Sequence record: CP025713.1 | Length of the DNA stretch: 18,617 bases | Origin: Escherichia phage YDC107_2 | Reading direction: 5' to 3' (one strand) | Part shown: positions 1 to 18,617 of the stretch, piece by piece | Numbering within the stretch: position 1 is the first letter of the stretch | Layout of the letters: the number at the start of each line of letters is the position of its first letter | The notes under the pieces: model-generated | Told to the model about the DNA's origin: nothing | The model's database searches: none | The model's input: the letters and a program-made list of their open reading frames with translations, nothing else | Position numbers and translations under genes: made by a program

Positions 1-1737
1 GCCGAGTTGTCTGCATTTCTTGGAGAAGCTTATAACACAATCGCCACTGGTGGGCTGAATAAGCTTACTGATACCGGCATGCGAATTTCCGGCGCACGTG
101 CTAACCGTGGTAATGCATCACGACAGATACATTTCAAAGATGCAGATTCATATCTGCAATATCAGCAACTTTATGGCGATCGCTCTCTATGGGAAATCAT
201 GGTCGGTCACCTGGAAGGTATCAGTAAAGATATTGCACTGGTGGAAACATATGGCCCAAACCCCGATCATGTTTTCCGCTCTCTTCTTGATCAGGTGAAG
301 GCAGAAACGGCAACAGCTAACCCGAGTAAAACCGGTAAAGTCGAGCGGCTGGCGAACAACACAGAGAATCTGTACAACTTTATTTCCGGAAAGACACAGC
401 CTGTAGCGAATCCGCACATCGCGCGATGGTCTGACAATATCCGCAACTGGCTGGTTGCCAGCAGACTCGGATCCGCGTTGCTATCATCGTTCTCTGATCT
501 TGGAACCATGTATCTGTCTGCGAAGGTGACCAACCTTCCAATGAACCAGTTATTCCGCAACCAGCTTGAAGCTATGGACCCAACGACCGTACAGAACTTG
601 CGCGGGCGCGCCGCGCTGGTCTGGCAATGGAATCTCTACTTGGCAGCGTTAACCGCTGGGCGATGGATAATATGGGCCGTCAGTGTCTCGTTGGGCAGCA
701 ACGGCGGTAATGCGTGCCAGTGGGCTTACAGCATGGTCAGATGCGCACAAGCGCGCCTATGGCGTAACCATGATGGGAAGCCTGGGAGAAGTAGTGTCAC
801 GGACACCAGACCTTCGTAGCCTCGATGACTCTGATTTTCGTATCCTGAAAAGCAAAGGGATTACTGACACAGACTGGAGCGTATGGAAGCTGGCGCAACA
901 GGAGGACTGGGGGAACGGTAATAATACGATGCTGACACCGGAAAGCATTATGCGTATCCCTGATTCAGCAGTTAAACATCTTGGTGAGCCTGAACGCGTG
1001 AAATTTGAGGCAATGCGTAAACTGCTCGGTGCCGTAACTGAAGAAGTTGATATGGCTGTTATTACACCGGGAGCACGTGAGCAACTGATAACCGGTTCTG
1101 GTATTCAGCGTGGAACATGGAAAGGTGAATTAACGAGAAGTGTTTTCCTGTTTAAATCGTTCCCTATCTCGGTGGTTATGCGTCACTGGTCACGCGCTAT
1201 GGGTATGCCGTCTGCTGGTGGGCGTGCGGCATATATTGCGACGTTTATTGCCAGTACGACCATTCTTTGGCGCTTTGTCGCAGCAACTTAACGACCTTGC
1301 GTCTGGTCGTAATCCTCGCGAGATGACAGGAGAAGATGCTGCTAAATTTTGGCTTGGTGCTCTACTGAAAGGTGGTGGTCTTGGCCTTTACGGTGACTTT
1401 TATTGTCAGATCACACTAGGTACGGAAGCGGCGCGCTGGCGTCGATGCTTGGCCCGGTAGCTGGCCTGGTTGATGACGTAGTGAAGATAGCTCAGGGCAT
1501 ACCATTAAATGCTGTGGAAGGGAAGAACGAGCAGACTGGTGGTGATCTGGTGAAACTTGGGAAAGGGCTGATGCCAGGTGCGAATCTCTGGTACTTGAAG
1601 GCAGCTCTTGATCACATGATCTTTAACCAGATGCAGGAGTATTTTTCACCAGCTATTTGCGTAAAATGGAGCAACGTTCGAAGAAAGAGTTTAACCAGAC
1701 ATACTGGTGGCGACCTCAGGATGTCACTCCGCAATAA
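1..1737 (+). CDS. 3' portion of a large virion internal/ejection-type structural protein; gene starts upstream of the window and is split into four reading-frame segments
   Basis: Track ORFs 7..819, 683..1291, 1140..1460 and 1403..1756 overlap in successive frames; frame 1 is open from base 1. A further shift near 1640 gives a C-terminus ...YLRKMEQRSKKEFNQTYWWRPQDVTPQ ending at TAA 1735-1737. It lies immediately upstream of the tailspike, as ejection proteins do in P22-like podoviruses. The specific function is an inference. Confidence 0.45.
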
Positions 1738-1932
1738 GGAAGTGTTGTGTTTTTAATTATTTGAGTGTGATAATTTCTGGTGGGCTGTTATTTATTGACC
1801 GCTACAAATATTTTCTTAAACCCTCAGACTCAAGCTATTTGCTGGTTCATCTTTGTTGTGCAGGGAGTAGTTCTTGTTGCAAGCCTTATTGAGGGGAGGC
1901 CTCTGATTTTTACTGGGTAAATAGGTGACTAC

Positions 1933-2229
1933 ATGCAAGCTATAGGATTCATTGTTTATATCGTCGTTGGTCTTTTTCAGTTGGCAGCAATTATGGCTGG
2001 GCTTGAATCATGGTGGGGATTGCACTGGATAATTGCAGCCCCCATTGCTTTCATCGTGAGCTATATTCCATTTGTTGGAGCGATTGTTGGTATGGTTGGC
2101 GCTGTGGATGTATGGCGGTGGGAGTGGTGGCAGGCTGGCCTTCTCTTCTTTGGTGGGATAATCTTTGCTATTGTCTGCGGTGGAATGTCATCATTTTTCG
2201 AATGGCTATCATTCAGAAAAGGAACGTGA
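1933..2229 (+). CDS. small integral membrane protein (98 aa, about three hydrophobic helices); possible superinfection-exclusion or moron protein
   Basis: Intact track ORF; AGGTGA precedes the ATG at 1933; the protein is almost entirely hydrophobic (…IVYIVVGLFQLAAIMAGL…IAAPIAFIVSYIPFVGAIVGMVGAV…LLFFGGIIFAIVCGG…). It occupies the position of sieA in P22-like genomes (between ejection genes and tailspike). Confidence 0.5.
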   Translation: MQAIGFIVYIVVGLFQLAAIMAGLESWWGLHWIIAAPIAFIVSYIPFVGAIVGMVGAVDVWRWEWWQAGLLFFGGIIFAIVCGGMSSFFEWLSFRKGT

Positions 2230-2238
2230 CATGTCACA

Positions 2239-2262
2239 GGCCGCTTTCGCGGCCTTTTCTTT
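2239..2262 (+). terminator. rho-independent terminator after the membrane protein gene
   Basis: GGCCGC (2239-2244), loop TTTC, GCGGCC (2249-2254), followed by TTTTCTTT (2255-2262). Confidence 0.5.
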
Positions 2263-2361
2263 ATGTGGTTTGTTTTCGTAATTGTTCGGCACAATAGTCG
2301 AGATGTGTTTGCAGATCCTGCATAGACATCTGTGAGCTGGTGACGTAGTTAATCAGTGCAG

Positions 2362-2517
2362 TCAGTTCGGCAAGTGGCCATCGACATTAAATCCATCCTT
2401 ATCGAGATCCCGGAGTAATTTCATCAAGTGCGATCCCTCCACCAGTGACCTGACGCCTCCCGGCGTGTGAATCCTTTCGGTAAATCCGTCTTCCAGTGGA
2501 TAGTGATACTGCTGCAT
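2362..2517 (-). CDS. small ORF (51 aa as written, possibly about 86 aa if a +1 shift at the stop is an indel) divergent from the tailspike and preceded by a LexA box; candidate SOS-induced antirepressor-like or moron gene
   Basis: Hand translation of the minus strand: ATG at 2517, MQQYHYPLEDGFTERIHTPGGVRSLVEGSHLMKLLRDLDKDGFNVDGHLPN, stop 2364-2362. GGAG lies about 9 nt upstream. Below the 60-aa cutoff of the ORF track. The +1 frame continues ELTALINYVTSSQMSMQDLQTHLDYCAEQLRKQTT down to about 2260. Confidence 0.4.
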   Translation of the reverse strand: MQQYHYPLEDGFTERIHTPGGVRSLVEGSHLMKLLRDLDKDGFNVDGHLPN

Positions 2518-2536
2518 CTTATCTTCTCCATGCAAT

Positions 2537-2556
2537 AACTGTATATTTATACAGTA
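2537..2556. promoter_or_regulatory. LexA (SOS) box overlapping the putative promoter of the minus-strand small ORF
   Basis: AACTGTATATTTATACAGTA matches the E. coli LexA consensus TACTGTATATATATACAGTA at 18 of 20 positions, with a perfect CTGT-N8-ACAG core at 2539-2554. It sits 20 bp upstream of the ATG at 2517, between a TTGATA -35-like and a TATTGC -10-like hexamer on the minus strand. Confidence 0.6.
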
Positions 2557-2592
2557 TCAAATAATTTGTTTGCTATCCAGCACGTTTTGCAA

Positions 2593-2609
2593 ATTACCTG
2601 AAAGGTAAT
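2593..2609. promoter_or_regulatory. operator-like palindrome, site A (ATTACCTGAAAGGTAAT)
   Basis: Perfect 17-bp dyad of the recurring TTACCT-N3-AGGTAA motif, about 100 bp upstream of the tailspike ATG and adjacent to the LexA box. A GGTAAT half-site follows at 2652-2657. Confidence 0.5.
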
Positions 2610-2710
2610 ATCTGTTCGTATTCACACCCTTCTATCCATATGTGGTTTTCAGGTAATAGAATAACCAGATATGCGGCGCAACGGGTGCTGCGACTATCTG
2701 GAGATTTAAC

Positions 2711-5685
2711 ATGACGGTCTCAACCGAAGTTGACCACAACGAATACACAGGTAACGGCGTTACGACATCATTTCCGTATACCTTTAGGGTTTTCAAGGAA
2801 TCTGATCTGGCAGTACAGGTGGTTGACCTTGACGAAAAATATCGCTGTGCTGGCTCTTGATACTGATTACACTGTCACTGGGGCTGGTGGATATAATGGC
2901 GGTAATGTAATTCTGTCGAAGGCGTTAGCTAACGGTTATCAGATTTCTATATCACGAGAGCTACCGGTTACGCAGGAAACTGATCTGCGAAATCAGGGAA
3001 AGTTTTTCGCTGAGGTGCATGAAGACGCGTTAGATAAGCTGACGATGCTGATACAGCAAGTCCGCAGTTGGTTTAGCCTGGCGCTGCGCAAACCATCATT
3101 TGTGGCAAACTATTACGATGCTTTGAATAATTACATCCGCAATTTGCGCGATCCTTCCAAGCCTCAAGATGCAGCTACAAAGAATTATGTTGATAATATT
3201 GTTAATGTGAATATTAACAGGACATTACGGGTTCCAGATAATTTTATTGAACCACTTCCTCCAGTTCATTTACTGGAAGAAACTGTCATTGGTATCGTCA
3301 ATGGTAAACCTATAGGTGTACCTGTGCCTTCTGGCAGTGCCGCAGATGTTCTTCTGCAATTATCTAGCGCAGGAGAAGGAAAAGGTGATGCATTATTTGG
3401 TGTAAGGCAGCCATTTGCCGGGCTGTAACTATAACTCAGCATGAAAACAATGCTCTTTTCTTAAATGTAAAACAATTCGGAGCAATTGGGGATGGGAAAT
3501 ATCATCCATTATCTGAGAGGTTTTCTTCAATTTCTGAAGCAAAATCCTTATATCCTTTTGTTGACTCATTATCTCAGTCAATAGACTGGGCCGCGTGGCA
3601 AGCTGCCCTTAACACAGGAAAGGTTATTTATGGTACTGATAATGCGTATGTAATAACGGATACGTTAACACCTGTTTCTGGTGGTGGGATAATTTGTCTT
3701 GGTGTGGGCAAATGGGTCTCAGGATATACTGCAACATTTGCTCCTGATATTACCACAGGGACCACATTCCTGATGTACGGGGTAGGAAATAAAAAATATA
3801 CTGTAGATTGTGTTTCTAATATGGATGTTAGTGGTGGTGTGGTTTCTAATCCATCTTCCGAAGACCCGTATACAACAACGGCACCTGCGTCATCATATGA
3901 TTTATTGGATTTTACTAACGGTGATGCTAATGGGGCTACAAGAGCCACGCTTAAACCATTCTCTGCCGCAATATTGATGCCAGAGACAGGATGTGTTCGC
4001 CTTGAGAACTTTCGTATTGTTCCATATTTCAATGGGCTGGATGGTTATAAAGACATTGCAAATACCGGTCTTGGCGATGAGTGGGATGTAGGTATTTGGT
4101 CACGTGCGTCTTTGGCAATGAATACCGCAATTTGCAGGTGGTTGGATACTGGCGCAAGACGGCACTTTTAAAAACGAACATTCCTGTATCTGGCACGCTG
4201 GCCGCTCAGGGCGAGGATGAAAACTATTATCACTGTAGATTCCAGGGATTCAAGGGTGTTTCGATCCGCGCCCATGATGTATTCCGAATTACAGCGGTAA
4301 CGTCCAGCACTATCGAAATCCCATGGTCATCAAGCCACACCTTCGAAACGTCCGGGGTTTTAAGATCGGGAGGCAGGAATTTCACTTATTCAGGATTATC
4401 CGTATCCGGTGATAAGTTAGTATTTACTGGAGTGTCTAACGCTTCTGAGGCAACAGTAGGTTCTACTATACGGCGAAATGACATAGATAACTTTGGTATG
4501 GCGGGAACGCAATTTTTCGATTGCTACATTACCAGCCTGTATCACCACACACATCTGCTTGCCACATCGCAATACCTGTCTCAGCCATTCAGCCGGCCAT
4601 CAGAGTGTATGGAGGTTTCAGGGGAACCAGTTCGCGGTGTACAGGTACATGCAGGAACCATTCAGGGATGGGATGATGTTCTTATTCATCTACATGACTG
4701 TGGAAATATGAACTTTTACAGTACATATTTCGAAAGCCAGCAAGCATATGTAACTATAAATGGTGGTAATGCTATTGGTTATGGAGCACGTATGATAGCT
4801 TCCAGGCAATCAACAAGCTCATTACCATATGCAGCAGGGAATACTCGAGTGCTTAGAATGGTCGGGTGCTCTGAAGGCAATGGCGTTGACTGGGGTCCTG
4901 TATTTAACAACTATACAGGAGGAAGATATAATTCTGGAGACGGTGTATTTAACCCCCGCGATGCATTTATAGACCATAAATCTCTTCCTGAGCAGTCAGG
5001 AGGTGAGTCAAGACTCGTATCACAAAAAGGAAATGCCAGAGTAGTATGTGGTGTTGGTAAAACTGTACTGCTTGGACCAACGTCAGGAGATTGTAATTTA
5101 CAGAGCAATACCGGAAGTTTAAATATTAGAAGTGGGATAAGAGTAAGAATCGGTCACGCTGATGGAACAGACTGGTGGTTGGCAGATGCTAATAAAATAG
5201 CTCCTGTTGATGATAATGTTAAAGCTATTGGACAGCCATCAAACAGATGCTCTGTTATCTATGCAGGAACCGGGTCAATCAATACGTCAGATGAAACTCT
5301 TAAAACAAGATATGATATTCTTAATGCAGAGCGTAATGCCGCTATTGAAATAAAGTCAGTCATCTATAAATTTAAATTTAATGACTCAATTAATCACAAA
5401 GGAATTGAGTCGTCCAGGTATCATTTTGGCGTTGGCGCTCAAACCGTAGGGGATATTCTTAGAAAGCATGGTTTAAACCCGGAGCAATATGCTTTTTGGT
5501 GTTACGATGAATGGCCTGACGTATGGGATGAAGAGGTGATAACTGAAGAGAGCACAGATCCTGATACAGGTGAGAAAATTTATTCTCAATATAAAACAGG
5601 AGATATGATTCTTGTAAAAAAAGCAGGAGGACGCTACGGAATTCGTTATGACGAATTAGCCATGTTTATATTAATGTCAATGTAA
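2711..5685 (+). CDS. tailspike / tail fibre protein: conserved N-terminal particle-binding domain, central pectate-lyase-like beta-helix, C-terminal intramolecular chaperone (S74-like) domain; split by three frameshifts
   Basis: ATG 2711 with GGAG at 2700-2703. The N-terminus MTVSTEVDHNEYTGNGVTTSFPYTFRVFKESDLAVQVVDLDE matches from memory the N-terminal domain shared by podovirus tailspikes. Segments are frame 2 (2711-2860), frame 0 (2730..3428), frame 2 (about 3389..4171, containing NALFLNVKQFGAIGDGKYHP, pectate-lyase-like) and frame 1 (4081..5685). The C-terminus …NTSDETLKTRYDILNAERNAAIE… resembles auto-cleaving chaperone domains of endosialidase-type tailspikes. The first shift is one extra A in the A-run at 2835-2839. 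Confidence 0.7.
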
Positions 5686-5697
5686 TAATAAATGCAA

Positions 5698-5730
5698 TAA
5701 CCCGAATAAAACAGCGGGGTTATTGTTATT
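5698..5730 (+). terminator. possible weak terminator after the tailspike gene
   Basis: Imperfect stem AACCCG…CGGGGTT followed by a T-rich stretch; weak. Confidence 0.3.
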
Positions 5731-6017
5731 ATAATAATGCTCTTAACTTCTTAAATGATATTTATATGCACTTGGATTATTAAATCTATATTATGCCTGT
5801 TATTTATGTGTTCTGTTATATGTTTTGCAGGCACTGTTGGCAGCATTAAAGGAAATTGTATTTATGGCGAAATAGCTGGTATCGTGTTTTTATTGTGCGT
5901 AAAAATAACAGACTGCATATATTATTGTATAAAGTTTTGGAAATGAAAACACTCAAACTTACCGCTGTGGATATGTTTTGACCATCGCGAATTGGATTGG
6001 TAATATTGGGTAACAAA

Positions 6018-6033
6018 AAACCATAAATGGTTT
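6018..6033. promoter_or_regulatory. 16-bp perfect palindrome AAACCATAAATGGTTT upstream of the lysis cassette
   Basis: Exact dyad symmetry about 35 bp upstream of the AGGAGG for the first lysis gene; candidate regulator binding site. Function is an inference. Confidence 0.3.
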
Positions 6034-6068
6034 ATCATGCGTAATGCTTTACTGTTCAGGAGGTAGTT

Positions 6069-6495
6069 ATGCATATAAACGGTGGAAAACATGTCAGCTC
6101 AACTAACCAGTGAAACTTTAAATCAGTGGCTTAGCATGAGTTCTTTGGCGGCAGTGATAGCAGGAGTTCCTCCTGAGGTTGCTTTGGGGTCTTTGGCTGG
6201 GGCGGTGATTTTTGTTACCTCTGCGGTAGAGTATCCCATTCGTCGTCGCGTGCTCTTGTCGATGCTTAGCTTTCTCTGCGGACTTCTATTCTACAAACCA
6301 GCAGCATCAATTCTTATCGGCATAGCCAGCCTGATCCCTACAATCACACAGGATTCTTTCGAGAAAGGGATTGTTTTCTCTGCCGGTGCATTTGTGTCAG
6401 CAATCGTCGCTGTGCGAATTGGGATCTGGCTCTATCACCGTTCCGATAATCCACGCGAGTTAATTCCGGGGAGAAAAGACGATGGTAACTCATGA
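6069..6495 (+). CDS. holin-like membrane protein; start ambiguous between ATG 6069 (strong RBS, out of frame) and GTG 6082 / ATG 6091
   Basis: Track ORF 6082..6495 (137 aa) has several hydrophobic helices. AGGAGG at 6058-6063 is ideally spaced for ATG 6069, which is in another frame and gives only 14 aa; an indel in GGAAAACA (6085-6092) would fuse them into an M…M dual-start pattern typical of holin/antiholin pairs. Confidence 0.5.
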
Positions 6496-6790
6496 GCTTT
6501 TTTTGCTTACCACCAATGCGGTTATTTGCGCCGGTATAGCAGTTCGAGTTGCCACATTTCGGAGAAACGGTTCTCAACACAGGCGATGGGGTGGGTGGCT
6601 TGCTTATTTCCTGATTGTTGCTGCGGCCAGCATTCCAGTTCGTGTCGCTTATGCAATCTGGTTACGCACGCCAATGGTTGTGGATTTATCTGAGGTCATT
6701 ATCAACGCTGTCATGCTTGCTGCAGTCATTAAAACGCGCGGTAACGTAGTTCAGATTTTCAAAATAACGAGGTCTAAACATGGAGATTAA
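6482..6790 (+). CDS. second small membrane protein of the lysis cassette (holin or lysis accessory, 102 aa)
   Basis: Intact track ORF with GGAG upstream; two to three hydrophobic helices; overlaps the end of the preceding gene and the start of the endolysin. Confidence 0.45.
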
Positions 6791-7409
6791 ACAATTCCAG
6801 CGAGCTGCTGGTATCAGCGAGGAACTGGCCGCTCGCTGGTTCTCGCATATAACTTCTGCGATGAAAGAGTTTGGTATCAGCAAACCAGAAGATCAGGCAA
6901 TGTTTATTGCTCAGGTCGGGCATGAGTCTGGAGGCTTCACCCGGTTGCAGGAAAATTTCAACTACAGCGTAACCGGATTGGCTAACTTCGTTCGGGCTGG
7001 GCGTCTCACTCAGGGGCAGGCTAATGCACTTGGTCGCCGTGCTGGTGAACCACCATTGCCACTCGAGCGCCAGCGCGCGATCGCAAATCTGGTGTACAGC
7101 AAACGCATGGGGAACAATGCCCCTGGTGATGGCTGGAATTACCGTGGGCGCGGGCTTATCCAGATTACCGGTTTGAATAACTATCGTGACTGCGGAAACG
7201 GTCTGAAAGTTGACCTGCTGGAGAATCCTGAACTGCTGGCGCAGGACGAATACGCGGCTCGTAGCGCGGCGTGGTTCTTTGCCAGCAAAGGATGCATGAA
7301 GTATACCGGTGATATTGCACGTGTAACTCTGATTATCAATGGTGGCCGGAACGGCATCGACGACCGGCGCGCGCGGTACGTCACTGCCAGTAAGGTGCTG
7401 GCTATATGA
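6780..7409 (+). CDS. endolysin, glycoside hydrolase family 19 (chitinase-like) type
   Basis: 209-aa intact ORF; the motifs QVGHESGGF and [16 protein letters not shown] are characteristic of GH19 phage endolysins (from memory); GAGGT RBS; start overlaps the preceding gene. Confidence 0.75.
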
Positions 7410-7888
7410 TCTGGGCATTCGTAAAAGCATATTGGAAACAACTGATTATCGTGGTGATGCTTGCTGCTCTGTTCATCGTCGGAGTGGTTGCCTGGAATAT
7501 ACACGGCAGTCGCCAGTACGATGCCGGGTATGCGCAGGCGGAAGAAGACCGCAAAGACGAAGAAGACAAAGTTCGTCAGTACTACGAACAGGAGAAAGTG
7601 ACCAATGAACGTGAAGCGCAGCAGAGAATCGACCAGGCGCGCAATGATGCTCTTGATGCTGCCGCTCGCGCTGGCAGGTTGCAGCAACAACTCTTTGCCA
7701 TCCGTGAGCAGCTCAGGCAGTATAACGCCATTGTCGGCGCTGGGACGTCAGCCGCAGACACCGGAGTTTTGCTTGCCGACGTGCTCAGCAAATCTCTCGA
7801 GAGAAACAGACAACTGGCAGAGTATGCTGACCGGGCAGCCGAAGCCGGAAGAGTCTGCGAAAAACAGTATGACACCCTGACAAGATAG
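7406..7888 (+). CDS. Rz: Rz-like inner-membrane spanin
   Basis: 160 aa with an N-terminal transmembrane helix ([18 protein letters not shown]) and a long charged coiled-coil-like periplasmic region; the ATG overlaps the endolysin stop (ATGA). Confidence 0.6.
7605..7880 (+). CDS. Rz1: Rz1-like outer-membrane lipoprotein spanin embedded in the +1 frame of Rz
   Basis: Track ORF lies wholly inside Rz in another frame; it has a signal peptide with lipobox LALAGC followed by a Pro-rich mature region (classic embedded Rz/Rz1 architecture). Confidence 0.5.
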   Translation: MNVKRSRESTRRAMMLLMLPLALAGCSNNSLPSVSSSGSITPLSALGRQPQTPEFCLPTCSANLSRETDNWQSMLTGQPKPEESAKNSMTP

Positions 7889-8061
7889 CATGGCATTTTT
7901 CATGGTACTGATTTCCGGTGACGGTATATAAAACGGTACGGTGAAAATCATGTTGCAGGAAGTTGTTATCAGTCAATTAGTTATGGTATCCGTAAATAAT
8001 TGAGTGGGAATGATTAACAGCTAACTCATAGCAAATCATTCCTATTCAGATGCCAACTCAA

Positions 8062-8092
8062 CCCTCTGTTTTTGCAGAGGGTTTTTGTTTTT
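8062..8092 (+). terminator. rho-independent terminator ending the late/lysis transcript
   Basis: Stem CCCTCTG (8062-8068) / CAGAGGG (8075-8081), 6-nt loop, followed by TTTTTGTTTTT. Confidence 0.6.
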
Positions 8093-8147
8093 ATGTATTC
8101 ATTTCTATTCACTCTACACCATATTTTTCGGCGGTACAGGTGACGGT

Positions 8148-8164
8148 ATTACCTTAAAGGTATA
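8148..8164. promoter_or_regulatory. operator-like palindrome, site B (ATTACCTTAAAGGTATA)
   Basis: TTACCT-N3-AGGTAT, one mismatch to the motif; about 42 bp upstream of the int start and flanked by the TGACGGTAT repeats. Confidence 0.45.
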
Positions 8165-8205
8165 CTCTCATACCGTCATGAAAATGGTTTCTATACGGGT
8201 GAATT

Positions 8206-9456
8206 GTGCTTACCGATACAAAATTAAAAAACCTCAAGCCGCAGGACAAACTGTACAAGGTCTCCGATCGTGACGGGCTGTATGTAGCTGTGCTTACGTC
8301 AGGCACGGTCTCATTTCGTTATGACTACCGTATCAACGGTCGCCGCGAAACACTGGTAATCGGGCAGTATGGGCGTGACGGTATCAGCCTGGCAGAAGCG
8401 CGGGAAGAACTGATTGCTGCAAAGAAGCTGCTTAAAGCAGGCCAGTCACCGGCTGCGGCTAAACGTGACGGTATCAAAAAGATTCGTGGTGCCGAAACGT
8501 TTGCGGTACATACCGACAGTTATATGAAACACGTCATCCTGGCTGAAAGTACCCGCGCAATGAAGCAGGCAGTGATCGACCGTGACATACTTCCGGTTCT
8601 TGGCAACAAAATGATGGCTGAAATTACCACATCGATGGTTCGTGATTTGTGTGACCGGATTGTCGAACGCGGTGGCCGGGCAACAGCAGTGCAGGCCAGG
8701 GAGATCATCAGCAGCGTATACCGTCACGCCAATGACCGTGGTCATGGTTTGTTTAATCCTGCGGCTGACATTAAGCCTTCGTCTATCGCCATATTTAAAC
8801 CACGAGAGCGAACACTGACACCAGAAGAAATTGGCCTGTTCTTCCGCACGTTGGATGCCATTGGTGCTATGGGCACTATGAAAATGGCTTTAAAACTGGT
8901 GCTTATCACTATGGTTCGTAAGGGCGAATTCACCAATGCAACGTGGGATGAAATAGATTTTAAAAAATGGACATGGACAATTCCTTCAGACCGCATGAAG
9001 GGAAGCCGGGCGCATGTTATTTACCTGCCTAAACAGGCTCAGGATATATTGGTCGGGTTGCAGATGTGCGCTGGTGGAAGTGAATATCTGGTTCCTGGTC
9101 GTTACAATTTCCGGAAGCCATTATCTAATGCCGCGCTGAACTCTCTGATCGACAGAACGGTGAAAATAATAAATGAAGATGGTGAGCATATTCAGGATTT
9201 CACCGTACACGATATGCGCCGTACAGCCAGTACGTTGTTGCATGAGGCTGGTTATCCTTCAGACTGGATTGAAAAGGCTCTGGCACATGAGCAGAAAGGT
9301 GTGCGCGCCGTATATAACAAAGCGGAATACGCCAGACAGCGCGCCTACATGTTGCAGCAGTGGGCCGATATGATTGATTCCTGGATTAACGGGGAGCATA
9401 CGGATCTGATTCCGTTCTCCCCGTCGAAGTTTGAGAAGTGGATGGCGGGGGAATAA
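8206..9456 (+). CDS. int: tyrosine recombinase / phage integrase, P4-like with N-terminal arm-binding domain
   Basis: 416-aa intact ORF with GTG start. The N-terminus LTDTKLKNLKPQDKLYKVSDRDGLYVAV is typical of the arm-DNA-binding domain of P4-family integrases; the C-terminal catalytic region carries the HxxR…Y pattern (…HDMRRTASTLLHEAGY…AHEQKGVRAVYNKAEY). Confidence 0.85.
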   Translation: MLTDTKLKNLKPQDKLYKVSDRDGLYVAVLTSGTVSFRYDYRINGRRETLVIGQYGRDGISLAEAREELIAAKKLLKAGQSPAAAKRDGIKKIRGAETFAVHTDSYMKHVILAESTRAMKQAVIDRDILPVLGNKMMAEITTSMVRDLCDRIVERGGRATAVQAREIISSVYRHANDRGHGLFNPAADIKPSSIAIFKPRERTLTPEEIGLFFRTLDAIGAMGTMKMALKLVLITMVRKGEFTNATWDEIDFKKWTWTIPSDRMKGSRAHVIYLPKQAQDILVGLQMCAGGSEYLVPGRYNFRKPLSNAALNSLIDRTVKIINEDGEHIQDFTVHDMRRTASTLLHEAGYPSDWIEKALAHEQKGVRAVYNKAEYARQRAYMLQQWADMIDSWINGEHTDLIPFSPSKFEKWMAGE

Positions 9457-9459
9457 CGT

Positions 9460-9654
9460 TTAATTATTCTGCTGATTTTCTTCCATCTCGGCTTCTGCTG
9501 CCAGTGATTCAATTTTATCTGTGAATATTGCTGACAGTGTTGCAAATTCAGCATCAGTGACAGCGGGAATTGGAACAAACCTGATCCCGCTGTGTGCAAG
9601 CATGTTTGCAGTTTCAAGGCATTTCCTTAAATCTGATGGTGATGCCCTGTTCAT
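9460..9654 (-). CDS. small acidic protein (64 aa) translationally coupled to the methyltransferase; function unknown
   Basis: The ATG at 9654..9652 overlaps the methyltransferase stop (ATGA); it is in frame with track ORF 9460..9774; sequence MNRASPSDLRKCLETANMLAHSGIRFVPIPAVTDAEFATLSAIFTDKIESLAAEAEMEENQQNN. No homology recognised. Confidence 0.35.
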   Translation of the reverse strand: MNRASPSDLRKCLETANMLAHSGIRFVPIPAVTDAEFATLSAIFTDKIESLAAEAEMEENQQNN

Positions 9655-10301
9655 GCTGCACGCTCCCGCCCCTGGTTGTCTGTTGGTGACAGCGGAGCAT
9701 TGCTGAATGCATTTGTTAATCTGGCAATATCCAACGCGTATCCAGGGTGTAGTTGCACTGCCGGGTCTTCGCACTGATTACCCCAAACATCGAAACCATG
9801 AGACGACTGGCGGGCGAACAGTTCAATGCGAGAAACATCGCCTAACAATTGCACAAGTTTTTCACGAACGATATCTGGTTTTCTTGAATGCTCAAGCCGC
9901 GGTGCGGTAAATGACTGAACGATCCCTGCATTAATGCGCGTAGGTAGTTTTCCCTTTACTGCAAACAGGCAATCTTCACTATTGGCGCGAGTCATGTGAC
10001 CCATACCCATAACCAGTTTATCTGGTTGTCGACTACCACATTTTATCCACGTGAATCCCTTCATGGTCATCAGACGGAATCCCCAGGCCTCAACAACTTT
10101 TAGTGCTTCGAGTGGTTGTGTTGGCACCCACCACATGGCCAACAGACAGTTTTCATCGGCCAAATCCCACACAGGAAGGCGGCAGATATCCAGCACACTC
10201 ATAACCGGATATTTAAAACCGGCACCGCGATTACCATCTGCGGCTTTGTCCCGGTATACCCAGGGTGGATCTGCATAGATTAGTGTGTATTTCTTAGTCA
10301 T
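9651..10301 (-). CDS. DNA N6-adenine methyltransferase, MT-A70 family (orphan phage methylase)
   Basis: MTKKYTLIYADPPW… carries the DPPW catalytic motif of MT-A70 / Dam-like N6-adenine methyltransferases. The likely start is the ATG at 10301 (the track extends upstream to 10313). No restriction partner is visible. Confidence 0.7.
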   Translation of the reverse strand: MTKKYTLIYADPPWVYRDKAADGNRGAGFKYPVMSVLDICRLPVWDLADENCLLAMWWVPTQPLEALKVVEAWGFRLMTMKGFTWIKCGSRQPDKLVMGMGHMTRANSEDCLFAVKGKLPTRINAGIVQSFTAPRLEHSRKPDIVREKLVQLLGDVSRIELFARQSSHGFDVWGNQCEDPAVQLHPGYALDIARLTNAFSNAPLSPTDNQGRERAA

Positions 10302-10560
10302 AAACCACCCCACAACATCCTATGCCGCTATAGTCGCCACGGCGAAGGCCGTTACCTTTTGTGATACATTGGTCCCTGCGAACCGCGATCCTTGCACGCT
10401 CAACATCACCAGAAGCAACATCCATACACTGAAGCCAAAGGTGAGCGGCAATGCGGAACTGCCCTTTTTTCTCTCTTTCAATCGCGCGTTTTTCGATCTC
10501 TATCGCCGCAGGAGTAACGGCGACAATCTTTGACGGACTGCGCATTGAAACCTTGTTCAT
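10294..10560 (-). CDS. PerC-like transcriptional activator family protein
   Basis: …KRAIEREKKGQFRIAAHLWLQCMDVASGDVERARIAVRRDQCITKG… resembles the PerC family signature (Lys-Gly…RRAA…W…RRDQC) from memory. The start is ambiguous: ATG 10560 or GTG 10593. Confidence 0.5.
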   Translation of the reverse strand: MNKVSMRSPSKIVAVTPAAIEIEKRAIEREKKGQFRIAAHLWLQCMDVASGDVERARIAVRRDQCITKGNGLRRGDYSGIGCCGVVYD

Positions 10561-10702
10561 GTGATATTTTTCAAGTCGGCTTAACTTTCTCACTTAATCC
10601 AACCCTCTCTGAAAATTAATGCCAGCAGATAAAGCCATGCTGAAACAGAGGCCAGGAATAAGTACCATCCTGACCATTTGCTCCAGTGCCTTAGCAGCAC
10701 AC

Positions 10703-10951
10703 TCATGCCGCGTTGCTCACGGGACGATATACACGTTGCTGAACAGGAGGTTTTTTACCCTGGAACTCTGCCGGGCTTGCTGCCTGACGTTCATCAAGCC
10801 AACGCTCAACTTCATCACGGTTCCATGCGCAGCGTTTATCGGTGATATACCAGCGTTTAGGAAATTCCCCTGCGCGCTCCATACGGTCGATAGTGCTCCA
10901 TGACAGTGGAACCACCGCCAGGAGTTCCTTCTTACCTAATGCACCTTTCAT
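10703..10951 (-). CDS. AlpA-family phage transcriptional regulator / excisionase-like HTH protein
   Basis: 82 aa; LLAVVPLSWSTIDRMERAGEFPKRWYITDKRCAWNRDEVERWL matches the AlpA pattern (…LSRSTIYR…G.FPKP…AW…E.WL). Confidence 0.65.
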   Translation of the reverse strand: MKGALGKKELLAVVPLSWSTIDRMERAGEFPKRWYITDKRCAWNRDEVERWLDERQAASPAEFQGKKPPVQQRVYRPVSNAA

Positions 10952-11000
10952 AAATACCTCTCTTGGTTGCAGTGCGGCGCGCGTGGCGCCGCGGTGGTGG

Positions 11001-11942
11001 TTACATAGATGTTTCGTTTAATTCTTCCCGACGAACGCTGTAAACGTCGGTGGCTTTTGCCAGCAGTTCGTCATCATCTGAAAGTTTTTGTGCAATGTAT
11101 TTGTAAGCCTTATCCAGTTCGGAGACAGTGCTGTAATTCATCGCTGCGCTGGTAAAGGCCATCAGCATTTCTTCTGGATCACGGCTGTCCGATTTACGCG
11201 TTTGCTCATCAGGCTTTTTCGCTGGTTTAGCGTTGATCAGACTGTTCATTCCCGCAGCAGTGGTCGTTTGCGGAGTAATGTCTCGCTCAACGCGCGGTGC
11301 CGTTTCCTGTAATTCGTCTGGGGTGTAGACGCCCATGATTACGTCAGGACAGTGCAGGCGAGACCAGCGTTTTGTCGCAAGGTATGCGAGTTGTTGTTTC
11401 GGATCACTGGCCCAAAGTGTGGAGTTTCTTACCTGTGCTTGAGACAGCATTAACTCAAGCACTCGAGGTTGATCCTCGCCCTTCATGGTTGCCCATACGC
11501 GAACACCGCAGCCTTCTTCGTCTTTTAGAGTCCAGCCTGGTGCGATATATGGATTGCCGTTTTTGGATGTTTTCTCAACAAACTTACCGATCACGCGTTC
11601 CCACGGCCCGAACCACTCGTAGTTGATGCGATCTTTTGTTGGCGACATCGTTGAGATAACTGCGTTTACTAATTGGGCTTCATAACCTAGCGTGCCGTTC
11701 ACAACATGGGTTTTCTGAGCCACGGCAAACGGGTTCATTCCCCACTGCGCAGCCTGCATTGCCACGGCCATGCAATCAGCTGGTTTCCCGGCGAGGTGCG
11801 CCGGTACCGTTACGCGGCTTTGCGCCATTACCTCGGCGAATTTCATCAGTTGGTTCAAGCCGTCTGGGCTGAAAATAGTTGCAGCAGTTCCAGCGATTGC
11901 TGTGTCTACTGGTGCGTTGATGTTTGCGATGTCGTTGCTCAT
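11001..11942 (-). CDS. recT: RecT-family single-strand annealing recombinase
   Basis: About 313 aa. The ATG at 11942..11940 overlaps the exonuclease stop (ATGA). The RecT assignment rests on length and pairing with the adjacent exonuclease; the family call is from memory. Confidence 0.65.
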   Translation of the reverse strand: MSNDIANINAPVDTAIAGTAATIFSPDGLNQLMKFAEVMAQSRVTVPAHLAGKPADCMAVAMQAAQWGMNPFAVAQKTHVVNGTLGYEAQLVNAVISTMSPTKDRINYEWFGPWERVIGKFVEKTSKNGNPYIAPGWTLKDEEGCGVRVWATMKGEDQPRVLELMLSQAQVRNSTLWASDPKQQLAYLATKRWSRLHCPDVIMGVYTPDELQETAPRVERDITPQTTTAAGMNSLINAKPAKKPDEQTRKSDSRDPEEMLMAFTSAAMNYSTVSELDKAYKYIAQKLSDDDELLAKATDVYSVRREELNETSM

Positions 11943-12760
11943 ATGTACATATCCTGTTTGCGTGCCCACTCAGGGCGTTTAATGATTTCCACACCGCCCC
12001 ATTCATCATTGATGCGGCATTCGTGATAGGTATTCAGATCCCGGCGGAACAGAGCGTGCCCGGCATCGACATCCTGCGCATCCAGCTCGAACACGCGTAC
12101 CGGATACCGACCACAATCAATGCTTTCGCTCACGGCAAGAAAGAAAAAACCATGCGGCTGACCAGTAACCCTCATTGCGCCTTCGCGGTACATTGCGTCC
12201 TGCACGTGGTAGCGGAATTCCTCGATGTGGCGTGCAAAACGGTCCATATCTGCAACCTTTTTCACGTCGACGATCACGTTGTGCTCGTTCAGCCATTTGT
12301 CTGGACGAATTCGGCACAACTCCCCCGTCTCTTCATCGTTCCAGTACATTGATGCTTCGCAGTAACCAGGTGCTTCCAGCATCCAGCGTGCCGCCGGGTG
12401 AGCCATTGCGCTATCACGCATCAGCTCCAGTTTCCGCCACTGCTCGGCATCAAGTACCGTAATCCCCATATCCGCCACATCACGAAGAAATTCCTCTTCG
12501 TCAGCTTTACCTTGTTTCGTCCGACGATCGAATTTCGGTGAAACAATGAAGCGTTTGTCGAACTCTCCAGGCTCCAGAAGCAGACAGTGCAATGCGGTTC
12601 CCATATCCAGTGCAGACTTTTTCTCTTCGTCTTCTGGTGCTGCCTGAACCCATTTAAGAAGCGCCGGATTCTTGGCAACCATGTCCAGTTGCGACTTACT
12701 CACGCCGTCACCGGCGTGGTAGTCTTCGTTGCTGATGTCGAAATAAATTCCCGGTTTCAT
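11939..12760 (-). CDS. RecE-like PD-(D/E)XK 5'-3' exonuclease, partner of RecT
   Basis: 273-aa intact ORF beginning MKPGIYFDISNEDYHAGDGVSKSQLD…, with …RIRPDKWLNEHNVIVDVKKV… consistent with a PD-(D/E)XK nuclease core; translationally coupled to the flanking genes. Confidence 0.6.
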   Translation of the reverse strand: MKPGIYFDISNEDYHAGDGVSKSQLDMVAKNPALLKWVQAAPEDEEKKSALDMGTALHCLLLEPGEFDKRFIVSPKFDRRTKQGKADEEEFLRDVADMGITVLDAEQWRKLELMRDSAMAHPAARWMLEAPGYCEASMYWNDEETGELCRIRPDKWLNEHNVIVDVKKVADMDRFARHIEEFRYHVQDAMYREGAMRVTGQPHGFFFLAVSESIDCGRYPVRVFELDAQDVDAGHALFRRDLNTYHECRINDEWGGVEIIKRPEWARKQDMYI

Positions 12761-13020
12761 GCCGCGTCCCTCTGCCCATCAAGCTGATCAGCCAGATCCC
12801 AGCGGGCGATAATTGCCATTGCCTCGCGCCGGTAGGCATCCATTAGTTCTTCGAACTCAGGGCTGTCTTTAGCGGCCTCCAGTACTTCCTGGCGAACGCC
12901 TTTAACTGTTACAACGTCGAAAGTTGATGCCAGTTGATGAAGCCGGATACTCTCAATCAGTTCAACTTGTCGGTCATATAGCTGTTCTGACAGACGGTAG
13001 TCCTTGTCGAATGCCAGCAT
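12757..13020 (-). CDS. hypothetical early protein (87 aa, helical), first long gene of the leftward early operon
   Basis: Intact track ORF whose stop overlaps the exonuclease start; no motif recognised. Lambda places gam/kil-type genes in this position. Confidence 0.45.
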   Translation of the reverse strand: MLAFDKDYRLSEQLYDRQVELIESIRLHQLASTFDVVTVKGVRQEVLEAAKDSPEFEELMDAYRREAMAIIARWDLADQLDGQRDAA

Positions 13021-13057
13021 GATTTTTGAAGATTTTTCTGCTGATTAACGTTCATTA

Positions 13058-13210
13058 TCAGCCCTCCCATATCTCGTTATCGTTGGCCACATCGCGAGCT
13101 TCTTTGCTGACGAAAGCCCACTTAATGCCTTCCTGTAAGGTGCGGAACTTCCAGCTCATGAATCCGCATGCAGTAACGCAGTACCAACCGTTGATGATTT
13201 TCCACTGCAT
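13058..13210 (-). CDS. small hypothetical protein (50 aa) immediately downstream of the early-left promoter
   Basis: Hand translation MQWKIINGWYCVTACGFMSWKFRTLQEGIKWAFVSKEARDVANDNEIWEG; GAGGT lies 9 nt upstream of the ATG at 13210; below the track cutoff. Confidence 0.35.
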   Translation of the reverse strand: MQWKIINGWYCVTACGFMSWKFRTLQEGIKWAFVSKEARDVANDNEIWEG

Positions 13211-13228
13211 AACTTGTTACCTCGGTCT

Positions 13229-13245
13229 GTTACCGTTGAGGTAAT
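13229..13245. promoter_or_regulatory. operator-like palindrome, site C (GTTACCGTTGAGGTAAT) at the early-left promoter
   Basis: TTACCG-N3-AGGTAA, directly abutting the -10-like element; an extra TTACC half-site lies at 13217-13221. Confidence 0.5.
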
Positions 13246-13272
13246 AATTATGCGTATATGGTTTGATGTCAA
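13246..13272 (-). promoter_or_regulatory. candidate early-left (pL-like) sigma-70 promoter
   Basis: On the minus strand a perfect TTGACA -35 (13272..13267) is followed 15-17 nt later by a CATAATT -10-like element (about 13252..13246), bracketed by operator sites D and C. Confidence 0.4.
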
Positions 13273-13290
13273 TAGATATGAGTTAAAAAA

Positions 13291-13307
13291 ATTACCCGTT
13301 AGGTAAT
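13291..13307. promoter_or_regulatory. operator-like palindrome, site D (ATTACCCGTTAGGTAAT)
   Basis: TTACCC-N3-AGGTAA, between the repressor terminator and the -35 of the early-left promoter. Confidence 0.5.
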
Positions 13308-13316
13308 CGAATAGGC

Positions 13317-13340
13317 AATAAAAAGCCGCCATAAGGCGGC
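13317..13340 (-). terminator. rho-independent terminator of the repressor gene
   Basis: GCCGCC (13325-13330), loop ATAA, GGCGGC (13335-13340); on the minus strand the stem is followed by TTTTTATT (complement of 13317-13324). Confidence 0.5.
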
Positions 13341-13362
13341 TTACTTACTGAAAAATATGGTT

Positions 13363-13948
13363 TTATTGTTTGTTTTTTTCGTTCTGGTTGATGACAAATT
13401 CAATGTAACTTTCGATCTTTGCTTTCTCGGTTTCGGGTAACAATGCGTAGCGCGAGCGATCATAGTTGATGGTCGCAGGGTCGTGCGGGTGAATCAGTAA
13501 TTCATAGCCGTGACGCCCGAATGCGGATGCAACATTCTCCAGGGTGGAAATGGAAACGCTGACCTCATTGTTTAACAGGCGGCTGATTGTCACCTGGGCG
13601 ACGCCGGATGCGCGGTGAAGTTTTCCCTGTGTTGAAAGGTCGCGGCTTTCGCTCATCCAGCGTTCCAGGTTGTGAGCCGCCAGCTGGCCAATGTCGCTTG
13701 GGCCGACAGGCTGAAAACCTTCCTGAGAAAGCGAGCGATCGATATCAAGCCAGTTACGGGGTTTATTGGCGGCAGCTTCAATTTTTCGCGCAACCTGATC
13801 GCCGATAACCTTCTTACCAAGAGCCCAGCGGTTTTACCAGATTTGCCTGAGTTCCAAGTTTTTCAGCCATCCGCGTCTGAACACCATTGAATTCACGGTC
13901 GATCAAGTCGTTGAGATTTTGCCTGCGGACGTCCTGGATACTTTTCAT
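13363..13948 (-). CDS. immunity repressor candidate: CI-like protein with two HTH-like regions and no recognisable LexA-like S24 cleavage domain; one frameshift
   Basis: Minus-strand ATG at 13948 gives MKSIQDVRRQNLNDLIDREFNGVQTRMAEKLGTQANLV… (HTH), which stops after the A-run near 13830; the next frame continues …GKKVIGDQVARKIEAAANKP… into track ORF 13363..13656 (second HTH-like …GKLHRASGVAQVTISRLLNN…). It is divergent from the Cro-like gene with operator palindromes on both sides. Confidence 0.6.
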
Positions 13949-14002
13949 TTTCTGGAAAATCGCCTCATATCTGAATCAGAAGATGATTCAATTTAAAGCA
14001 AT

Positions 14003-14019
14003 ATTACCCAACAGGTAAA
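14003..14019. promoter_or_regulatory. operator-like palindrome, site E (ATTACCCAACAGGTAAA) in the repressor/cro intergenic region
   Basis: TTACCC-N3-AGGTAA; a degenerate copy GCACCTCATGGGTAAC follows at 14021-14036. Confidence 0.5.
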
Positions 14020-14050
14020 TGCACCTCATGGGTAACTATCCTTGATTTTT

Positions 14051-14067
14051 GTTACCTTATAGGTGAA
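14051..14067. promoter_or_regulatory. operator-like palindrome, site F (GTTACCTTATAGGTGAA)
   Basis: TTACCT-N3-AGGTGA, one mismatch; about 35 bp upstream of the Cro-like ATG; a TTGATT -35-like hexamer lies at 14042-14047. Confidence 0.45.
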
Positions 14068-14102
14068 TATTTATTATCTGAAATAAATATCAGGCAATAG
14101 CT

Positions 14103-14333
14103 ATGAGCGATAACGGACATTTCGATTTCAAAAAGCACTGGCTTGCACTTACTCCGGATGAGCGTGAAGCCTTCGCACAGGAAGCCGGAACGACGAGTCA
14201 CTATATCCAGACTCACTTAACAGGTAAGCGCAAAATGCCAGGTAAGGTATTGATGAATGGGCTTTTTAAAGCCTGTAAATCAAGACAATGGCTGCGCTCA
14301 AAAGCAGAACTGGTATACTTCTTCTACTCATGA
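14103..14333 (+). CDS. Cro-like / CII-like small HTH regulator (76 aa)
   Basis: Intact track ORF divergent from the repressor; …DEREAFAQEAGTTSHYIQTHLTGKR… has a helix-turn-helix signature; followed by a terminator. Confidence 0.5.
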   Translation: MSDNGHFDFKKHWLALTPDEREAFAQEAGTTSHYIQTHLTGKRKMPGKVLMNGLFKACKSRQWLRSKAELVYFFYS

Positions 14334-14355
14334 TATCCAGCTACAACCCTCTGTA

Positions 14356-14378
14356 GACCGCCACCCGGCGGTCTTTTC
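14356..14378 (+). terminator. rho-independent terminator after the Cro-like gene
   Basis: GACCGCC (14356-14362), loop ACCC, GGCGGTC (14367-14373), then TTTTC. Confidence 0.5.
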
Positions 14379-14387
14379 ATATCTATT

Positions 14388-14404
14388 CGTACCTCAAAGG
14401 TAAT
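14388..14404. promoter_or_regulatory. operator-like palindrome, site G (CGTACCTCAAAGGTAAT)
   Basis: GTACCT-N3-AGGTAA, one mismatch; downstream of the cro terminator and upstream of the zinc-ribbon gene. Confidence 0.4.
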
Positions 14405-14483
14405 AAATAACCAAATGTGGTTGATCTTTTTTTTGTGTCAGCACAAAATGACCGTAATCCCAATACTAATAACAGGGCTTACC

Positions 14484-14683
14484 ATGGAAATCATTACACG
14501 TATTGATGCCGCAAAGCGCGGACTTAAACGCTACTACACCGGAAAACATGTAAGCACGGACATGACAGTGAACGCTGGGTTTACAACGGACACTGTGTTG
14601 AGTGCACCATGGAATCAAACCGTCGTATCAGGGCAGAGATTAAGCAGATCATGATTAATTCCTCCCCACAACATTCAAGCTGA
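14484..14683 (+). CDS. small zinc-ribbon-like protein (about 66 aa) between cro and the replication genes; one frameshift
   Basis: ATG 14484 with AGGG RBS gives MEIITRIDAAKRGLKRYYTGK…; after the A-run near 14540 the next frame reads …TCKHGHDSERWVYNGHCVECTMESNRRIRAEIKQIMINSSPQHSS, with a Cys/His cluster consistent with a zinc ribbon. Confidence 0.4.
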
Positions 14684-14698
14684 TAGCGGAGATTAATC

Positions 14699-15545
14699 AT
14701 GAGCAGACATGCAACAGATTGGGCCTGGGAGACAGATCCAGGTAGCTCGTCATTAAAGCTCATACTGCTCTCGATGGCTGACAGAGCCGAATGAATATAA
14801 CCTCTGCTACCCCAGCATAGAACGCCTCGTTAAAGACACTTGCCTGAATAAAAAAACCGTGCAGGCCGGGCTTATATCGCTCATGAAAATGGGGCTTATT
14901 TCAGAATACCGGAGAGAGAAAGGGAGCGACGAAAAGAGTGCGGGTTTTCTCTCTTAATATAACCAAAAACGGGAACATTAAAGGCAACCGGGAAGGGGTA
15001 ATGAACCGAAAGCGGTAATGTTACCGGAAAACGGGAATATACCCAAAAAACGGGATGTTGAATGATCCCAAAAAACGGGATGTTGAATGATCCCAAAAAC
15101 GGGATCCAGAACCAGTCATATAACCAGTCATTTACCAAGAGAGGGAGAGCAGGACAAAAAACGGGGATTCTGTGCATCATGACCCCGGCGCAAACAACGC
15201 CGTGATGAATAACTTTGTTCCTCCTGGTGGGCTAGGGCAATTAGGCAAATTTGTCATGCATGAACAATGGCGGCCATCAGATGATTTCTTCGGAAAAGCT
15301 CATTGCAGGGGATCTACCTGGACAGTCTGCCAACGGCACAGGAACTTGCAGAGTTCAGAATTTACTGGATGGCTGAGGGTAAGGCATACCATCAGGCACA
15401 GTGGGAGCAGAAGCTGGCAAGGCGGCTGCAGATTAGCAGACAGAAGCAATCAACATTACCTGATAACAACGTTCCGCACTGGAACAGCCCTGAAGCATGG
15501 AGGATTTCTTGTGAACAACGTTTTTACCGCGATACAAAACCGTGA
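14699..15545 (+). CDS. replication initiator (lambda O-like organisation): N-terminal HTH domain, internal origin iterons, C-terminal DnaT-like domain; reading frame broken in several places
   Basis: ATG 14699 with GGAG RBS gives MSRHATDWAWETD…; after a shift near 14775-14790 it continues …NEYNLCYPSIERLVKDTCLNKKTVQAGLISLMKMGLI… (replication-protein HTH). The iterons lie at 14963-15170. Track ORF 15303..15545 (…TAQELAEFRIYWMAEGKAYHQAQWEQKLARRLQ…) resembles the C-terminal domain of E. coli DnaT from memory. Confidence 0.5.
14963..15170. repeat. origin-of-replication iterons (AAAACGGGA-type direct repeats)
   Basis: The core ACGGGA/ACGGGG recurs six times at 14969, 15031, 15050, 15075, 15099 and 15161, including two identical tandem 25-bp copies CCCAAAAAACGGGATGTTGAATGAT (15042-15066 and 15067-15091). 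The region also holds a palindrome CGGTAATGTTACCG (15013-15026) and a direct repeat ACCAGTCAT (15111-15119, 15124-15132). Confidence 0.55.
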
Positions 15546-15564
15546 CGGAGAAGCCCTTTCTCGC

Positions 15565-16298
15565 ATGTCAGGTTATGAGCATCAGTACACCAACAATGAC
15601 AACGTAGTGAACATGTCAGCAGAGAGGCTTGTTGATGCCCTTTTCAAACAGTTGAAACACTGTTTCCGGCGGCAGTGGTAACCAACCTGAAGACGCCAGA
15701 GCAGGAAGTTGCTGCAAAACAGCAGTGGATTGCTGCGTTTGCCGAAGGGGGGATCCGAACCCGTGAACAGGTTTCTGCTGGTATGCGCCACGCCCGCGCC
15801 AGTGAATCTCCGTTCTGGCCGTCCGCCAGGGGCAATTTATCAAGTGGTGTAAAGACAGCAAGATGGTTCTTGGCGTCACCAATTGACGATGTGATGGCGG
15901 AGTTTCACCGGTACAGCAAGGAAAAAAGTTTATATCCTGGTGGTCCCGAAAGATTCCCGTGGCGGCATCCGGTTATGTACTGGGTCGTATGTGATACCCG
16001 CCGTGCAATGTATCAGCGCCAGCTTAGCGAGATTGAGGTTGAGAAACACGCGCGCAGGCCTGCTTGATGATTGGGCGAAAAAGGTGGCTTCCGGACAGCA
16101 GATACCCGATCCGGTGATCAGCATACAGGCAAAGCCAGAACCCATGAGTACGCCTCCGGACACAGGGAGAGACGTTTACCATCCACCAGGGCGAAGTTTC
16201 GGGTGTATGCCTAACGCCGCTACCCTGGGGGGAAAACACCGGCGCAGTGGCTGATGGAGGAATACAGGCGGGGAAAGGCGGCAGGATTTATCAAGTAA
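15565..16298 (+). CDS. lambda P-like replication protein (DnaB helicase loader); three frameshifts
   Basis: Track ORF 15675..16067 contains …QQWIAAFAEGGIRTREQVSAGMRHARASESPFWPSARG…SLYPGGPERFPWRHPVMYWVV…, which aligns with lambda P (…RRQWVLAFRENGITTMEQVNAGMRVARRQNRPFLPSPGQ…GLYPDAESYPWKSNAHYWLV…) from memory. The N-terminus is in frame 1 from ATG 15565; the C-terminus continues in ORF 15940..16254 and shifts again at GGGGGGAAAA (about 16228) to end …GKTPAQWLMEEYRRGKAAGFIK at TAA 16296-16298. Confidence 0.6.
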
Positions 16299-16335
16299 TA
16301 CCAGCGCGATAGCGCATTTTTTTTACGTCTCAATA

Positions 16336-16352
16336 ATTACCTATCAGGTAAC
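16336..16352. promoter_or_regulatory. operator-like palindrome, site H (ATTACCTATCAGGTAAC)
   Basis: TTACCT-N3-AGGTAA, in the intergenic region after the P-like gene. Confidence 0.45.
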
Positions 16353-16398
16353 AAAGCATTCTAAACTCTATTGATTTCGTGTCTTATGTGGTTTTTTA

Positions 16399-16415
16399 AT
16401 TACCTTAGAGGTAAA
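16399..16415. promoter_or_regulatory. operator-like palindrome, site I (ATTACCTTAGAGGTAAA), overlapping the RBS of the next gene
   Basis: TTACCT-N3-AGGTAA ending 3 nt before the ATG at 16418; the AGGT half doubles as the Shine-Dalgarno sequence. Confidence 0.45.
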
Positions 16416-16417
16416 TC

Positions 16418-16763
16418 ATGAGAAAACAGATACAGGCTCTTGGTCGACTCAAAACAGGCCAGATGAACAAAACAGAATCTGCGTATTGCCAGCACCTTGA
16501 GCAGCGTAAACGTGCAGGGGAAAATCGCCTGGTATCGATTCGAGGGTATCAAGTTGCGGTTAGCTGACAACACGTTCTATACGCCAGATTTCGCTGTGAT
16601 GCTCGCCACCGGAGAGATGGAACTGCACGAAGTGAAAGGTTTCTGGACCGACGACGCCAGGGTGAAAACCAAAGTCGCCGCAGATCAGTATCCGTTCCGA
16701 ATCATCGGGGTAACGGTTAAGCCAAAGAAAGCAGGTGGTGGCTGGAACATCGAAGAGTTCTGA
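16418..16763 (+). CDS. small PD-(D/E)XK-type nuclease (phage DUF1064-like, Holliday-junction-resolvase-like); one frameshift
   Basis: ATG 16418 gives MRKQIQALGRLKTGQMNKTESAYCQHLEQRKRAGE…; after GGGGAAAA (about 16518) the next frame continues as track ORF 16497..16763 (…WYRFEGIKLRLADNTFYTPDFAVMLATGEMELHEVKGFWTDD…), showing a PD…E.K nuclease motif. Confidence 0.5.
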
Positions 16764-16824
16764 ATCGACGATCTTTTTAGTTATCAATGTTATCAATAAG
16801 TTATGTGGATAAGCGAGGGTAAAG

Positions 16825-17274
16825 ATGGAAAGTATGGCTGAAGGTATGATCAAAGATTTAGTGGCATCAGGGCATGCGTTAGCTGACGACATGACAGGCG
16901 CACCATCCGTGCTTGTTCGCTGTTTGGCAACGCAACTGGAAGTGCAACTGGTGCGTGCTAATGCGCTGGCGGGGAGAAATGAGCTGGCTCGTAAGGCAGT
17001 TCAGGCATTCTGCGATGTTGTTGGCGACAACACTGAGGTTATCGCTGAGGTGGTTGGGCGAGATGGCGTTCTGGTTATTTTGGAGGCCATGAAGGCAACA
17101 GGAAATATGCCAGCCACCGATGCTTTCCTGGCTGAAATTGAACGCAAAGCAATCCGCAAGTTCATTAACAGCATTGAACACATCCTGCGTGACAAGTTAT
17201 CACCGTATGACACCGAAGAGATGCTTGAGGCTATGCGTATTTTTCTGGAAGAACAGGGAGGTGAGCAAAAATGA
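16825..17274 (+). CDS. hypothetical phage protein (149 aa)
   Basis: Intact track ORF with a GAGGG RBS; helical, no motif recognised; its stop overlaps the next start (ATGA). Confidence 0.5.
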   Translation: MESMAEGMIKDLVASGHALADDMTGAPSVLVRCLATQLEVQLVRANALAGRNELARKAVQAFCDVVGDNTEVIAEVVGRDGVLVILEAMKATGNMPATDAFLAEIERKAIRKFINSIEHILRDKLSPYDTEEMLEAMRIFLEEQGGEQK

Positions 17275-17584
17275 CGATCACAAAACAACGTGTAGAAGAA
17301 ATCATATCCCGCATTGAAATGTATGGGCATGGTGGGATACCGCTGACGAGGTTTATGACCTTGCTGTACTGGCGCTGAATTTATCAAATATCGCAAAACT
17401 CAAGCGATACGAGCTTGATATGGATGGTTGTGACTCGTTCGGTCAGGATTGTGGCGCTGACATGACTGAAGATTCTGATGGCGATTATGTCCTGTTTGAT
17501 GACGTGGTTAAGTTGTTTGAGTTTGATACAACCACTCAGAAGTTAGAAAACCCAGCAAAGGAGTCAACCAGTGAGCAAGATTAA
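17271..17584 (+). CDS. hypothetical acidic protein (about 104 aa); one frameshift
   Basis: ATG 17271 gives MTITKQRVEEIISRIEMYGHGG…; after a shift at GGTGGG (about 17328) it continues …DTADEVYDLAVLALNLSNIAKLKRYELDMDGCDSFGQDCGADMTEDSDGDYVLFDDVVKLFEFDTTTQKLENPAKESTSEQD, stopping at 17582-17584. Confidence 0.35.
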
Positions 17585-18578
17585 TTACCAGGCACTGCGT
17601 GAAAAGGCAGAGAAAGCAACGTGTGGTGTGTGGTCGCTCGAATATGGAGAGGGACGATTTGATGGTGATGATGCACTAATTCATCGCGAGGCTGCTGGAT
17701 ATATTCCTATTTGCAGAATTGAAGGAGCGCATCCAGAAAGCCGTTTCTATGAAGATTTCCAAATGGAACAGCAGGCCAATGCTGAATTCATCGCCGCCGC
17801 CAATCCGGCTACTGTGCTGGCGCTTCTGGATGAACGGGAAAGAAACCAGCAATACATCAAACGCCGTGACCAGGAGAACGAGGATATTGCTCTTACGGTT
17901 GGGAAGCTGAGAGTTGAGCTTGAGGAAGTAAAACAACACGCTGAAGAATTATCCGAAACCAAGGCTGTTCGTAACCAATGGCGGCCAGATATTTGCCCAA
18001 TAACCGGACGTGCATTTTTCATGTGGATTGAGCATCCAACATTGGGGAATGTGCCGACATATGGTGGCCCATTAGATAGTTACACCATTCCAACAAAGGA
18101 CGGTGACGGTGAGTTTTCATGTGAGCGTTACGATCATGATTTTGGCGGTTGGGTAGAAAGCGAATGTCTTGGGTTATATCTGATTGATGATAGAGAACAA
18201 TGCAGGGTCTACGAACTGGAGGAACGCGTTAAGGAACTGGAAGCGCGGGAAATACTGCTCCCGGAACGTAGCAGCATGCTTCATCGAACAGATTTTCACG
18301 AGGATTACCAAACGGTAATGGCATACAAGTTTCTGAGGTCATCGCTGCAATCCGCGCCGCTGGCATTCGCATCAAAGGAGAGTGAGATGGACGGACAAAT
18401 ATCAATCGTTCGACCAGGAGCATGTGACGATCGCGAAATACGAATAATTATTCGTCTGGCAATGGGGAAAGCAATAACTGCTCTCATTACCCCAGAAAAT
18501 CTCGCATTAGCATTAACAGGAAAGTCAGACCTGCCAGTAGAGCTAAAGCTGCGAAATGTTGAGATTAAGGTGAAATAG
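17571..18578 (+). CDS. Ead/Ea22-like early protein
   Basis: 335-aa intact ORF with GTG start after AAGGAG; the N-terminus MSKINYQALREKAEKATCGVWS… resembles Ea22-like proteins of lambdoid prophages (from memory), with a central coiled coil. Confidence 0.55.
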   Translation: MSKINYQALREKAEKATCGVWSLEYGEGRFDGDDALIHREAAGYIPICRIEGAHPESRFYEDFQMEQQANAEFIAAANPATVLALLDERERNQQYIKRRDQENEDIALTVGKLRVELEEVKQHAEELSETKAVRNQWRPDICPITGRAFFMWIEHPTLGNVPTYGGPLDSYTIPTKDGDGEFSCERYDHDFGGWVESECLGLYLIDDREQCRVYELEERVKELEAREILLPERSSMLHRTDFHEDYQTVMAYKFLRSSLQSAPLAFASKESEMDGQISIVRPGACDDREIRIIIRLAMGKAITALITPENLALALTGKSDLPVELKLRNVEIKVK

Positions 18579-18617
18579 CATGAATTCTATTACCAAAGAA
18601 CGTATTGAATTGTTCAT
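18579..18617 (+). CDS. start of a further gene (MNSITKERIELF…) running off the window
   Basis: ATG at 18579 immediately after the Ea22-like stop; only 13 codons are visible. Confidence 0.3.

Follow-up and report, generated by a model that had tools for sequence, protein, structure and literature searches.

Frameshifts in a segment of a phiV10-like temperate phage are very probably small-indel errors of sequencing or assembly

The 18,617-nucleotide stretch of DNA analysed here (the window; Escherichia phage YDC107_2, CP025713.1) carries many phage genes whose reading frames are interrupted as written. The locus raises the question of whether these frames were lost in a decaying prophage, or were broken when the sequence was determined and assembled. 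A preliminary description of the window had favoured indel errors over ancient decay, and we approached the question by comparing the window with its intact relatives.

The window comes from a viable-type temperate phage of E. coli that belongs with phiV10 and epsilon15 in Uetakevirus, and covers a segment of its genome. Support for its place in Uetakevirus came from phiV10, which aligned to 74% of the window at 95.7% identity and with the same gene order, namely ejection protein, tailspike, lysis genes, attP, integrase, recombination genes, repressor, and replication genes. Matches in the YDC107 genome were confined to the two halves of a single prophage, located at guaA, and alignment showed that the window consists of both ends of this prophage joined across a 17-bp core. 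Since the core is sited between the Rz-like gene and int, the window represents the attP (excised or virion) form. The lysis genes lead through the core directly to int, colinear with the phiV10 virion genome, and the attL/attR layout of chromosomal integration was not found in the window. Large deletions, IS elements, and rearrangements were likewise absent from the window, which is colinear and full-length with both YDC107 and phiV10.

Over 18.6 kb, the window differs from the YDC107 prophage by 42 indel events and one substitution. Thirty-four of the indels lie inside 12 annotated genes and eight are intergenic. The reading-frame breaks reported previously are present in the sequence as written, and the genic events number more than twice the 15 or more that had been noted. 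The features concerned are listed below.

1-1737, plus strand: ejection/virion structural protein gene, 3' part (phiV10 gp20-like); five private indels, at 586, 674, 1266, 1398, and 1652
1760-1818: two intergenic indels, T4>T3 at 1760 and A2>A3 at 1818
2261-2517, minus strand: epsilon15 gp19-like gene of 85 aa (the LexA-box gene, or "SOS-regulated ORF"); one deletion, at 2376 (G3>G2 on the plus strand)
2539-2554: LexA box of perfect consensus (CTGTATATTTATACAG) just upstream of the minus-strand gene at 2261-2517; unaltered
2630-2646: two intergenic deletions, T3>T2 at 2630 and T5>T4 at 2646
2711-5685, plus strand: tailspike/tail fibre gene; insertion at 2835 (A4>A5), deletions at 3420 and 4111, substitution at 3396
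5701: intergenic deletion, C4>C3, the final event before the indel-free island
5702-13022: indel-free island, base-for-base identical to YDC107
7999-8015: attachment core of 17 bp, common to both YDC107 prophage ends; 3' end of guaA
12757-13055, minus strand: hypothetical gene of 99 aa (WP_001102254); deletion at 13023 (T6>T5)
13320: intergenic deletion, A6>A5 relative to YDC107
13363-13948, minus strand: HTH repressor gene, 194 aa; insertion at 13832 (T3>T4 on the plus strand)
14484-14683, plus strand: 66-aa gene (WP_000402893); deletion at 14547 (C2>C1)
14699-15514, plus strand: DnaT-like replication initiator gene ("O-like"); ten indels, at 14790, 14905, 14999, 15006, 15026, 15045, 15070, 15134, 15285, and 15499
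15511-16298, plus strand: lambda-P-like replication protein gene; six indels, at 15659, 15824, 15829, 15881, 16059, and 16235
16317-16392: two intergenic insertions, T7>T8 at 16317 and T5>T6 at 16392
16418-16763, plus strand: DUF1064 gene ("small nuclease"); insertion at 16521 (A3>A4)
16825-17274, plus strand: hypothetical gene of 149 aa; compensating pair, C deleted at 16973 and A inserted at 16977
17271-17584, plus strand: hypothetical gene of 105 aa; two events, CC and GT lost at 17335-17337 (GTGCCGGGTATACC>GTGGGATACC), net -4
17571-18385, plus strand: ead/Ea22-like gene; deletion at 18327 (A3>A2)

Between 3 and 10 breaks are found in each of four genes (those for the ejection protein, the tailspike, and the two replication proteins), whose amino-acid sequences are otherwise unchanged. 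The tailspike, which in its intact form has 991 aa and an endosialidase-chaperone domain at its C-terminus, also holds the sole substitution in the window relative to YDC107 (TTAATT>TTATTT at 3396), and this can be read as two adjacent run-length errors. Through the compensating pair at 16973/16977 the frame is kept and two residues are altered. The deletion at 18327, which lies past the end coordinate of the preliminary description, shifts the final 19 codons of the Ea22-like gene and fuses it to the next gene (ORF 17571-18578, 335 aa). The 66-aa gene at 14484-14683, formerly called a zinc-ribbon gene, had no Pfam match. The break suspected in the "SOS-regulated ORF" proved to be a one-base deletion, whereas that proposed at the holin start must be dropped: the holin genes (6091-6495 and 6482-6790) are both 100% identical to YDC107.

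The 42 indels comprise 17 insertions and 25 deletions, and involve 44 bases in total. All 17 insertions copy an adjacent base (chance 0.43 each, ~7e-7 overall). Indel frequency per run rises monotonically over run lengths 1 to 7 (0.09%, 0.3%, 1.4%, 3.8%, 11%, 15%, and 17%), and runs of at least 3, with 16% of the bases, account for 24 of the 42 events (P = 1e-9). Another nine events fall on 2-base runs, and nine affect a non-repeated base. The association with homopolymers claimed earlier is therefore real; its restriction to A and G runs is not, as all four bases are involved (A14 T11 G9 C8 on the plus strand, with 25 of 42 at A:T; A+G make up 22 of the 34 genic events on the coding strand, by hand tally). 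Similarly, alignment to an intact relative bore out the expected small indels, but not the expectation that every break would be a change in homopolymer length. Three of the four junctions cited as examples are indeed one-base run changes (those at 2835, 13832, and 16521), but near 16228 a single T is lost instead (GGAATAACA>GGAAAACA), which creates an A run. Run-length dependence alone does not discriminate between error and mutation, given that polymerase slippage in vivo shows the same dependence.

Coding and intergenic DNA are affected alike. Real mutations would be expected to show selection against indels in coding DNA; this was considered and rejected, as intergenic DNA has no excess of events when run length is allowed for (8 observed and 5.3 expected, P = 0.24). 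The DnaT-like initiator gene contains iteron-like repeats. Of three identical CCCAAAAACGGGA repeats, two only have acquired an extra A. The errors are therefore stochastic and not strictly determined by context, and we discarded systematic, context-determined error as the sole cause.

How do undamaged relatives differ from YDC107? When intact natural relatives were compared with YDC107, substitutions and indels stood at 114:2, 73:1, 161:4, and 48:0, giving a natural baseline in this phage group of at least 40 substitutions per indel. The outgroups HS4, MS 198-1, and phiV10 show the YDC107 state wherever the context is conserved. Across 39 related loci, covering all 43 differences, there were 610 hits to the intact alleles and none to those of the window; lesions inherited in common by related strains were thus not encountered in these loci. 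A megablast of the window gave no match better than YDC107 among phages, complete E. coli genomes, and plasmids, and the lesions did not occur at an identity better than that of YDC107 in 5,426 complete E. coli genomes. In exact-pattern scans, a window-specific 26-mer was not found in viral, metagenome, and genome collections, nor a second window-specific 22-mer in the viral collection, whereas an intact 24-mer, the positive control, was present in 36 viral contigs. Two window-specific proteins had no exact-protein record. No second record carrying the same indels emerged from the megablast, exact-pattern, and exact-protein searches.

The indels are also unevenly distributed. The 7.3 kb between 5702 and 13022 contain none, with ~26 expected (P < 1e-5 for such a gap), and the replication genes form a hot zone (14700-16300) with errors at ~1%; the even spread of errors along a uniformly covered contig was not seen. 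The island includes two holin genes, a GH19 endolysin, an Rz-like gene, attP, and the integrase, together with DUF1382, an MT-A70 methylase, PerC, an AlpA-like HTH gene, RecT, and a RecE-like nuclease. Several causes for it were tried and rejected. It is not short of homopolymers, having 88 runs of at least 4; of the 42 events, just 2 have a Dam motif nearby and just 1 a Dcm motif; and its GC content is not distinctive. An unpolished repeat was likewise set aside, at least in a YDC107-like host, where the two prophage halves are the only genome match. Such a distribution would point to coverage or polishing that varied along the sequence, or to a composite consensus.

Judged from the sequence comparisons, the frameshifts are very probably not biological; they would be small-indel errors from sequencing or assembly, in a phage that is itself intact and YDC107-like. 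Almost all differences are one-base indels, their rate tracks run length, and the derived alleles are private. We infer that the underlying chemistry may have miscounted runs of identical bases, as would nanopore, low-depth PacBio CLR, or a flow-based method such as 454 or Ion Torrent, and that uneven polishing or coverage may have left 0.25-1% indel errors in 1-5701 and 13023-18327 and a perfect sequence in 5702-13022. The indel-to-substitution count, the private alleles, and the attP arrangement uphold the error reading of the preliminary description; its specific attribution to long reads does not follow, as flow-based chemistries give the same profile. In long-read assemblies, gene-fragmenting, homopolymer-linked indels are documented, and MinION assemblies have been described as gaining an additional A where a C run is followed by a single A (PMC12007338). 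The change at position 15881, CACCA>CACCAA, has the same form. Some observations count against an artefact: the strong non-uniformity, which is not expected under a simple model of uniform error, the nine events on non-repeated bases, and the site that loses four bases.

Could the indels instead be genuine mutations, in a phiV10-like prophage that is decaying (cryptic) and has been inactivated many times over? Twelve genes are broken, among them essential structural and replication genes, and homopolymers are also favoured by slippage in vivo. Nevertheless, we regard decay as very unlikely. An excess of 42 indels over one substitution is opposite to the natural baseline, the element is fully colinear with its relatives and has suffered none of the gross damage looked for, its layout is attP and not attL/attR, and 0 of 39 relatives share any allele; moreover, neutral decay would not give 10 independent frameshifts in an 816-bp gene without point mutations. 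Frameshift-specific mutagenesis of parts of the genome, by an acridine/ICR-191-type mutagen, Pol IV overexpression, or mismatch-repair loss, would account for a nearly pure, run-length-dependent spectrum of +/-1 indels, and regional clustering could in principle mean a localised process. ICR-191 acts chiefly at G:C runs, Pol IV causes chiefly -1 events, and mismatch-repair loss brings many transitions. The window shows 25 of 42 events at A:T, a balanced 17:25 ratio of insertions to deletions, and no clear transition; furthermore, 34 coding frameshifts would leave a phage unable to propagate, yet the window has the excised form. Such mutagenesis is hardly credible. If the indels were genuine after all, which we hold to be very improbable, an excised or episomal YDC107-type Uetakevirus would have been hit by a localised, almost purely frameshift-generating process that struck the structural and replication modules and spared the lysis/integration/recombination block, leaving a freshly killed phage genome without point mutations.

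It is next to inconceivable that the breaks are decoded, with programmed ribosomal frameshifting or transcriptional slippage restoring the proteins. Some do sit in A or T runs, but the frame is uninterrupted at each site in every relative, and there is therefore no conserved slippery site; the runs are also short (1 to 6 in most cases), a single gene has as many as 10 shifts, some plus and some minus, and eight events are intergenic. An artefact without instrument error, in which a YDC107-like sequence was corrupted in silico, passed through a simulated error model, or put together by a faulty merge of contigs polished to different degrees, is improbable, though it deserves some weight. In its favour, the 18.6 kb of the window reproduce a single public genome in everything but the 43 differences, perfect blocks give way abruptly to error-laden ones, and the window's alleles are unmatched in every collection searched. 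The run-length dependence and the neighbour-copying insertions, in contrast, resemble real instrument behaviour; as a realistic simulator would mimic that pattern, sequence alone cannot separate such an origin from instrument error. The biological consequence would be the same, namely that the frameshifts are not real.

The main value of the analysis, with sequencing or assembly error as the preferred reading, lies in quality control, and the frameshifts themselves are no new biology. As written, the record would have a dozen pseudogenes annotated and could pass for a defective or decaying phage; after correction at the 42 indel sites and the tailspike substitution, it describes a temperate phage of the phiV10 type, ordinary and intact, with the same sequence as the YDC107 prophage. 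One near-identical reference suffices to tell error from decay, and the indel-to-substitution ratio, outgroup polarity, and allele privacy all agree in direction.

Homopolymer indel errors in ONT/PacBio or 454/Ion Torrent assemblies are known to create spurious pseudogenes (PMC12007338, Kastor; PMC8011154, Homopolish). Like such assemblies, the window has +/-1 indels far in excess of substitutions, a rate that goes up with run length, insertions that copy their neighbour, a minority of events that delete non-repeated bases, and fragmented genes with perfect protein sequence on either side. Unlike them, it has its errors in two blocks with a clean 7.3-kb block between and a ~1% zone over the replication genes, and lacks an association with Dam/Dcm motifs. 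The cryptic E. coli prophages DLP12, Rac, Qin, and e14 are integrated, have been shortened by large deletions and IS insertions, and have gathered substitutions as well as indels. The window shares with them many phage genes that are unreadable as written, but not the integration, large deletions, IS insertions, or accumulated substitutions. Its closest counterparts are Escherichia phage phiV10, Salmonella phage epsilon15, and the YDC107 prophage at guaA (NZ_CP025707.1, about 1074940-1113067), which have the same order from ejection protein to tailspike, lysis cassette, attP, and int, and onward through recT/recE, repressor, DnaT-like, and P-like genes. Set against phiV10 (~96-98% identity in shared modules), the window is without the Bro-N antirepressor and the oac O-acetyltransferase, and the body of its tailspike is different; compared with the YDC107 prophage, its order is that of the excised form, and that of YDC107 is integrated.

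The window was assigned by megablast to the genus Uetakevirus, temperate podophages of the phiV10/epsilon15 group, and aligned with phiV10 over 74% of its length at 95.7% identity, with the same gene order. Its genes are arranged as follows:

Left end: ejection/virion structural protein, small divergent gene, tailspike
Lysis part: two holin genes, GH19 endolysin, Rz-like gene
Next: integrase, DUF1382, MT-A70 methylase, PerC, AlpA-like HTH, RecT, RecE-like nuclease
Right end: HTH repressor, DnaT-like initiator, lambda-P-like protein, DUF1064, Ea22-like protein

The intact homologues were scanned against Pfam, which identified HTH_3 in the repressor, DnaT and HTH_36 in the initiator, Phage_lambda_P in the P-like protein and an endosialidase chaperone at the C-terminus of the tailspike, and backed the DUF1064 label. 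The same scans gave no Pfam match for the ejection protein, or for the 66-aa gene described in the preliminary description as a "zinc-ribbon".

In one complete genome, that of E. coli YDC107 (NZ_CP025707.1), the same phage is present as a prophage, flanked by yfgI and guaA. Positions 1–8015 of the window correspond to one end of this prophage, and positions 7999–18617 to the other. The 17 bp at 7999–8015 are the attachment core, since both prophage ends share them and they match the last bases (3′ end) of guaA. Because the window joins the two ends, it is the recombined attP form of a guaA-integrating Uetakevirus: a circle after excision, DNA from virions, or a phage record in permuted order. 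It is not an integrated prophage, and the phiV10 virion genome is colinear with it across the att point. Two 41,027-bp circular "plasmid" records from duck E. coli assemblies (NZ_CP079771.1 and NZ_CP079768.1) are also phiV10-like phage genomes (93.9% identity over 69% of the window), and excised circles of this group are therefore assembled as separate replicons. The element itself is of the ordinary phiV10-like kind, and identical to a prophage already known.

Compared to YDC107, positions 7999–18617 have no mismatches and 28 gap openings, while positions 1–8015 have 14 indels and one substitution, giving a total of 42 indel events (17 insertions and 25 deletions; 44 bases). The single substitution, at 3396 in the tailspike gene, changes TTAATT to TTATTT, leaves the reading frame as it was, and can also be read as A2>A1 plus T2>T3. 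At one site, four bases are gone (GTGCCGGGTATACC>GTGGGATACC). By the annotation of intact YDC107, 12 genes share 34 of the events, including ten in the DnaT-like gene and six in the P-like gene, and the other eight are intergenic. The frame breaks noted in the preliminary description are thus real features of the record, although its count of "at least 15" was too low. A tblastn search with the intact proteins gave the expected frame jumps, with ~95–100% identity on either side of the breaks. The last event, at 18327, lies past the end given for the breaks in that description, and joins the Ea22-like ORF to its neighbor, so as to create a 335-aa ORF. The suspected break at the holin start was not found, as both holin genes are identical to those of YDC107.

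Runs of at least three bases hold 24 of the 42 events, yet comprise just 16% of bases (P = 1e-9). Longer runs are hit more often, with a per-run rate that climbs smoothly from 0.09% at length 1, through 0.3%, 1.4%, 3.8%, 11% and 15%, to 17% at length 7. All 17 insertions copy the adjacent base (43% expected for random insertion), and a non-repeated base is affected in nine events. The link to homopolymers therefore holds, but its restriction to A/G runs is weak, as the events are spread over all four bases (A14, T11, G9, C8 on the + strand). Three of the four junctions cited earlier (2835, 13832, and 16521) are one-base changes in run length, whereas that near 16228 is the loss of a lone T, which thereby creates an A run.

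The events are unevenly spread, with 14 in 1–5701, none in 5702–13022, and 28 in 13023–18327, of which 16 sit in 14700–16300 (~1% of bases). The clean 7.3-kb island, containing the lysis genes, attP, int, and recombination genes, has no differences from YDC107. At the run-length-specific rates of its flanks, ~26 events would be expected there, and no gap as large arose in 100,000 uniform simulations. A shortage of homopolymers is ruled out by the 88 runs of at least four bases inside the island; GC content is ordinary, no relation to Dam/Dcm was seen, and YDC107 has no paralogue that would set the island apart for polishing. The most economical reading would be that depth or polishing was uneven, or that the consensus is a composite. 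Over- and under-calls are balanced, with almost no substitutions, a profile that suits flow-based chemistries no less than nanopore or low-depth PacBio.

Between YDC107 and its intact natural relatives, the differences are mainly substitutions, with substitution to indel ratios of 114:2 for HS4, 73:1 for MS 198-1, and 161:4 and 48:0 for phiV10; the ratio for the window is 1:42. Wherever flanking bases are conserved, these outgroups have the YDC107 state and never that of the window. In 39 related loci, 36 of which were IMG/VR contigs retrieved by the intact allele, we counted 610 intact alleles and no window alleles. Window-specific strings were absent from viral, metagenome, and genome collections, and no record was found of two window-specific proteins. 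Nor was there a signature of selection: eight events are intergenic, where run lengths alone predict 5.3 (P = 0.24). Decay in cryptic prophages, which are integrated, proceeds mainly via large lesions together with substitutions. The window, in attP form, is free of large deletions, IS elements, and rearrangements. The events do not look like neutral decay of a phage, which would have to place ten independent frameshifts within one 816-bp gene and a single point mutation, in the tailspike gene, across 18.6 kb. Nor do they fit a known frameshift-biased mutational process: ICR-191 targets G:C runs, Pol IV yields −1 events, and loss of mismatch repair yields transitions, whereas here most events are at A:T, with insertions and deletions in balance.

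This very artifact is described in the literature for long-read assemblies, in which a non-repeated base is occasionally lost and an A may be added where a C-run is followed by one A (PMC12007338); the latter pattern occurs in the window at 15881 (CACCA>CACCAA). A realistic in silico error model is also conceivable, and would leave the biological meaning unchanged. Based on the spectrum, polarity, and privacy of the events, the lack of a selection signature, the layout, and the implausibility of the alternative, we consider it very likely that the frameshifts are indel errors rather than decay, as originally favored, and are "not biological". The frameshift set is no real biological feature of this phage.

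Several other features of the window were noted:

2539–2554: perfect LexA-box consensus, CTGTATATTTATACAG, 22 bp upstream of the following gene
2261–2517 (− strand): small 85-aa, epsilon15 gp19-like gene, divergent from the tailspike gene
~14958–15170 (15957–16167 in locus L001): five or six 18-nt iteron-like direct repeats (ATnnnCCCAAAAACGGGA), spaced 18 to 24 nt, in the DnaT-like initiator gene

The gene behind the LexA box may have an SOS-controlled function, such as that of an antirepressor; phiV10 has a Bro-N antirepressor gene near there, which the window lacks. As suspected earlier, this ORF is broken, by a deletion at 2376. The repeats are reminiscent of the ori iterons inside lambda gene O, and phage replication probably starts in this region. 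Indels are denser here than anywhere else in the window, with five events in 72 bp. The tailspike of the window (2711–5685) resembles that of phiV10 only in its N-terminal part (~88% identity to roughly 3194); beyond this it consists of a different module, with an endosialidase-chaperone (Peptidase_S74) domain at its end. The window also lacks the oac O-acetyltransferase gene of phiV10, leaving a 400-bp AT-rich gap (5686–6090) ahead of the holin gene. Finally, RecE and RecT are annotated in phiV10 as one fused 1761-bp CDS (p37; 13127–14887 of L002, the phiV10 locus), whereas YDC107 and the window have separate, overlapping RecT (11001–11942) and RecE-like (11939–12760) genes; the phiV10 record may contain a frameshift here, or have been annotated differently.

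Follow-up and report, generated by a model that had tools for sequence, protein, structure and literature searches.

A short reading frame on the minus strand, lying just before the tailspike gene and preceded by what resembles a binding site for the host repressor LexA, raises the question whether a temperate phage of Escherichia coli takes its induction signal from the SOS response at this point and, if so, on which protein the product of the frame would act. The locus lies in a stretch of 18,617 nucleotides from Escherichia phage YDC107_2 (sequence record CP025713.1), which as a whole is called the window here. In an earlier note, made from the letters alone, the frame had been proposed to encode an SOS-triggered antirepressor.

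Genome context and the reading frame of ant

By megablast, 74% of the window aligned to phiV10, with 95.7% identity, and, judged by this likeness, the phage is an epsilon15/phiV10-like podovirus of the genus Uetakevirus. The alignment to the integrated prophage of YDC107 stops exactly at 7999-8015, at the sequence reported as the attP core of phiV10, epsilon15 and ZX5, which integrate at the 3' end of guaA (PMC9782041), and the window then runs on into the integrase gene. Homology that ends at the attP core with the integrase next to it points to the free-phage (attP) arrangement. Between the small membrane-protein gene and ant, phiV10 carries an extra module consisting of p22 and the Bro-N protein p23; this module is absent from the window (about 1740-2261), where a different gene is found, coding for 98 amino acids. 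Across the window, neither the Rfam nor the tRNA scan gave a match. Further along, RecT-like (11001-11969) and RecE-like (11939-12760) genes on the minus strand form separate open reading frames as in epsilon15, whereas phiV10 has a single annotated RecE-RecT fusion; the two layouts differ by a single T within the T-run at about 11956, and either the fusion in phiV10 or the split in the window could be an indel artefact. The features that frame the locus are the following.

1933-2229: gene for a protein of 98 amino acids beside ant (phrog_3075)
2238-2255, plus strand: terminator, a GC-rich hairpin followed by a T-run, just past the ant stop codon (terminator scan)
2261-2517, minus strand: ant, gene for a predicted small antirepressor, 85 amino acids when intact and 51 as given (2362-2517)
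2526-2529, minus strand: Shine-Dalgarno sequence GGAG, 8 nt upstream of the ant ATG (read from the sequence)
2711-5685 (end approximate), plus strand: tailspike or tail fibre gene, divergent from ant (tblastn with phiV10p25 and annotations of relatives)
7999-8015: attP core ATTGAGTGGGAATGATT, about 190 bp upstream of int

The frame begins with an ATG at 2517 and closes with a stop codon at 2362-2364, which gives 51 amino acids from the ATG, and it is present as first described, on the minus strand between a small upstream gene and the tailspike gene. This position is kept in the annotated regions of phiV10, 65FD, PAS61, SPC32H, epsilon15 and YDC107, and the GGAG upstream of the start codon is invariant in all nine phages that were aligned. 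The hairpin at 2238-2255 ends the rightward structural operon, and a matching stem-loop is annotated in epsilon15. For the neighbouring gene at 1933-2229, the one holin-like Pfam match was weak and under the cutoff.

Compared with all relatives, the window is one G short at about 2375, where the plus strand of the others has GGG (CCC in the direction of the gene), as located by alignment with phiV10, 65FD and PAS61 and by the list of indels relative to YDC107. Restoring this G yields a protein of 85 amino acids, MQQYHYPLEDGFTERIHTPGGVRSLVEGSHLMKLLRDLDKDGFNVDGPLAELTALINYVTSSQMSMQDLQTHLDYCAEQLRKQTT, close to the length of about 86 that had been foreseen in case the stop was due to an indel. This restored sequence agrees with the YDC107 prophage protein at all 85 positions, with phiV10p24 at 82 and with SPC32H Ant at 76 of them (89%), and the gene has 85-86 codons in phiV10 (p24), 65FD, PAS61, epsilon15 (gp19), SPC32H and YDC107.

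The missing G does not stand by itself. Between window positions 1 and 8015 and the YDC107 prophage we counted 14 single-base indels and only one substitution, every indel adjoining a copy of the same base and most of them lying in runs of at least three; over the remainder of the window, comparison with phiV10 brings up differences of the same type. Relative to close relatives this amounts to about 1.7 single-base homopolymer indels per kb (sites include 585, 673, 1266, 1397, 2375, 2629, 2645, 2835, 3419, 4110, 5700, 13832 and 14547), a pattern typical of uncorrected long-read or flow-based sequencing. The genes frameshifted in this way comprise ant, rep, the tailspike gene (indels at 2835, 3419 and 4110), virion protein genes, the DnaT-like and P-like genes, p42 and p45, and in tblastn searches with the phiV10 proteins the split genes were 96-100% identical on either side of the breaks. 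Since 14 homopolymer indels stand against a single substitution, and since an attP-form phage with its essential genes all broken would be non-viable, the truncation of ant to 51 amino acids is almost certainly a homopolymer sequencing error. A programmed frameshift or a true pseudogene is unlikely given the genome-wide pattern of homopolymer indels.

If the frameshift were real after all, a truncated Ant of 51 amino acids would remain as a pseudogene or a neofunctionalised fragment, and the phage would be non-inducible or abnormally SOS-inducible. The window as given does encode 51 amino acids followed by a stop, and residues 4-32, which the truncated form keeps, have a counterpart at the C-terminal end of p23, the Bro-N protein of phiV10, and so may be an independent module. 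We nevertheless consider a real frameshift very unlikely: the deletion falls in a homopolymer and is but one among the indels of this 8-kb region, the tailspike, virion, rep and replication genes are broken likewise, which no viable attP-form phage could tolerate, and the gene is full-length in other sequences. In the 34 phage records that have an ant homolog, it spans at least 80% of the gene in every case, and the listed E. coli prophages carry it as well, their best genome matches measuring 524-526 bases against 521 in the window, that is 3-5 bases more. With homopolymer indels throughout, arguments from the length of open reading frames in this window are unreliable, and apparent truncations in error-rich assemblies are not to be taken as biology.

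Identity of Ant and of its presumed target

The product of the frame had been described as showing no recognisable similarity. This description has to be given up, as the protein falls into a family already characterised, for which a structure has been solved. Pfam searches with the 51-aa protein, the phiV10 85-aa protein and the restored 85-aa protein returned nothing above cutoff (a DUF724 match with an E-value of about 0.004-0.005 was treated as noise), but other collections were informative. A phmmer search of the PDB with the phiV10 ortholog matched a single sequence, chain E of 5D50, 'Anti-repressor protein' (E = 2.9e-46), residues 3-84 aligning to residues 4-85, and among the PHROGs the protein fell into phrog_450 (E = 2.4e-47), a family to which no function is assigned; a weak, partial match over 49 residues linked it to phrog_1760, 'anti-repressor' (E = 7.6e-7). 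In 5D50, the Ant ortholog, 89% identical to the restored window protein, was crystallised in complex with the repressor. In the record of Salmonella phage SPC32H (KC911856) the ortholog SPC32H_020 is named 'ant: anti-repressor protein', and its product is 87.8% identical to phiV10p24. On the strength of these matches, the window gene is the E. coli-phage copy of the SPC32H-type Ant.

In current annotation the ortholog is labelled 'hypothetical protein' in phiV10 (p24), in the RefSeq entry of epsilon15 (gp19) and in all listed E. coli records; corresponding entries are WP_001188253.1 for YDC107 and MW722083, positions 2092-2346, for ZX5. The rep annotation of epsilon15 already cites 5D50_A, though its ant stays a 'hypothetical protein'. 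The locus was found in approximately 522 of 5,426 complete E. coli genomes, about 10%.

Such labels in E. coli records, together with a PHROG family lacking an assigned function, could be read in favour of another role: the LexA box would drive some other small SOS gene, for instance a DinI-like RecA modulator, a toxin or a division inhibitor, and induction would be brought about elsewhere, for example by a Bro-N protein. In phage ZX5, antirepressor activity has indeed been ascribed to the Bro-N protein ORF4, over-expression of which resulted in less lysogeny, and the small Ant ortholog goes unmentioned in that paper of 2022 (PMC9782041). The Bro-N 'antirepressors', phiV10 p23 and ZX5 ORF4, are larger proteins with a Bro-N domain, and p23 adjoins ant in phiV10. 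For the window phage we judge such another function highly improbable, given a protein 89% identical to one crystallised together with a repressor and the lack of a Pfam match to DinI or to any toxin family. Moreover, no Bro-N gene was found in the window, which leaves Ant as the sole antirepressor candidate within this stretch of the genome.

The two kinds of protein do share a segment. Residues 148-181 of phiV10 p23 (encoded at 2104-2688 of the phiV10 stretch) match the N-terminal 35 or so residues of the Ant family (phrog_450, E = 7e-8; BLASTP, 48% identity over 29 aa), and the first ~35 residues of Ant may constitute a portable Rep-binding module common to Ant and the C-terminus of p23.

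The presumed target of Ant is encoded further downstream in the window.

13363-13948, minus strand: rep, immunity repressor, 194 amino acids when intact

In the window rep is split by a one-base insertion in a T-run at about 13832, and tblastn recovered it as two pieces, each 100% identical to phiV10p40. The latter protein gave a full-length match to chain A of 5D50, 'Repressor' (E = 4e-42), matched 5D4Z too, and is 42% identical to SPC32H Rep; by these matches the window Rep is an ortholog of SPC32H Rep (5D50_A). Pfam assigned to phiV10p40 an HTH_3 domain at residues 106-147 and, more weakly, an HTH-like stretch at 21-61. No Peptidase_S24 domain was found in it by the same search. The earlier view of a repressor with two HTH regions and lacking a LexA-like autocleavage domain is thereby borne out, and an S24 peptidase at the C-terminus, which would have spoken against the proposal, is absent at the level of Pfam. 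Because Rep is just 42% identical to its SPC32H counterpart, we infer by analogy, and do not take as given, that the Ant of the window phage binds its own Rep.

LexA box, candidate ant promoter and putative Rep operators

Three elements were placed in the DNA that separates ant from the tailspike gene.

2537-2556: LexA (SOS) box, a palindromic operator, plus strand reading AACTGTATATTTATACAGTA, 20-39 nt upstream of the ant ATG
2551-2579, minus strand: candidate ant promoter, with -35 TGGATA (2579-2574), a 17-nt spacer and -10 TACTGT (2556-2551)
2593-2609: perfect palindrome ATTACCTGAAAGGTAAT, a putative Rep operator in the ant-tailspike spacer

The box agrees with the LexA consensus 20-mer TACTGTATATATATACAGTA at 18 of 20 positions and is the sole site in the whole window with three or fewer mismatches to that consensus. 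The motif CTGT-N8-ACAG likewise occurs once in the window, at this box, and none of 200 dinucleotide-preserving shuffles yielded a LexA-box match of that quality, so that the near-consensus box noticed at the outset holds up. Conservation was followed in an alignment of the ant-tailspike spacer from nine phages, namely the window phage, phiV10, SPC32H, SPC32N, epsilon15, Enterobacter phage BUCT554 and three Klebsiella phages. In all nine, with Escherichia, Salmonella, Enterobacter and Klebsiella as hosts, the box occupies identical alignment columns; its half-sites are kept and its central spacer is variable (on the ant strand ATAAATAT in the window versus ATGTTTAT in SPC32H), a pattern expected of a site under selection.

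A natural variant bears on the function of the box. SPC32H and SPC32N differ at two positions within the aligned ant-tailspike spacer, one of the differences being a C to A change in the ACAG half-site of the LexA box (TATACAGT to TATAAAGT). In the account of Kim and Ryu (2013), the two phages are reportedly two nucleotides apart, and one of these changes is said to lie in a LexA site overlapping the ant promoter and to make Ant synthesis constitutive and growth lytic; the difference seen in the alignment agrees with this account.

Among the three Klebsiella relatives, the box (alignment columns about 178-197) carries ATG in place of CTG in its upstream half-site; next comes TATATATATA, or TATATACATA in ST512-KPC3phi13.3, and then CAG. 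An ATG half-site would make for a weaker LexA box, and SOS control of ant may therefore be looser in the Klebsiella lineage.

As to the promoter, a strict scan for consensus sigma-70 promoters over 2150-2750 called none at the LexA box. A looser scan across the alignment brought up the candidate listed above, which scores 7 out of 12 and is thus weak, yet is the sole -35/-10 pair conserved in position among the six Escherichia, Salmonella and Enterobacter sequences. The upstream half of the LexA box doubles as its -10 element TACTGT, and a -10 element inside a LexA box is a common layout among SOS promoters. The claim that the box overlaps the ant promoter can hence be upheld for a weak, conserved candidate with its -10 element in the box, whereas the strict scan lent it no support; we infer the exact promoter and its overlap with the box from these alignments.

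Beside the candidate promoter lies the palindrome at 2593-2609, kept in nine of nine aligned phages and located 14 nt upstream of the candidate -35 element. It is one of a series: ATTACC-N5-GGTAAT, allowing at most two mismatches, occurs nine times in the window against 0.57 expected, at 2593-2609, 8148-8164, 13229-13245, 13291-13307, 14003-14019, 14388-14404, 16336-16352 and 16399-16415, with a weaker copy at 6434-6450. Copies are found between ant and the tailspike gene, on both sides of rep, and upstream of both int and the p45-like gene. Because the equivalent palindromes in the RefSeq entry of epsilon15 are annotated as protein_bind, 'repressor; lysogeny', the ATTACC-N5-GGTAAT palindromes are probably Rep operators, and the distance of only 14 nt between one of them and the ant -35 element suggests that the ant or the tailspike promoter answers to Rep as well.

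Proposed SOS input, known systems and wider relevance

With high confidence, we read the locus as an SOS-input module of an epsilon15/phiV10-like temperate E. coli podovirus, in which ant would be under direct LexA control and Ant would inactivate Rep. In the lysogen, host LexA would occupy 2537-2556, over the -10/start region of the ant promoter, and owing to this overlap ant would be silent. Rep, with two HTH domains and no autocleavage domain, would meanwhile shut the lytic promoters via its ATTACC-N5-GGTAAT operators. Upon DNA damage RecA would become active, LexA would cleave itself and ant would be transcribed; the 85-aa Ant would then bind Rep and dismantle the DNA-binding Rep tetramer, so that the lytic promoters fire and lytic growth sets in. 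The first half of this scheme, LexA occupancy and SOS derepression of ant, is supported by the sequence of the locus and its conservation, while binding of Ant to Rep and disassembly of the Rep tetramer are carried over from the 89%-identical SPC32H ortholog and would apply here by analogy.

For SPC32H the scheme has been described. PMC7380047, citing Kim & Ryu 2013, states that once LexA has cleaved itself the Ant protein is made and inhibits the repressor through protein-protein interaction, and according to PMC9638917 the Ant of SPC32H is a tetramer that engages a pair of Rep dimers, whereby the tetramer of Rep is broken up; a 2025 preprint also mentions the SPC32H antirepressor Ant. Phage ZX5 has the same Rep and an Ant 97.6% identical to phiV10p24, and from ant to the tailspike gene its DNA is 98.2% identical to that of the window. 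Its titre rose about 100-fold with mitomycin C, from 10^7 to 10^9 PFU/mL (PMC9782041), which, given the same Rep and a near-identical Ant, is consistent with an SOS input.

Among known systems, the Ant/Rep switch of SPC32H (Kim & Ryu 2013, J Virol 87:11775; Kim et al. 2016, PNAS 113:E2480; PDB 5D50, 5D4Z) is shared in its parts with the window phage: an orthologous Ant (76/85), an orthologous full-length Rep, the position of the LexA box relative to ant, the genus Uetakevirus, and a gene order and orientation with ant on the opposite strand between the virion/small membrane-protein gene and the tailspike gene. The window phage differs from it in its E. coli host, in a Rep at 42% identity and in the apparently artefactual frameshift in ant. 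Kim and Ryu, in 2013, reportedly observed that the SOS response leaves Rep of SPC32H uncleaved and that it is Ant that inactivates Rep. What the earlier note had proposed, a LexA-repressed small antirepressor acting on an uncleavable repressor, coincides with the mechanism reported for the SPC32H ortholog; the proposal was right yet not new, as Ant has been characterised and crystallised from SPC32H. The SOS-triggered Ant mechanism having been published in 2013 and the Rep-Ant structure in 2016, the finding is a rediscovery and adds little to the mechanism as such.

The logic, in which a LexA-repressed small protein inactivates an uncleavable repressor, is shared with 186 Tum and with the Gifsy/Fels-2 antirepressors (Shearwin 1998; Lemire 2011, PMC3121763), and the SOS box upstream of the gene in these systems is likewise present at the window ant. 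Judged by the Pfam, PHROG and PDB searches, however, there is no detectable sequence kinship between these antirepressors and Ant, and the phages that carry them are myo- and siphoviruses, whereas the window phage is a podovirus. Tum has a DinI-like C-terminal part. SPC32H Ant is said, again in the 2013 work of Kim and Ryu, to be structurally distinct from the antirepressors of 186 (Tum) and the Gifsy phages.

With the immI region of P22, the locus has in common that an antirepressor gene lies just upstream of the tailspike gene and that its product acts by binding the primary repressor. P22 Ant, in contrast, is a protein of about 300 aa with KilAC/ANT-type domains, and its regulators are Arc, Mnt and the sar RNA in place of LexA; the locus described here shows none of this. 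The P22 c2 repressor undergoes RecA-dependent cleavage, which is not expected of the window Rep. A P22-type immI, with a KilAC/Bro-N-type Ant under Arc and Mnt and LexA as an added layer, is hardly credible here, as nothing but its place beside the tailspike gene, where the virion gene block ends, speaks for it and it is refuted by the Uetakevirus genome, by the absence of arc- or mnt-like open reading frames at 2230-2710, where ant stands alone, and by an Ant of 85 amino acids with no ANT, KilAC or Bro-N domain at the Pfam cutoff. The description of the genome as P22-like with an immI position accordingly has to be withdrawn, a place next to the tailspike gene being all that resembles P22.

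Returning to the SOS-input module, its two proteins diverge unequally between the E. coli and the Salmonella lineages, Ant being 89% identical and Rep 42%. This asymmetry could mean that Ant acts across heteroimmune relatives and mediates crosstalk among prophages. The combined proposal that Ant is a trans-acting inducer across heteroimmune epsilon15-like prophages and that the ant or tailspike promoter is under dual control by LexA and Rep is tentative, and we hold it to be rather doubtful at present. If true, it would imply a Gifsy-style crosstalk among epsilon15-like prophages, in a species in which about one complete genome in ten carries the locus. Naming the gene ant and marking its LexA box in the annotation would, for its part, allow a better prediction of which prophages of this type, those of O157 and O26 among them, are induced by DNA-damaging antibiotics.

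Follow-up and report, generated by a model that had tools for sequence, protein, structure and literature searches.

The question raised by this stretch of the Escherichia phage YDC107_2 record CP025713.1 (18,617 nucleotides, hereafter the window) is what a 17-bp palindrome is for that recurs between its genes. An earlier note had listed nine dyads; all nine (A to I, Table 1) were recovered at their coordinates, all nine are intergenic when the genes are mapped by homology to those of phiV10, and AGGTAA is intact in seven of them, as had been reported. With a symmetrised weight matrix they score 18.3-24.6 bits (15.0-23.7 bits in leave-one-out), and because the best window position outside them reaches only 12.5 bits, they form a cleanly separated set. 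The count of "at least nine" holds for strong copies, a tenth, weak one (E') having been missed. Allowing up to two mismatches, TTACCTNNNAGGTAA has 12 matches in the window versus 0.55 expected, a number reached by none of 200 shuffled sequences. The palindrome as first written, TTACCT-N3-AGGTAA, is real, but its conserved unit is better given as ATTACC-N5-GGTAAT: in a set of 63 distinct sites drawn from six genomes the half-sites are constant (1.4-2.0 bits at positions 2-6 and 12-16) and the central bases variable (0.1-0.8 bits), a T at position 7 and an A at position 11 being mere preferences of this phage.

The weight-matrix comparison proposed earlier gave a motif density about 170 times higher between the phage genes than within them, the density within genes being close to that in a 50-kb host sample (E. 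coli K-12, two sites of at least 15 bits; all four loose matches in coding DNA). In phiV10, 12 of the 13 sites of at least 15 bits fall in the non-coding 6.5% of the genome (binomial P = 7e-14), and the thirteenth lies directly ahead of the probable true start of terS.

Table 1. Candidate operators, promoters, genes and other elements (window coordinates; last row, epsilon15 coordinates).
Feature	Position	Strand	Sequence	Bits	Remarks
ant-like antirepressor gene	2267..2517	-			frameshifted; matches phiV10 p24 in two frames
LexA (SOS) box	2537..2556		AACTGTATATTTATACAGTA		ahead of ant-like gene; one mismatch to 20-nt consensus pattern
Site A	2593..2609		ATTACCTGAAAGGTAAT	24.6	perfect match; between divergent ant-like and tailspike genes
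Second motif	2636..2648	+	CCATATGTGGTTT		43 bp downstream of A
Second-motif copy	6021..6033	+			upstream of lysis cassette
Site B	8148..8164		ATTACCTTAAAGGTATA	20.6	42 bp upstream of int; in attP Int arm-type repeat cluster
Site C	13229..13245		GTTACCGTTGAGGTAAT		OL1-like; over -10 hexamer and start site of leftward early promoter
Leftward early promoter (PL-like)	13244..13272	-	TTGACA-17-AATTAT		consensus scan 10/12
Second-motif copy	13252..13264	+			within leftward promoter spacer
Site D	13291..13307		ATTACCCGTTAGGTAAT		OL2-like, perfect match; upstream of leftward promoter -35
rep, repressor gene	13363..13948	-			homologue of phiV10 gp40 and SPC32H Rep; +1 frameshift at codon 38
Site E	14003..14019		ATTACCCAACAGGTAAA	20.5	rep-cro gap, over likely rep promoter
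Site E'	14020..14036		TGCACCTCATGGGTAAC	11.8	weak; adjoins E
Rightward early promoter	14049-14077		TTGTTA-17-TATTAT
Site F	14051..14067		GTTACCTTATAGGTGAA	18.3	over -35 and spacer of rightward early promoter
cro-position gene	14103..14333	+			76 aa; 97% identical to phiV10 p41 (gp41 homologue)
Terminator	14355-14374				after cro-position gene
Site G	14388..14404		CGTACCTCAAAGGTAAT	18.5	right after the terminator, upstream of p42/replication module
Second-motif copy	14411..14423	+			23 bp downstream of G
Site H	16336..16352		ATTACCTATCAGGTAAC	22.7	~62 bp upstream of DUF1064-module promoter start site
DUF1064-module promoter	16371-16376, 16395-16400		TTGATT-18-TTTAAT		predicted from sequence
Second-motif copy	16382..16394	+			in DUF1064-module promoter spacer, between H and I
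Site I	16399..16415		ATTACCTTAGAGGTAAA	23.0	over -10 hexamer, start site and Shine-Dalgarno of DUF1064 gene
epsilon15 annotated repressor sites	12-27, 2931-47, 19895-911, 32479-94, 32554-70, 32616-32, 35906-22		ATTACCATTTTGGTAAT

The window belongs to a phiV10-like Uetakevirus of the epsilon15 group. The motif is found again, at matching intergenic positions, in phiV10, ZX5, Tyrion, epsilon15, SPC32H, the Klebsiella phage BUCT711 and three prophages; in the six phages it lies upstream of terS, the portal operon, tailspike, lysis and int, and also at the PL pair, the rep-cro triple, the post-cro position and the DUF1064 or resolvase pair. At orthologous positions the epsilon15 RefSeq record labels the perfect copies "protein_bind, repressor, lysogeny", among them the counterparts of A (19895-19911; 20012 in SPC32H) and H (35906-35922). 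E has counterparts at 34389 in SPC32H and 33340 in epsilon15, E' corresponds to the middle operator of the rep-cro triple in both phages, and the 17-bp spacing of E and E' is also found in SPC32H (34389/34406) and in the loci L009, L010 and L011; G is kept in phiV10, ZX5 and Tyrion and is weaker in SPC32H and epsilon15. With the sites annotated in epsilon15 and earlier work on the repressor of SPC32H, the palindrome network is an ordinary, already described system and not a new one: the scattered-operator network proposed in the earlier note was a correct reading of something already known. The Rep-operator-Ant-LexA switch of epsilon15 and SPC32H was reportedly worked out by Kropinski et al. 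in 2007, Kim and Ryu in 2013 and Kim et al. in 2016. To our knowledge, operator binding by the Rep family has been tested solely in SPC32H. YDC107_2 shares with these phages identical 17-bp sites at identical intergenic positions, an orthologous repressor, the LexA box before ant, the gene order and an Ant that is 88% identical (phiV10 p24 versus SPC32H Ant); it differs in that its Rep is only 42% identical overall, in its preference at positions 7 and 11, in a weak middle rep-cro operator, in a window without a lysis-cassette operator, and in the frameshifts of rep and ant.

The gene between D and E was rightly called a repressor gene, but its 586 nt contain no open frame in the window. Codon 38 of rep carries one extra A (GGTAAAACC versus GGTAAACC), without which the protein is 100% identical to phiV10 gp40. 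This allele was absent from 540 E. coli records and 16 phage records, it is one of at least eight frameshifts in the sequence, and it is probably a sequencing error; with rep and ant both frameshifted as given, the circuit would be non-functional here unless sequencing errors are responsible. Rep matches SPC32H Rep (PDB 5D50) over its full length (E = 4e-42), conservation is higher in its N-terminal domain (54-56%) than in the C-terminal part (39-43%), and the helix residues N36, R40 and W41 (N-[LV]-[VI]-[NS]-R-W) are invariant in every aligned homologue. A family search at E <= 0.01 returned HTH-type families only, with no peptidase domain detected. SPC32H Rep is a tetramer that binds palindromic DNA and is broken up by Ant (NAR 2022, PMC9638917); it is inactivated by this LexA-controlled antirepressor and not by cleavage. 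Three domains make up the protein, one for DNA binding at the N-terminus, one for dimerisation and a p53-like one for tetramerisation, the last as in the DNA-looping Rco of pLS20 (PMC9986798).

The motif flanks every Rep homologue examined (nine independent loci, five genera) with the same architecture, including Serratia, E. coli and metagenome loci where Rep is 53-59% identical. The dyads are, very probably, operators of the lysogeny repressor Rep (phiV10 gp40/SPC32H Rep family). Its N-terminal HTH domain would read the half-site TTACC, one ATTACC-N5-GGTAAT palindrome holding two such domains; for the Rep of YDC107_2 itself, we infer binding from orthology. The proposal of immunity operators for the adjacent repressor is thereby upheld, and its extension to late, integration and replication promoters is supported by the intergenic enrichment, the orthologous positions, the epsilon15 annotation and the homology of Rep.

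Among the Rep homologues compared (41-100% identity) the motif stays the same; no covariation of Rep and site can therefore be demonstrated, and it is orthology and literature that tie the sites to Rep in particular. The same pattern would arise if they were inherited together with some other conserved protein, e.g., the cro-position protein (76 aa), and in lambdoid phages Cro uses the CI operators too. We nevertheless consider it very unlikely that the sites are bound mainly by this protein, by the late regulator phiV10 p55 or by a host protein such as MqsA: in the epsilon15 record they are credited to the repressor, the Rep of SPC32H is a reported binder of palindromic DNA, the invariant N36, R40 and W41 match the invariant half-site, and for the cro-position protein no Pfam family was matched and no HTH family detected. 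The MqsA motif, AACCT-N3-AGGTT (PMC4894380), resembles the ACCT-N3-AGGT present in six of the nine dyads, but the base flanking the half-site differs (AACCT versus TACCT), and since ACCT and AGGT are often missing altogether from operators in the Salmonella and Klebsiella phages (e.g., ATTACCATTTTGGTAAT), MqsA cannot explain the family.

It had also been suggested that an RNA hairpin at site I sequesters the Shine-Dalgarno; in a wider form of this reading all the palindromes would be transcript hairpins, serving elsewhere as processing or pause signals, instead of protein-binding DNA sites. Site I does overlap a ribosome-binding site, the GAGGT inside it being the Shine-Dalgarno of the ATG at 16418; every dyad can fold (5-8 bp stem, 3-5 nt loop), and three of seven tested dyads fold better than shuffles (A and H with z = -3.4 to -3.9, D with z = -2.4). 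The hairpins are, however, weak (-3.3 to -6.4 kcal/mol), and D and H lie upstream of the -35 hexamer and would fall outside the transcript of the accompanying promoter. Among the 63 distinct sites, departures from ATTACC/GGTAAT were one-sided 57 times, two-sided and non-complementary six times and compensatory only three times, while only 22 sites have complementary bases at positions 7 and 11, which indicates selection on half-site identity and not on pairing. This substitution pattern largely refutes the hairpins, which we find scarcely credible, and sequestration at site I is rejected.

Among the candidate Rep operators, site B needs separate consideration. Its right half is GGTATA, never GGTAAT, in every genome, a deviation kept in phiV10, ZX5, Tyrion, epsilon15, SPC32H and BUCT711 and nearer to the integrase repeat GTGACGGTAT, which has six copies around attP and int versus 0.73 expected; one copy (8140-8149) overlaps the left edge of site B and an inverted one lies at 8170-8179. 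In the epsilon15 record repeats of this type are annotated as integrase sites, and site B is not called a repressor site. It is thus conceivable, if rather doubtful, that B belongs to the attP arm-type array and is no Rep operator, its palindromic look deriving from GGTAT-containing Int repeats. Against this, the Int repeat does not account for the perfect ATTACC in the left half of site B, its leave-one-out score is 18.2 bits, the epsilon15 annotators marked perfect copies only (skipping even obvious rep-cro sites), and a Rep-controlled int promoter past the lysis terminator suits the modular layout. Site B may serve as both operator and Int site.

If the dyads are Rep operators, their placement suggests how promoters would be closed. 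The leftward promoter sequence (ctcatatctaTTGACA...TAATTATTACC) is kept in the E. coli prophage L010 and in the Klebsiella phage, and the Klebsiella version of the DUF1064-module promoter is clearer (TTGATA-17-ATAAAT). C and D are 62 bp apart, likewise in phiV10, ZX5, Tyrion, epsilon15, SPC32H, L010 and L011 (BUCT711 has 63 bp and the Serratia prophage L009 has 75 bp), and H and I are 63 bp apart; for this conserved 62-63 bp pairing around promoters, no annotation or description was found in accessible literature or records. At these two promoters, the best defined of the set, one operator covers the -10/start site and the second lies 62-63 bp, about six helical turns, upstream, and from this spacing we infer looping, in which a single Rep tetramer, its DNA-binding domains forming two pairs, would grip both operators and trap the promoter in a small loop. 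Rco of pLS20, with its N-terminal HTH, p53-like tetramerisation domain and relief by a partner protein, loops DNA between operators 75 bp apart; it differs in binding direct repeats of CAGTGAAA at one promoter region, and Rep has an additional middle dimerisation domain (PMC9986798). In the rep-cro gap three operators at 17- and 31-bp spacings would cover the rightward and rep promoters, giving repression plus autoregulation. A, G and, in phiV10, the operators of the lysis and portal units are centred some 60-80 bp upstream of where transcription likely starts. This does not fit simple occlusion, which cannot explain repression at G or at the lone tailspike operator, both well upstream of the likely core promoters.

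A second motif, CCATATRTGGTTT, recurs in the window (Table 1), with no annotation or description found in accessible literature or records. CCATATGTGGTTT at 2636 is followed by a half-site AGGTAAT and a -10-like TAGAAT (2657-2662), in the same order as in phiV10 and SPC32H. Ahead of the lysis cassette the window has no Rep operator, unlike phiV10, where oac stands between the tail fibre gene and the lysis genes; the operator is missing here because oac is absent.

The layout recalls several known systems. Three operators between the divergent repressor and cro-position genes, a second set at the leftward promoter and likely cooperative or looping binding are shared with lambda CI, whereas Rep operators are also found at the late, integration and replication modules and Rep has a p53-like tetramerisation domain. 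In P1, one repressor, C1, governs many unlinked operons through more than ten dispersed operators, and antirepressor proteins, not cleavage, induce the prophage; each operator is an asymmetric 17-bp sequence to which C1 binds as a monomer, and C1 does not belong to the XRE-type HTH proteins. The earlier comparison with P1 C1 thus applies to the network logic and not to the protein family: there is no homology, and the sites here are palindromes for HTH pairs of an XRE-type tetramer. The stoperators of mycobacteriophage L5 gp71 are asymmetric, oriented with transcription, and block elongation; L5 likewise has many repressor sites beyond its immunity region, placed in the short gaps between genes of early and late operons, but those of YDC107_2 are symmetric and stand beside promoters just past terminators.

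Since Rep lacks an S24 peptidase domain, RecA-stimulated cleavage is not expected, unlike in lambda CI. The LexA box ahead of the ant-like gene (chance expectation 0.01) points to induction without it: DNA damage would remove LexA from the box, and Ant would then dismantle the Rep tetramer, tetramer binding and Ant action being carried over by analogy from the SPC32H literature. SOS induction by way of a small, LexA-repressed antirepressor acting against a non-cleavable repressor is also found in coliphage 186 (Tum) and the Gifsy and Fels-2 prophages, which differ in their antirepressor and repressor families and are not known to have this operator or its genome-wide spread.

The genome would thus be a series of transcription modules, each beginning just past a terminator with its own Rep-controlled promoter, a layout that puts Rep sites at nearly all promoters of the phage and in which one repressor silences all these units. 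A single protein would shut left-early, right-early, replication, DUF1064/late-right, tailspike and probably int transcription, and beyond the window its control would extend to the terminase, portal and lysis units.

The nine 17-bp dyads reported in the earlier note (sites A-I) were all recovered at their claimed positions, among 12 matches to TTACCTNNNAGGTAA in the window (at most two mismatches), where dinucleotide-preserving shuffles (n = 200) gave 0.55 expected matches and none attained 12. Scored with a symmetrised weight matrix derived from them, the nine sites reached 18.3-24.6 bits (15.0-23.7 bits in leave-one-out scoring), and they form a discrete set because the next-highest position in the window attained only 12.5 bits. 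The right half AGGTAA is indeed unchanged in seven of the nine, and mapping of the window onto the genes of phiV10 places all nine in intergenic DNA. The palindrome stands, but TTACCT-N3-AGGTAA is not its conserved core: the true unit is ATTACC-N5-GGTAAT, with 1.4-2.0 bits at positions 2-6 and 12-16 and 0.1-0.8 at the five central positions (63 distinct sites from six genomes). The count of at least nine copies holds for the strong ones, to which a weak copy, E', abutting site E, is to be added, making ten putative operators of the lysogeny repressor Rep, spread over six intergenic regions of the window. The complete genome of phiV10 carries 13-15 operator sites; 13 positions score 15 bits or more, 12 of them within intergenic DNA, which makes up 6.5% of the genome (binomial P = 7e-14), and the thirteenth lies directly 5' of the probable true start of terS, going by the annotations of epsilon15, Tyrion and ZX5. 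In phage DNA the motif density was about 4.7 per kb for intergenic and about 0.03 per kb for coding regions, and a 50-kb sample of E. coli K-12 held 0.04 sites per kb, all four of its loose matches lying inside genes. The scan of complete phage against host DNA, and of intergenic against coding DNA, that had been proposed as a check showed enrichment in intergenic phage DNA, and a functional class of sites is favoured because the density is high there and low in coding and host DNA.

Coordinates of features in the window and, in the last row, in epsilon15
Feature	Position	Strand	Remark
Operators A-I (first base)	2593 (A), 8148 (B), 13229 (C), 13291 (D), 14003 (E), 14051 (F), 14388 (G), 16336 (H), 16399 (I)		A, tailspike; B, int; C/D, leftward early promoter; E/F, rep-cro gap; G, past cro; H/I, DUF1064 gene
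Weak operator E'	14020-14036		rep-cro gap
rep	13363..13948	-	phiV10 gp40 counterpart
ant-like gene	2267-2517	-	
LexA box AACTGTATATTTATACAGTA	2537-2556		20 bp upstream of ant start codon; near-consensus, 0.01 expected by chance
Leftward early promoter TTGACA-17-AATTAT	13272..13244	-	C starts in the -10 and covers the start site
Rightward promoter TTGTTA-17-TATTAT	14049-14077		operator F over -35 and spacer
DUF1064-module promoter TTGATT-18-TTTAAT	16371-16400		operator I in the register of C; H 63 bp upstream
Tailspike -10-like TAGAAT	2657-2662		kept in phiV10 and SPC32H
Promoter-like TTGACC-17-TAATAT	5978-6006		
Terminators preceding operators	13323-13342 (D), 14355-14374 (G), 8060-8083 (B), one before H		
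Second-motif copies	2636-2648, 6021-6033, 13252-13264, 14411-14423, 16382-16394, 2259-2271		
attP core ATTGAGTGGGAATGATT	7999-8015		intact
Repeat GTGACGGTAT	7918-7927, 8140-8149, 8170-8179, 8375-8384, 8465-8474, 8718-8727		8170-8179 and 8718-8727 on (-)
Frameshifted regions	1-1734, 2267-2517, 2711-3368, 13363-13948, 14484-14680, 14699-16295, 16418-16760		relative to phiV10
epsilon15 repressor-binding features	12-27, 2931-2947, 19895-19911, 32479-32494, 32554-32570, 32616-32632, 35906-35922		RefSeq annotation

The window belongs to a phiV10-like member of Uetakevirus (epsilon15-like temperate podophages) and is 95-98% identical to phiV10, PAS61, phiv142-3 and ZX5 over the shared regions. Its left part runs from a virion structural gene through the ant-like gene (-), the tailspike gene, the lysis cassette and attP to int, the middle holds the leftward early operon (with dam, PerC-like, AlpA-like and RecT/RecE genes), and the right part holds rep (-), a gene in the position of cro (+), replication genes, the DUF1064 gene and accessory genes. 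The attP core is intact, from which it follows that the sequence derives from a non-integrated phage genome.

The RefSeq record of epsilon15 lists seven features as "protein_bind, repressor, lysogeny", which are perfect copies of the motif 5' of terS, gp3, the tail fibre gene, the leftward operon and the resolvase gene; they read ATTACCATTTTGGTAAT and relatives, the same sequence type as in the window, where sites A, C/D and H match the annotated sites beginning at 19895, 32554/32616 and 35906 (tailspike, PL pair, DUF1064/resolvase). The scattered-operator network put forward in the earlier note is supported, dispersed sites being already annotated as repressor-binding in epsilon15, and these sequence matches likewise support the assignment of the window dyads as putative Rep operators. 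For the genus the system has been described before, through the annotated operators of epsilon15 and the structural and genetic work on Rep, Ant (a small antirepressor) and LexA in SPC32H. Operator features are absent from the records of phiV10-type phages and related prophages, and a literature search with the consensus string ATTACCWDWWNGGTAAT gave no match.

Two other explanations of the dyads were weighed against Rep binding. Site I does overlap a ribosome-binding site, as had been pointed out (the GAGGT before the ATG at 16418 lies within it), and a hairpin sequestering the Shine-Dalgarno sequence had accordingly been offered as an alternative; the explanation by RNA hairpins fails, at site I as elsewhere, on fold energy and substitution pattern, since the stems are weak (-3.3 to -6.4 kcal/mol) and, among 66 departing arm-pair positions, 57 are changed on one side, six on both sides without complementarity and only three in a compensatory manner. 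A protein other than Rep might be thought of because the motif never varies, but it is made an unlikely binder by the annotation of the sites in epsilon15, by what is published on SPC32H and by the conserved helix of Rep. The host antitoxin MqsA has the palindrome AACCT-N3-AGGTT (PMC4894380), the core of which, ACCT-N3-AGGT, is shared by six operators (A, B, F, G, H and I). As MqsA-type sites, which need exact AACCT/AGGTT half-sites separated by 3 (or 2) nt, these were discarded: the six read TACCT-N3-AGGTA, with a different flanking base, and relatives often lack ACCT/AGGT, which makes cross-talk with MqsA unlikely as far as the sequences go.

Site B is a special case, as it overlaps one copy of the repeat GTGACGGTAT and precedes an inverted one. 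Six copies of this repeat surround attP and occupy the 5' part of int (0.73 expected), and the epsilon15 record assigns these repeats to integrase binding. The right half of site B is GGTATA in every genome, and the site may serve as an operator, as an Int site or as both.

The unit ATTACC-N5-GGTAAT (at most two mismatches) was 12- to 20-fold enriched in epsilon15 (18 matches, 0.9 expected), Tyrion (16, 1.1 expected), the Klebsiella phage BUCT711 (14, 0.7 expected) and ZX5 (15, 1.2 expected), no shuffle equalling the observed count in any of them, and it is also spread throughout SPC32H and phiV10; genomes L003, L004, L006 and L007 were scanned by pattern search rather than by weight matrix. 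The contexts are shared: operators lie 5' of terS (two sites with 18-bp spacing), the portal operon, the tailspike gene, the lysis cassette and int, as a pair at the leftward promoter and a triple between rep and cro, singly past the terminator 3' of the cro-position gene, and as a pair 5' of the DUF1064/resolvase gene. Orthologous operators keep their half-sites constant while the centre varies freely, as at site H, which reads ATTACCTATCAGGTAAC in the window, GTTACCTAATGGGTAAC in phiV10, ATTACCTGTTAGGTAAC in ZX5, ATTACCCAGTGGGTAAT in Tyrion and ATTACCAAAAGGGTAAT in epsilon15. In phiV10 the operator downstream of ant (20470-20530; TTTACCTTTGCGGTAAA at 20496) forms part of a more extended, perfect inverted repeat (GGAGTGCTTATAT...ATATAAGCACTCC); neither this region nor its Bro-N antirepressor gene is present in the window.

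Rep adjoins the operators and matches the SPC32H Rep crystal-structure protein 5D50 over its full length (E = 4e-42), a homologue with an N-terminal HTH, a middle HTH_3-like dimerisation domain and a C-terminal tetramerisation domain. A Pfam scan placed a YdaS/Cro-like HTH at residues 21-61 and HTH_3 at 106-147, returned HTH-type families only and detected no peptidase domain of the S24 self-cleavage type. In the recognition helix N36, R40 and W41 are invariant (N-[LV]-[VI]-[NS]-R-W in 14 of 14 aligned sequences), and the N-terminal 70 residues are 54-56% identical among the E. coli, Klebsiella and Salmonella types versus 39-43% for the remainder; both the conserved N-terminus and the invariant helix residues fit an invariant half-site. 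SPC32H Rep is described as a tetramer on palindromic DNA that pairs DNA-binding domains from different dimers, and as being taken apart by an Ant tetramer (PMC9638917). A 2023 paper describes its N-terminal DNA-binding, middle dimerisation and C-terminal p53-like tetramerisation domains, likens the last to the kind that loops DNA in Rco of pLS20, and calls the silencing mechanism of a tetrameric p53-like repressor "not extensively characterized" (PMC9986798). The window has an ant-like gene, the phiV10 counterpart of which is 88% identical to SPC32H Ant, and a LexA box in front of it; together these are the probable SOS input of the switch, judging from the sequence. According to the abstracts of Kim and Ryu from 2013 and Kim et al. 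from 2016, Rep reportedly remains uncleaved during the SOS response, and LexA is said to repress ant through a box overlapping the ant promoter. It is puzzling that Ant is 88% conserved whereas the C-terminal part of Rep, its reported target, is only 39% conserved.

The repressor locus was correctly placed in the earlier note, but its 586 nt are not an open frame in the window. A +1 insertion of A in an A run (codon 38, near 13835) shifts the frame, and with the extra A removed the product is 100% identical to phiV10 gp40. Frame changes relative to the phiV10 proteins affect p20, p24 (ant), p25, p40 (rep), p42, p43, p44 and p45, at least seven genes besides rep, among them the N-terminus of the tail fibre and the DUF1064 gene. 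The rep allele was absent from all 540 E. coli and all 16 phage records with the gene segment (best, 90 of 91 bases). A biological origin of the rep frameshift, as in a clear-plaque or virulent variant, was considered and set aside, and the frameshifts are probably sequencing errors rather than real pseudogenes because at least seven other genes are shifted and the allele is absent from 556 related records; if they were real, the genome would lack a functional repressor as well as a functional antirepressor. Of 5,426 complete E. coli genomes, 537 carry the rep segment, and E. coli thus commonly harbours phiV10-like prophages equipped with these operators.

Three loci with Rep homologues of 53-59% identity and variant recognition helices were opened (one prophage each of Serratia and E. 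coli, and one metagenome contig), and all three have the same operator in a very similar layout, with three sites in the rep-cro gap (spacings of 30-31 and 17 bp), a leftward pair (spacing 75 bp in the Serratia locus and 62 bp in the other two), and further pairs at module boundaries. An inverted-repeat search of the three found no recurring alternative palindrome. Covariation between protein and site was absent: among Rep homologues down to 52% identity, with helices NLVSRW, NLISRW and NVISRW, the operator was unchanged in all three loci, so that the comparison shows co-occurrence without covariation. Immunity specificity within the genus may lie outside operator recognition, because the operator is constant across Rep proteins down to 41% identity and Ant is 88% conserved.

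The genome is modular, an operator following a terminator by 15-65 bp at sites D, G, B and H. A sigma-70 consensus scan returned 27 promoters (28.7 in shuffles), and because this total does not exceed the shuffles only the two located at operators were retained; the promoters given for the tailspike, int and site-G modules were picked out visually and are uncertain. Operator D is 62 bp away from C, upstream of the leftward -35, and the DUF1064-module promoter has a clear counterpart, TTGATA-17-ATAAAT, in the Klebsiella phage. Pairs with a spacing of 62-63 bp, close to six helical turns, thus bracket the leftward early (C and D) and DUF1064 (H and I) promoters, and this pairing occurs in nearly all genomes checked (L002-L007, L010 and L011, in four of five genera), the exception being the leftward pair of the Serratia prophage. 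One Rep tetramer would hold both operators of such a pair and enclose the core promoter in a small loop, since it has two pairs of DNA-binding domains. Operators E and E' cover the stretch that must contain the rep promoter, implying autoregulation of Rep.

The late promoters are arranged differently. At the tailspike promoter the sole full operator has its centre some 67 bp 5' of the probable start, and the -10-like TAGAAT is overlapped by a lone AGGTAAT half-site at 2651-2657, so that, on sequence grounds, simple occlusion by the full site probably cannot account for repression. Late promoters (tailspike here, portal and lysis in relatives) have an upstream operator only, at about -67 to -82, with a lone GGTAAT half-site on the -10 at the tailspike and portal promoters, a geometry that suggests a loop-dependent or anti-activation mode. 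Weight-matrix and pattern scans of the window found no Rep operator upstream of its lysis cassette. This operator is present in phiV10, epsilon15, SPC32H and Tyrion, where an oppositely oriented gene lies between the tail fibre and lysis genes; ZX5 has no motif match 5' of the lysis genes, and its record shows no gene in between. The occurrence of the lysis operator only beside the intervening gene supports the view that operators accompany promoters. In those four phages the opposite gene is a serotype-conversion gene, and the equivalent place in the window (5690-6090, between tailspike and lysis cassette) is an AT-rich stretch of 400 bp with a promoter-like sequence and no Rep operator.

A second motif, CCATAT(A/G)TGGTTT (also written CCATATGTGGTTT), part of the quasi-palindrome AACCATATATGGTT, is distinct from the operator and had nine matches in the window at up to two mismatches (1.04 expected; no shuffle of 200 attained nine). 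It is found downstream of operators at constant distances: +23 for site G and the leftward promoter, +43 to +47 for the promoters of the tailspike gene, the DUF1064 module and the phiV10 lysis genes, and +56 for the portal promoters of phiV10, SPC32H and Tyrion; it falls in the -35/-10 spacer at the leftward and DUF1064 promoters and in the expected place of the -35 at late-type promoters. The motif is kept in phiV10, significant in Tyrion and epsilon15, present in SPC32H and degenerate in the Klebsiella phage; it is absent from the leftward promoter of the E. coli prophage, and no annotation of it was found in the epsilon15 record or the other records examined. One possibility is that it is the site of a second regulator; such a regulator, or the middle HTH_3-like domain of Rep binding there, could turn early promoters off and late promoters on.

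Compared with known systems, the Uetakevirus sites resemble the P1 C1 network in that many operators lie over unlinked operons genome-wide. The operator of P1 is asymmetric and is bound by a monomer of the C1 family, whereas the Uetakevirus sites are symmetric palindromes and Rep matches, by structure and family, only XRE-type HTH proteins. The tripartite operator (E, E' and F) between the divergent rep and cro-position genes recalls lambda CI/Cro, but no S24 domain was detected in Rep, and SPC32H Rep is described as inactivated by Ant (PMC9638917). The likeness is closest within Uetakevirus itself, epsilon15 and SPC32H having a small LexA-controlled Ant in place of repressor cleavage. The operators are known, and their geometry and the companion second motif appear to be undescribed. 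That all of tetramer-bridged pairs, a distinct late mode, a second-regulator motif and an immunity specificity outside operator recognition hold together is a tentative reading, which we consider rather improbable as a whole.

The main outcome is confirmation, in that reading the sequence by itself recovered a real regulatory network. An ATTACC-N5-GGTAAT matrix would directly mark the promoters and transcription modules of phiV10-type phages and prophages. Operator pairing, late-promoter geometry, the second motif and the invariance of the operator across divergent Rep proteins are modest leads for specialists; the residual interest concerns the silencing of a dozen promoters by a tetrameric p53-like repressor, for which the 62-63 bp operator pairs and the second motif offer concrete, testable handles.

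Follow-up and report, generated by a model that had tools for sequence, protein, structure and literature searches.

The DNA analyzed here, an 18,617-nt stretch (hereafter called the window; 47.27% GC), matches the PacBio contig "YDC107_phage2" (CP025713; PMC6035167) in both of these values, and it carries on its plus strand a tailspike gene preceded by a ribosome-binding site (Table 1). This region encodes the sole tailspike, or receptor-binding protein (RBP), of a temperate podovirus (~38 kb) that resembles epsilon15/phiV10 and resides in E. coli YDC107. In the YDC107 prophage, the genes upstream of the tailspike encode a T7-gp14-family core protein and three large internal proteins, and those downstream encode two holins, a GH19 endolysin, and a DUF2514 protein. 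The tailspike gene thus follows the genes for internal/ejection proteins and precedes the lysis cassette, as an RBP gene does in Uetakevirus. The phage also carries an integrase and an attP sequence (positions 7999–8015) that recurs in attL and attR on either side of the YDC107 prophage between guaA and yfgI, and the window captures the phage in its excised, circular form. A scan for promoters and terminators around the tailspike gene yielded nothing above shuffled background, and a 63-aa ORF downstream of the gene (5755–5946) has no PHROG match.

Table 1. Features of the tailspike gene, with positions numbered along the window.
Feature	Position	Strand	Residues	Details and basis
Ribosome-binding site and start	2700–2713	+		GGAG 2700–2703, ATG 2711–2713; read from the letters; same start as the RefSeq CDS of the YDC107 locus (8114–11089)
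Tailspike gene	2711–5685	+		Stop TAA 5683–5685; read from the sequence
Module 1, virion anchor	2711–3377	+	1 to ~222	Epsilon15/phiV10 (Uetakevirus) type; sequence and structure matches
Frameshift 1	2835–2839	+		A5 versus A4 in reference, one base extra; alignment to two reference loci including YDC107
Module junction	3378–3424	+	224–235	Conserved KGDAL(F/I)GVRQPF; where three anchor types join a common cassette
Frameshift 2	3420–3422	+		G3 versus G4 in reference, one base short; alignment
Module 2, right-handed parallel beta-helix	3425–4989	+	~239–760	Receptor-binding, putative depolymerase
GAIGDG cap motif	3479–3496	+	257–262
Family-conserved residue	4085–4087	+	D459
Frameshift 3	4111–4113	+		T3 versus T4 in reference, one base short; alignment
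Family-conserved residue	4267–4269	+	R520
Family-conserved residue	4276–4278	+	D523
Family-conserved residue	4543–4545	+	H612
Family-conserved residue	4612–4614	+	E635
Family-conserved residue	4633–4635	+	R642
Family-conserved residue	4732–4734	+	E675
Stalk before cleavage site	4990–5289	+	761–860	Ends at nucleophile Ser860 (5287–5289); Pfam, structural alignments, pLDDT
SDETLK motif	5287–5304	+	860–865	Catalytic Lys865 at 5302–5304
Module 3, intramolecular chaperone (Peptidase_S74)	5290–5685	+	861–991 plus stop	15.2 kDa; PF13884, dyad, Foldseek

The original prediction had placed a modular tailspike at positions 2711 through 5685. A gene does lie at these coordinates, but three ±1 homopolymer frameshifts interrupt it and hence it does not form a single ORF; the ORF listing instead splits the region into ORFs at 2730–3428, 3704–4171, and 4081–5685, with three frame jumps between the start and stop codons. 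As the reference for these frameshifts, we used the intact 2976-nt gene in the chromosome of E. coli YDC107 (locus coordinates 8114–11089; WP_105955783.1). When the three bases were mended, the window yielded a protein of 991 aa (computed mass of 108 kDa) that has zero internal stops and whose sole difference from WP_105955783.1 is F229I.

Because the window equals a PacBio contig in length and GC and indels are present throughout it, we read the three frameshifts as PacBio homopolymer assembly errors. Alignment with the chromosomal YDC107 prophage revealed 14 one-base indels and 1 substitution in window positions 1–8015 and 30 one-base indels without any substitution in positions 7999–18617, for a total of 44 one-base indels and 1 substitution, and some of the indels are intergenic. 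The window as given, with three frameshifts inside the tailspike gene, might be taken to mean that the frameshifts are genuine and that a defective phage carries this gene as a decaying pseudogene. However, we consider this extremely improbable, given that every frameshift is a ±1 change within a homopolymer run, that the chromosome of the same strain holds an intact gene, and that the excess of indels over substitutions includes intergenic DNA. Moreover, the contig is a PacBio by-product that stems from phage excision and has not been polished, its attP junction shows that the phage excises, and many 991-aa copies of the protein are present in public data, several of them on dozens to more than 100 contigs. 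A true pseudogene and a programmed frameshift were both ruled out by the ±1 homopolymer indels, which occur window-wide and are absent from the YDC107 chromosome. The biological tailspike gene is intact, and RefSeq already annotates the intact version. This case serves as a reminder that, in long-read assemblies, what looks like a pseudogene on a side-contig can be due to error alone.

The repaired protein matches phrog_1171 ("tail spike protein") along its full length and begins, as had been predicted, with a particle-binding module that is widely shared among podoviruses. Residues 1–129 match the virion-bound Carin-1 tail-fiber anchor (8ck1/28lx; E = 2.7e-25), and Foldseek matches for the anchor include 8ck1_B (44% identity) and the 9efk and 8vbx tail complexes. 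The AF2 model depicts the anchor as a beta-sandwich (aa 1–88, with pLDDT >90 across aa 10–88), a helix (aa 100–126), and a low-confidence linker extending to aa ~210. At the DNA level, the first ~600 nt of our query (111 nt of upstream sequence plus ~160 codons) have matches in 545 of the 5426 E. coli genomes, whereas the remainder of the gene does not. The same ~600 nt match epsilon15-like phages as well as phiV10, TL-2011b, and PAS61, the last three with 84–89% DNA identity over the anchor part only (for query positions 1–595, 83.9% to phiV10 and 89% to PAS61). Uetakevirus RBPs are recognized by N-terminal homology to the phiV10 RBP, whose anchor spans its first ~205 aa (PMC10408124), and the YDC107 tailspike carries such an anchor. 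Several alignments converge on the junction that follows: DNA identity to a P22-like version of the tailspike begins at window position ~3380, with the proteins identical from K224; the alignment with the protein of phage YZ1 begins at aa 217; and aa 221–274 also match the neck of the Sf6 tailspike.

The predicted structure of the second module is a right-handed parallel beta-helix, and the GAIGDG-type signature that had been claimed for it is present in the cap. The description of this core as pectate-lyase-like stood with regard to the fold when the structure prediction check was run, but the gathering score of PF12708 (Pect-lyase_RHGA_epim) was not reached; neither the full protein nor any window piece matched this profile at E <= 0.1. 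PF12708 was found in 16 of 50 homologues of the central domain (best E = 2.4e-18), which suggests a tie to the YDC107 tailspike that is transitive only, and a direct Pfam call of the center as Pectate_lyase_3/PF12708 was set aside, as the match is to relatives only. Because PF12708 is absent here and occurs in only 16 of the 50 relatives, we take "pectate-lyase-like" to denote the fold and not the chemistry. Among 50 relatives with 27–69% identity, three residues (D459, R520, and E675) never vary and four others (D523, H612, E635, and R642) are at least 90% conserved, a pattern that is typical of an active site and makes these residues catalytic candidates.

Beyond the beta-helix is a stalk with lower pLDDT values (62–75), as would be plausible if this segment folds only within a trimer. 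Its C-terminal end (aa 825–859) is matched by Pfam End_tail_spike, and the stalk aligns with the pre-cleavage stalks of endoNF (3gw6), T5 pb1 (4uw8), and 7y5s. The proposal that the C terminus is an intramolecular chaperone was borne out by a Peptidase_S74 match at threshold, a Ser860/Lys865 dyad, and a match in fold. The score for PF13884 is borderline but reaches the cutoff of 22 bits (23.1 bits with window piece 4114–5682 and 22.0 bits with the full protein), and 24 of the 50 central-domain relatives also match this profile (best E = 4.5e-16). An S-D-x-x-x-K dyad (S860-DETL-K865) is located at the start of the domain, where S860 lines up with the Ala introduced into the endoNF S911A (3gw6) and T5 pb1 (4uw8) constructs, and K865 with their Lys. 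Foldseek returned a probability of 1.0 for 3gw6, 4uw8, and 3gud (TM to target of 0.73–0.75 for 3gud), and the domain, which occupies the extreme C-terminal position after the stalk, is modeled with pLDDT values of 83–97 across aa 870–991.

The cassette comprising the center and the chaperone is found on three different anchors (epsilon15-like, P22 head-binding, and T7-type), in agreement with the expectation that the central domain is the exchangeable part that bears specificity. The T7-type example is the YZ1 tailspike (Kayfunavirus; AUX83623.1, MG845865 32085–35003), which exhibits 72% aa identity over aa 217–991 and 78% over the central domain. It has the same beta-helix and S74 chaperone, a corresponding junction motif (KGDSL/KGDAL), the candidate catalytic residues, and SDE-LK. 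However, YZ1 is a lytic T7-like phage, the N terminus of its protein is formed by Phage_T7_tail (PF03906) and Tail_spike_N (PF18668), and its chaperone does not include a stretch of ~24 residues. A megablast search of complete E. coli genomes gave no copy of the YZ1-type variant with which the capsule association described below could have been replicated. The P22-like (Lederbergvirus-type) version is represented by the prophage tailspike WP_110221334.1 of E. coli CH10508 (argW/intS) along with 901-aa relatives. From K224 to the C terminus, its DNA is ~98% identical and its protein nearly identical, but it starts with the Head_binding domain of P22 (PF09008; 113 aa, E = 3.5e-66), and its phage backbone and integration site are different.

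Other known tailspikes share individual parts with the YDC107 protein. Its C-terminal chaperone aligns with that of the endosialidases of K1F and CUS-3 (3gw6; E = 9e-14) with a conserved dyad and a matching fold, and these proteins exemplify the logic of a capsule-specific spike with S74-assisted trimer folding and Ser-Lys cleavage. CUS-3 is a P22-like temperate phage with a capsule-specific tailspike. The endosialidase catalytic domain is a beta-propeller sialidase, whereas the YDC107 tailspike has a predicted beta-helix and would act on another substrate. Epsilon15 and phiV10 have the same anchor (across the first ~480 nt of the YDC107 gene, the DNA is 84% identical to phiV10) and the same type of upstream podovirus tail genes, and as temperate podoviruses they likewise rely on a single RBP (PMC10408124). 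However, their receptor-binding parts are unrelated at the DNA level, with no similarity past ~600 nt of the query, and their targets are O-antigens (O157 for the phiV10 tailspike and Salmonella group E1 for that of epsilon15). Among solved structures, the beta-helix cap is closest in sequence to the Pseudomonas phage proteins LKA1 gp49, an O-specific polysaccharide lyase, and phi297 (4ru4, 4ru5), with 12–21% identity outside the cap. LKA1 gp49 differs in having a beta-barrel insertion, a discoidin-like C-terminal domain rather than an S74 chaperone, and the Pseudomonas O5 O-antigen as its substrate, and its proposed Asp/His/His active site (PMC5701251) was not found conserved in the YDC107 tailspike.

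We then consider the receptor, which the original prediction had given as O-antigen or capsule; the data favor capsule and disfavor O-antigen. Among 5426 E. coli genomes, 15 carry the tailspike. The capsule region 2 gene krkA of YDC107 is present in 65 of the 5426 genomes overall and in 11 of the 15 carriers (Fisher p = 4e-19, or 2e-10 after collapsing related isolates, with genomes that are not phylogenetically independent). The krkA-positive carriers span both anchor architectures and both krkA alleles (100% and 97%), and krkA is present in three of the four complete genomes with the P22-like version (CH10508, CS5L, and UPEC_U013; 23CRST013 is negative). Conversely, only 11 of the 65 krkA-positive genomes have the tailspike. 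The protein WP_001336789.1, which is carried by NCTC9022, has been shown to be the K13 polymerase KrkA (PMC12887879), and the YDC107 copy is 95.7% identical to it over 1114 aa. The K13, K20, and K23 group-2 capsules have the backbone ->3)-beta-D-Ribf-(1->7)-beta-D-Kdop-(2-> (PMC12887879). The O-acetyltransferase of YDC107 shares only 36% identity with its counterpart in the K13 strain, so that the krkA match places YDC107 in the K13/K20/K23 family as a whole. A K100 capsule (ribosyl-ribitol-phosphate), known from ST131, had been considered owing to the HAD-domain polymerase. This candidate was rejected on finding that region 2 is without CDP-ribitol genes and that the polymerase is 95.7% identical to K13 KrkA. 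The most likely substrate is the KrkA-built K13/K20/K23 group-2 capsule, for which the tailspike would be a putative depolymerase, and 11 of the 15 carriers are hosts predicted from krkA to make this capsule, with four exceptions.

Prophage RBPs of Uetakevirus and Lederbergvirus usually track the host serogroup (PMC10408124), so that the default reading is an O-antigen-specific tailspike that recognizes and cleaves the O-polysaccharide of the lysogen, as in epsilon15, phiV10, P22, and HK620. The nearest solved relatives of the cap, LKA1 gp49 and phi297, are likewise O-antigen enzymes, and YDC107 itself is O102:H6 with an intact rfb cluster. Nevertheless, we consider an O-antigen receptor distinctly unlikely because the carriers of a gene with at least 98.8% identity are O102 (YDC107), O1 (EC21Z-151), and O6 (DLL7555), such that near-identical tailspikes reside in hosts with differing O-antigen gene clusters. 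In addition, no other carrier was found among 60 listed of 107 O102 genomes. Pas et al. counted the YZ1 subtype, to which this tailspike is related, with the RBPs that are not tied to serogroup; they noted YZ1-related prophage RBPs in strains of O102, O6, O1, and O153 and suggested a K-antigen receptor (PMC10408124). A specifically O102-directed tailspike was dropped after the O1 and O6 rfb clusters were read in other carriers. The rfb clusters of HS4 and SBF22, both rearranged genomes, were not located by synteny.

The association with krkA could also be indirect, reflecting some other co-occurring glycan or structure or the joint travel of prophage and kps within lineages. Four carriers are krkA-negative (LS45, XH992, OZ547246, and 23CRST013), several carriers have identical kps-flanking genes that point to relatedness, and clinical clones are over-sampled in collections of complete genomes. 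Even so, we judge an indirect link to be unlikely: the carriers include three sequence types (ST964, ST2003, and ST73), three O-types, and two krkA alleles, the tailspike is borne by two unrelated phage backbones at two integration sites (guaA and argW), and the enrichment holds after harsh collapsing of related isolates. Furthermore, LS45, whose region 2 differs, and XH992 retain YDC107-type kps regions 1 and flanks with region 2 alone replaced, as would result if the capsule had switched once the prophage was in place, and recurrent kps exchange has been documented (PMC13171606). The beta-helix could in principle be a non-catalytic, polysaccharide-binding adhesin or have some other activity (lyase or epimerase) instead of that of a hydrolase. 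This is very unlikely in our estimation, as seven residues display active-site-like conservation in 50 relatives, YZ1 keeps all the carboxylates, and the Ribf-Kdo backbone, judging from its chemistry, does not have the 4-linked uronic acid needed by classical beta-elimination.

The gene, its three modules, and their exchange between phages were observed directly, as was the statistical link to krkA, and from sequence and models we infer trimerization, self-cleavage, enzymatic activity, bond specificity, and mechanism as follows. The N-terminal ~220 residues would fix a homotrimer to the tail, whereas the central beta-helix would bind and most probably cleave the host surface polysaccharide, allowing the phage to reach the outer membrane. 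The S74 domain would promote trimer folding of the stalk and then remove itself through a cut catalyzed by Ser860/Lys865 at the predicted scissile bond between S860 and D861 (predicted products of 92.9 and 15.2 kDa), leaving a 93-kDa mature spike. As 4-linked uronic acid is absent from a Ribf-Kdo backbone, pectate-lyase-type beta-elimination would be less likely than hydrolysis by a glycoside hydrolase whose conserved carboxylates (D459, D523, E635, and E675 are candidates) act in catalysis. The depolymerase would most likely be an endo-glycosidase acting at the beta-Kdo ketosidic (or beta-ribofuranosidic) linkage.

Taken as a whole, the reading of this locus as a three-part tailspike gene that is broken in this contig by sequencing errors only and encodes a probable K13-family capsule depolymerase is one in which we have reasonable, although far from complete, confidence. 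Tailspikes built of modules, in which the beta-helix can be exchanged and the chaperone cleaves itself off, belong to textbook phage biology; the new part is the receptor assignment. To our knowledge, such activity on Kdo capsules was described biochemically for coliphages in the 1980s–90s but was never assigned to a gene, and our literature search found no sequence-defined phage depolymerase gene for E. coli K13/K20/K23. We tentatively suggest, at slightly less than even confidence, that the cassette comprising aa ~224–991 might be the first sequence-defined depolymerase for the K13/K20/K23 Ribf-Kdo capsule. This cassette has moved among three unrelated phage chassis (epsilon15-like, P22-like, and T7-like).

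The receptor assignment links an easily expressed protein to the KrkA-type capsule, and K13_K23 is among the K-types most strongly tied to invasive disease (kTYPr paper, PMC13171606). If confirmed, the protein could serve as a K-typing reagent or as a capsule-stripping anti-virulence enzyme, and its specificity module could be grafted onto three phage or tailocin anchors. More broadly, prophage RBPs of genera regarded as O-antigen-specific can instead follow the K-antigen, which matters for genome-based prediction of host range.

The original prediction placed a three-module tailspike gene at window positions 2711–5685. The gene is indeed present there, but three sequencing errors break it, and no single open reading frame in the window spans it (the open reading frames listed are 2730–3428, 3704–4171, and 4081–5685). 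Three-frame translation instead reveals one protein whose frame is switched three times. A megablast search of 5426 complete E. coli genomes recovered the full stretch from 11 chromosomes at 98.8–99.8% identity, wherein the matching span is 3205 bases versus 3201 in the window and the gene is an intact 2976-nt coding sequence annotated as 'tail fiber domain-containing protein'. Base-by-base alignment with the chromosome assigned every length difference in the tailspike stretch to a homopolymer run, and the non-coding DNA flanking the gene contributes three more one-base indels. Correcting the three coding bases yields a 991-residue protein without internal stops that matches the intact tailspike of the E. 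coli YDC107 chromosome (WP_105955783.1) except for F229I.

Features of the tailspike region and phage junction (window coordinates)
Feature	Position	Strand	Detail
Tailspike gene	2711–5685	+	GGAG 2700–2703; ATG 2711; TAA 5683–5685
Frameshift 1	2835–2839		A5 in window, A4 in chromosome
Frameshift 2	3420–3422		G3 in window, G4 in chromosome
Frameshift 3	4111–4113		T3 in window, T4 in chromosome
ORF just upstream of tailspike	1933–2229	+	98 aa
Small gene upstream of tailspike	~2261–2517	−	interrupted by indel at 2375
Tailspike–holin spacer	5686–6081		~400 bp, AT-rich, GC ~0.36
Unannotated ORF in spacer	5755–5946		63 aa
attP junction	7999–8015		17-bp core ATTGAGTGGGAATGATT

These errors are not confined to the tailspike. 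Relative to the chromosome of the same strain, the window carries 44 one-base indels and 1 substitution, with 14 indels and the substitution in positions 1–8015 and 30 indels and no substitutions in positions 7999–18617, which align with the opposite end of the same YDC107 prophage. The indels (for example, at 585, 673, 1266, 2375, and across 13022–18326) are denser in the early-gene half than in the tail/lysis half (2.8 versus 1.7 per kb), fall mostly in homopolymer runs, and affect genes and spacers alike, which is why many other genes look fragmented in the list of open reading frames. This pattern, with its 44:1 ratio, is characteristic of unpolished long-read sequence and not of gene decay. 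The two halves, which are ~38 kb apart in the YDC107 chromosome, are joined in the window from prophage lysis end to integrase end through a core of which attL, at the 3′ end of guaA, and attR, adjoining yfgI, each hold a copy. The window therefore represents the excised, circular phage. The YDC107 genome paper (PMC6035167) lists the PacBio contig 'YDC107_phage2' (CP025713, 18,617 bp, GC 47.27%; the window has the same length and GC content) and states that phage regions were excised and assembled independently of the chromosome.

The query begins 111 nt upstream of the gene, and its widely shared part ends after ~600 nt, at about codon 160. This part matches 545 of the 5426 E. coli genomes by megablast and shares 76–89% DNA identity with phiV10, TL-2011b, PAS61, epsilon15-like Salmonella phages, and Enterobacter phage Tyrion. 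Past this point, no DNA similarity to these phages was found. Residues 1–129 resemble the N-terminal, virion-bound part of the Carin-1 tail fibre (8ck1/28lx, E = 2.7e-25), and AlphaFold2 models the anchor as a confident β-sandwich (residues 10–88) followed by a long helix, for which Foldseek returned 8ck1_B (44% identity) and the fibre anchors of the LME-1 and PhiM1 tail complexes. No Pfam model detects this anchor, and PHROG 1171 ('tail spike protein') spans the whole protein. The upstream genes specify three large proteins and a core protein of the T7-gp14 family; downstream come the genes for two holins, a GH19 endolysin, and a DUF2514 protein. Such a neighbourhood is in keeping with a temperate podovirus of the epsilon15/phiV10 type that has one receptor-binding protein.

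The open reading frame at 1933–2229, just before the tailspike, encodes a 98-residue protein that matches, along its whole length, phrog_3075, a group of unknown function (E = 1.6e-54); the protein is WP_001147904.1, hypothetical in RefSeq, and its gene is a conserved neighbour of the spike in YDC107 and HS4. The 63-residue open reading frame in the tailspike–holin spacer had no match in a PHROG search. In some Uetake- and Lederbergviruses, a gene for O-antigen modification occupies this position (PMC10408124); the spacer here has none.

The central domain was predicted to be a pectate-lyase-like β-helix, and this fold is confirmed by the AlphaFold2 model (80-sequence alignment; mean pLDDT 84.6, mostly >90 over residues 250–760) and by structure matches. 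The structures listed for the β-helix are the phage 'pectin lyase' 7chu (25.7), AlgE4 epimerase (24.5), Fri1 gp49 (24.1), the phi297 tailspike (22.8), and polygalacturonase 1bhe (22.3), along with Depo32, CBA120 TSP1 and TSP2, and the RbmB lyase. LKA1 gp49 and phi297 rank highest in Foldseek, but their sequence likeness is limited to a cap (residues 251–313) with the GAIGDG motif, and most other phage matches share only this same short cap. An exhaustive HMMER search with residues 238–823 recovered 1251 cluster representatives at E ≤ 1e-3 (150 at E ≤ 1e-30); in these proteins of 650–1000 residues, the position of the domain varies. Among 50 relatives, 16 carry PF12708 (RHGA/epimerase, pectate-lyase-like), which Pfam does not match in the tailspike itself, and 24 carry Peptidase_S74; the N-terminal domains among the 50 are of the T7-tail, head-binding, TSP1/gp66, or tail-collar kinds. 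Lyase, hydrolase, and epimerase are not separable by the modelled fold alone. D459, G479, R520, and E675 are invariant in these relatives (27–69% identity) and R435, Y446, D523, H612, E635, and R642 are at least 90% conserved, making these residues candidates for the active site.

The C-terminus likewise supports the three-module reading. Pfam places the C-terminal end of End_tail_spike at residues 825–859, directly before Peptidase_S74 at residues 860–922 (23.1 bits versus a cut-off of 22). The last 170 residues align with 7y5s (6e-23), endoNF 3gw6 (9e-14), T5 pb1 4uw8 (1e-11), 6eu4, and GA-1 3gud, wherein S860 pairs with the Ala that the crystal constructs, which do not cleave, have at this position, and K865 pairs with their Lys, and the chaperone fold agrees (Foldseek probability 1.0). 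The model for the cleavage site is endoNF, reportedly described by Schulz and colleagues in 2010. By this analogy, the protein would cleave itself between S860 and D861, with predicted products of 92.9 kDa, the mature spike, and 15.2 kDa, the fragment split off.

Four further E. coli chromosomes match only positions 781–3130 of the query (~98%). The CH10508 copy sits in a P22-like prophage (Arc, lytic transglycosylase, intS/argW) whose 901-residue tailspike has a Head_binding domain (PF09008) as its N-terminus, unrelated to that of YDC107, whereas the two proteins are near-identical from K224 ('KGDAL(I/F)GVRQPF') onward. The closest phage relative, the fibre of the lytic Kayfunavirus YZ1, carries the same cassette (72% identity over residues 217–991) behind T7-tail and Tail_spike_N domains. 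Thus, one receptor-binding-plus-chaperone cassette occurs on three different anchors. The best 120 matches in a large protein database are all at least 99% identical in the centre, and most have 991 or ~901 residues. Several genomes match the query at two places (SBF22, NZ_CP067235.1; OZ547246; 702/18; DLL7555; CH10508); SBF22 holds both the 991-residue epsilon15-type and the 901-residue P22-type versions, and hence two different prophages of the same specificity in one host.

We propose, as a testable hypothesis, that the tailspike receptor is a K13-family capsule. YDC107 is O102:H6 (ST964) with an rfb cluster annotated O102, the carrier EC21Z-151 (ST2003) has O1-family wzx and wzy, and the carrier DLL7555 (ST73) has O6-family wzx and wzy. 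Receptor-binding proteins of YZ1-related prophages occur in O102, O6, O1, and O153 strains, for which a shared K-antigen has been suggested (Pas et al., PMC10408124), a proposal that the present analysis put to the test. The YDC107 group-2 kps locus, at the end of the pheV island, has a region 2 (locus L013, 33734–38138) comprising a CatB-like O-acetyltransferase and a 1114-residue 'HAD family hydrolase', an arrangement identical in EC21Z-151. This region 2 occurs in only 65 of the 5426 genomes (all 65 were enumerated) and in 11 of the 15 tailspike carriers against a chance expectation of 0.18 (Fisher p = 4e-19, or 2e-10 once related isolates are collapsed). Nine carriers have the YDC107-type allele (YDC107, SBF22, HS4, E22, EC21Z-151, EC21Z-144, 702/18, CH10508, and CS5L) and two a 97%-identical allele (DLL7555 and UPEC_U013). 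Clonal hitch-hiking in any simple form is an unlikely source of this association, since the positive carriers represent three O-types, at least three STs, two integration sites, and both anchor architectures. In HS4 and SBF22, the locus examined ~500–520 kb from the guaA prophage is ompA–hya–tor, not his–rfb, a sign that, compared with YDC107, EC21Z-151, and K-12, the chromosome has been rearranged on a large scale.

The 97% allele is that of the K13 strain NCTC9022, whose region 2 (locus L015, 3045–7345) holds WP_001336789.1. This protein is the characterised KrkA, sole polymerase of →3)-β-D-Ribf-(1→7)-β-D-Kdop-(2→, a backbone common to K13, K20, and K23, the three types being distinguished by O-acetylation alone (PMC12887879). 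YDC107 KrkA is 95.7% identical to it over all 1114 residues; the Kdo-transferase module accounts for only 3 of the 48 substitutions and the last ~125 residues for 31, packed at 1030–1110. In contrast, the O-acetyltransferases of the two strains share only 36% identity. These sequences point to the shared backbone in YDC107 as well, probably acetylated in another pattern, and the capsule may be an unnamed acetylation variant of the K13/K20/K23 family. The YDC107-type allele is the commoner one (50 of the 65 genomes at ≥99%).

β-Elimination is the mechanism of pectate, K5, and LKA1 lyases. It would not be expected here because the Ribf–Kdo backbone lacks a 4-linked uronic acid, and we infer that the tailspike would more plausibly act as a hydrolase, on either the ketosidic bond of Kdo or the ribofuranosidic bond. 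Coliphage glycanases that cleave β-Kdo linkages were reported in the 1980s–90s.

Four of the 15 carriers (LS45, XH992, OZ547246, and 23CRST013) lack krkA. LS45 region 2 (locus L017, 9461–19632) differs completely from that of YDC107 and contains glf, ugd, two GT2 genes, an acyltransferase, and two hypothetical genes, and its region-1 proteins and flanking island genes have the same accessions as those of YDC107; XH992 shares the island with LS45. This pattern would fit replacement of region 2, a capsule switch, after lysogeny, and in LS45 the switch looks recent. Exchange of kps loci is reported to be recurrent (PMC13171606). The added value of the analysis is a specific and testable proposal for the receptor of this tailspike, the K13-family capsule.

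Follow-up and report, generated by a model that had tools for sequence, protein, structure and literature searches.

A probable guaA-directed attP site with predicted arm-type repeats extending into the integrase gene of a phiV10/epsilon15-like Escherichia phage

Gene order and boundaries of the region

The region of interest, positions 7889-8205 of the 18.6-kb stretch of Escherichia phage YDC107_2 DNA that was analysed as a whole (hereafter the window), is the exact 317-bp gap between the stop codon of a DUF2514/Rz-like gene (7888) and the GTG start codon of an integrase gene, int (8206). Phage DNA is contiguous across the int boundary, as originally predicted: the gap has the lysis cassette on its left and int with the early genes on its right. 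The order holin, endolysin, Rz-like spanin, gap, integrase and leftward early genes is common to the window, to Escherichia phages EC.W1-9, vB_EcoP_ZX5 and phiV10, and to Salmonella phage epsilon15. Over the lysis-attP-int segment (6500-10000), identity is 94-96% to these Escherichia phages and 82% to epsilon15. The window is phage DNA throughout and derives from a phiV10/epsilon15-like podophage (genus Uetakevirus); no record identical to it was present in the collections searched, and it is a mosaic relative of phiV10. A scan of the window for tRNA and tmRNA genes returned none, and an Rfam scan of 7500-8700 at E <= 1 gave no match.

The int gene (8206..9456, + strand) encodes a tyrosine integrase in which Pfam recognizes an N-terminal arm-binding domain (Arm-DNA-bind_3, residues 2-87, E 4e-20) followed by Phage_int_M and Phage_integrase. 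The N-terminal domain matches the solved N-terminal domains of CP4-like integrases (3JU0/3JTZ), the catalytic part has marginal similarity to lambda Int (E about 5e-4), and the sequence includes VRKGE, HDMRRT, LAH and VYNKAEY. A small DNA-binding protein of the AlpA family (10703..10951, - strand; Pfam Phage_AlpA, E 3e-5), whose phiV10 homologue is annotated as AlpA family, is a candidate excisionase (directionality factor).

The attP core and its counterpart in guaA

Four sequences were aligned: the window as attP, the empty site of K-12 MG1655 as attB, and the two prophage junctions of strain YDC107 as attL and attR. Over both junction segments this prophage and the window are 100% identical. 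The sole segment common to all four is the 17-bp ATTGAGTGGGAATGATT (7999..8015, + strand), which bears out the earlier proposal that the gap is a candidate attP. The final five codons of guaA (I-E-W-E and the stop codon TGA, the latter at 8011-8013) are reproduced in the core, which then ends in TT. The target lies at the guaA 3' end, in a gene that encodes a protein and not a tRNA or tmRNA; the prediction had looked for the shared core at a tRNA or tmRNA 3' end, and in this it was mistaken.

When the 317-bp region was used to search 5426 complete E. coli genomes, 564 of them matched. Among the lysogen matches listed, the int-side match covers only 7999-8205, at 100% identity, with guaA immediately before it and an integrase gene after it; the lysis-side match stops at 8015 and in YDC107 adjoins yfgI, just upstream. 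The distance from the end of the core (8015) to the start of int (8206) is 190 bp. In vB_EcoP_ZX5, amplification and sequencing of attB, attL and attR located this 17-mer at the guaA 3' end and 190 bp from int, on its upstream side; according to that study, phiV10 and epsilon15 have an attP of identical sequence (PMC9782041). The window thus has the core, the 190-bp distance and the guaA target of these three phages, and an attP at guaA is already known for close relatives of the phage studied here.

Within the core, the octamer GAGTGGGA occupies 8002-8009. This octamer has been proposed as the core recombination (crossover) motif of a related guaA-targeting island, GIsul2, whose excision and integration at guaA were demonstrated experimentally (PMC9376610). 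The sequence suggests to us a 7-bp overlap, GAGTGGG; the heptamers on either side of it, AATAATT and AATGATT, form an imperfect inverted pair and may be the core-type sites. We consider it very probable that the gap is the attP of a temperate phiV10/epsilon15-like podophage.

Putative arm-type repeats flanking the core

Three exact copies of the 9-mer TGACGGTAT, two direct and one inverted, had been noticed in the gap, and they are present at 7919 (+), 8141 (+) and 8170 (-). The window holds six copies in all, every one of them within 7919-8726, where 0.07 would be expected; none of 200 shuffles reached six. The original prediction had reasoned that a genuine attP would share its core with a host locus and that its repeats would not recur at similar density elsewhere. 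The core is indeed shared with host guaA, and the remainder of the 18.6 kb contains zero copies of TGACGGTAT. The shorter motif CGGTA[TC] occurs in 7900-8530 at a density about 14 times that of the rest of the window, with degenerate partners of the exact copies at 7934, 8132, 8504 and 8510.

To the left of the core, the P arm carries an exact site, GTGACGGTAT (7918..7927, + strand), 80 bp from the core and invariant in the alignment of relatives. A degenerate second copy, AAACGGTAC (7931..7939, + strand), follows 12 bp after the first; it is conserved in relatives, and its putative function is suggested by the CGGTA[TC] density. To the right, the P' arm opens with a degenerate copy, GGCGGTAC, followed by an exact GTGACGGTAT at 8140-8149 (together 8130..8149, + strand; invariant in the same alignment), and continues with the exact inverted copy of TGACGGTAT (8170..8178, - strand), whose offset is conserved.

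Seven diverged relatives in the attP configuration were compared (epsilon15, SPN1S, PAT1, Tyrion, BUCT554, phiV10 and a Klebsiella prophage). In all seven the motif offsets from the core start are fixed at -80, +142, +171/172 (inverted), +377 and +467, so that the positions hold in relatives of about 80-85% identity. At +171/172 the inverted copy deviates by one position in Tyrion, by one in the Klebsiella prophage and by two in BUCT554; the copy at +719 is variable. In the epsilon15 record (AY150271.2) the GTGACGGTAT 10-mer is annotated at four direct positions as an 'integrase' protein_bind feature. The inverted copy, the degenerate copies and the pair at 8503-8518 within the int open reading frame (ORF), all included in our reading, are unannotated there.

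The repeats flank the core on both sides, differ from it in sequence, and co-vary with the integrase lineage. From this comparative evidence, and by analogy with the epsilon15 annotation, the TGACGGTAT repeats are expected to be arm-type sites of Int. The earlier description of arm repeats around the core was therefore right as to their placement on both sides and too narrow as to their extent, as the array is not confined to 7889-8205 and continues into int.

The integrase and the guaA-targeting family

The integrases of epsilon15, CMGI-3 and related elements group together as a cluster directed at the guaA 3' flank and distinct from the tRNA-targeting P4 cluster (PMC8138268). The assignment of Int to the P4 type consequently holds in the broad sense, given the Arm-DNA-bind_3 domain joined to a tyrosine recombinase catalytic domain, but not at the level of the cluster. 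Members of the guaA cluster (epsilon15, CMGI-3 and GIsul2, within the IntSXT subgroup of tyrosine recombinases) share with the window phage integration at the guaA 3' end; CMGI-3 and GIsul2 are, however, genomic islands or ICE-like elements, unlike the podophage described here.

A scan of one genome per species yielded 47 int homologues. Nearly all of the analysed homologues for which upstream sequence was available lie directly after a guaA-type 'EWE-stop'. Between guaA and int the most repeated 8-mer is TGACGGTA, in homologues down to about 47% protein identity, and such repeats were seen in many Proteobacteria, among them Chromobacterium, Rhodocyclaceae, Cupriavidus, Caulobacter and Phenylobacterium. 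In a homologue from a Tepidiphilus metagenome-assembled genome (38% identical), TGACGGTA is replaced by seven copies of ATGGGCACA at -241 to -37 from the int start. A repeat that changes together with its integrase is what arm-type sites predict, and in Tepidiphilus the arm-type specificity of the family seems to have switched. At another int-homologue locus, TTGGGGCC occurs three times. The spacer from guaA to int measures 300-370 bp in distant homologues and encloses all of their repeats, compared with 204 bp here; distant members of the cluster thus have an entirely intergenic array, whereas that of the window lies partly inside int.

Repeat copies within the integrase gene

Three further exact copies of TGACGGTAT fall within the int ORF, at 8376 (+), 8466 (+) and 8718 (-). 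The first two are parts of complete GTGACGGTAT sites, at 8375..8384 (+ strand; codons 57-60, offset +377 conserved) and 8465..8474 (+ strand; codons 87-90); both encode RDGI, and both are annotated 'integrase' in epsilon15. A third locus, 8503..8518, is a head-to-head degenerate pair, GCGGTAC and ATACCGACA, the inverted member having one mismatch; it is invariant in relatives, save that among the seven compared the Klebsiella prophage, and it only, lacks the inverted copy (+511). The copy at 8718..8726 (- strand), the sixth exact one, is mutated or absent in several relatives.

Constraint on these sites was assessed with a codon alignment of 33 int homologues, in which use of the majority codon was scored at every column where the amino acid was conserved, and synonymous-codon conservation was followed in a sliding scan over the first 330 codons. 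In the full set, synonymous conservation was highest at 8374-8385 and 8461-8475, the site at 8375-8384 ranking top among the 33 homologues. In the enterobacterial set all nine of the nine best windows fell on motif copies (8503-8518, 8371-8391 and 8461-8478), with 8503-8518 in first place. The 8718 copy had no excess synonymous conservation among the 33 homologues and is probably fortuitous and non-functional. The repeat array therefore probably runs about 320 bp into the int ORF, giving a functional attP of approximately 7915-8520.

The RDGI peptide occurs twice in the arm-binding domain, 30 residues apart, and both occurrences are encoded by the identical 12 nt CGTGACGGTATC (8374-8385 and 8464-8475); the domain predicted to read the arm motif is thus itself encoded by motif-bearing DNA.

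Two other accounts of the repeats have to be weighed. One holds that the copies at 8376, 8466 and 8718 are by-products of coding, generated by the RDGI repeat and codon bias, and that only the intergenic copies are real arm sites. The two direct copies do encode R-D-G-I in frame, so that protein constraint contributes to their conservation; the 8718 copy, variable as it is and free of excess conservation, behaves as this account would have it, and distant homologues keep every repeat in a longer intergenic region. Coding alone, however, sits poorly with an unbiased 330-codon scan in which synonymous conservation peaks at precisely 8374-8385, 8464-8475 and 8503-8518, with the use of identical codons at the two RDGI sites across 12-13 nt, and with the third locus, which encodes AVTD rather than RDGI and yet bears the motif. 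We regard the coding account as unlikely. A still less probable explanation, to which we attach little weight, concerns the inverted TGACGGTAT pair at 8141-8178, which in the int leader would function at the RNA level, folding into a hairpin such as an RNase III processing site, instead of serving Int as DNA sites. The epsilon15 record annotates an 'RNaseIII' site over the equivalent of 8141-8178, and the RNA fold of this segment is stable (-18.9 kcal/mol, z = -3.3). A hairpin is nevertheless the automatic by-product of two inverted protein sites; in eight relatives the changes in the 9-bp stem are exclusively pair-breaking (AA twice, GG once), with zero compensatory changes, the same 9-mer stands single and direct at four other places that have no hairpin partner, and the motif follows the integrase family across phyla.

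The reading we prefer remains that of arm-type sites for Int in the gap and in the 5' part of int. The distal copies in the ORF may serve regulation rather than recombination. A more far-reaching version, which we put forward tentatively and think somewhat improbable, is that the P' arm reaches into int, to about 500 bp from the core, and includes three codon-constrained sites in the DNA encoding the arm-binding domain, with an operator-like palindrome between the inverted arms at the int promoter, and that Int, and perhaps the immunity repressor, controls int. Were it true, expression of int would be governed through the same DNA that forms the intasome, and the minimal attP would be unusually long, at about 600 bp.

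Other elements of the gap

The 9-bp inverted repeat with an 18-nt spacer noted in the gap is present as GGAATGATT (8007-8015) and AATCATTCC (8034-8042), and the repeat search scored it as 15 nt long at 87%, with the arms 18 nt apart. It is not a separate element but overlaps the core, which contains its left arm; the right arm is specific to the phage. The repeat (8007..8042) is partly conserved in relatives and may be a further core-type contact or a chance occurrence in AT-rich DNA.

The terminator that had been placed in the gap was likewise found. It is Rho-independent (8060..8093, + strand), with a stem at 8060-8083 and then a T-run, and is annotated in phiV10 and epsilon15; it ends the lysis operon and, after integration, guaA. 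The phage stem AACCCTCTGTTTTTGCAGAGGGTT closely resembles the terminator of guaA itself in K-12 MG1655, AACCCTCTGTTACTACAGAGGGTT, and by virtue of this resemblance an integrated guaA keeps both its coding end and its terminator. The phage apparently carries a replacement terminator for the gene behind which it integrates.

Between the P arm and the core lies a predicted IHF-consensus-like site, TATCAGTCAATTA (7967..7979, + strand), which we take to fit the IHF consensus WATCARNNNNTTR; the epsilon15 record annotates IHF sites around the core, at the place corresponding to TATCAGTCAATTA. In the attP regions of phiV10, epsilon15 and vB_EcoP_ZX5, which are 94-98% identical to that of the window, the GTGACGGTAT sites, the terminator and the IHF-like sites stand at the same offsets as in the window, and we see no substantive difference between them.

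The element called operator site B in the prediction is almost certainly the operator-like palindrome TTACCTTAAAGGTAT (8149..8163), which has one mismatch to TTACC-N5-GGTAA and overlaps a -10-like TATACT (8161-8166). At up to one mismatch, 10 sites of this family occur in the window where 0.46 would be expected, and its consensus is that of the sites annotated 'repressor' in epsilon15. The palindrome is kept where Int is at least 79% identical, including epsilon15, which has the same operator consensus, and is lost beyond. The ten sites (2594, 6215, 8149, 13230, 13292, 14004, 14052, 14389, 16337 and 16400) are concentrated around the immunity region, and there are pairs among them with a spacing of about 62 bp. 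A sigma-70 consensus scan revealed no + strand promoter for int; it gave one weak minus-strand match, a count not above that of shuffled sequences. A 12-mer shared with position 14881 (TCATGAAAATGG) was discarded as being at chance level, since 65 of 200 shuffles do as well.

Proposed mechanism and comparison with other integration systems

In the mechanism we envisage, Int (8206-9456) would recombine the 17-bp core (7999-8015) with the identical guaA 3' end, strand exchange probably taking place within GAGTGGG(A). The N-terminal arm-binding domain of Int would be expected to bind the TGACGGTAT repeats, with one full and one degenerate copy to the left of the core and a right-hand array that would span the int promoter region and enter the int ORF, while IHF-type bends would fold attP into an intasome, as in lambda. 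After integration, guaA would have int as its neighbour (at attL) and yfgI would have the lysis cassette (at attR); the core would supply the last codons and the stop of guaA, and guaA would gain the phage-borne terminator. Transcription of int is probably regulated by Int, and perhaps by the repressor, through the inverted arm pair and the operator-like palindrome upstream of the gene.

Lambda has a heterobivalent integrase, arm-type and core-type sites, IHF and Xis, in an attP of about 240 bp. The present system resembles it in that the integrase has a separate arm-binding domain, putative arm sites are repeated to the left and right of a short core, IHF-like sites are predicted and a small protein is a candidate for the excisionase. 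It differs in arm motif, core and target, in a much longer array that runs into int, and in the position of attP upstream rather than downstream of int; its attP, spanning about 600 bp, is also long in comparison with that of lambda, and the outermost sites lie as far as 510 bp from the core. Satellite phage P4 and its cluster integrate into tRNA genes. With P4 the window has in common an int that adjoins attP and repeated Int sites that overlap the int promoter region, an overlap that suggests autoregulation, and CDD labels phiV10 Int as belonging to the INT_P4 family; the integrase of the window nonetheless falls in the separate guaA-targeting cluster, and no tRNA or tmRNA is involved.

The value of the analysis lies chiefly in correct annotation of the attP core, of its guaA 3'-end target in place of the expected tRNA, and of the configuration of the window. 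Three modest new points are the synonymous constraint inside the ORF, the operator-like site at the int promoter, and an arm motif that is common to the family but replaced in one lineage. The arm motif, its replacement and the in-ORF constraint may help in building integration vectors and in delimiting guaA-borne islands; these additions leave current understanding unchanged.

Configuration and source of the window

The two arms are joined through the core, so that the window contains attP and not attL or attR. Its most likely source is a free phage genome; the internal junction of a tandem lysogen is less likely. An intact attP occurs in seven complete E. coli chromosomes; in every one of them the match falls at three places, which is the number expected from a tandem lysogen at guaA. 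The arrangement was verified for strain Z1323CEC0007 (NZ_CP148463.1, 3,557,000-3,639,000), where the order is guaA, attL, prophage, attP, prophage, attR and yfgI, the two tandem prophages being identical and phiV10-like, with the intact attP between them. Two stand-alone circular records of 41,027 bp from duck E. coli assemblies (NZ_CP079771.1 and NZ_CP079768.1) also match the window and suggest free or replicating phage DNA in those cultures.

Of the sources listed in the original prediction, an unintegrated phage genome fits these data, and the internal attP of a tandem lysogen has to be added to the list. The prediction also allowed for a prophage integrated elsewhere, and the window could in principle come from one at another chromosomal site, its attP being a silent, unused copy, as might be imagined from 18.6 kb without any host DNA. 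We hold this to be very improbable: all seven complete genomes with an intact attP have the three places of the tandem-lysogen pattern, the other intact copies are the 41-kb circular records, and the lysogens split exactly at the core, with breaks at 7999 and 8015 among the matches listed. The E. coli genomes searched offered no example of integration at a site other than guaA.

The repressor gene of the window (13366-13948, - strand) encodes a product with 100% amino-acid identity to WP_000836290.1, but in two frames, the frame shifting after codon 38 at an extra T in a T-run near 13832-13835. Two explanations offer themselves for this frameshift: a clear-plaque (lytic) mutation, in keeping with an unintegrated genome, and an error in sequencing the homopolymer.

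Follow-up and report, generated by a model that had tools for sequence, protein, structure and literature searches.

A lambda Orf63 homolog and an orphan MT-A70 methyltransferase as separate, tightly packed genes beside the integrase of a phiV10-like phage

Next to the integrase gene of Escherichia phage YDC107_2 lie two closely packed genes, one for an orphan MT-A70-family methyltransferase and one for a 64-aa homolog of the lambda protein Orf63. We favor, with moderate confidence, the reading that they are two separate accessory genes acting as modulators of the lysis-lysogeny switch, and not a pair devoted to restriction evasion. The small gene would be translated from its own ATG, which lies within the methylase stop (ATGA) and has a GGGAG ahead of it inside the methylase 3′ end, so that its translation may begin by re-initiation or independently. 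By homology, both proteins would be non-essential and would push the phage towards lytic growth or prophage induction, a role that we infer for each by analogy with its studied relatives. The product of the small gene would be a small dimeric helix-strand-helix protein, the dimer being known from lambda Orf63.

The stretch of DNA analysed, hereafter the window, comprises 18,617 nucleotides (record CP025713.1) and derives from a temperate podophage of the phiV10/epsilon15 type (Uetakevirus). It is 99.8% identical to phage EC.W1-9, and across the locus phiV10 shares about 98.6% DNA identity with it and carries the same two genes as p33 (methylase) and p32 (DUF1382). The phiV10 RefSeq gene order (PerC-like, DNA methyltransferase, DUF1382 protein, convergent int) matches that of the window, in which the following features were located.

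10301-9651, minus strand: orphan MT-A70-family N6-adenine methyltransferase, 216 aa, DPPW at residues 11-14 (from translation; ATG at 10301, TGA at 9653-9651)
9654-9460, minus strand: lambda Orf63 homolog (DUF1382), 64 aa, stand-alone (from translation; ATG at 9654-9652, TAA at 9462-9460)
9651-9654, minus strand: ATGA overlap of the small-ORF start codon and the methylase stop codon (read from the sequence)
9663-9667, minus strand: Shine-Dalgarno-like GGGAG, 8 nt 5′ of the small-ORF ATG and within the methylase 3′ coding sequence (read from the sequence; putative ribosome binding)
10294-10593, minus strand: PerC-like small regulator gene, directly upstream of the methylase (Pfam PerC, 6e-07; phrog_868, 5.7e-62)
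8206-9456, plus strand: P4-type tyrosine integrase, convergent with the early-left operon (Pfam Arm-DNA-bind_3, Phage_int_M and Phage_integrase; phiV10 annotation)
13244-13272, minus strand: candidate early-left promoter, TTGACA-17-AATTAT (from a consensus scan; putative promoter function)

Packing at the locus is close throughout. The stop of the PerC-like gene, whose true start may be internal (the phiV10 annotation gives 88 aa), overlaps the methylase start by 8 nt, and at the other end the stops of the small ORF and the integrase are 3 nt apart. A terminator-like hairpin is found at 13342-13323 with the candidate promoter just downstream, and its coordinate offset matches the terminator annotated in phiV10; the promoter is likely the start of the operon that ends in the methylase and the Orf63 homolog. 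From gene packing and consensus scans, the two genes thus appear to form the distal end of a leftward early operon. An earlier sequence-only reading of this DNA had reached the same placement and had described a 64-aa acidic ORF that starts in the ATGA and ends just before the convergent int gene, all of which agrees with what we find. Scans of the window for Rfam families and tRNAs gave no matches. The locus itself is ordinary, as both genes are already annotated in the phiV10 RefSeq record and belong to known phage families.

The methylase matches Pfam MT-A70 (PF05063) over the whole profile (positions 1-172 of 172; E 3.2e-22, 79.7 bits against a cutoff of 23.9) and phrog_359 at 1.8e-120. 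It also matches the solved ciliate MT-A70 family proteins 7F4R and 7F4L at about 4e-13 and METTL3 chains at about 5e-06, and its catalytic motif is D11-P12-P13-W14. We class it as an orphan beta-class MT-A70 N6-adenine methyltransferase of the M.EcoPA8orf6770P clade. It is flanked by the PerC-like, AlpA, RecT and RecE-like genes to one side and by DUF1382 and int to the other. No cognate endonuclease was found either adjacent to it or in a scan of ten other large ORFs of the window, where the only nuclease was a RecE-like PDDEXK recombination exonuclease; the label "orphan," which the sequence-only reading had also given to this DPPW enzyme, is therefore correct. GATC occurs 65 times in the window against 82.6 expected, a ratio of 0.79 that is uninformative on specificity.

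Homology of the 64-aa ORF to lambda Orf63 (DUF1382) is clear from sequence comparison. It matches Pfam DUF1382 (PF07131) along the entire profile (positions 1-60 of 60; E 6e-30, 103.6 bits against a cutoff of 27), phrog_292 at 1.9e-29 (PHROGs class "unknown function"), and the lambda Orf63 entry 8DSB of the PDB over residues 2-62 (phmmer E 1.1e-12), with 51% identity to lambda orf63 by tblastn. The positions reported as conserved in the family (PMC10869804) are all present, namely R3, R10, the GIRFVPIP strand with its two prolines, E36 and K47, where the strand residues carry native lambda numbers taken from the 8DSB phmmer alignment. In alignment A2, G23, R25, F26, V27, P28, P30 and E36 are invariant.

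A structure prediction and a remote-homology search had been proposed for this protein. An AF2 monomer model, built from a shallower alignment, has a pLDDT of 81 and places helices at residues 6-21 and 34-62 around an extended segment at 22-33; the two helices are those of the lambda AlphaFold model in PMC10869804. A Foldseek search of the model against the PDB returned no significant match, 8DSB included. The model used as query is monomeric, two helices from one protomer of what would be an intertwined dimer, and the assignment was made on sequence evidence; the authors of 8DSB likewise found no structural neighbors.

Members of the family are as a rule small and independent. Among 258 DUF1382 cluster representatives, most are 55 to 80 aa and nearly all stand alone at about 60 aa; of those listed, the longest that is plausible has 198 aa. 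A check of the longer DUF1382-containing proteins for informative fusions gave only sporadic ones with neighboring genes (a Dam fragment, DUF1317, an HTH). A homologous-protein search returned only close relatives. Scanning genome contigs with one narrow peptide pattern gave mostly low-identity matches in odd taxa; the one match that was checked, from Shewanella (locus L178), was 100% lambda DNA, and the other matches of about 50% identity in non-enterobacterial assemblies probably reflect the same lambda contamination.

Lambda Orf63 is a dimeric protein of the exo-xis region with an NMR structure, its dimeric state having been established by SEC-MALS and NMR (PMC10869804). Deletion of orf63 in lambda and Phi24B raised lysogenisation and host survival and lowered induction by H2O2 (PMC5575149), while supplying Orf63 reduced survivors and lysogens at least 10-fold (PMC10869804). 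The window protein resembles it in size, in about 50% identity over 51-60 residues in addition to the full-length Pfam match, in the predicted order of helix, extended segment and helix, and in the position of its gene in the leftward early operon of a temperate phage, between recombination genes and int. The two phages nevertheless differ, lambda being a lambdoid siphovirus and the window phage an epsilon15-group podovirus; the upstream neighbor is orf60a in lambda and the methylase here, and only the convergent int lies downstream in the window. The window protein is also the more acidic, with a pI of 4.5 (net charge -5.4) against 5.2. Lambda Orf63 K54E was inactive in complementation, yet glutamate is the commonest family residue at that position (PMC10869804). 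The window homolog has E54, so its activity may differ from that of the lambda protein.

For the methylase the closest comparison is M.EcoPA8orf6770P of the Stx2a phage PA8 (KP682374.1 gp5), likewise an orphan enzyme of a temperate E. coli phage, to which it is 83% identical over residues 1-187, the DPPW included. In both phages a DUF1382 gene follows directly and a convergent integrase is close by. The PA8 enzyme was nearly inactive alone, with near-background activity on dam- and dam-/dcm- DNA; with the protein PNB-2 it formed a 1:1 complex that preferred 16S rRNA and the 30S subunit (PMC10810198). It raised spontaneous induction, and its DPPW motif was needed, an APPA mutant losing function; the study did not discuss the downstream Orf63 homolog (PMC10810198). 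Among these methylases a pro-induction role has been demonstrated for the PA8 enzyme alone, which owed its RNA specificity to PNB-2.

Several features separate the two loci. The gene upstream encodes PNB-2 in PA8 and a PerC-like protein in the window, the overlap with DUF1382 is 41 nt as annotated in PA8 and 4 nt in the window, and the tails past residue 187 are unrelated (21 aa in PA8, 29 aa in the window). It is this C-terminal tail of the PA8-type methylase that Gong et al. proposed to bind PNB-2 (PMC10810198). PNB-2 (phrog_1680) had no tblastn match in the window (best E 2.7) and was present in 0/160 phiV10-type loci, which had been fetched by similarity to either gene (80 of them with the methylase as the query), versus 25/31 PA2-type loci. 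With PNB-2 absent and the tail different, the substrate in the window phage may be either DNA (GATC) or RNA. The PerC-like gene is present in 160/160 phiV10-type loci with the methylase and lies within 700 nt upstream of almost all methylases with the phiV10 tail. Tail type tracks the upstream gene (PerC-like versus PNB-2) within lineages, but this lends no independent support to the PerC-like protein as a partner in place of PNB-2. In Klebsiella-type methylases one shared tail occurs behind PNB-2, PerC-like or other genes. The phiV10-type loci in the comparison of tail types are all close relatives.

Variation among related prophages establishes that both ORFs are real, separate genes under purifying selection. 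In 63 gap-free unique alleles, taken from 129 full-length related loci that all have the same frame arrangement, pN/pS was 0.195 for the methylase and 0.197 for the small ORF. Polymorphic sites in the latter numbered 7, 3 and 16 at codon positions 1, 2 and 3, and its annotated frame was intact in 63/63 alleles, the other two frames in 0/63; in one related locus (L026) the small ORF has lost 1 nt. Sister prophages replace DUF1382 at the identical ATGA with a 219-aa NinI-like phosphatase (17 loci) or an 82-aa protein (4 loci), and GTGCAGCATGA, which surrounds the GGGAG, is common to all three cargo variants. The same 4-nt overlap joins DUF1382 to many other upstream genes (Dam, a C5+Dam fusion, orf60a/DUF1317, DUF4406, an MmcB-like gene and phrog_874), and the ATGA coupling is nothing special to the methylase.

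These observations leave almost no room for the idea that a frameshift or a sequencing error has broken a single methylase gene into these ORFs, which the sequence-only reading had also decided against. A longer ORF does extend in the small-gene frame back to a GTG at 9774, and some gene callers give products of 88-102 aa, but the methylase has matched the MT-A70 profile end to end by its residue 176, no family member listed reaches the length of such a fusion (about 280 aa), the exchange of cassettes falls exactly at the ATG, and the N-terminus MNRASP is the conserved DUF1382 start behind many different upstream genes. A more serious competitor, though one we regard as doubtful, is that the methylase is a Dam-like DNA adenine methyltransferase (acting at GATC or a relaxed site) that needs no partner and serves restriction escape or epigenetic control of the phage. 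REBASE-style annotation lists relatives as GATC enzymes, among them M.EcoGV of a prophage of E. coli O104:H4 C227-11 (PMC10810198, PMC6602927), another prophage-borne orphan, which methylated GATC in vivo when overproduced (PMC10810198); its likeness to the window methylase is indirect, since Gong et al. call it highly similar to the PA8 enzyme. The early-operon position, the lack of a PNB-2 gene in the window lineage and a strong PADLOC Type II methyltransferase match (MTase_II model, 2.2e-77) also suit a DNA methylase. However, the M.EcoGV result came from overproduction, for which the authors caution that methylation may be off-target (PMC10810198), the purified PA8 enzyme is near background on DNA lacking dam methylation, and E. 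coli hosts are already Dam+, so that GATC methylation would bring little gain. The methylase may still have the anti-restriction or epigenetic function first suggested for it; however, its 83%-identical relative showed almost no DNA methylation in vitro and was an rRNA methyltransferase when joined by its partner.

The suggestion that the 64-aa protein is an anti-defence candidate fared worse. That it is an anti-defence factor (acting, for instance, through DNA mimicry or by inhibiting some host immune protein) in an end-of-operon cargo slot we consider very unlikely, even though it is small, acidic, early and non-essential and its slot holds other cargo in sister prophages. Its amino acid polymorphism clusters at residues 45-46, in the helix that bears the ligand-binding cleft of lambda Orf63, a peptide-binding cleft for which there is no known partner (PMC10869804). 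Yet the published phenotypes of the family are pro-lytic and pro-induction and were seen as effects on lysogenisation and induction in ordinary K-12 hosts; no anti-defence activity of DUF1382 was found reported in the literature examined; lambda Orf63 is only mildly acidic and showed no binding in an assay with a single dsDNA; and 371 phage records show the gene to be widely conserved, not sporadic, among lambda and Stx phages. Searches with the protein matched only DUF1382 in Pfam and nothing in PADLOC, a collection of defence-system and not anti-defence families. We think it very unlikely, too, that the Orf63 homolog and the methylase form one pro-induction module, in which the former, in phages lacking PNB-2, would take its place as a partner, regulatory or specificity subunit, or in which both would act on a common target such as the ribosome. 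Such a module would account for the recurrence of the pair beside int in podophages that are unrelated (phiV10-like and Stx phage PA8-like), and for the reports that either gene by itself raises prophage induction (PMC10810198, PMC5575149); MT-A70 enzymes usually need a partner (PMC10810198), and Orf63 has no known one. The methylase-DUF1382 order recurs in unrelated phages, as PNB-2, methylase, DUF1382 in Stx phages PA8 and VT2phi_272, although the integrases share only 26% identity. DUF1382 has an MT-A70 homolog in its flanks (up to 4 kb per side) in 160/160 phiV10-type loci, 80 of them retrieved with the methylase query, and within 3 kb of it in 31/39 PA2-type and 56/130 Klebsiella/Enterobacter-type loci; these samples, however, are biased to close relatives, and co-occurrence counts are no statistical test. 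Each gene, moreover, is found or works without the other. Lambda Orf63 functions with no MT-A70 gene next to it, and a plasmid-borne methylase alone complemented the PA2 defect (PMC10810198). Epsilon15 has a methylase (gp29, shorter at 192 aa) and a 60-aa hydrophobic peptide where the window has DUF1382, phiV10-like prophages keep the methylase but may carry the phosphatase or a different gene instead of DUF1382, and DUF1382 follows its many unrelated upstream genes with the same overlap.

Two separate accessory genes that modulate the choice between lysis and lysogeny remain our preferred reading. As a discovery it carries little weight, both families having published structures or phenotypes, and what follows from it concerns how such loci are labelled. 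For the small "unknown acidic ORF," the appropriate label is lambda Orf63 homolog. Nor should the role of an anti-restriction DNA methylase be assumed for the gene before it; the closest studied relative is reported to control prophage induction and to be a subunit of an rRNA methyltransferase.

Reading both open reading frames (ORFs), their junction and the neighboring integrase gene confirmed the coordinates and features that the sequence-only reading had reported, and its structural description of the locus was right. The elements concerned are the following.

10301-9651, minus strand: 216-aa methylase ORF (ATG at 10301, TGA at 9653-9651; N-terminal start MTKKYTLIYADPPW)
9654-9460, minus strand: 64-aa small ORF (ATG at 9654-9652, TAA at 9462-9460)
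10294-10593, minus strand: PerC-like gene, overlapping the methylase start by 8 nt
8206-9456, plus strand: convergent P4-type integrase gene, int
13272-13244: promoter-like site
17571-18578, plus strand: Ead/Ea22-like protein ORF (Pfam, 1.4e-31)

The ATGA at 9654-9651 holds the start codon of the small ORF and the stop codon of the methylase in four bases, GGGAG lies 8 nt 5' of the small ORF ATG, and the small protein has a pI of 4.5 and a net charge of -5.4. The small ORF and integrase stops are separated by 3 nt. No terminator is predicted in that gap (window 9454-9462), so transcripts of the leftward early operon should extend into int in the antisense direction; in phage epsilon15, RNase III sites were annotated at the corresponding position.

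Across the locus, identity is 99.8% to Escherichia phage EC.W1-9 and 98.6% to phiV10; to Salmonella phage epsilon15 it is ~79%, over part of the locus only. phiV10 aligns to 74% of the entire window, at 95.7%. From these identities we assign the window to a phiV10/epsilon15-like temperate podophage (genus Uetakevirus). The phiV10 RefSeq record has the same gene order, which, read leftward, comprises a RecE/RecT-type recombination gene, an AlpA-like regulator, a small membrane protein, a PerC-like activator, a DNA methyltransferase, a DUF1382 family protein and the convergent integrase. The minus-strand genes of the window are tightly packed below the promoter-like site, which comes after a terminator-like hairpin corresponding to one annotated in phiV10; their earlier placement in an early operon is reasonable on these grounds, as a reading of the layout only. 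The Ead/Ea22-like gene lies in the rightward operon, 3' of a lambda-P-like replication gene. Ea22 represents another lambda exo-xis-region family, reported to be pro-lysogenic.

The small ORF, previously taken for an unknown acidic protein, is a member of the known DUF1382/lambda Orf63 family. It matches Pfam DUF1382 (PF07131) over the full profile at 6e-30, PHROG 292 at 1.9e-29 and the solved structure 8DSB, which is lambda Orf63 (PMC10869804), at 1.1e-12. The conserved positions listed in PMC10869804 are kept (R3, R10, the central strand GIRFVPIP, E36 and K47), the native lambda numbering of the strand being derived from the alignment of the small ORF with 8DSB. The structure prediction proposed alongside the homology search was also run, and the AlphaFold2 model (pLDDT 81) has helices at 6-21 and 34-62 with an extended segment between, the same helix layout as the AlphaFold model of lambda Orf63 reported in PMC10869804. 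Lambda Orf63 forms an obligate dimer; a designed helical peptide binds in its hydrophobic cleft, and no binding was seen with the single dsDNA tried (PMC10869804). Deletion of orf63 in lambda and in the Stx phage Phi24B increased lysogenization and host survival, decreased H2O2-induced prophage induction and left postinfection lytic growth unimpaired (PMC5575149). As a caveat, residue 54 of the window protein is E: lambda Orf63 K54E was inactive in complementation, yet family members have E there more often than any other residue (PMC10869804). Among alleles otherwise at least 94% identical, amino acid variation is focused on residues 45 (T/A/E/Q) and 46 (D/N/G) and the last residue, 64 (N/Y); the strongest ligand-induced NMR shifts of lambda Orf63 begin at S45, in helix 2. 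DUF1382 matches at 50% identity in Shewanella, Bradyrhizobium, Kitasatospora, Paenibacillus and other assemblies (L176-L191, several of them contigs of ~48.4 kb) are probably lambda DNA contamination, because the sole one checked, L178 (Shewanella canadensis, 3500-6500), is 100% identical to lambda.

The methylase clearly belongs to the MT-A70 family and to the clade of the Stx2a phage PA8 enzyme and M.EcoGV. The Pfam MT-A70 profile is covered in full (3.2e-22), and further matches are to solved ciliate MT-A70 family proteins (7F4R and 7F4L), METTL3 chains and a PADLOC Type II methyltransferase model. No endonuclease was found near it or among ten other large window ORFs scanned, which bears out its description as an orphan. 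Its closest studied relative is the PA8 enzyme, M.EcoPA8orf6770P (gp5), with 83% identity over residues 1-187, and the VT2phi_272 methylase gave the same result. The PA8 enzyme requires its DPPW motif, increases both spontaneous prophage induction and the killing of amoebae, and forms a 1:1 complex with PNB-2, the product of the gene upstream, that prefers 16S rRNA and 30S subunits (Gong, Chakraborty and Koudelka, PMC10810198). PNB-2 is absent from the window and from all of the 160 phiV10-type loci fetched, versus its presence in 25/31 PA2-type loci; where Stx phages have PNB-2, the window and phiV10-type phages have the PerC-like gene, found with the methylase in 160/160 phiV10-type loci and directly upstream of nearly all. 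The PerC-like gene also has a weak, subthreshold match to NCBIfam ANR (AraC negative regulator). The C-terminal 29 residues of the window enzyme fail to align with the tail of the PA8 enzyme, a segment suggested to be needed for PNB-2 binding (PMC10810198). Because the PNB-2 gene is absent and the PA8-type tail is replaced, both being defining features of that group, membership among PNB-2-dependent rRNA methyltransferases is not clear.

The methylase and the small ORF are two genes. Across 63 distinct alleles of the methylase-small ORF pair in related prophages, pN/pS is ~0.20 for both genes, the polymorphic sites of the small ORF fall on codon positions 1/2/3 as 7/3/16, and its frame is intact in 63/63. 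Separate from these alleles, locus L026 has a 1-nt deletion at ~4670, early in its DUF1382 gene (GATTTAGG versus GATTTAAGG); the gene is a pseudogene there, or the sequence contains an error. The DNA past the methylase stop, surveyed in 80 methylase-anchored loci, is of three types with the common start GTGCAGCATGA.

Cargo 3' of the methylase stop in 80 loci (L006-L085)
DUF1382 gene: 59/80 loci, L026 counted
219-aa NinI-like Ser/Thr phosphatase: 17/80 loci (e.g., L011, 4648-5307)
82-aa PHROG 9805 protein, then other DNA: 4/80 loci (e.g., L014, 4648-4896)

Each type starts at the identical ATGA, with the same GGGAG within the methylase 3' end, and in phiV10-like prophages the interval separating the methylase stop from int is a variable cargo slot. 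This makes the small gene an exchangeable cassette with its own start codon as the left edge. Where the phosphatase is present, the right-hand junction lies inside the last codons of int; L064 is a further example locus for the slot. A family profile search of 1.84 billion representatives returned 258 DUF1382 members, nearly all stand-alone and ~60 aa long; the longer members checked are few and are sporadic fusions with whichever gene adjoins, and none among the matches listed is long enough for a methylase-DUF1382 fusion. The allele statistics, the cassette swap at the ATG and the lack of a listed fusion uphold the sequence-only preference for a separate gene over a frameshifted extension.

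Loci anchored on DUF1382 in other phages show a variety of genes immediately 5' of it: a 226-aa PHROG 874 protein (80 loci), MT-A70 (31 loci), a PerC-like gene with a gap, orf60a/DUF1317, DUF551, DUF4406, an MmcB-like gene, Dam (PF05869) or a C5+Dam fusion. Most of these loci show the same 4-nt overlap, as in two Enterobacter-type prophages.

L167, 2199-4192: 601-aa C5-methylase+Dam fusion, 4-nt overlap with DUF1382
L169, 1877-2616: 183-aa Dam, 4-nt overlap with DUF1382

With the MT-A70 cases, DNA methylases of three unrelated families are therefore found directly 5' of DUF1382; the DUF1382 protein is identical in L167 and L169. Since the same overlap stands behind such varied genes, the ATGA junction is a general feature of cassette packing into early operons and does not mark any particular link with the methylase.

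The functional roles first proposed, an anti-restriction or epigenetic methylase and an anti-defense small protein, found no support, and the relatives point to modulation of the lysis-lysogeny decision. A plain GATC-type DNA methylase serving restriction evasion or epigenetic control is possible, if doubtful: overproduced M.EcoGV, highly similar to the PA8 enzyme, methylates GATC in vivo, and GATC specificity is listed for relatives, but the purified PA8 enzyme alone was near background on DNA, dam- DNA included (PMC10810198). We consider an anti-defense role for the small protein improbable, and a true methylase-Orf63 functional module a shade more so. For such a module, an MT-A70 homolog occurs in the DUF1382 flanks (up to 4 kb per side) of 160/160 phiV10-type loci, and for 80 of these the methylase itself had been the query; with a limit of 3 kb, the figures are 31/39 PA2-type and 56/130 Klebsiella/Enterobacter-type loci. 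These counts come from samples dominated by close relatives and do not amount to a statistical test. The methylase-DUF1382-convergent int order is also common to the window, PA8 and VT2phi_272, with integrases only 26% identical. In PA8 (L364, KP682374.1) the gene immediately 3' of gp5 (2056-2268, minus strand) encodes an Orf63/DUF1382 homolog with 49% identity to the window ORF and is unmentioned in PMC10810198. In phage PA2, IS629 inserted in gp5 could have a polar effect on the downstream homolog, although the methylase alone complemented the PA2 defect (PMC10810198). An obligate partnership is opposed by lambda Orf63, which works without an MT-A70 gene beside orf63, by epsilon15, which has the methylase with a hydrophobic 60-aa peptide instead of DUF1382, and by sister prophages that keep the methylase and swap the DUF1382 gene out. 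A single frameshifted methylase gene, ranked last, is refuted by the intact frames, the cassette exchange and the stand-alone family members.

The identities of the two genes are nearly certain, a pro-induction role shared by both has about an even chance by analogy with their relatives, and the explanation combining them is somewhat better than evenly supported. The finding is already known, because both genes are annotated in phiV10 and their families have published work. A leftward early transcript would carry both genes, with the small gene translated from its own ATG, presumably by restart after the overlapping TGA or by fresh initiation at GGGAG. By analogy, the methylase may act via adenine methylation of a nucleic acid and the Orf63 homolog as a small dimer binding a partner through its helical cleft, and both products would be dispensable modulators favoring lytic development or prophage induction.

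Follow-up and report, generated by a model that had tools for sequence, protein, structure and literature searches.

Our analyses support a conserved pair of small genes at the head of the early-left operon of an epsilon15-like phage, the second of which encodes a 99-aa protein that we infer, from profile comparisons, to be a remote homologue of lambda Gam, and the first a genuine protein of 50 aa. The sequence analysed (hereafter the window) is the whole 18,617-nucleotide stretch of record CP025713.1 from Escherichia phage YDC107_2, in which the second gene is interrupted by a one-base deletion. Taken as a whole, an explanation combining repressor control of the operon, a Gam-like 99-aa protein, a frameshift that is most probably artefactual and a genuine 50-aa protein appears moderately probable.

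The window corresponds to a Uetakevirus genome (phiV10/epsilon15-like) with its early-left operon on the minus strand. The operon runs from the 50-aa gene through the 99-aa gene, a RecE-like exonuclease gene and recT to an excisionase and further genes, an order common to 35 phage records and six representative genomes. The exonuclease (11939..12760, minus strand, 273 aa) is of the PD-(D/E)XK type (DUF3799), and the ATG of the RecT-family annealase gene (11001..11942, minus strand, 313 aa according to the YDC107 annotation) overlaps its stop codon. A sequence-only reading of this DNA had proposed that the two small genes are the first after a pL-like promoter, and both this repressor-controlled promoter and two flanking operators could indeed be located. 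The former is a sigma-70 promoter, TTGACA-17 nt-AATTAT (13244..13272, minus strand), with 10 of 12 matches; its conservation extends to YDC107, Tyrion, BUCT554 and L004. One operator-like palindrome, TTACC-N5-GGTAA, is found 20 bp upstream of the -35 hexamer (13292..13306), and a second one (13230..13244) abuts the -10 hexamer and spans the likely transcription start. This pattern occurs 10 times in the window against 0.46 expected matches, placed at three promoter regions; the TTACC/GGTAA columns of the second operator are invariant across seven divergent phages, and the epsilon15 annotation puts repressor-binding sites where these operators lie. Further upstream, the repressor gene ends in an intrinsic terminator with a GC stem and a T run (13323..13342, minus strand), also a terminator in the phiV10 annotation, whose T run is T5 in the window and T6 in relatives. 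Once the prophage repressor is released from the two operators, the early-left operon is transcribed from the promoter (13272..13244).

The translational coupling proposed between the second gene and the exonuclease gene is likewise borne out by the sequence, where the stop codon of the former and the start codon of the latter share an ATGA (12757..12760, minus strand), an abutment also present in L032, L035, L036 and L037. In relatives, the second gene is 300 nt long and begins at the ATG equivalent to window position 13055, 2 nt past the stop codon of the 50-aa gene. In the first three genes of the operon, each stop codon thus lies near the next start codon or overlaps it, so that the three are probably translated together.

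The second gene (12757..13055, minus strand) is the homologue of epsilon15 gp36 and phiV10p38, encodes 99 aa in relatives and belongs to PHROG 856, whose profile matches the 99-aa family over positions 1-99 of 99 (E 5e-55). It is preceded by the Shine-Dalgarno sequence GGGAGGG at 13068..13062. The gene of 87 aa described in the sequence-only reading exists mechanically, as an open reading frame at 12757..13020, but the true gene encodes 99 aa, the shorter frame being the consequence of one A missing from a homopolymer that is A6 in relatives and A5 in the window (13023..13027, minus strand). The missing base most probably results from an error of sequencing or assembly, because the comparison of window positions 7999..18617 with the YDC107 prophage showed no mismatch and 30 gaps of one base, most of them in homopolymers, and because the A5 version was found without a gap in 0 of 545 copies from complete E. 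coli genomes. A real deletion, leaving either a Gam-like pseudogene or a truncated 87-aa protein started at the internal ATG 13020, would account for the recurrence of A5 and of the same 87-aa product in three independent short Logan contigs (L029-L031) that each carry no more than 1-4 indels in 2-3 kb. It is nonetheless very unlikely, given that the same substitution-free indel pattern also breaks essential genes of the window (the repressor and replication genes among them), that the complete-genome copies are devoid of A5, that no Shine-Dalgarno sequence precedes the ATG at 13020, and that the 99-aa form dominates the protein clusters, which comprise more than 1,000 sequences.

The sequence-only reading had found no recognisable motifs in the two small genes, which holds for single-sequence searches and fails for profile methods; gam, one of the candidates it named for this position, is the one to which the profile comparisons lead. 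When an HMM of the 99-aa family was compared with 33 early-left proteins of lambda and P22, the best match was lambda Gam (E 1.2e-4). The Pfam model of Gam (PF06064) was the best Pfam match among 11 divergent 99-aa members (E 0.0042), and PHROG 259, annotated as "gam-like host nuclease inhibitor", matched the family with an E-value of 0.016, both below the thresholds of these curated models. A profile search of the PDB aligned the 99-aa family collinearly with GamS (5mbv, 2uuz), its positions 30-86 matching positions 32-90 of 98, with an E-value of only 0.1. Direct alignment of the 99-aa family with Gam by hhalign gave a probability of 88.5% (P 2.7e-6), and 78.8% (P 1.6e-5) with 45 versus 95 sequences. 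The real score of 36.8 lies about 10 standard deviations above that of column shuffles (11.5 +/- 2.3, maximum 18.9), and also exceeds those of block shuffles (maximum 22.6) and reversed alignments (17-19); DUF1382, used as a negative control, obtained a probability of 0.85%. Reciprocally, a Gam HMM run against 3,332 six-frame ORF segments placed 24 members of the 99-aa family next in rank to lambda Gam itself.

Beyond these scores, the EF[EQ]E motif of the 99-aa family (E67, E70) aligns with Gam E111 and E114, which form ion pairs with RecB K288 and R297 (PMC9836394 Table 1). GamS, comprising residues 41-138, is dimeric and has a long N-terminal helix (PMC5218532). Its 98 aa have a pI of 5.0, and the 99-aa protein has a pI of 4.7 and a net charge of -6; the AF2 model of the latter, of modest confidence (pLDDT 67.6), predicts helices at 3-50, 56-63 and 66-98.

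The similarity is detectable only in the C-terminal two-thirds of the 99-aa protein and eluded several other approaches. Searches with the single 99-aa sequence returned no significant Gam match database-wide, nor did the window-type protein match any Pfam or NCBIfam model; for both small proteins, single-sequence searches of Pfam, NCBIfam and PDB gave chance matches only (designed beta-propellers, mucolipin). An exhaustive HMM search of 1.8 billion representatives delineated a narrow family of 31 matches with no bridge to Gam, and three fold searches did not retrieve Gam. Other early-left families were considered as well. Apart from Gam and a weak match to lambda orf63, the family HMMs of the two proteins found nothing below an E-value of about 0.1 among all lambda and P22 early-left proteins, leading to the rejection of lambda N, cIII, Kil, Ea10 and Ral, and of P22 Abc1, Abc2, Arf, Kil, C3, gene 17 and gene 24. 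The orf63 match (DUF1382) was rejected on its hhalign probability of 0.85%. Membership of either protein in the N, cIII or Kil families, named in the sequence-only reading for this operon position, is supported by neither the family HMMs nor Pfam.

Lambda Gam blocks the host RecBCD nuclease, and its N-terminal helix enters the ssDNA channel of RecB. The 99-aa protein is most likely a Gam-like dimer, acidic and helical, that would fill the site where host RecBCD binds DNA. Such a block would shield linear phage replication and recombination intermediates, and would leave double-strand ends to the exonuclease/annealase pair of the phage.

A different outcome of the same ancestry, which we consider unlikely, is that the protein shares the ancestral helical dimerisation domain of Gam without inhibiting RecBCD, and acts instead on SbcCD, another nuclease or a defence hub, or as an accessory of the exonuclease/annealase pair in the manner of P22 Arf or Abc1. 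This would be consistent with the restriction of Gam similarity to positions 31-86 and with an N-terminal helix that has no sequence similarity to that of Gam. Most RecB-contacting acidic residues are not conserved: at the positions of Gam D48, E51, D107, E118 and E125 the 99-aa family shows no conserved acid, and an acidic residue adjoins the D107 position. The protein also evolves fast (46-55% identity within the genus), and its gene always adjoins recombination genes. However, the place directly upstream of the exonuclease is retained by the gene both where the pair that follows is DUF3799/RecT and where it is the unrelated exonuclease and annealase of epsilon15 (15% and 22% identity between the two systems), which argues against a partner-specific cofactor. 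Moreover, the best-conserved motif shared with Gam matches the residues of the latter that touch the RecB arm, and no similarity to Abc1, Abc2 or Arf was detected (E ~1). A putative RecBCD-inhibiting dimer is the role that we prefer for the 99-aa protein.

The first gene of the operon (13058..13210, minus strand) encodes the 50-aa homologue of epsilon15 gp37 and phiV10p39 and belongs to PHROG 898, whose profile it matches over positions 1-50 of 50 (E 1.9e-38). As had been proposed, this open reading frame is a real gene, with annotated homologues, evidence of purifying selection and a Shine-Dalgarno sequence, GAGGT at 13223..13219, 8 nt upstream of the start codon; the sequence-only reading described it as missed by the ORF track, and the default cut-off of the ORF tool, 60 aa, would omit it. 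Neither small gene is unannotated elsewhere, both bearing hypothetical-protein names in every relative; for the 50-aa protein these include phiV10, epsilon15 and RefSeq E. coli prophages. As many as 68 ORFs of at least 30 aa occur in 5 kb, so an ORF of this size is not above chance by itself and the case for a gene rests on conservation. Between genus members, the dN/dS of the 50-aa gene ranges from about 0.04 to 0.45, and synonymous sites are close to saturated. In both small genes the variable columns fall preferentially at third codon positions, and dN/dS values are mostly within the same range, from which we conclude that both are coding. The 50-aa protein, the most conserved product of this mosaic region, is composed of a near-invariant 33-residue N-terminal module and a variable tail. 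Identity of the module within the genus is 82-97%, compared with 46-55% for the Gam-like protein. Homologues outside the epsilon15/phiV10-like phage group were not detected.

High conservation at the nucleotide level of the first 60 nt at the 5' end could also be expected if the ORF were untranslated and its conservation reflected a regulatory element, of DNA or RNA, located downstream of the operator. We regard this as extremely improbable, since third positions vary (ATC/ATT, GGT/GGC/GGA, ACT/ACA/ACG/ACC, GCA/GCT/GCG) with the amino acids fixed, dN/dS is as low as stated above, a good Shine-Dalgarno sequence and the ATG are both conserved, and Rfam gave no match other than sub-threshold, terminator-driven ones.

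With respect to function, the literature search found no work on the two small genes. Our best guess for the 50-aa protein, drawn from the position of its gene, is an early host-directed role with a target conserved across Enterobacteriaceae. The AF2 model is uninformative (a single helix, pLDDT 56). A membrane protein is unsupported by hydropathy (maximum Kyte-Doolittle mean over 15 residues, 1.1), and a suspected resemblance to the YegP-type (DUF1508) beta-hairpin/helix unit was not supported by any Pfam search.

The operon position matches the kil/gam block of lambda (cIII-kil-gam), as the sequence-only reading had pointed out, and the 50-aa gene occupies the place of kil, being first in the operon and directly before the Gam-like gene. 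Together with the similar size of the products (50 aa vs 47 aa) and the very high conservation of residues 1-33, suggestive of a conserved host target, this would fit a protein with the function of lambda Kil, halting host cell division transiently, e.g. via FtsZ. Such a role is doubtful, because the family HMM revealed no resemblance in sequence to the Kil proteins of lambda and P22 (E at least 0.9), none of the 15 members matched the Pfam Lambda_Kil model (PF06301), the pI of the 50-aa protein is 6.1 vs 9.6, and the related phage L018 retains the Gam-like gene without the 50-aa gene. A joint scenario, to which we give still less credence, is that of two co-translated takeover proteins specific to epsilon15-like phages, one of a new class and the other a re-targeted Gam derivative. 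Under this scenario, the 33-residue module of the 50-aa protein would disable a conserved host factor (a division, repair or defence component), and the altered N-terminal helix of the 99-aa protein would block a nuclease or defence hub, unlike lambda Gam.

The proposed homology would give a testable function to PHROG 856, a family of more than 1,000 sequences that is carried by about 10% of the complete E. coli genomes and labelled as hypothetical in every database. If true, it would explain how the linear DNA of epsilon15/phiV10-like phages is protected from RecBCD beside their own RecE/RecT-type recombination, and so divergent a relative of Gam would reveal the essential parts of the Gam-RecBCD interface. 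This is of relevance for Gam-based recombineering, for ideas on the potentiation of quinolones, and for defence systems, retron Ec48 among them, that detect the inhibition of RecBCD. For a screen aimed at new host-directed small proteins, the 50-aa protein constitutes a good candidate. On the methodological side, a homopolymer indel sufficed to produce what appeared to be a short, "novel" ORF.

Among known systems, P22 Abc2, Abc1 and Arf, which modulate RecBCD or the annealase, are likewise small proteins (97, 94 and 47 aa) whose genes adjoin the phage recombinase; neither window protein has detectable similarity to them (E ~1). Lambda Kil (PF06301) and P22 Kil are also small early proteins encoded directly upstream of a gam-type gene, from which the 50-aa protein differs in sequence and charge, so that membership is unsupported. 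Lambda Gam (GamS, PF06064, PHROG 259, PDB 2UUZ and 5MBV) is closer to the 99-aa protein: both are acidic and of nearly the same length (98 vs 99 aa), share collinear profile-profile homology over about 55 residues, including the motif G-x(13-14)-EF[EQ]E-x(12)-IA, and are encoded in the early-left operon directly upstream of an exonuclease/annealase pair; an all-helical content with a long N-terminal helix is predicted for the 99-aa protein by the model of modest confidence. In contrast, the aligned parts share only about 21-22% identity, the 99-aa protein has no N-terminal extension of the GamL type, and the gene of the E. coli phages is paired with RecE-like/RecT whereas that of lambda is paired with Exo/Bet. 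Finally, epsilon15 gp36/gp37 and phiV10 p38/p39 are direct orthologues that do not differ in kind; in the window, the gp36 homologue has the one-base deletion. Identity is 98-100% among E. coli-type phages, and with epsilon15 it amounts to 50% (99-aa protein) and 79% (50-aa protein), with gene order, spacing and operator context alike.

Our analyses bear out the proposal of the sequence-only reading that a pL-like promoter drives an early-left operon headed by two small genes. Taken as a whole, its observation is confirmed in part, and its interpretation likewise finds partial support. The promoter (TTGACA-17-AATTAT, 13272..13244, minus strand), located downstream of the repressor-gene terminator, is well supported because it is flanked by conserved repressor-type palindromes. 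Allowing at most one mismatch, we counted 10 copies of the palindrome TTACC-N5-GGTAA in the window, versus 0.46 expected. Two copies flank the promoter, at 13292..13306 and, adjoining the -10 hexamer, at 13230..13244. Those at 14004..14018 and 14052..14066 are in the intergenic region on the repressor/cro side, those at 16337-16351 and 16400-16414 fall in a third region, bounded by the replication genes and the DUF1064 gene, and one more is at 14389-14403. The third region suggests a further repressor-controlled promoter, the third of the window. Repressor-binding sites are annotated at the equivalent position in the epsilon15 RefSeq record, and the TTACC/GGTAA half-sites are invariant across seven divergent phages despite two promoter types. 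In phiV10 and the YDC107 prophage, the operon strand carries in order the gene for an HTH repressor (194 aa), a terminator, a 153-nt gene, a 300-nt gene, and the genes for a RecE-like exonuclease, RecT, an AlpA-like regulator, PerC, a methylase and DUF1382, with the integrase beyond. The repressor gene lies upstream of, and on the same strand as, the early-left operon, unlike in lambda.

The first small gene, claimed as a 50-aa ORF, is present at 13058..13210 (minus strand), with a GAGGT Shine-Dalgarno sequence 8 nt ahead of its ATG. The second had been read as an 87-aa gene coupled to the exonuclease; its ATGA overlap with the exonuclease gene was verified and the ORF at 12757..13020 is mechanically present, but its relatives start 36 nt farther upstream, at an ATG matching window position 13055, which is preceded by a GGGAGGG Shine-Dalgarno sequence and situated 2 nt past the 50-aa stop (TGATAATG). 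The frame is shifted by an A run at 13023..13027, which has five bases (A5) in the window and six in phiV10 and YDC107. A 73-nt probe spanning this run recovered 545 copies in complete genomes, each with one gap relative to the window; none carried A5, which argues against its being a real rare variant. The same allele was found in three independent short Logan contigs (L029-L031) containing few other indels, where it may stem from a recurring homopolymer error or from rare slippage; these contigs speak for a real variant, which we nonetheless consider very improbable, an artefact being far more likely.

The region around the two genes (1.1 kb) is 96-99% identical to the Uetakevirus phages phiV10, ZX5, PAS61 and EC.W1-9, and was found in 563 of 5,426 complete E. 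coli genomes. Comparison of window 7999..18617 with the YDC107 prophage yielded no mismatches and 30 gaps of one base each (e.g. at 13027, 13324, 13835, 14547, 15050 and 16324), nearly all of which fall in short homopolymers, a pattern that marks an error-prone assembly. The repressor gene is broken by such indels into pieces of 97 and 44 aa, versus 194 aa in relatives, as are the DnaT-like and P-like replication genes. Window 1..8015, which holds the genes for tail fibre and lysis, matches the other end of the same prophage; since the two segments match opposite prophage ends, the window represents an excised or circular phage form across attP. The attP junction lies at about 7999-8015, beside the integrase gene (8206..9456).

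Thirty-five phage records, the same ones for both genes, have the two side by side and in this order; their hosts are Escherichia, Salmonella, Klebsiella and Enterobacter. Both genes are also present in representative Scandinavium, Pseudocitrobacter, Citrobacter, Klebsiella and Candidatus Erwinia dacicola genomes. For each gene, most pairwise Nei-Gojobori dN/dS values were 0.04-0.45, dS frequently exceeded 1, and variable columns were concentrated at third codon positions; towards the 5' end of the 50-aa gene, where conservation is very high, degenerate third positions differ while the amino acids are fixed. Both genes are thus protein-coding, given the low dN/dS and third-position variation with constant amino acids. 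The 50-aa and 99-aa proteins fall in PHROG 898 and PHROG 856, neither functionally annotated, all named database members of both families are "hypothetical protein", and our literature search found nothing on either gene. In the record of Enterobacter phage Tyrion, the 50-aa gene is unannotated and an antisense 70-aa ORF, probably a mis-call, is annotated on the same DNA (2751-2963 and 2847-2996); its window counterpart is 13026..13244 (plus strand).

Within the genus, identity over residues 1-33 of the 50-aa protein (MQWKIINGWYCVTACG[LF]MSWKFRTL.E.I.WAF) is 82-97%, versus 42-78% for the repressor and 46-55% for the Gam-like protein, while its C-terminal tail is variable. The gene is always the first after the operator, and we infer that its product is directed at the host, where its target would be conserved. 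Its position allows the guess of a Kil-like division block, which seems unlikely. Kil family membership is not supported, and the family HMM showed no similarity to lambda and P22 early proteins. No relatives beyond its own family were found in Pfam, NCBIfam, PHROGs or PDB, and its AF2 model was uninformative. A membrane span was rejected, hydrophobicity being too low.

Several phages carry additional small genes 3' of the 50-aa gene. More broadly, the gaps that separate the 50-aa, Gam-like and exonuclease genes are a hot spot for small-gene inserts, and related phages have there a 57-aa gene (L027, 3647-3820), a 45-aa gene (Tyrion, 3300-3437), an 84-aa gene (L022, 3297-3551), an 85-aa HTH gene (L018, 4249-4506) and an insert of about 1 kb (L036, 3148-4146).

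Among the functions proposed for these genes, gam found support in both HMM and profile-profile comparison. When both family HMMs were compared with all lambda and P22 early-left proteins (a 33-protein set), the sole notable match of the 99-aa family was lambda Gam (E 1.2e-4), family positions 35-86 corresponding to Gam 77-130. Divergent members had Gam as their top Pfam match (E 0.004), the family matched PHROG 259, "gam-like host nuclease inhibitor" (E 0.016), and a profile search of PDB sequences retrieved GamS (5mbv, 2uuz; E 0.1) over a single collinear stretch (30-86 versus 32-90 of 98). Profile-profile comparison gave a probability of 88.5% (P 2.7e-6) against an 18-protein Gam alignment, and of 78.8% (P 1.6e-5) for 45 family members against 95 Gam proteins. 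The real score of 36.8 compares with 11.5 +/- 2.3 (maximum 18.9) for 200 Gam column shuffles, at most 22.6 for 7-column block shuffles and 17-19 for reversed alignments. Reciprocally, a Gam HMM searched against 3,332 six-frame ORF segments of the collected loci ranked lambda Gam first and 99-aa family members at positions 2-25. A weak HMM match to lambda orf63 (DUF1382) was dismissed (hhalign probability 0.85%) and doubles as a negative control. The second gene is best described as a distant member of the Gam kind, beyond present curated family boundaries. The family is widespread, and the assignment is new to it; in diversity it is narrow, a search of 1.8 billion proteins giving 31 representatives at 50% identity. 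A Gam-type function at this operon position accords with the expectations of phage biology.

The Gam-like gene adjoins the exonuclease gene in both DUF3799/RecT and epsilon15-type exo/annealase operons, and because it abuts either unrelated exonuclease type, a host-directed rather than partner-specific role is supported. In epsilon15 (3300-5231) and some Klebsiella and Erwinia prophages, the exo/annealase pair is unrelated to that at window 11001-12760 (15% and 22% identity); the retention of both upstream small genes beside it indicates module exchange within the operon. A different phage, L018, has the Gam-like gene beside exo/RecT and lacks the 50-aa gene. In phiV10 (4943-6703), RecE and RecT are annotated as one fused 1761-nt gene, versus two overlapping genes in close relatives, which may be due to a frameshift in the phiV10 record or to a difference in its sequencing.

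We lean towards the 99-aa protein working like Gam. Its AF2 model, of moderate confidence, is all-helical (3-50, 56-63 and 66-98), and three fold searches returned generic helical matches only, so that structure speaks neither for nor against the link to Gam. GamS (Gam residues 41-138) forms a dimer; its long N-terminal helix inserts into the 3'-ssDNA channel of RecB, and on the RecB arm acidic residues imitate the phosphates of DNA (PMC5218532). The Gam contact residues D48, E51, D107, E118 and E125 are not conserved in the 99-aa family; an EF[EQ]E motif is common to both and aligns to Gam E111 and E114, which ion-pair with RecB K288 and R297 (PMC9836394 Table 1). In size and charge the two proteins are alike, with 99 aa and a pI of 4.7 here versus 98 aa and a pI of 5.0 for GamS.

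Follow-up and report, generated by a model that had tools for sequence, protein, structure and literature searches.

The replication region and its genes

The window analysed here, a stretch of 18,617 nucleotides from the sequence record CP025713.1, derives from a phiV10-like phage (Uetakevirus), with 97% identity to phiV10 and 99.7% identity to the prophage of E. coli YDC107. Membership of the Uetakevirus group (phiV10/epsilon15-like) is indicated by 96.7–97.5% identity to phiV10 over positions 14400–16400; the late region of the window is 92–94% identical to that of phiV10, with the same gene order. A replication initiator gene, an array of repeats within it and the gene for a helicase loader of the lambda P type are found in succession (Table 1).

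Table 1. Features of the replication region, with positions in the window
Feature	Position	Strand	Remarks
Replication initiator gene	14699..15514	+	phiV10 gp43 orthologue; 271 aa when intact; broken by 10 indels in the window
N-terminal HTH_36 (winged-helix type) domain, aa 1–88	14699..14963	+	Presumed iteron-binding; Pfam PF13730, 1.8e-10, aa 18–67
Iteron a, degenerate: ATAACCAAAAACGGGAAC	14959..14976	+	Mostly conserved in 83 close relatives
AACCGGGAA	14986..14994	+	Hypervariable patch; in 58/83 close relatives
Iteron c, degenerate: GAACC(C)GAAAGCGGTAAT	15003..15019	+	One C missing in the window; right arm GGTAA is half of the palindrome
Palindrome CGGTAATGTTACCG	15013..15026	.	Junction of iterons c and d
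Iteron d, degenerate: GTTACC(G)GAAAACGGGAAT	15020..15038	+	Extra G in the window
Iteron e: ATACCCAAAAA(A)CGGGATG	15039..15057	+	Extra A in the window
Iteron f: GATCCCAAAAA(A)CGGGATG	15064..15082	+	Dyad ATCCC-N6-GGGAT; extra A in the window
Iteron g: GATCCCAAAAACGGGATC	15089..15106	+	Perfect dyad, 6-bp arms
Phased 12-bp boxes (G/T)AACCAGTCAT(A/T)T	15109..15137	+	Two full copies and a partial one; three full copies in phiV10
Purine-rich, strand-asymmetric tract	15137..15167	+	Candidate unwinding region; includes the non-conserved AAAACGGGGA
DnaT C-terminal-domain-like ssDNA-binding domain, aa 181–264	15241..15491	+	PF17948, NCBIfam, PDB; frame checked
C-terminal tail VPHWNSPEAWEDFL	15471..15511	+	Candidate docking peptide for the P-like loader
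Lambda P-like helicase loader gene	15511..16298	+	Phage_lambda_P, 1.5e-56; PHROG 109 'P-like helicase loader'; frameshifted in the window

The initiator gene, 97% identical to its phiV10 counterpart and 99.7% to that of YDC107, is split into several ORFs in the window because of its ten single-base, mostly homopolymer, indels relative to the YDC107 prophage, in which it is one intact CDS; there are no true substitutions and the net indel count is zero. Over 13.0–18.3 kb the same comparison gives about 28 indels, nearly all of them changes in homopolymer length, and essentially no substitutions. Since nearly every difference between the window and the prophage is a single-base homopolymer indel, we attribute the frameshifts to sequence errors, and the broken reading frame is, as judged from this alignment, a sequencing artefact. 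The original prediction held that one full-length protein could be reconstructed, and intact copies are indeed found in phiV10, PAS61, YDC107 and hundreds of E. coli genomes; the corrected gene is a single ORF of 271 aa and not two unrelated genes with the repeats in a non-coding spacer.

When intact, the protein consists of an HTH_36 N-domain, a linker and a domain similar to the C-terminal domain (CTD) of DnaT. It matches the full-length profile of PHROG 1032 ('replication initiation protein') at 1e-106 over aa 1–269, and all 73 members of this HTH_36-type initiator family carry HTH_36. The predicted likeness to DnaT is borne out by Pfam DnaT (PF17948; aa 184–252, 1.6e-15) and by the C-terminal domains of E. 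coli and Klebsiella DnaT (primosomal protein I) in the PDB (4OU6, 6AEP and 9ZBT), which match at E 2e-20 with about 50% identity over DnaT residues 85–170. Five of the six proposed ssDNA-contact residues of DnaT are kept (His136, Trp140, Lys143, Arg146 and a further Arg). Only positions 86–169 of the NCBIfam DnaT profile align, and the initiator, which lacks the N-terminal oligomerisation and PriB-linked domain of DnaT (aa 1–84), scores 83.6 against a cut-off of 201 with NF002770/MF_01061, so that it does not have the full-length DnaT architecture. Unlike in DnaT, moreover, the domain is fused to an origin-binding domain and encoded by a phage beside a P-type loader; this context and this fusion would argue for a role other than PriA/PriB replication restart. 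The domain boundaries rest on the sequence matches because AlphaFold2, run on the intact initiator as a single sequence with no alignment, gave a pLDDT of 37. The same gene is annotated in phiV10 as gp43 (YP_512298, 'replication initiation protein', assigned to the DnaT family by HAMAP; 96–99% identical), and RefSeq entries named 'DnaT-like ssDNA-binding domain-containing protein' already give its domain content; in the records examined, however, neither an origin nor iterons are annotated.

That the next gene is lambda P-like was likewise foreseen; its start overlaps the stop codon of the initiator gene (GTGA). A DnaT-like C-terminus is followed by a P gene in 8/8 family members, as against 8/65 among the other family members, an association that represents only about three to four independent lineages. 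The motif W[ND][ST]PE[AG]W, present in the C-terminal tail, occurs in 7 of 16 P-partnered initiators and in none of 57 others. It is identical in the Uetakevirus Tyrion and absent from SPN1S, which has the DnaT-like domain and no P gene.

An array of iterons inside the initiator gene

Repeats with an ACGGGA core had been predicted within the gene, between its HTH-encoding and DnaT-like segments, and they are found there, far above chance: AACGGGA occurs at 14968, 15030, 15049, 15074 and 15098, i.e., five times in 140 bp, whereas 1.8 copies are expected over the whole 18.6 kb. The variants AACCGGGAA (14986) and AAAACGGGGA (15158) raise the count to six or seven. The cores of the six predicted repeats are thus present, but these two variants were wrongly counted as iterons, as neither is conserved; AAAACGGGGA is carried by only 23 of 83 close relatives, and the first is probably not a functional site, to judge from its alignment, few 24-nt stretches of the initiator gene being as variable as nt 289–312 around it.

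Tandem Repeats Finder reports, at 15042–15105, a period of 25 with 2.6 copies (97% matches; score 121), and the two predicted 25-bp tandem copies (15042–15066 and 15067–15091) are identical in the window. The period itself is an artefact, because in two iterons of the window the A5 run is one A too long (15045 and 15070); A6 occurs in none of the 83 close relatives, whose iteron spacing is always 24 bp, or eight codons. The real repeat unit is a dyad of 16–18 bp, (G)ATCCC-AAAAAC-GGGAT(C), of which ACGGGA is the right arm only. The array comprises three strong copies at 24-bp spacing and, upstream, three degenerate copies at 19–42 bp; the 18-bp unit of iteron d differs in copy number among relatives. 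In all, six to seven sites occupy 14959–15106. A terminator scan of the window made six calls, where 3.3 are expected, three of them on the minus strand inside iterons; we read these three as by-products of the dyad arms and the A5/T5 run rather than genuine terminators. A mapped phiV10 origin, phage proteins described as 'DnaT-like' and iterons within initiators of this kind were all looked for in the literature, with no relevant result.

Downstream of the last iteron, the 12-bp boxes are the local form of family-wide GAAYC boxes: at least three phased boxes lie at this place in 52 of 85 more distant relatives (N-domain 40–87% identical), against one such cluster in 235 kb of flanking sequence. 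In the profiled part of the window (12000–18617), AT skew is at its maximum, 0.349, at 14800–15199; GC skew is confounded by a switch in the direction of transcription near 14000. An AT-rich tract like that of lambda was not found, with 30-nt AT fractions that peak at 0.70 on the left side of the array and at 0.63 over the boxes, which makes the placing of the unwinding site a guess; many of the distant relatives do have an A-rich run after the array. DnaA boxes are absent from the vicinity, the one in the window (16804) being below chance expectation.

Conservation of the array and exchange of the C-terminal domain

Variability along the gene was measured on 48 distinct sequences, drawn from the 54 genes of standard length among the 83 close relatives. 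The three core iterons are its least variable part (pi 0.0017), compared with 0.007–0.010 in the two domains and 0.02–0.04 in the linker that flanks the core iterons. Copy number changes by whole units, giving proteins of 271, 279 and 287 aa. In the 85 distant relatives an iteron array always follows the HTH_36 N-domain, and 82 of them have CC-N6(A-rich)-GG sites at about nt 260–340 of the gene; their density is 8.6 per kb, as opposed to 0.62 per kb in the flanks.

In Edwardsiella phage GF-2 the same N-domain (52% identity to aa 139), with three near-identical iterons, AATGATCCCAAAATTGGGATTTTG, is joined to a lambda-O C-terminus. The GF-2 'DNA replication protein O' resembles the initiator studied here in the position of the iterons, the 24-bp period, the ATCCC...GGGAT arms and the P gene that comes next, and differs in its iteron spacer (AAAATT instead of AAAAAC) and C-terminal domain. 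Conversely, the DnaT-like C-terminus is combined with other N-domains in the Uetakeviruses Tyrion and SPN1S, which lack such an array; a search for in-gene iterons at seed 6 found none in either. Among the sequences compared, then, the iteron array travels with the N-domain while the C-terminal domains are exchanged.

Comparison with phage lambda

The parallel with lambda that had been drawn is closer than claimed. In both phages the origin, here a predicted one, lies inside the initiator gene, between the parts encoding an N-terminal DNA-binding and a C-terminal domain; ori-lambda consists of four iterons and an AT-rich tract inside gene O, which is followed by gene P. The lambda iterons, ATCCCTCAAAACGAGGGA, are also dyad-symmetric, contain an A-tract, are all in the same orientation at a spacing of about 20–24 bp, and share both the theme TCCC...AAAAC...GGGA and the reading frame (Pro-x-Asn-x-Gly). 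In both, a P-family loader gene comes next, overlapping the stop codon, and the N-domain and iterons recombine as a unit with different C-termini.

There are also differences. The dyad is 3 bp shorter here (ATCCC-N6-GGGAT, against ATCCCTC-N5-GAGGGAT in lambda); the N-domain matches Pfam HTH_36 and gave no Phage_rep_O hit; the C-terminal domain is DnaT-like, with no similarity to the C-terminus of lambda O; and no tract exceeds 75% AT, its place being taken by the phased boxes of 12 bp and the purine-rich tract. Homology to lambda O could not be shown directly from sequence: BLASTP of the initiator against lambda O gave nothing, and Phage_rep_O (PF04492) was not matched at E<=0.01. Both N-termini do match PHROG 345 and PHROG 678, the latter at 4.8e-12 for the initiator and 1.7e-35 for lambda O; a 42-sequence profile of the N-domain, aligned to lambda O with hhalign, gave a probability of 3%, with a sensible register. 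A PDB search with the N-domain profile found only weak winged-helix regulators (E >= 0.1).

In the O proteins of the Stx phages 933W and P27, which have six iterons, binding and replication were tested experimentally (PMC7466680). There too, the number of in-gene iterons differs between related phages and alters protein length, as it does here in steps of 8 aa per 24-bp unit. Those proteins, however, are true lambda O orthologues.

Interpretation and alternatives

Taken together, we regard the repeats as the place where a temperate phage of the phiV10 type probably starts its replication, an origin predicted to lie within the part of the phage's initiator gene that encodes the linker (probability about 0.8). 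The predicted origin is of the lambda type, and an origin within the initiator is an ordinary layout for such phages.

If the initiator were instead a true pseudogene in a decaying prophage, the repeats would be the relic of a dead origin. The interruption of the frame, some ten times in the gene and about 28 times over 13.0–18.3 kb, would fit this; true decay, however, would have added substitutions as well, and the prevalence of homopolymer changes and a net indel count of zero in the gene also speak against it, making it very improbable. We give slightly less credence still to the idea that the repeats do nothing at the DNA level and merely encode a peptide linker rich in Asn, Pro and Gly (PKNGMLND repeats). 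The 24-bp units of this phage do keep the reading frame, yielding an 8-residue peptide repeat, and copy number changes in whole units; in the distant relatives, however, the same motif is spaced by 17, 19, 22 or 25 bp, so that all three reading frames are represented among the sites (222/83/59). Moreover, the two arms co-vary in a way that keeps the dyad: arm positions 1–3 are complementary more often than in shuffled data (for positions 2 and 3 the observed count was reached by 0/2000 shuffles, which ignore the kinship of the sequences), with at least six different complementary arm pairs among the 85 relatives. Covariation of the arms and the use of all three frames point to selection on the DNA and not on the peptide, and third codon positions are about 10-fold less variable in the core iterons than in the folded domains.

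A greater, if still small, likelihood is accorded to iterons that bind the initiator for autoregulation, copy control or exclusion, with the origin elsewhere, e.g., in the upstream intergenic region. Plasmid iterons also mediate handcuffing and autorepression, and the array here is adjoined neither by a strong AT-rich unwinding element nor by a DnaA box. Yet its arrangement, orientation and sequence theme match those of ori-lambda, where such sites are the origin, and the succession of phased GAAYC boxes and A/purine-rich DNA in 52/85 relatives, a second conserved element of non-coding type, fits an origin and not an operator. The original prediction further pointed to a palindrome with the operator half-sites in the opposite arrangement, as a hint of cross-talk between repressor and origin. 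The palindrome, CGGTAATGTTACCG, exists, but it is formed where two degenerate iterons meet, the right arm of the first (GGTAA) adjoining the left arm of the second (TTACC), so that both arms are already accounted for. Its half-sites are the same as in operator-like TTACC-N5-GGTAA palindromes, which are strongly over-represented (10 found, 0.46 expected), and could on that ground be taken for a repressor site through which immunity is linked to the firing of the origin. The half-sites, however, face outward with a 2-bp gap, not inward with a 5-bp gap; GGTAA-N2-TTACC occurs once in the window, which is the chance level (at least one is seen in 67 of 200 shuffles); the exact palindrome is missing in 28 of the 83 near-identical relatives (23 have GGTAATGTTCCC, two a spacer variant and three no such site); and the GGTAAT arm recurs in GF-2, whose CI-type repressor differs. 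As the palindrome is polymorphic and no commoner than chance, the cross-talk is not supported, and a repressor site here is scarcely credible.

For the preferred reading, an origin within the linker-coding region, the following course of initiation can be envisaged. Dimers of the N-domain would bind to the iterons and there assemble into an O-some-like nucleoprotein complex, and the duplex may then open at the adjacent boxes and purine-rich tract. The DnaT-CTD-like domains, gathered by the array, would bind the exposed single strand, perhaps as a filament, and the P-like protein, docked probably through the Trp/acidic C-terminal tail of the initiator, would deliver the host DnaB. As in lambda, an operator-controlled rightward promoter may transcribe through the origin. 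The C-terminal domain of DnaT forms ssDNA filaments (PMC13377028), and lambda O also binds the single strands of its own AT-rich region (PMC7466680). The part given here to the DnaT-like domain is offered tentatively, with slightly less than an even chance of being right, and much the same reserve applies to docking of the loader by the tail.

More doubtful, taken as a whole, is a wider reading in which HTH_36, the dyad iterons and the phased GAAYC boxes would form a portable origin cassette, the DnaT-CTD a filament, and the WNSPEAW tail the docking site for P. The C-terminal partners of the cassette would then be of DnaT-CTD-like, lambda-O-like, Phg_2220_C and even DnaA_N types, and the phiV10-group protein would be DnaA-like in combining recognition of the duplex origin with a filament on its exposed ssDNA.

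Significance

For annotation, a probable origin can now be placed in the phiV10-type phages, which serve as reporter and typing phages for O157 and abound as prophages in E. coli, and the length variants of this "primosomal protein" can be read as iteron copy-number variants. The textbook picture is unchanged, an origin inside the initiator gene together with a P-type loader being the lambda design; the DnaT-like domain within the initiator is the only lead of moderate interest. For the host preprimosome, how DnaT-type domains help to load DnaB is an open question (PMC13377028), and the natural fusion of an origin-binding domain with a DnaT ssDNA-filament domain could be used to test such help. 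If the joint reading of cassette and filament were true, DnaT-type ssDNA filaments would act in de novo initiation and not only in restart, and a common ancestry of phage initiators and host DnaT would be suggested as well.

Iterons and predicted origin elements within the initiator gene

Five copies of AACGGGA lie within 14968-15104 (1.8 expected over the whole window), and Tandem Repeats Finder returns a 25-bp unit in 2.6 copies (score 121). The two perfect tandem 25-bp copies of the original prediction are indeed identical in the window, but the 25-bp period is an artefact of an extra A in each of two A5 runs (15045 and 15070): the A6 run is found in none of 83 close relatives, where the spacing is always 24 bp, that is, eight codons (PKNGMLND). 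In the intact sequence the repeat unit is the dyad (G)ATCCC-AAAAAC-GGGAT(C); the repeats built on an ACGGGA core are thus present, but ACGGGA is only the right arm of this unit. The iterons start 42, 20, 19, 24 and 24 bp apart in the intact sequence. Two further "repeats", counted originally at 14986 and 15158, fall in hypervariable patches and are found in only 58/83 and 23/83 near-identical relatives. These short patches (14986-15000 and 15157-15176) flank the conserved core of the predicted origin in otherwise near-identical relatives; pi reaches 0.09-0.10 per 24-nt window, and non-synonymous changes are among the differences.

Features of the predicted origin, the initiator tail and the operator-like sites
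Feature	Position	Remarks
Degenerate iterons (a, c, d)	14959-14976, 15003-15019, 15020-15038	Upstream of the strong iterons; dyad read in intact sequence
Strong iterons (e, f, g)	15039-15057, 15064-15082, 15089-15106	Dyad read in intact sequence
12-bp AACCAGTCAT(A/T)T repeats	15109-15137	Box variant GAACC/TAACC/T(A)ACC; three copies in phiV10
Purine-rich tract	15137-15167	Directly after the 12-bp repeats
Trp/acidic tail (V)PHWNSPEAWEDFL	15471-15511	Also C-termini of L091, L095, L096, L160, L162, L164 and L008
Operator-like palindromes	2594, 6215, 8149, 13230, 13292, 14004, 14052, 14389, 16337, 16400

Directly 3' of the last iteron, 52 of 85 family loci have at least three GAAYC boxes phased at 12-13 bp, frequently followed by an A-rich run; the flanks yielded just one such cluster over 235 kb, and the opposite strand yielded none. 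The phased boxes are a conserved second element of the predicted origin. Within the profiled part of the window (12000-18617), A-over-T skew is at its strongest in the predicted origin region.

Phage identity and sequence quality

Positions 14400-16400 share 96.7-97.5% identity with Escherichia phage phiV10 and with the related PAS61, phiv142-3 and PH444 (Uetakevirus), 7999-18617 is 99.7% identical to the prophage adjoining guaA in E. coli YDC107, and the left 8 kb is a phiV10-type late region (92-94% identity). The YDC107 prophage (L003) borders guaA with its integrase end; in the window, the integrase gene (8206-9456) comes after phiV10-type tail-fibre and lysis genes. From this difference, the window looks like a phage genome in circular or permuted form and not like the prophage integrated in YDC107.

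The initiator frame is broken into several ORFs in the window. In phiV10, PAS61 and YDC107 the initiator and P genes are intact and overlapping, with products of 271-275 aa and, for "replication protein P", 261 aa. Alignment with YDC107 revealed 13 inserted and 15 deleted bases (about 28 indels), nearly all of which lengthen or shorten a homopolymer, and no convincing substitution; the indels are confined to 13022-18326, with none in 7999-13021, and the ten within the initiator gene (14699-15514) sum to zero. Since homopolymer indels come without convincing substitutions and cancel out in the initiator gene, we conclude from the alignment that the frameshifts are read or assembly errors and not gene decay, so that the full-length single protein reconstructed originally was right. 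To the right, starting with the repressor region, these single-base indels make most genes look frameshifted; the quality problem is limited to that part of the window.

The repeats are conserved as DNA

Among close relatives (80 viral contigs, N-domain 99-100% identical), diversity was computed on 48 distinct genes of standard length: pi was 0.0017 in the three core iterons, 0.0026 in the adjacent 12-bp boxes, 0.007-0.010 in the two folded domains and 0.02-0.04 in the flanking linker. Third codon positions gave 0.0017 for the core iterons and 0.016-0.029 for the domains. E. coli prophages (L011-L090) differ in copy number, with one to six 24-bp units and one to three 18-bp units, giving protein lengths of 263, 271, 279, 287, 295 aa and so on (P0001-P0120); database proteins of 271, 279 and 287 aa agree with this range.

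The distant set comprised 80 genome loci with N-domains 40-87% identical, from Enterobacterales, Vibrio, Pseudoalteromonas, Marinomonas, Acinetobacter, Desulfovibrionaceae, Sphingomonadales and others, which with five phages make 85 loci. Nearly all have an array of the same kind, beginning at about nt 260-340 of the gene. Sites of the form CC-N6(A-rich)-GG number 364 in 42.5 kb of array region versus 119 in 193 kb of flanks, with at least one site in 82/85 loci and at least three in 76/85. Outside CC/GG, complementarity at the three positions exceeds that of shuffled arms: the observed count was reached by none of 2000 shuffles at positions 2 and 3 and by 12 of 2000 at position 1, with no signal at position 4, figures that are supportive and not exact, as the shuffles ignore the relatedness of the loci. 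At least six complementary arm pairs occur (GTCCC/GGGAC, GTTCC/GGAAC, GTACC/GGTAC, ATCCC/GGGAT, CCCCC/GGGGG and CACCC/GGGTG). Selection on a peptide repeat was excluded, because spacings of 17, 19, 22 and 25 bp scatter the sites over all three reading frames (222/83/59).

Edwardsiella phage GF-2 has the N-domain and iterons (AATGATCCCAAAATTGGGATTTTG x3) in common with the phiV10 type as far as the array extends, beyond which its C-terminus is of the lambda-O type; Tyrion and SPN1S, of phiV10's genus, share the DnaT-like C-terminus, with unrelated N-domains and no such array. Because of these combinations, the array is assigned to the N-domain, like ori specificity in lambdoid phages.

The palindrome within the array, CGGTAATGTTACCG (15013-15026), had been taken as a hint of repressor-origin cross-talk. 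It joins two iteron arms, the right one of c (GGTAA for GGGAT) and the left one of d (TTACC for ATCCC). Its outward-facing arrangement occurs once, in the predicted origin, and was equalled by 67/200 shuffles; among 83 relatives, GGTAATGTTCCC is found in 23, a spacer variant in 2 and no such site in 3, and the GGTAAT arm is also present in GF-2, whose repressor differs. Being at chance frequency, polymorphic and made of degenerate iteron arms, the palindrome does not sustain that hint. Operator-like TTACC-N5-GGTAA sites with at most one mismatch number 10 versus 0.46 expected. Divergent promoters near 14004 and 14052 carry such sites; two others are found 3' of the P gene and its terminator, immediately before the DUF1064 gene, and three far off in the late/integrase region. 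Their presence beyond the divergent-promoter region suggests further repressor-controlled sites.

The DnaT-like domain and the C-terminal tail

In the initiator, Pfam assigns aa 18-67 to HTH_36 and aa 184-252 to the DnaT DNA-binding domain, and the next gene, predicted to be lambda P-like, matches Phage_lambda_P (1.5e-56). The DnaT-like C-terminus was likewise borne out: it aligns with DnaT residues 85-170 of solved structures (E 2e-20, about 50% identity) and keeps five of six residues proposed for ssDNA contact (His136, Trp140, Lys143, Arg146 and a further Arg). As the DnaT N-terminal domain is absent and the NCBIfam DnaT score of 83.6 is far below the cut-off of 201, we classify the domain as DnaT-CTD-like and not as a DnaT orthologue. 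In preprimosome structures from 2026 the DnaT C-terminal domain forms a filament on ssDNA, which the authors liken to DnaA (PMC13377028), and lambda O binds ssDNA of its own AT-rich region (PMC7466680); from these precedents, the most likely role of the DnaT-like domain would be to capture the opened strand. In the family alignment (L091-L170), the same N-domain-plus-iteron module carries a Phg_2220_C C-terminus in five members and is fused in two to the DnaA N-terminal domain PF11638 (best E 5e-9), the DnaB-contacting part of DnaA.

Among 73 family members, a P-like gene follows 8/8 initiators with a DnaT-like C-terminus versus 8/65 others (hypergeometric p ~1e-6, calculated by hand, with just three or four independent lineages). 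Across three different types of C-domain, P-partnered initiators share a terminal tail: W[ND][ST]PE[AG]W is found in 7/16 P-partnered versus 0/57 non-partnered members, and a lambda-O-like tail in 5/16 versus 0/57. VPHWNSPEAWEDFL is identical in Tyrion; the tail is absent from SPN1S (L009), which has the DnaT-like domain without a P gene. We infer that the tail may be a P-docking peptide and that the DnaT-like domain has another task; alternatively, the ribosome-binding site of P may account for some of the tail's conservation. In SPN1S, an epsilon15-like phage, DUF1064 directly follows the initiator; because no P-like gene does, the DnaT-like domain has no strict need of a P partner.

Comparison with lambda and significance

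The annotated lambda iterons (ATCCCTCAAAACGAGGGA, ATCCCCTAAAACGAGGGAT, ATCCCTCAAATTGGGGGAT and ATCCCTCAAAACAGGGGGA; spacings 20, 24 and 23 bp) and those of the phiV10 type share a TCCC-AAAAC-GGGA theme and the same reading frame (CCN Pro, AAC Asn, GGN Gly), but the phiV10-type dyad is 3 bp shorter and the origin region of the window is without a lambda-like AT-rich tract. Direct comparison of the initiator with lambda O found no protein similarity, and profile comparison of its N-domain with lambda O gave an hhalign probability of 3%, with a sensible register; both N-termini match PHROG 678 and PHROG 345 ("replication initiation O-like").

We predict, with a probability of about 0.8 and on sequence grounds, that this phiV10-like phage has a lambda-type origin within its initiator gene. 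Public annotation already records the domain content, and an origin placed within a gene is a textbook design; what the analysis contributes is the correct iteron, with its conservation across the family and the covariation of its arms, as well as the phased boxes and the motif in the tail. A DnaT-CTD-like domain that would be at work in an origin-binding initiator is the single lead of wider interest.
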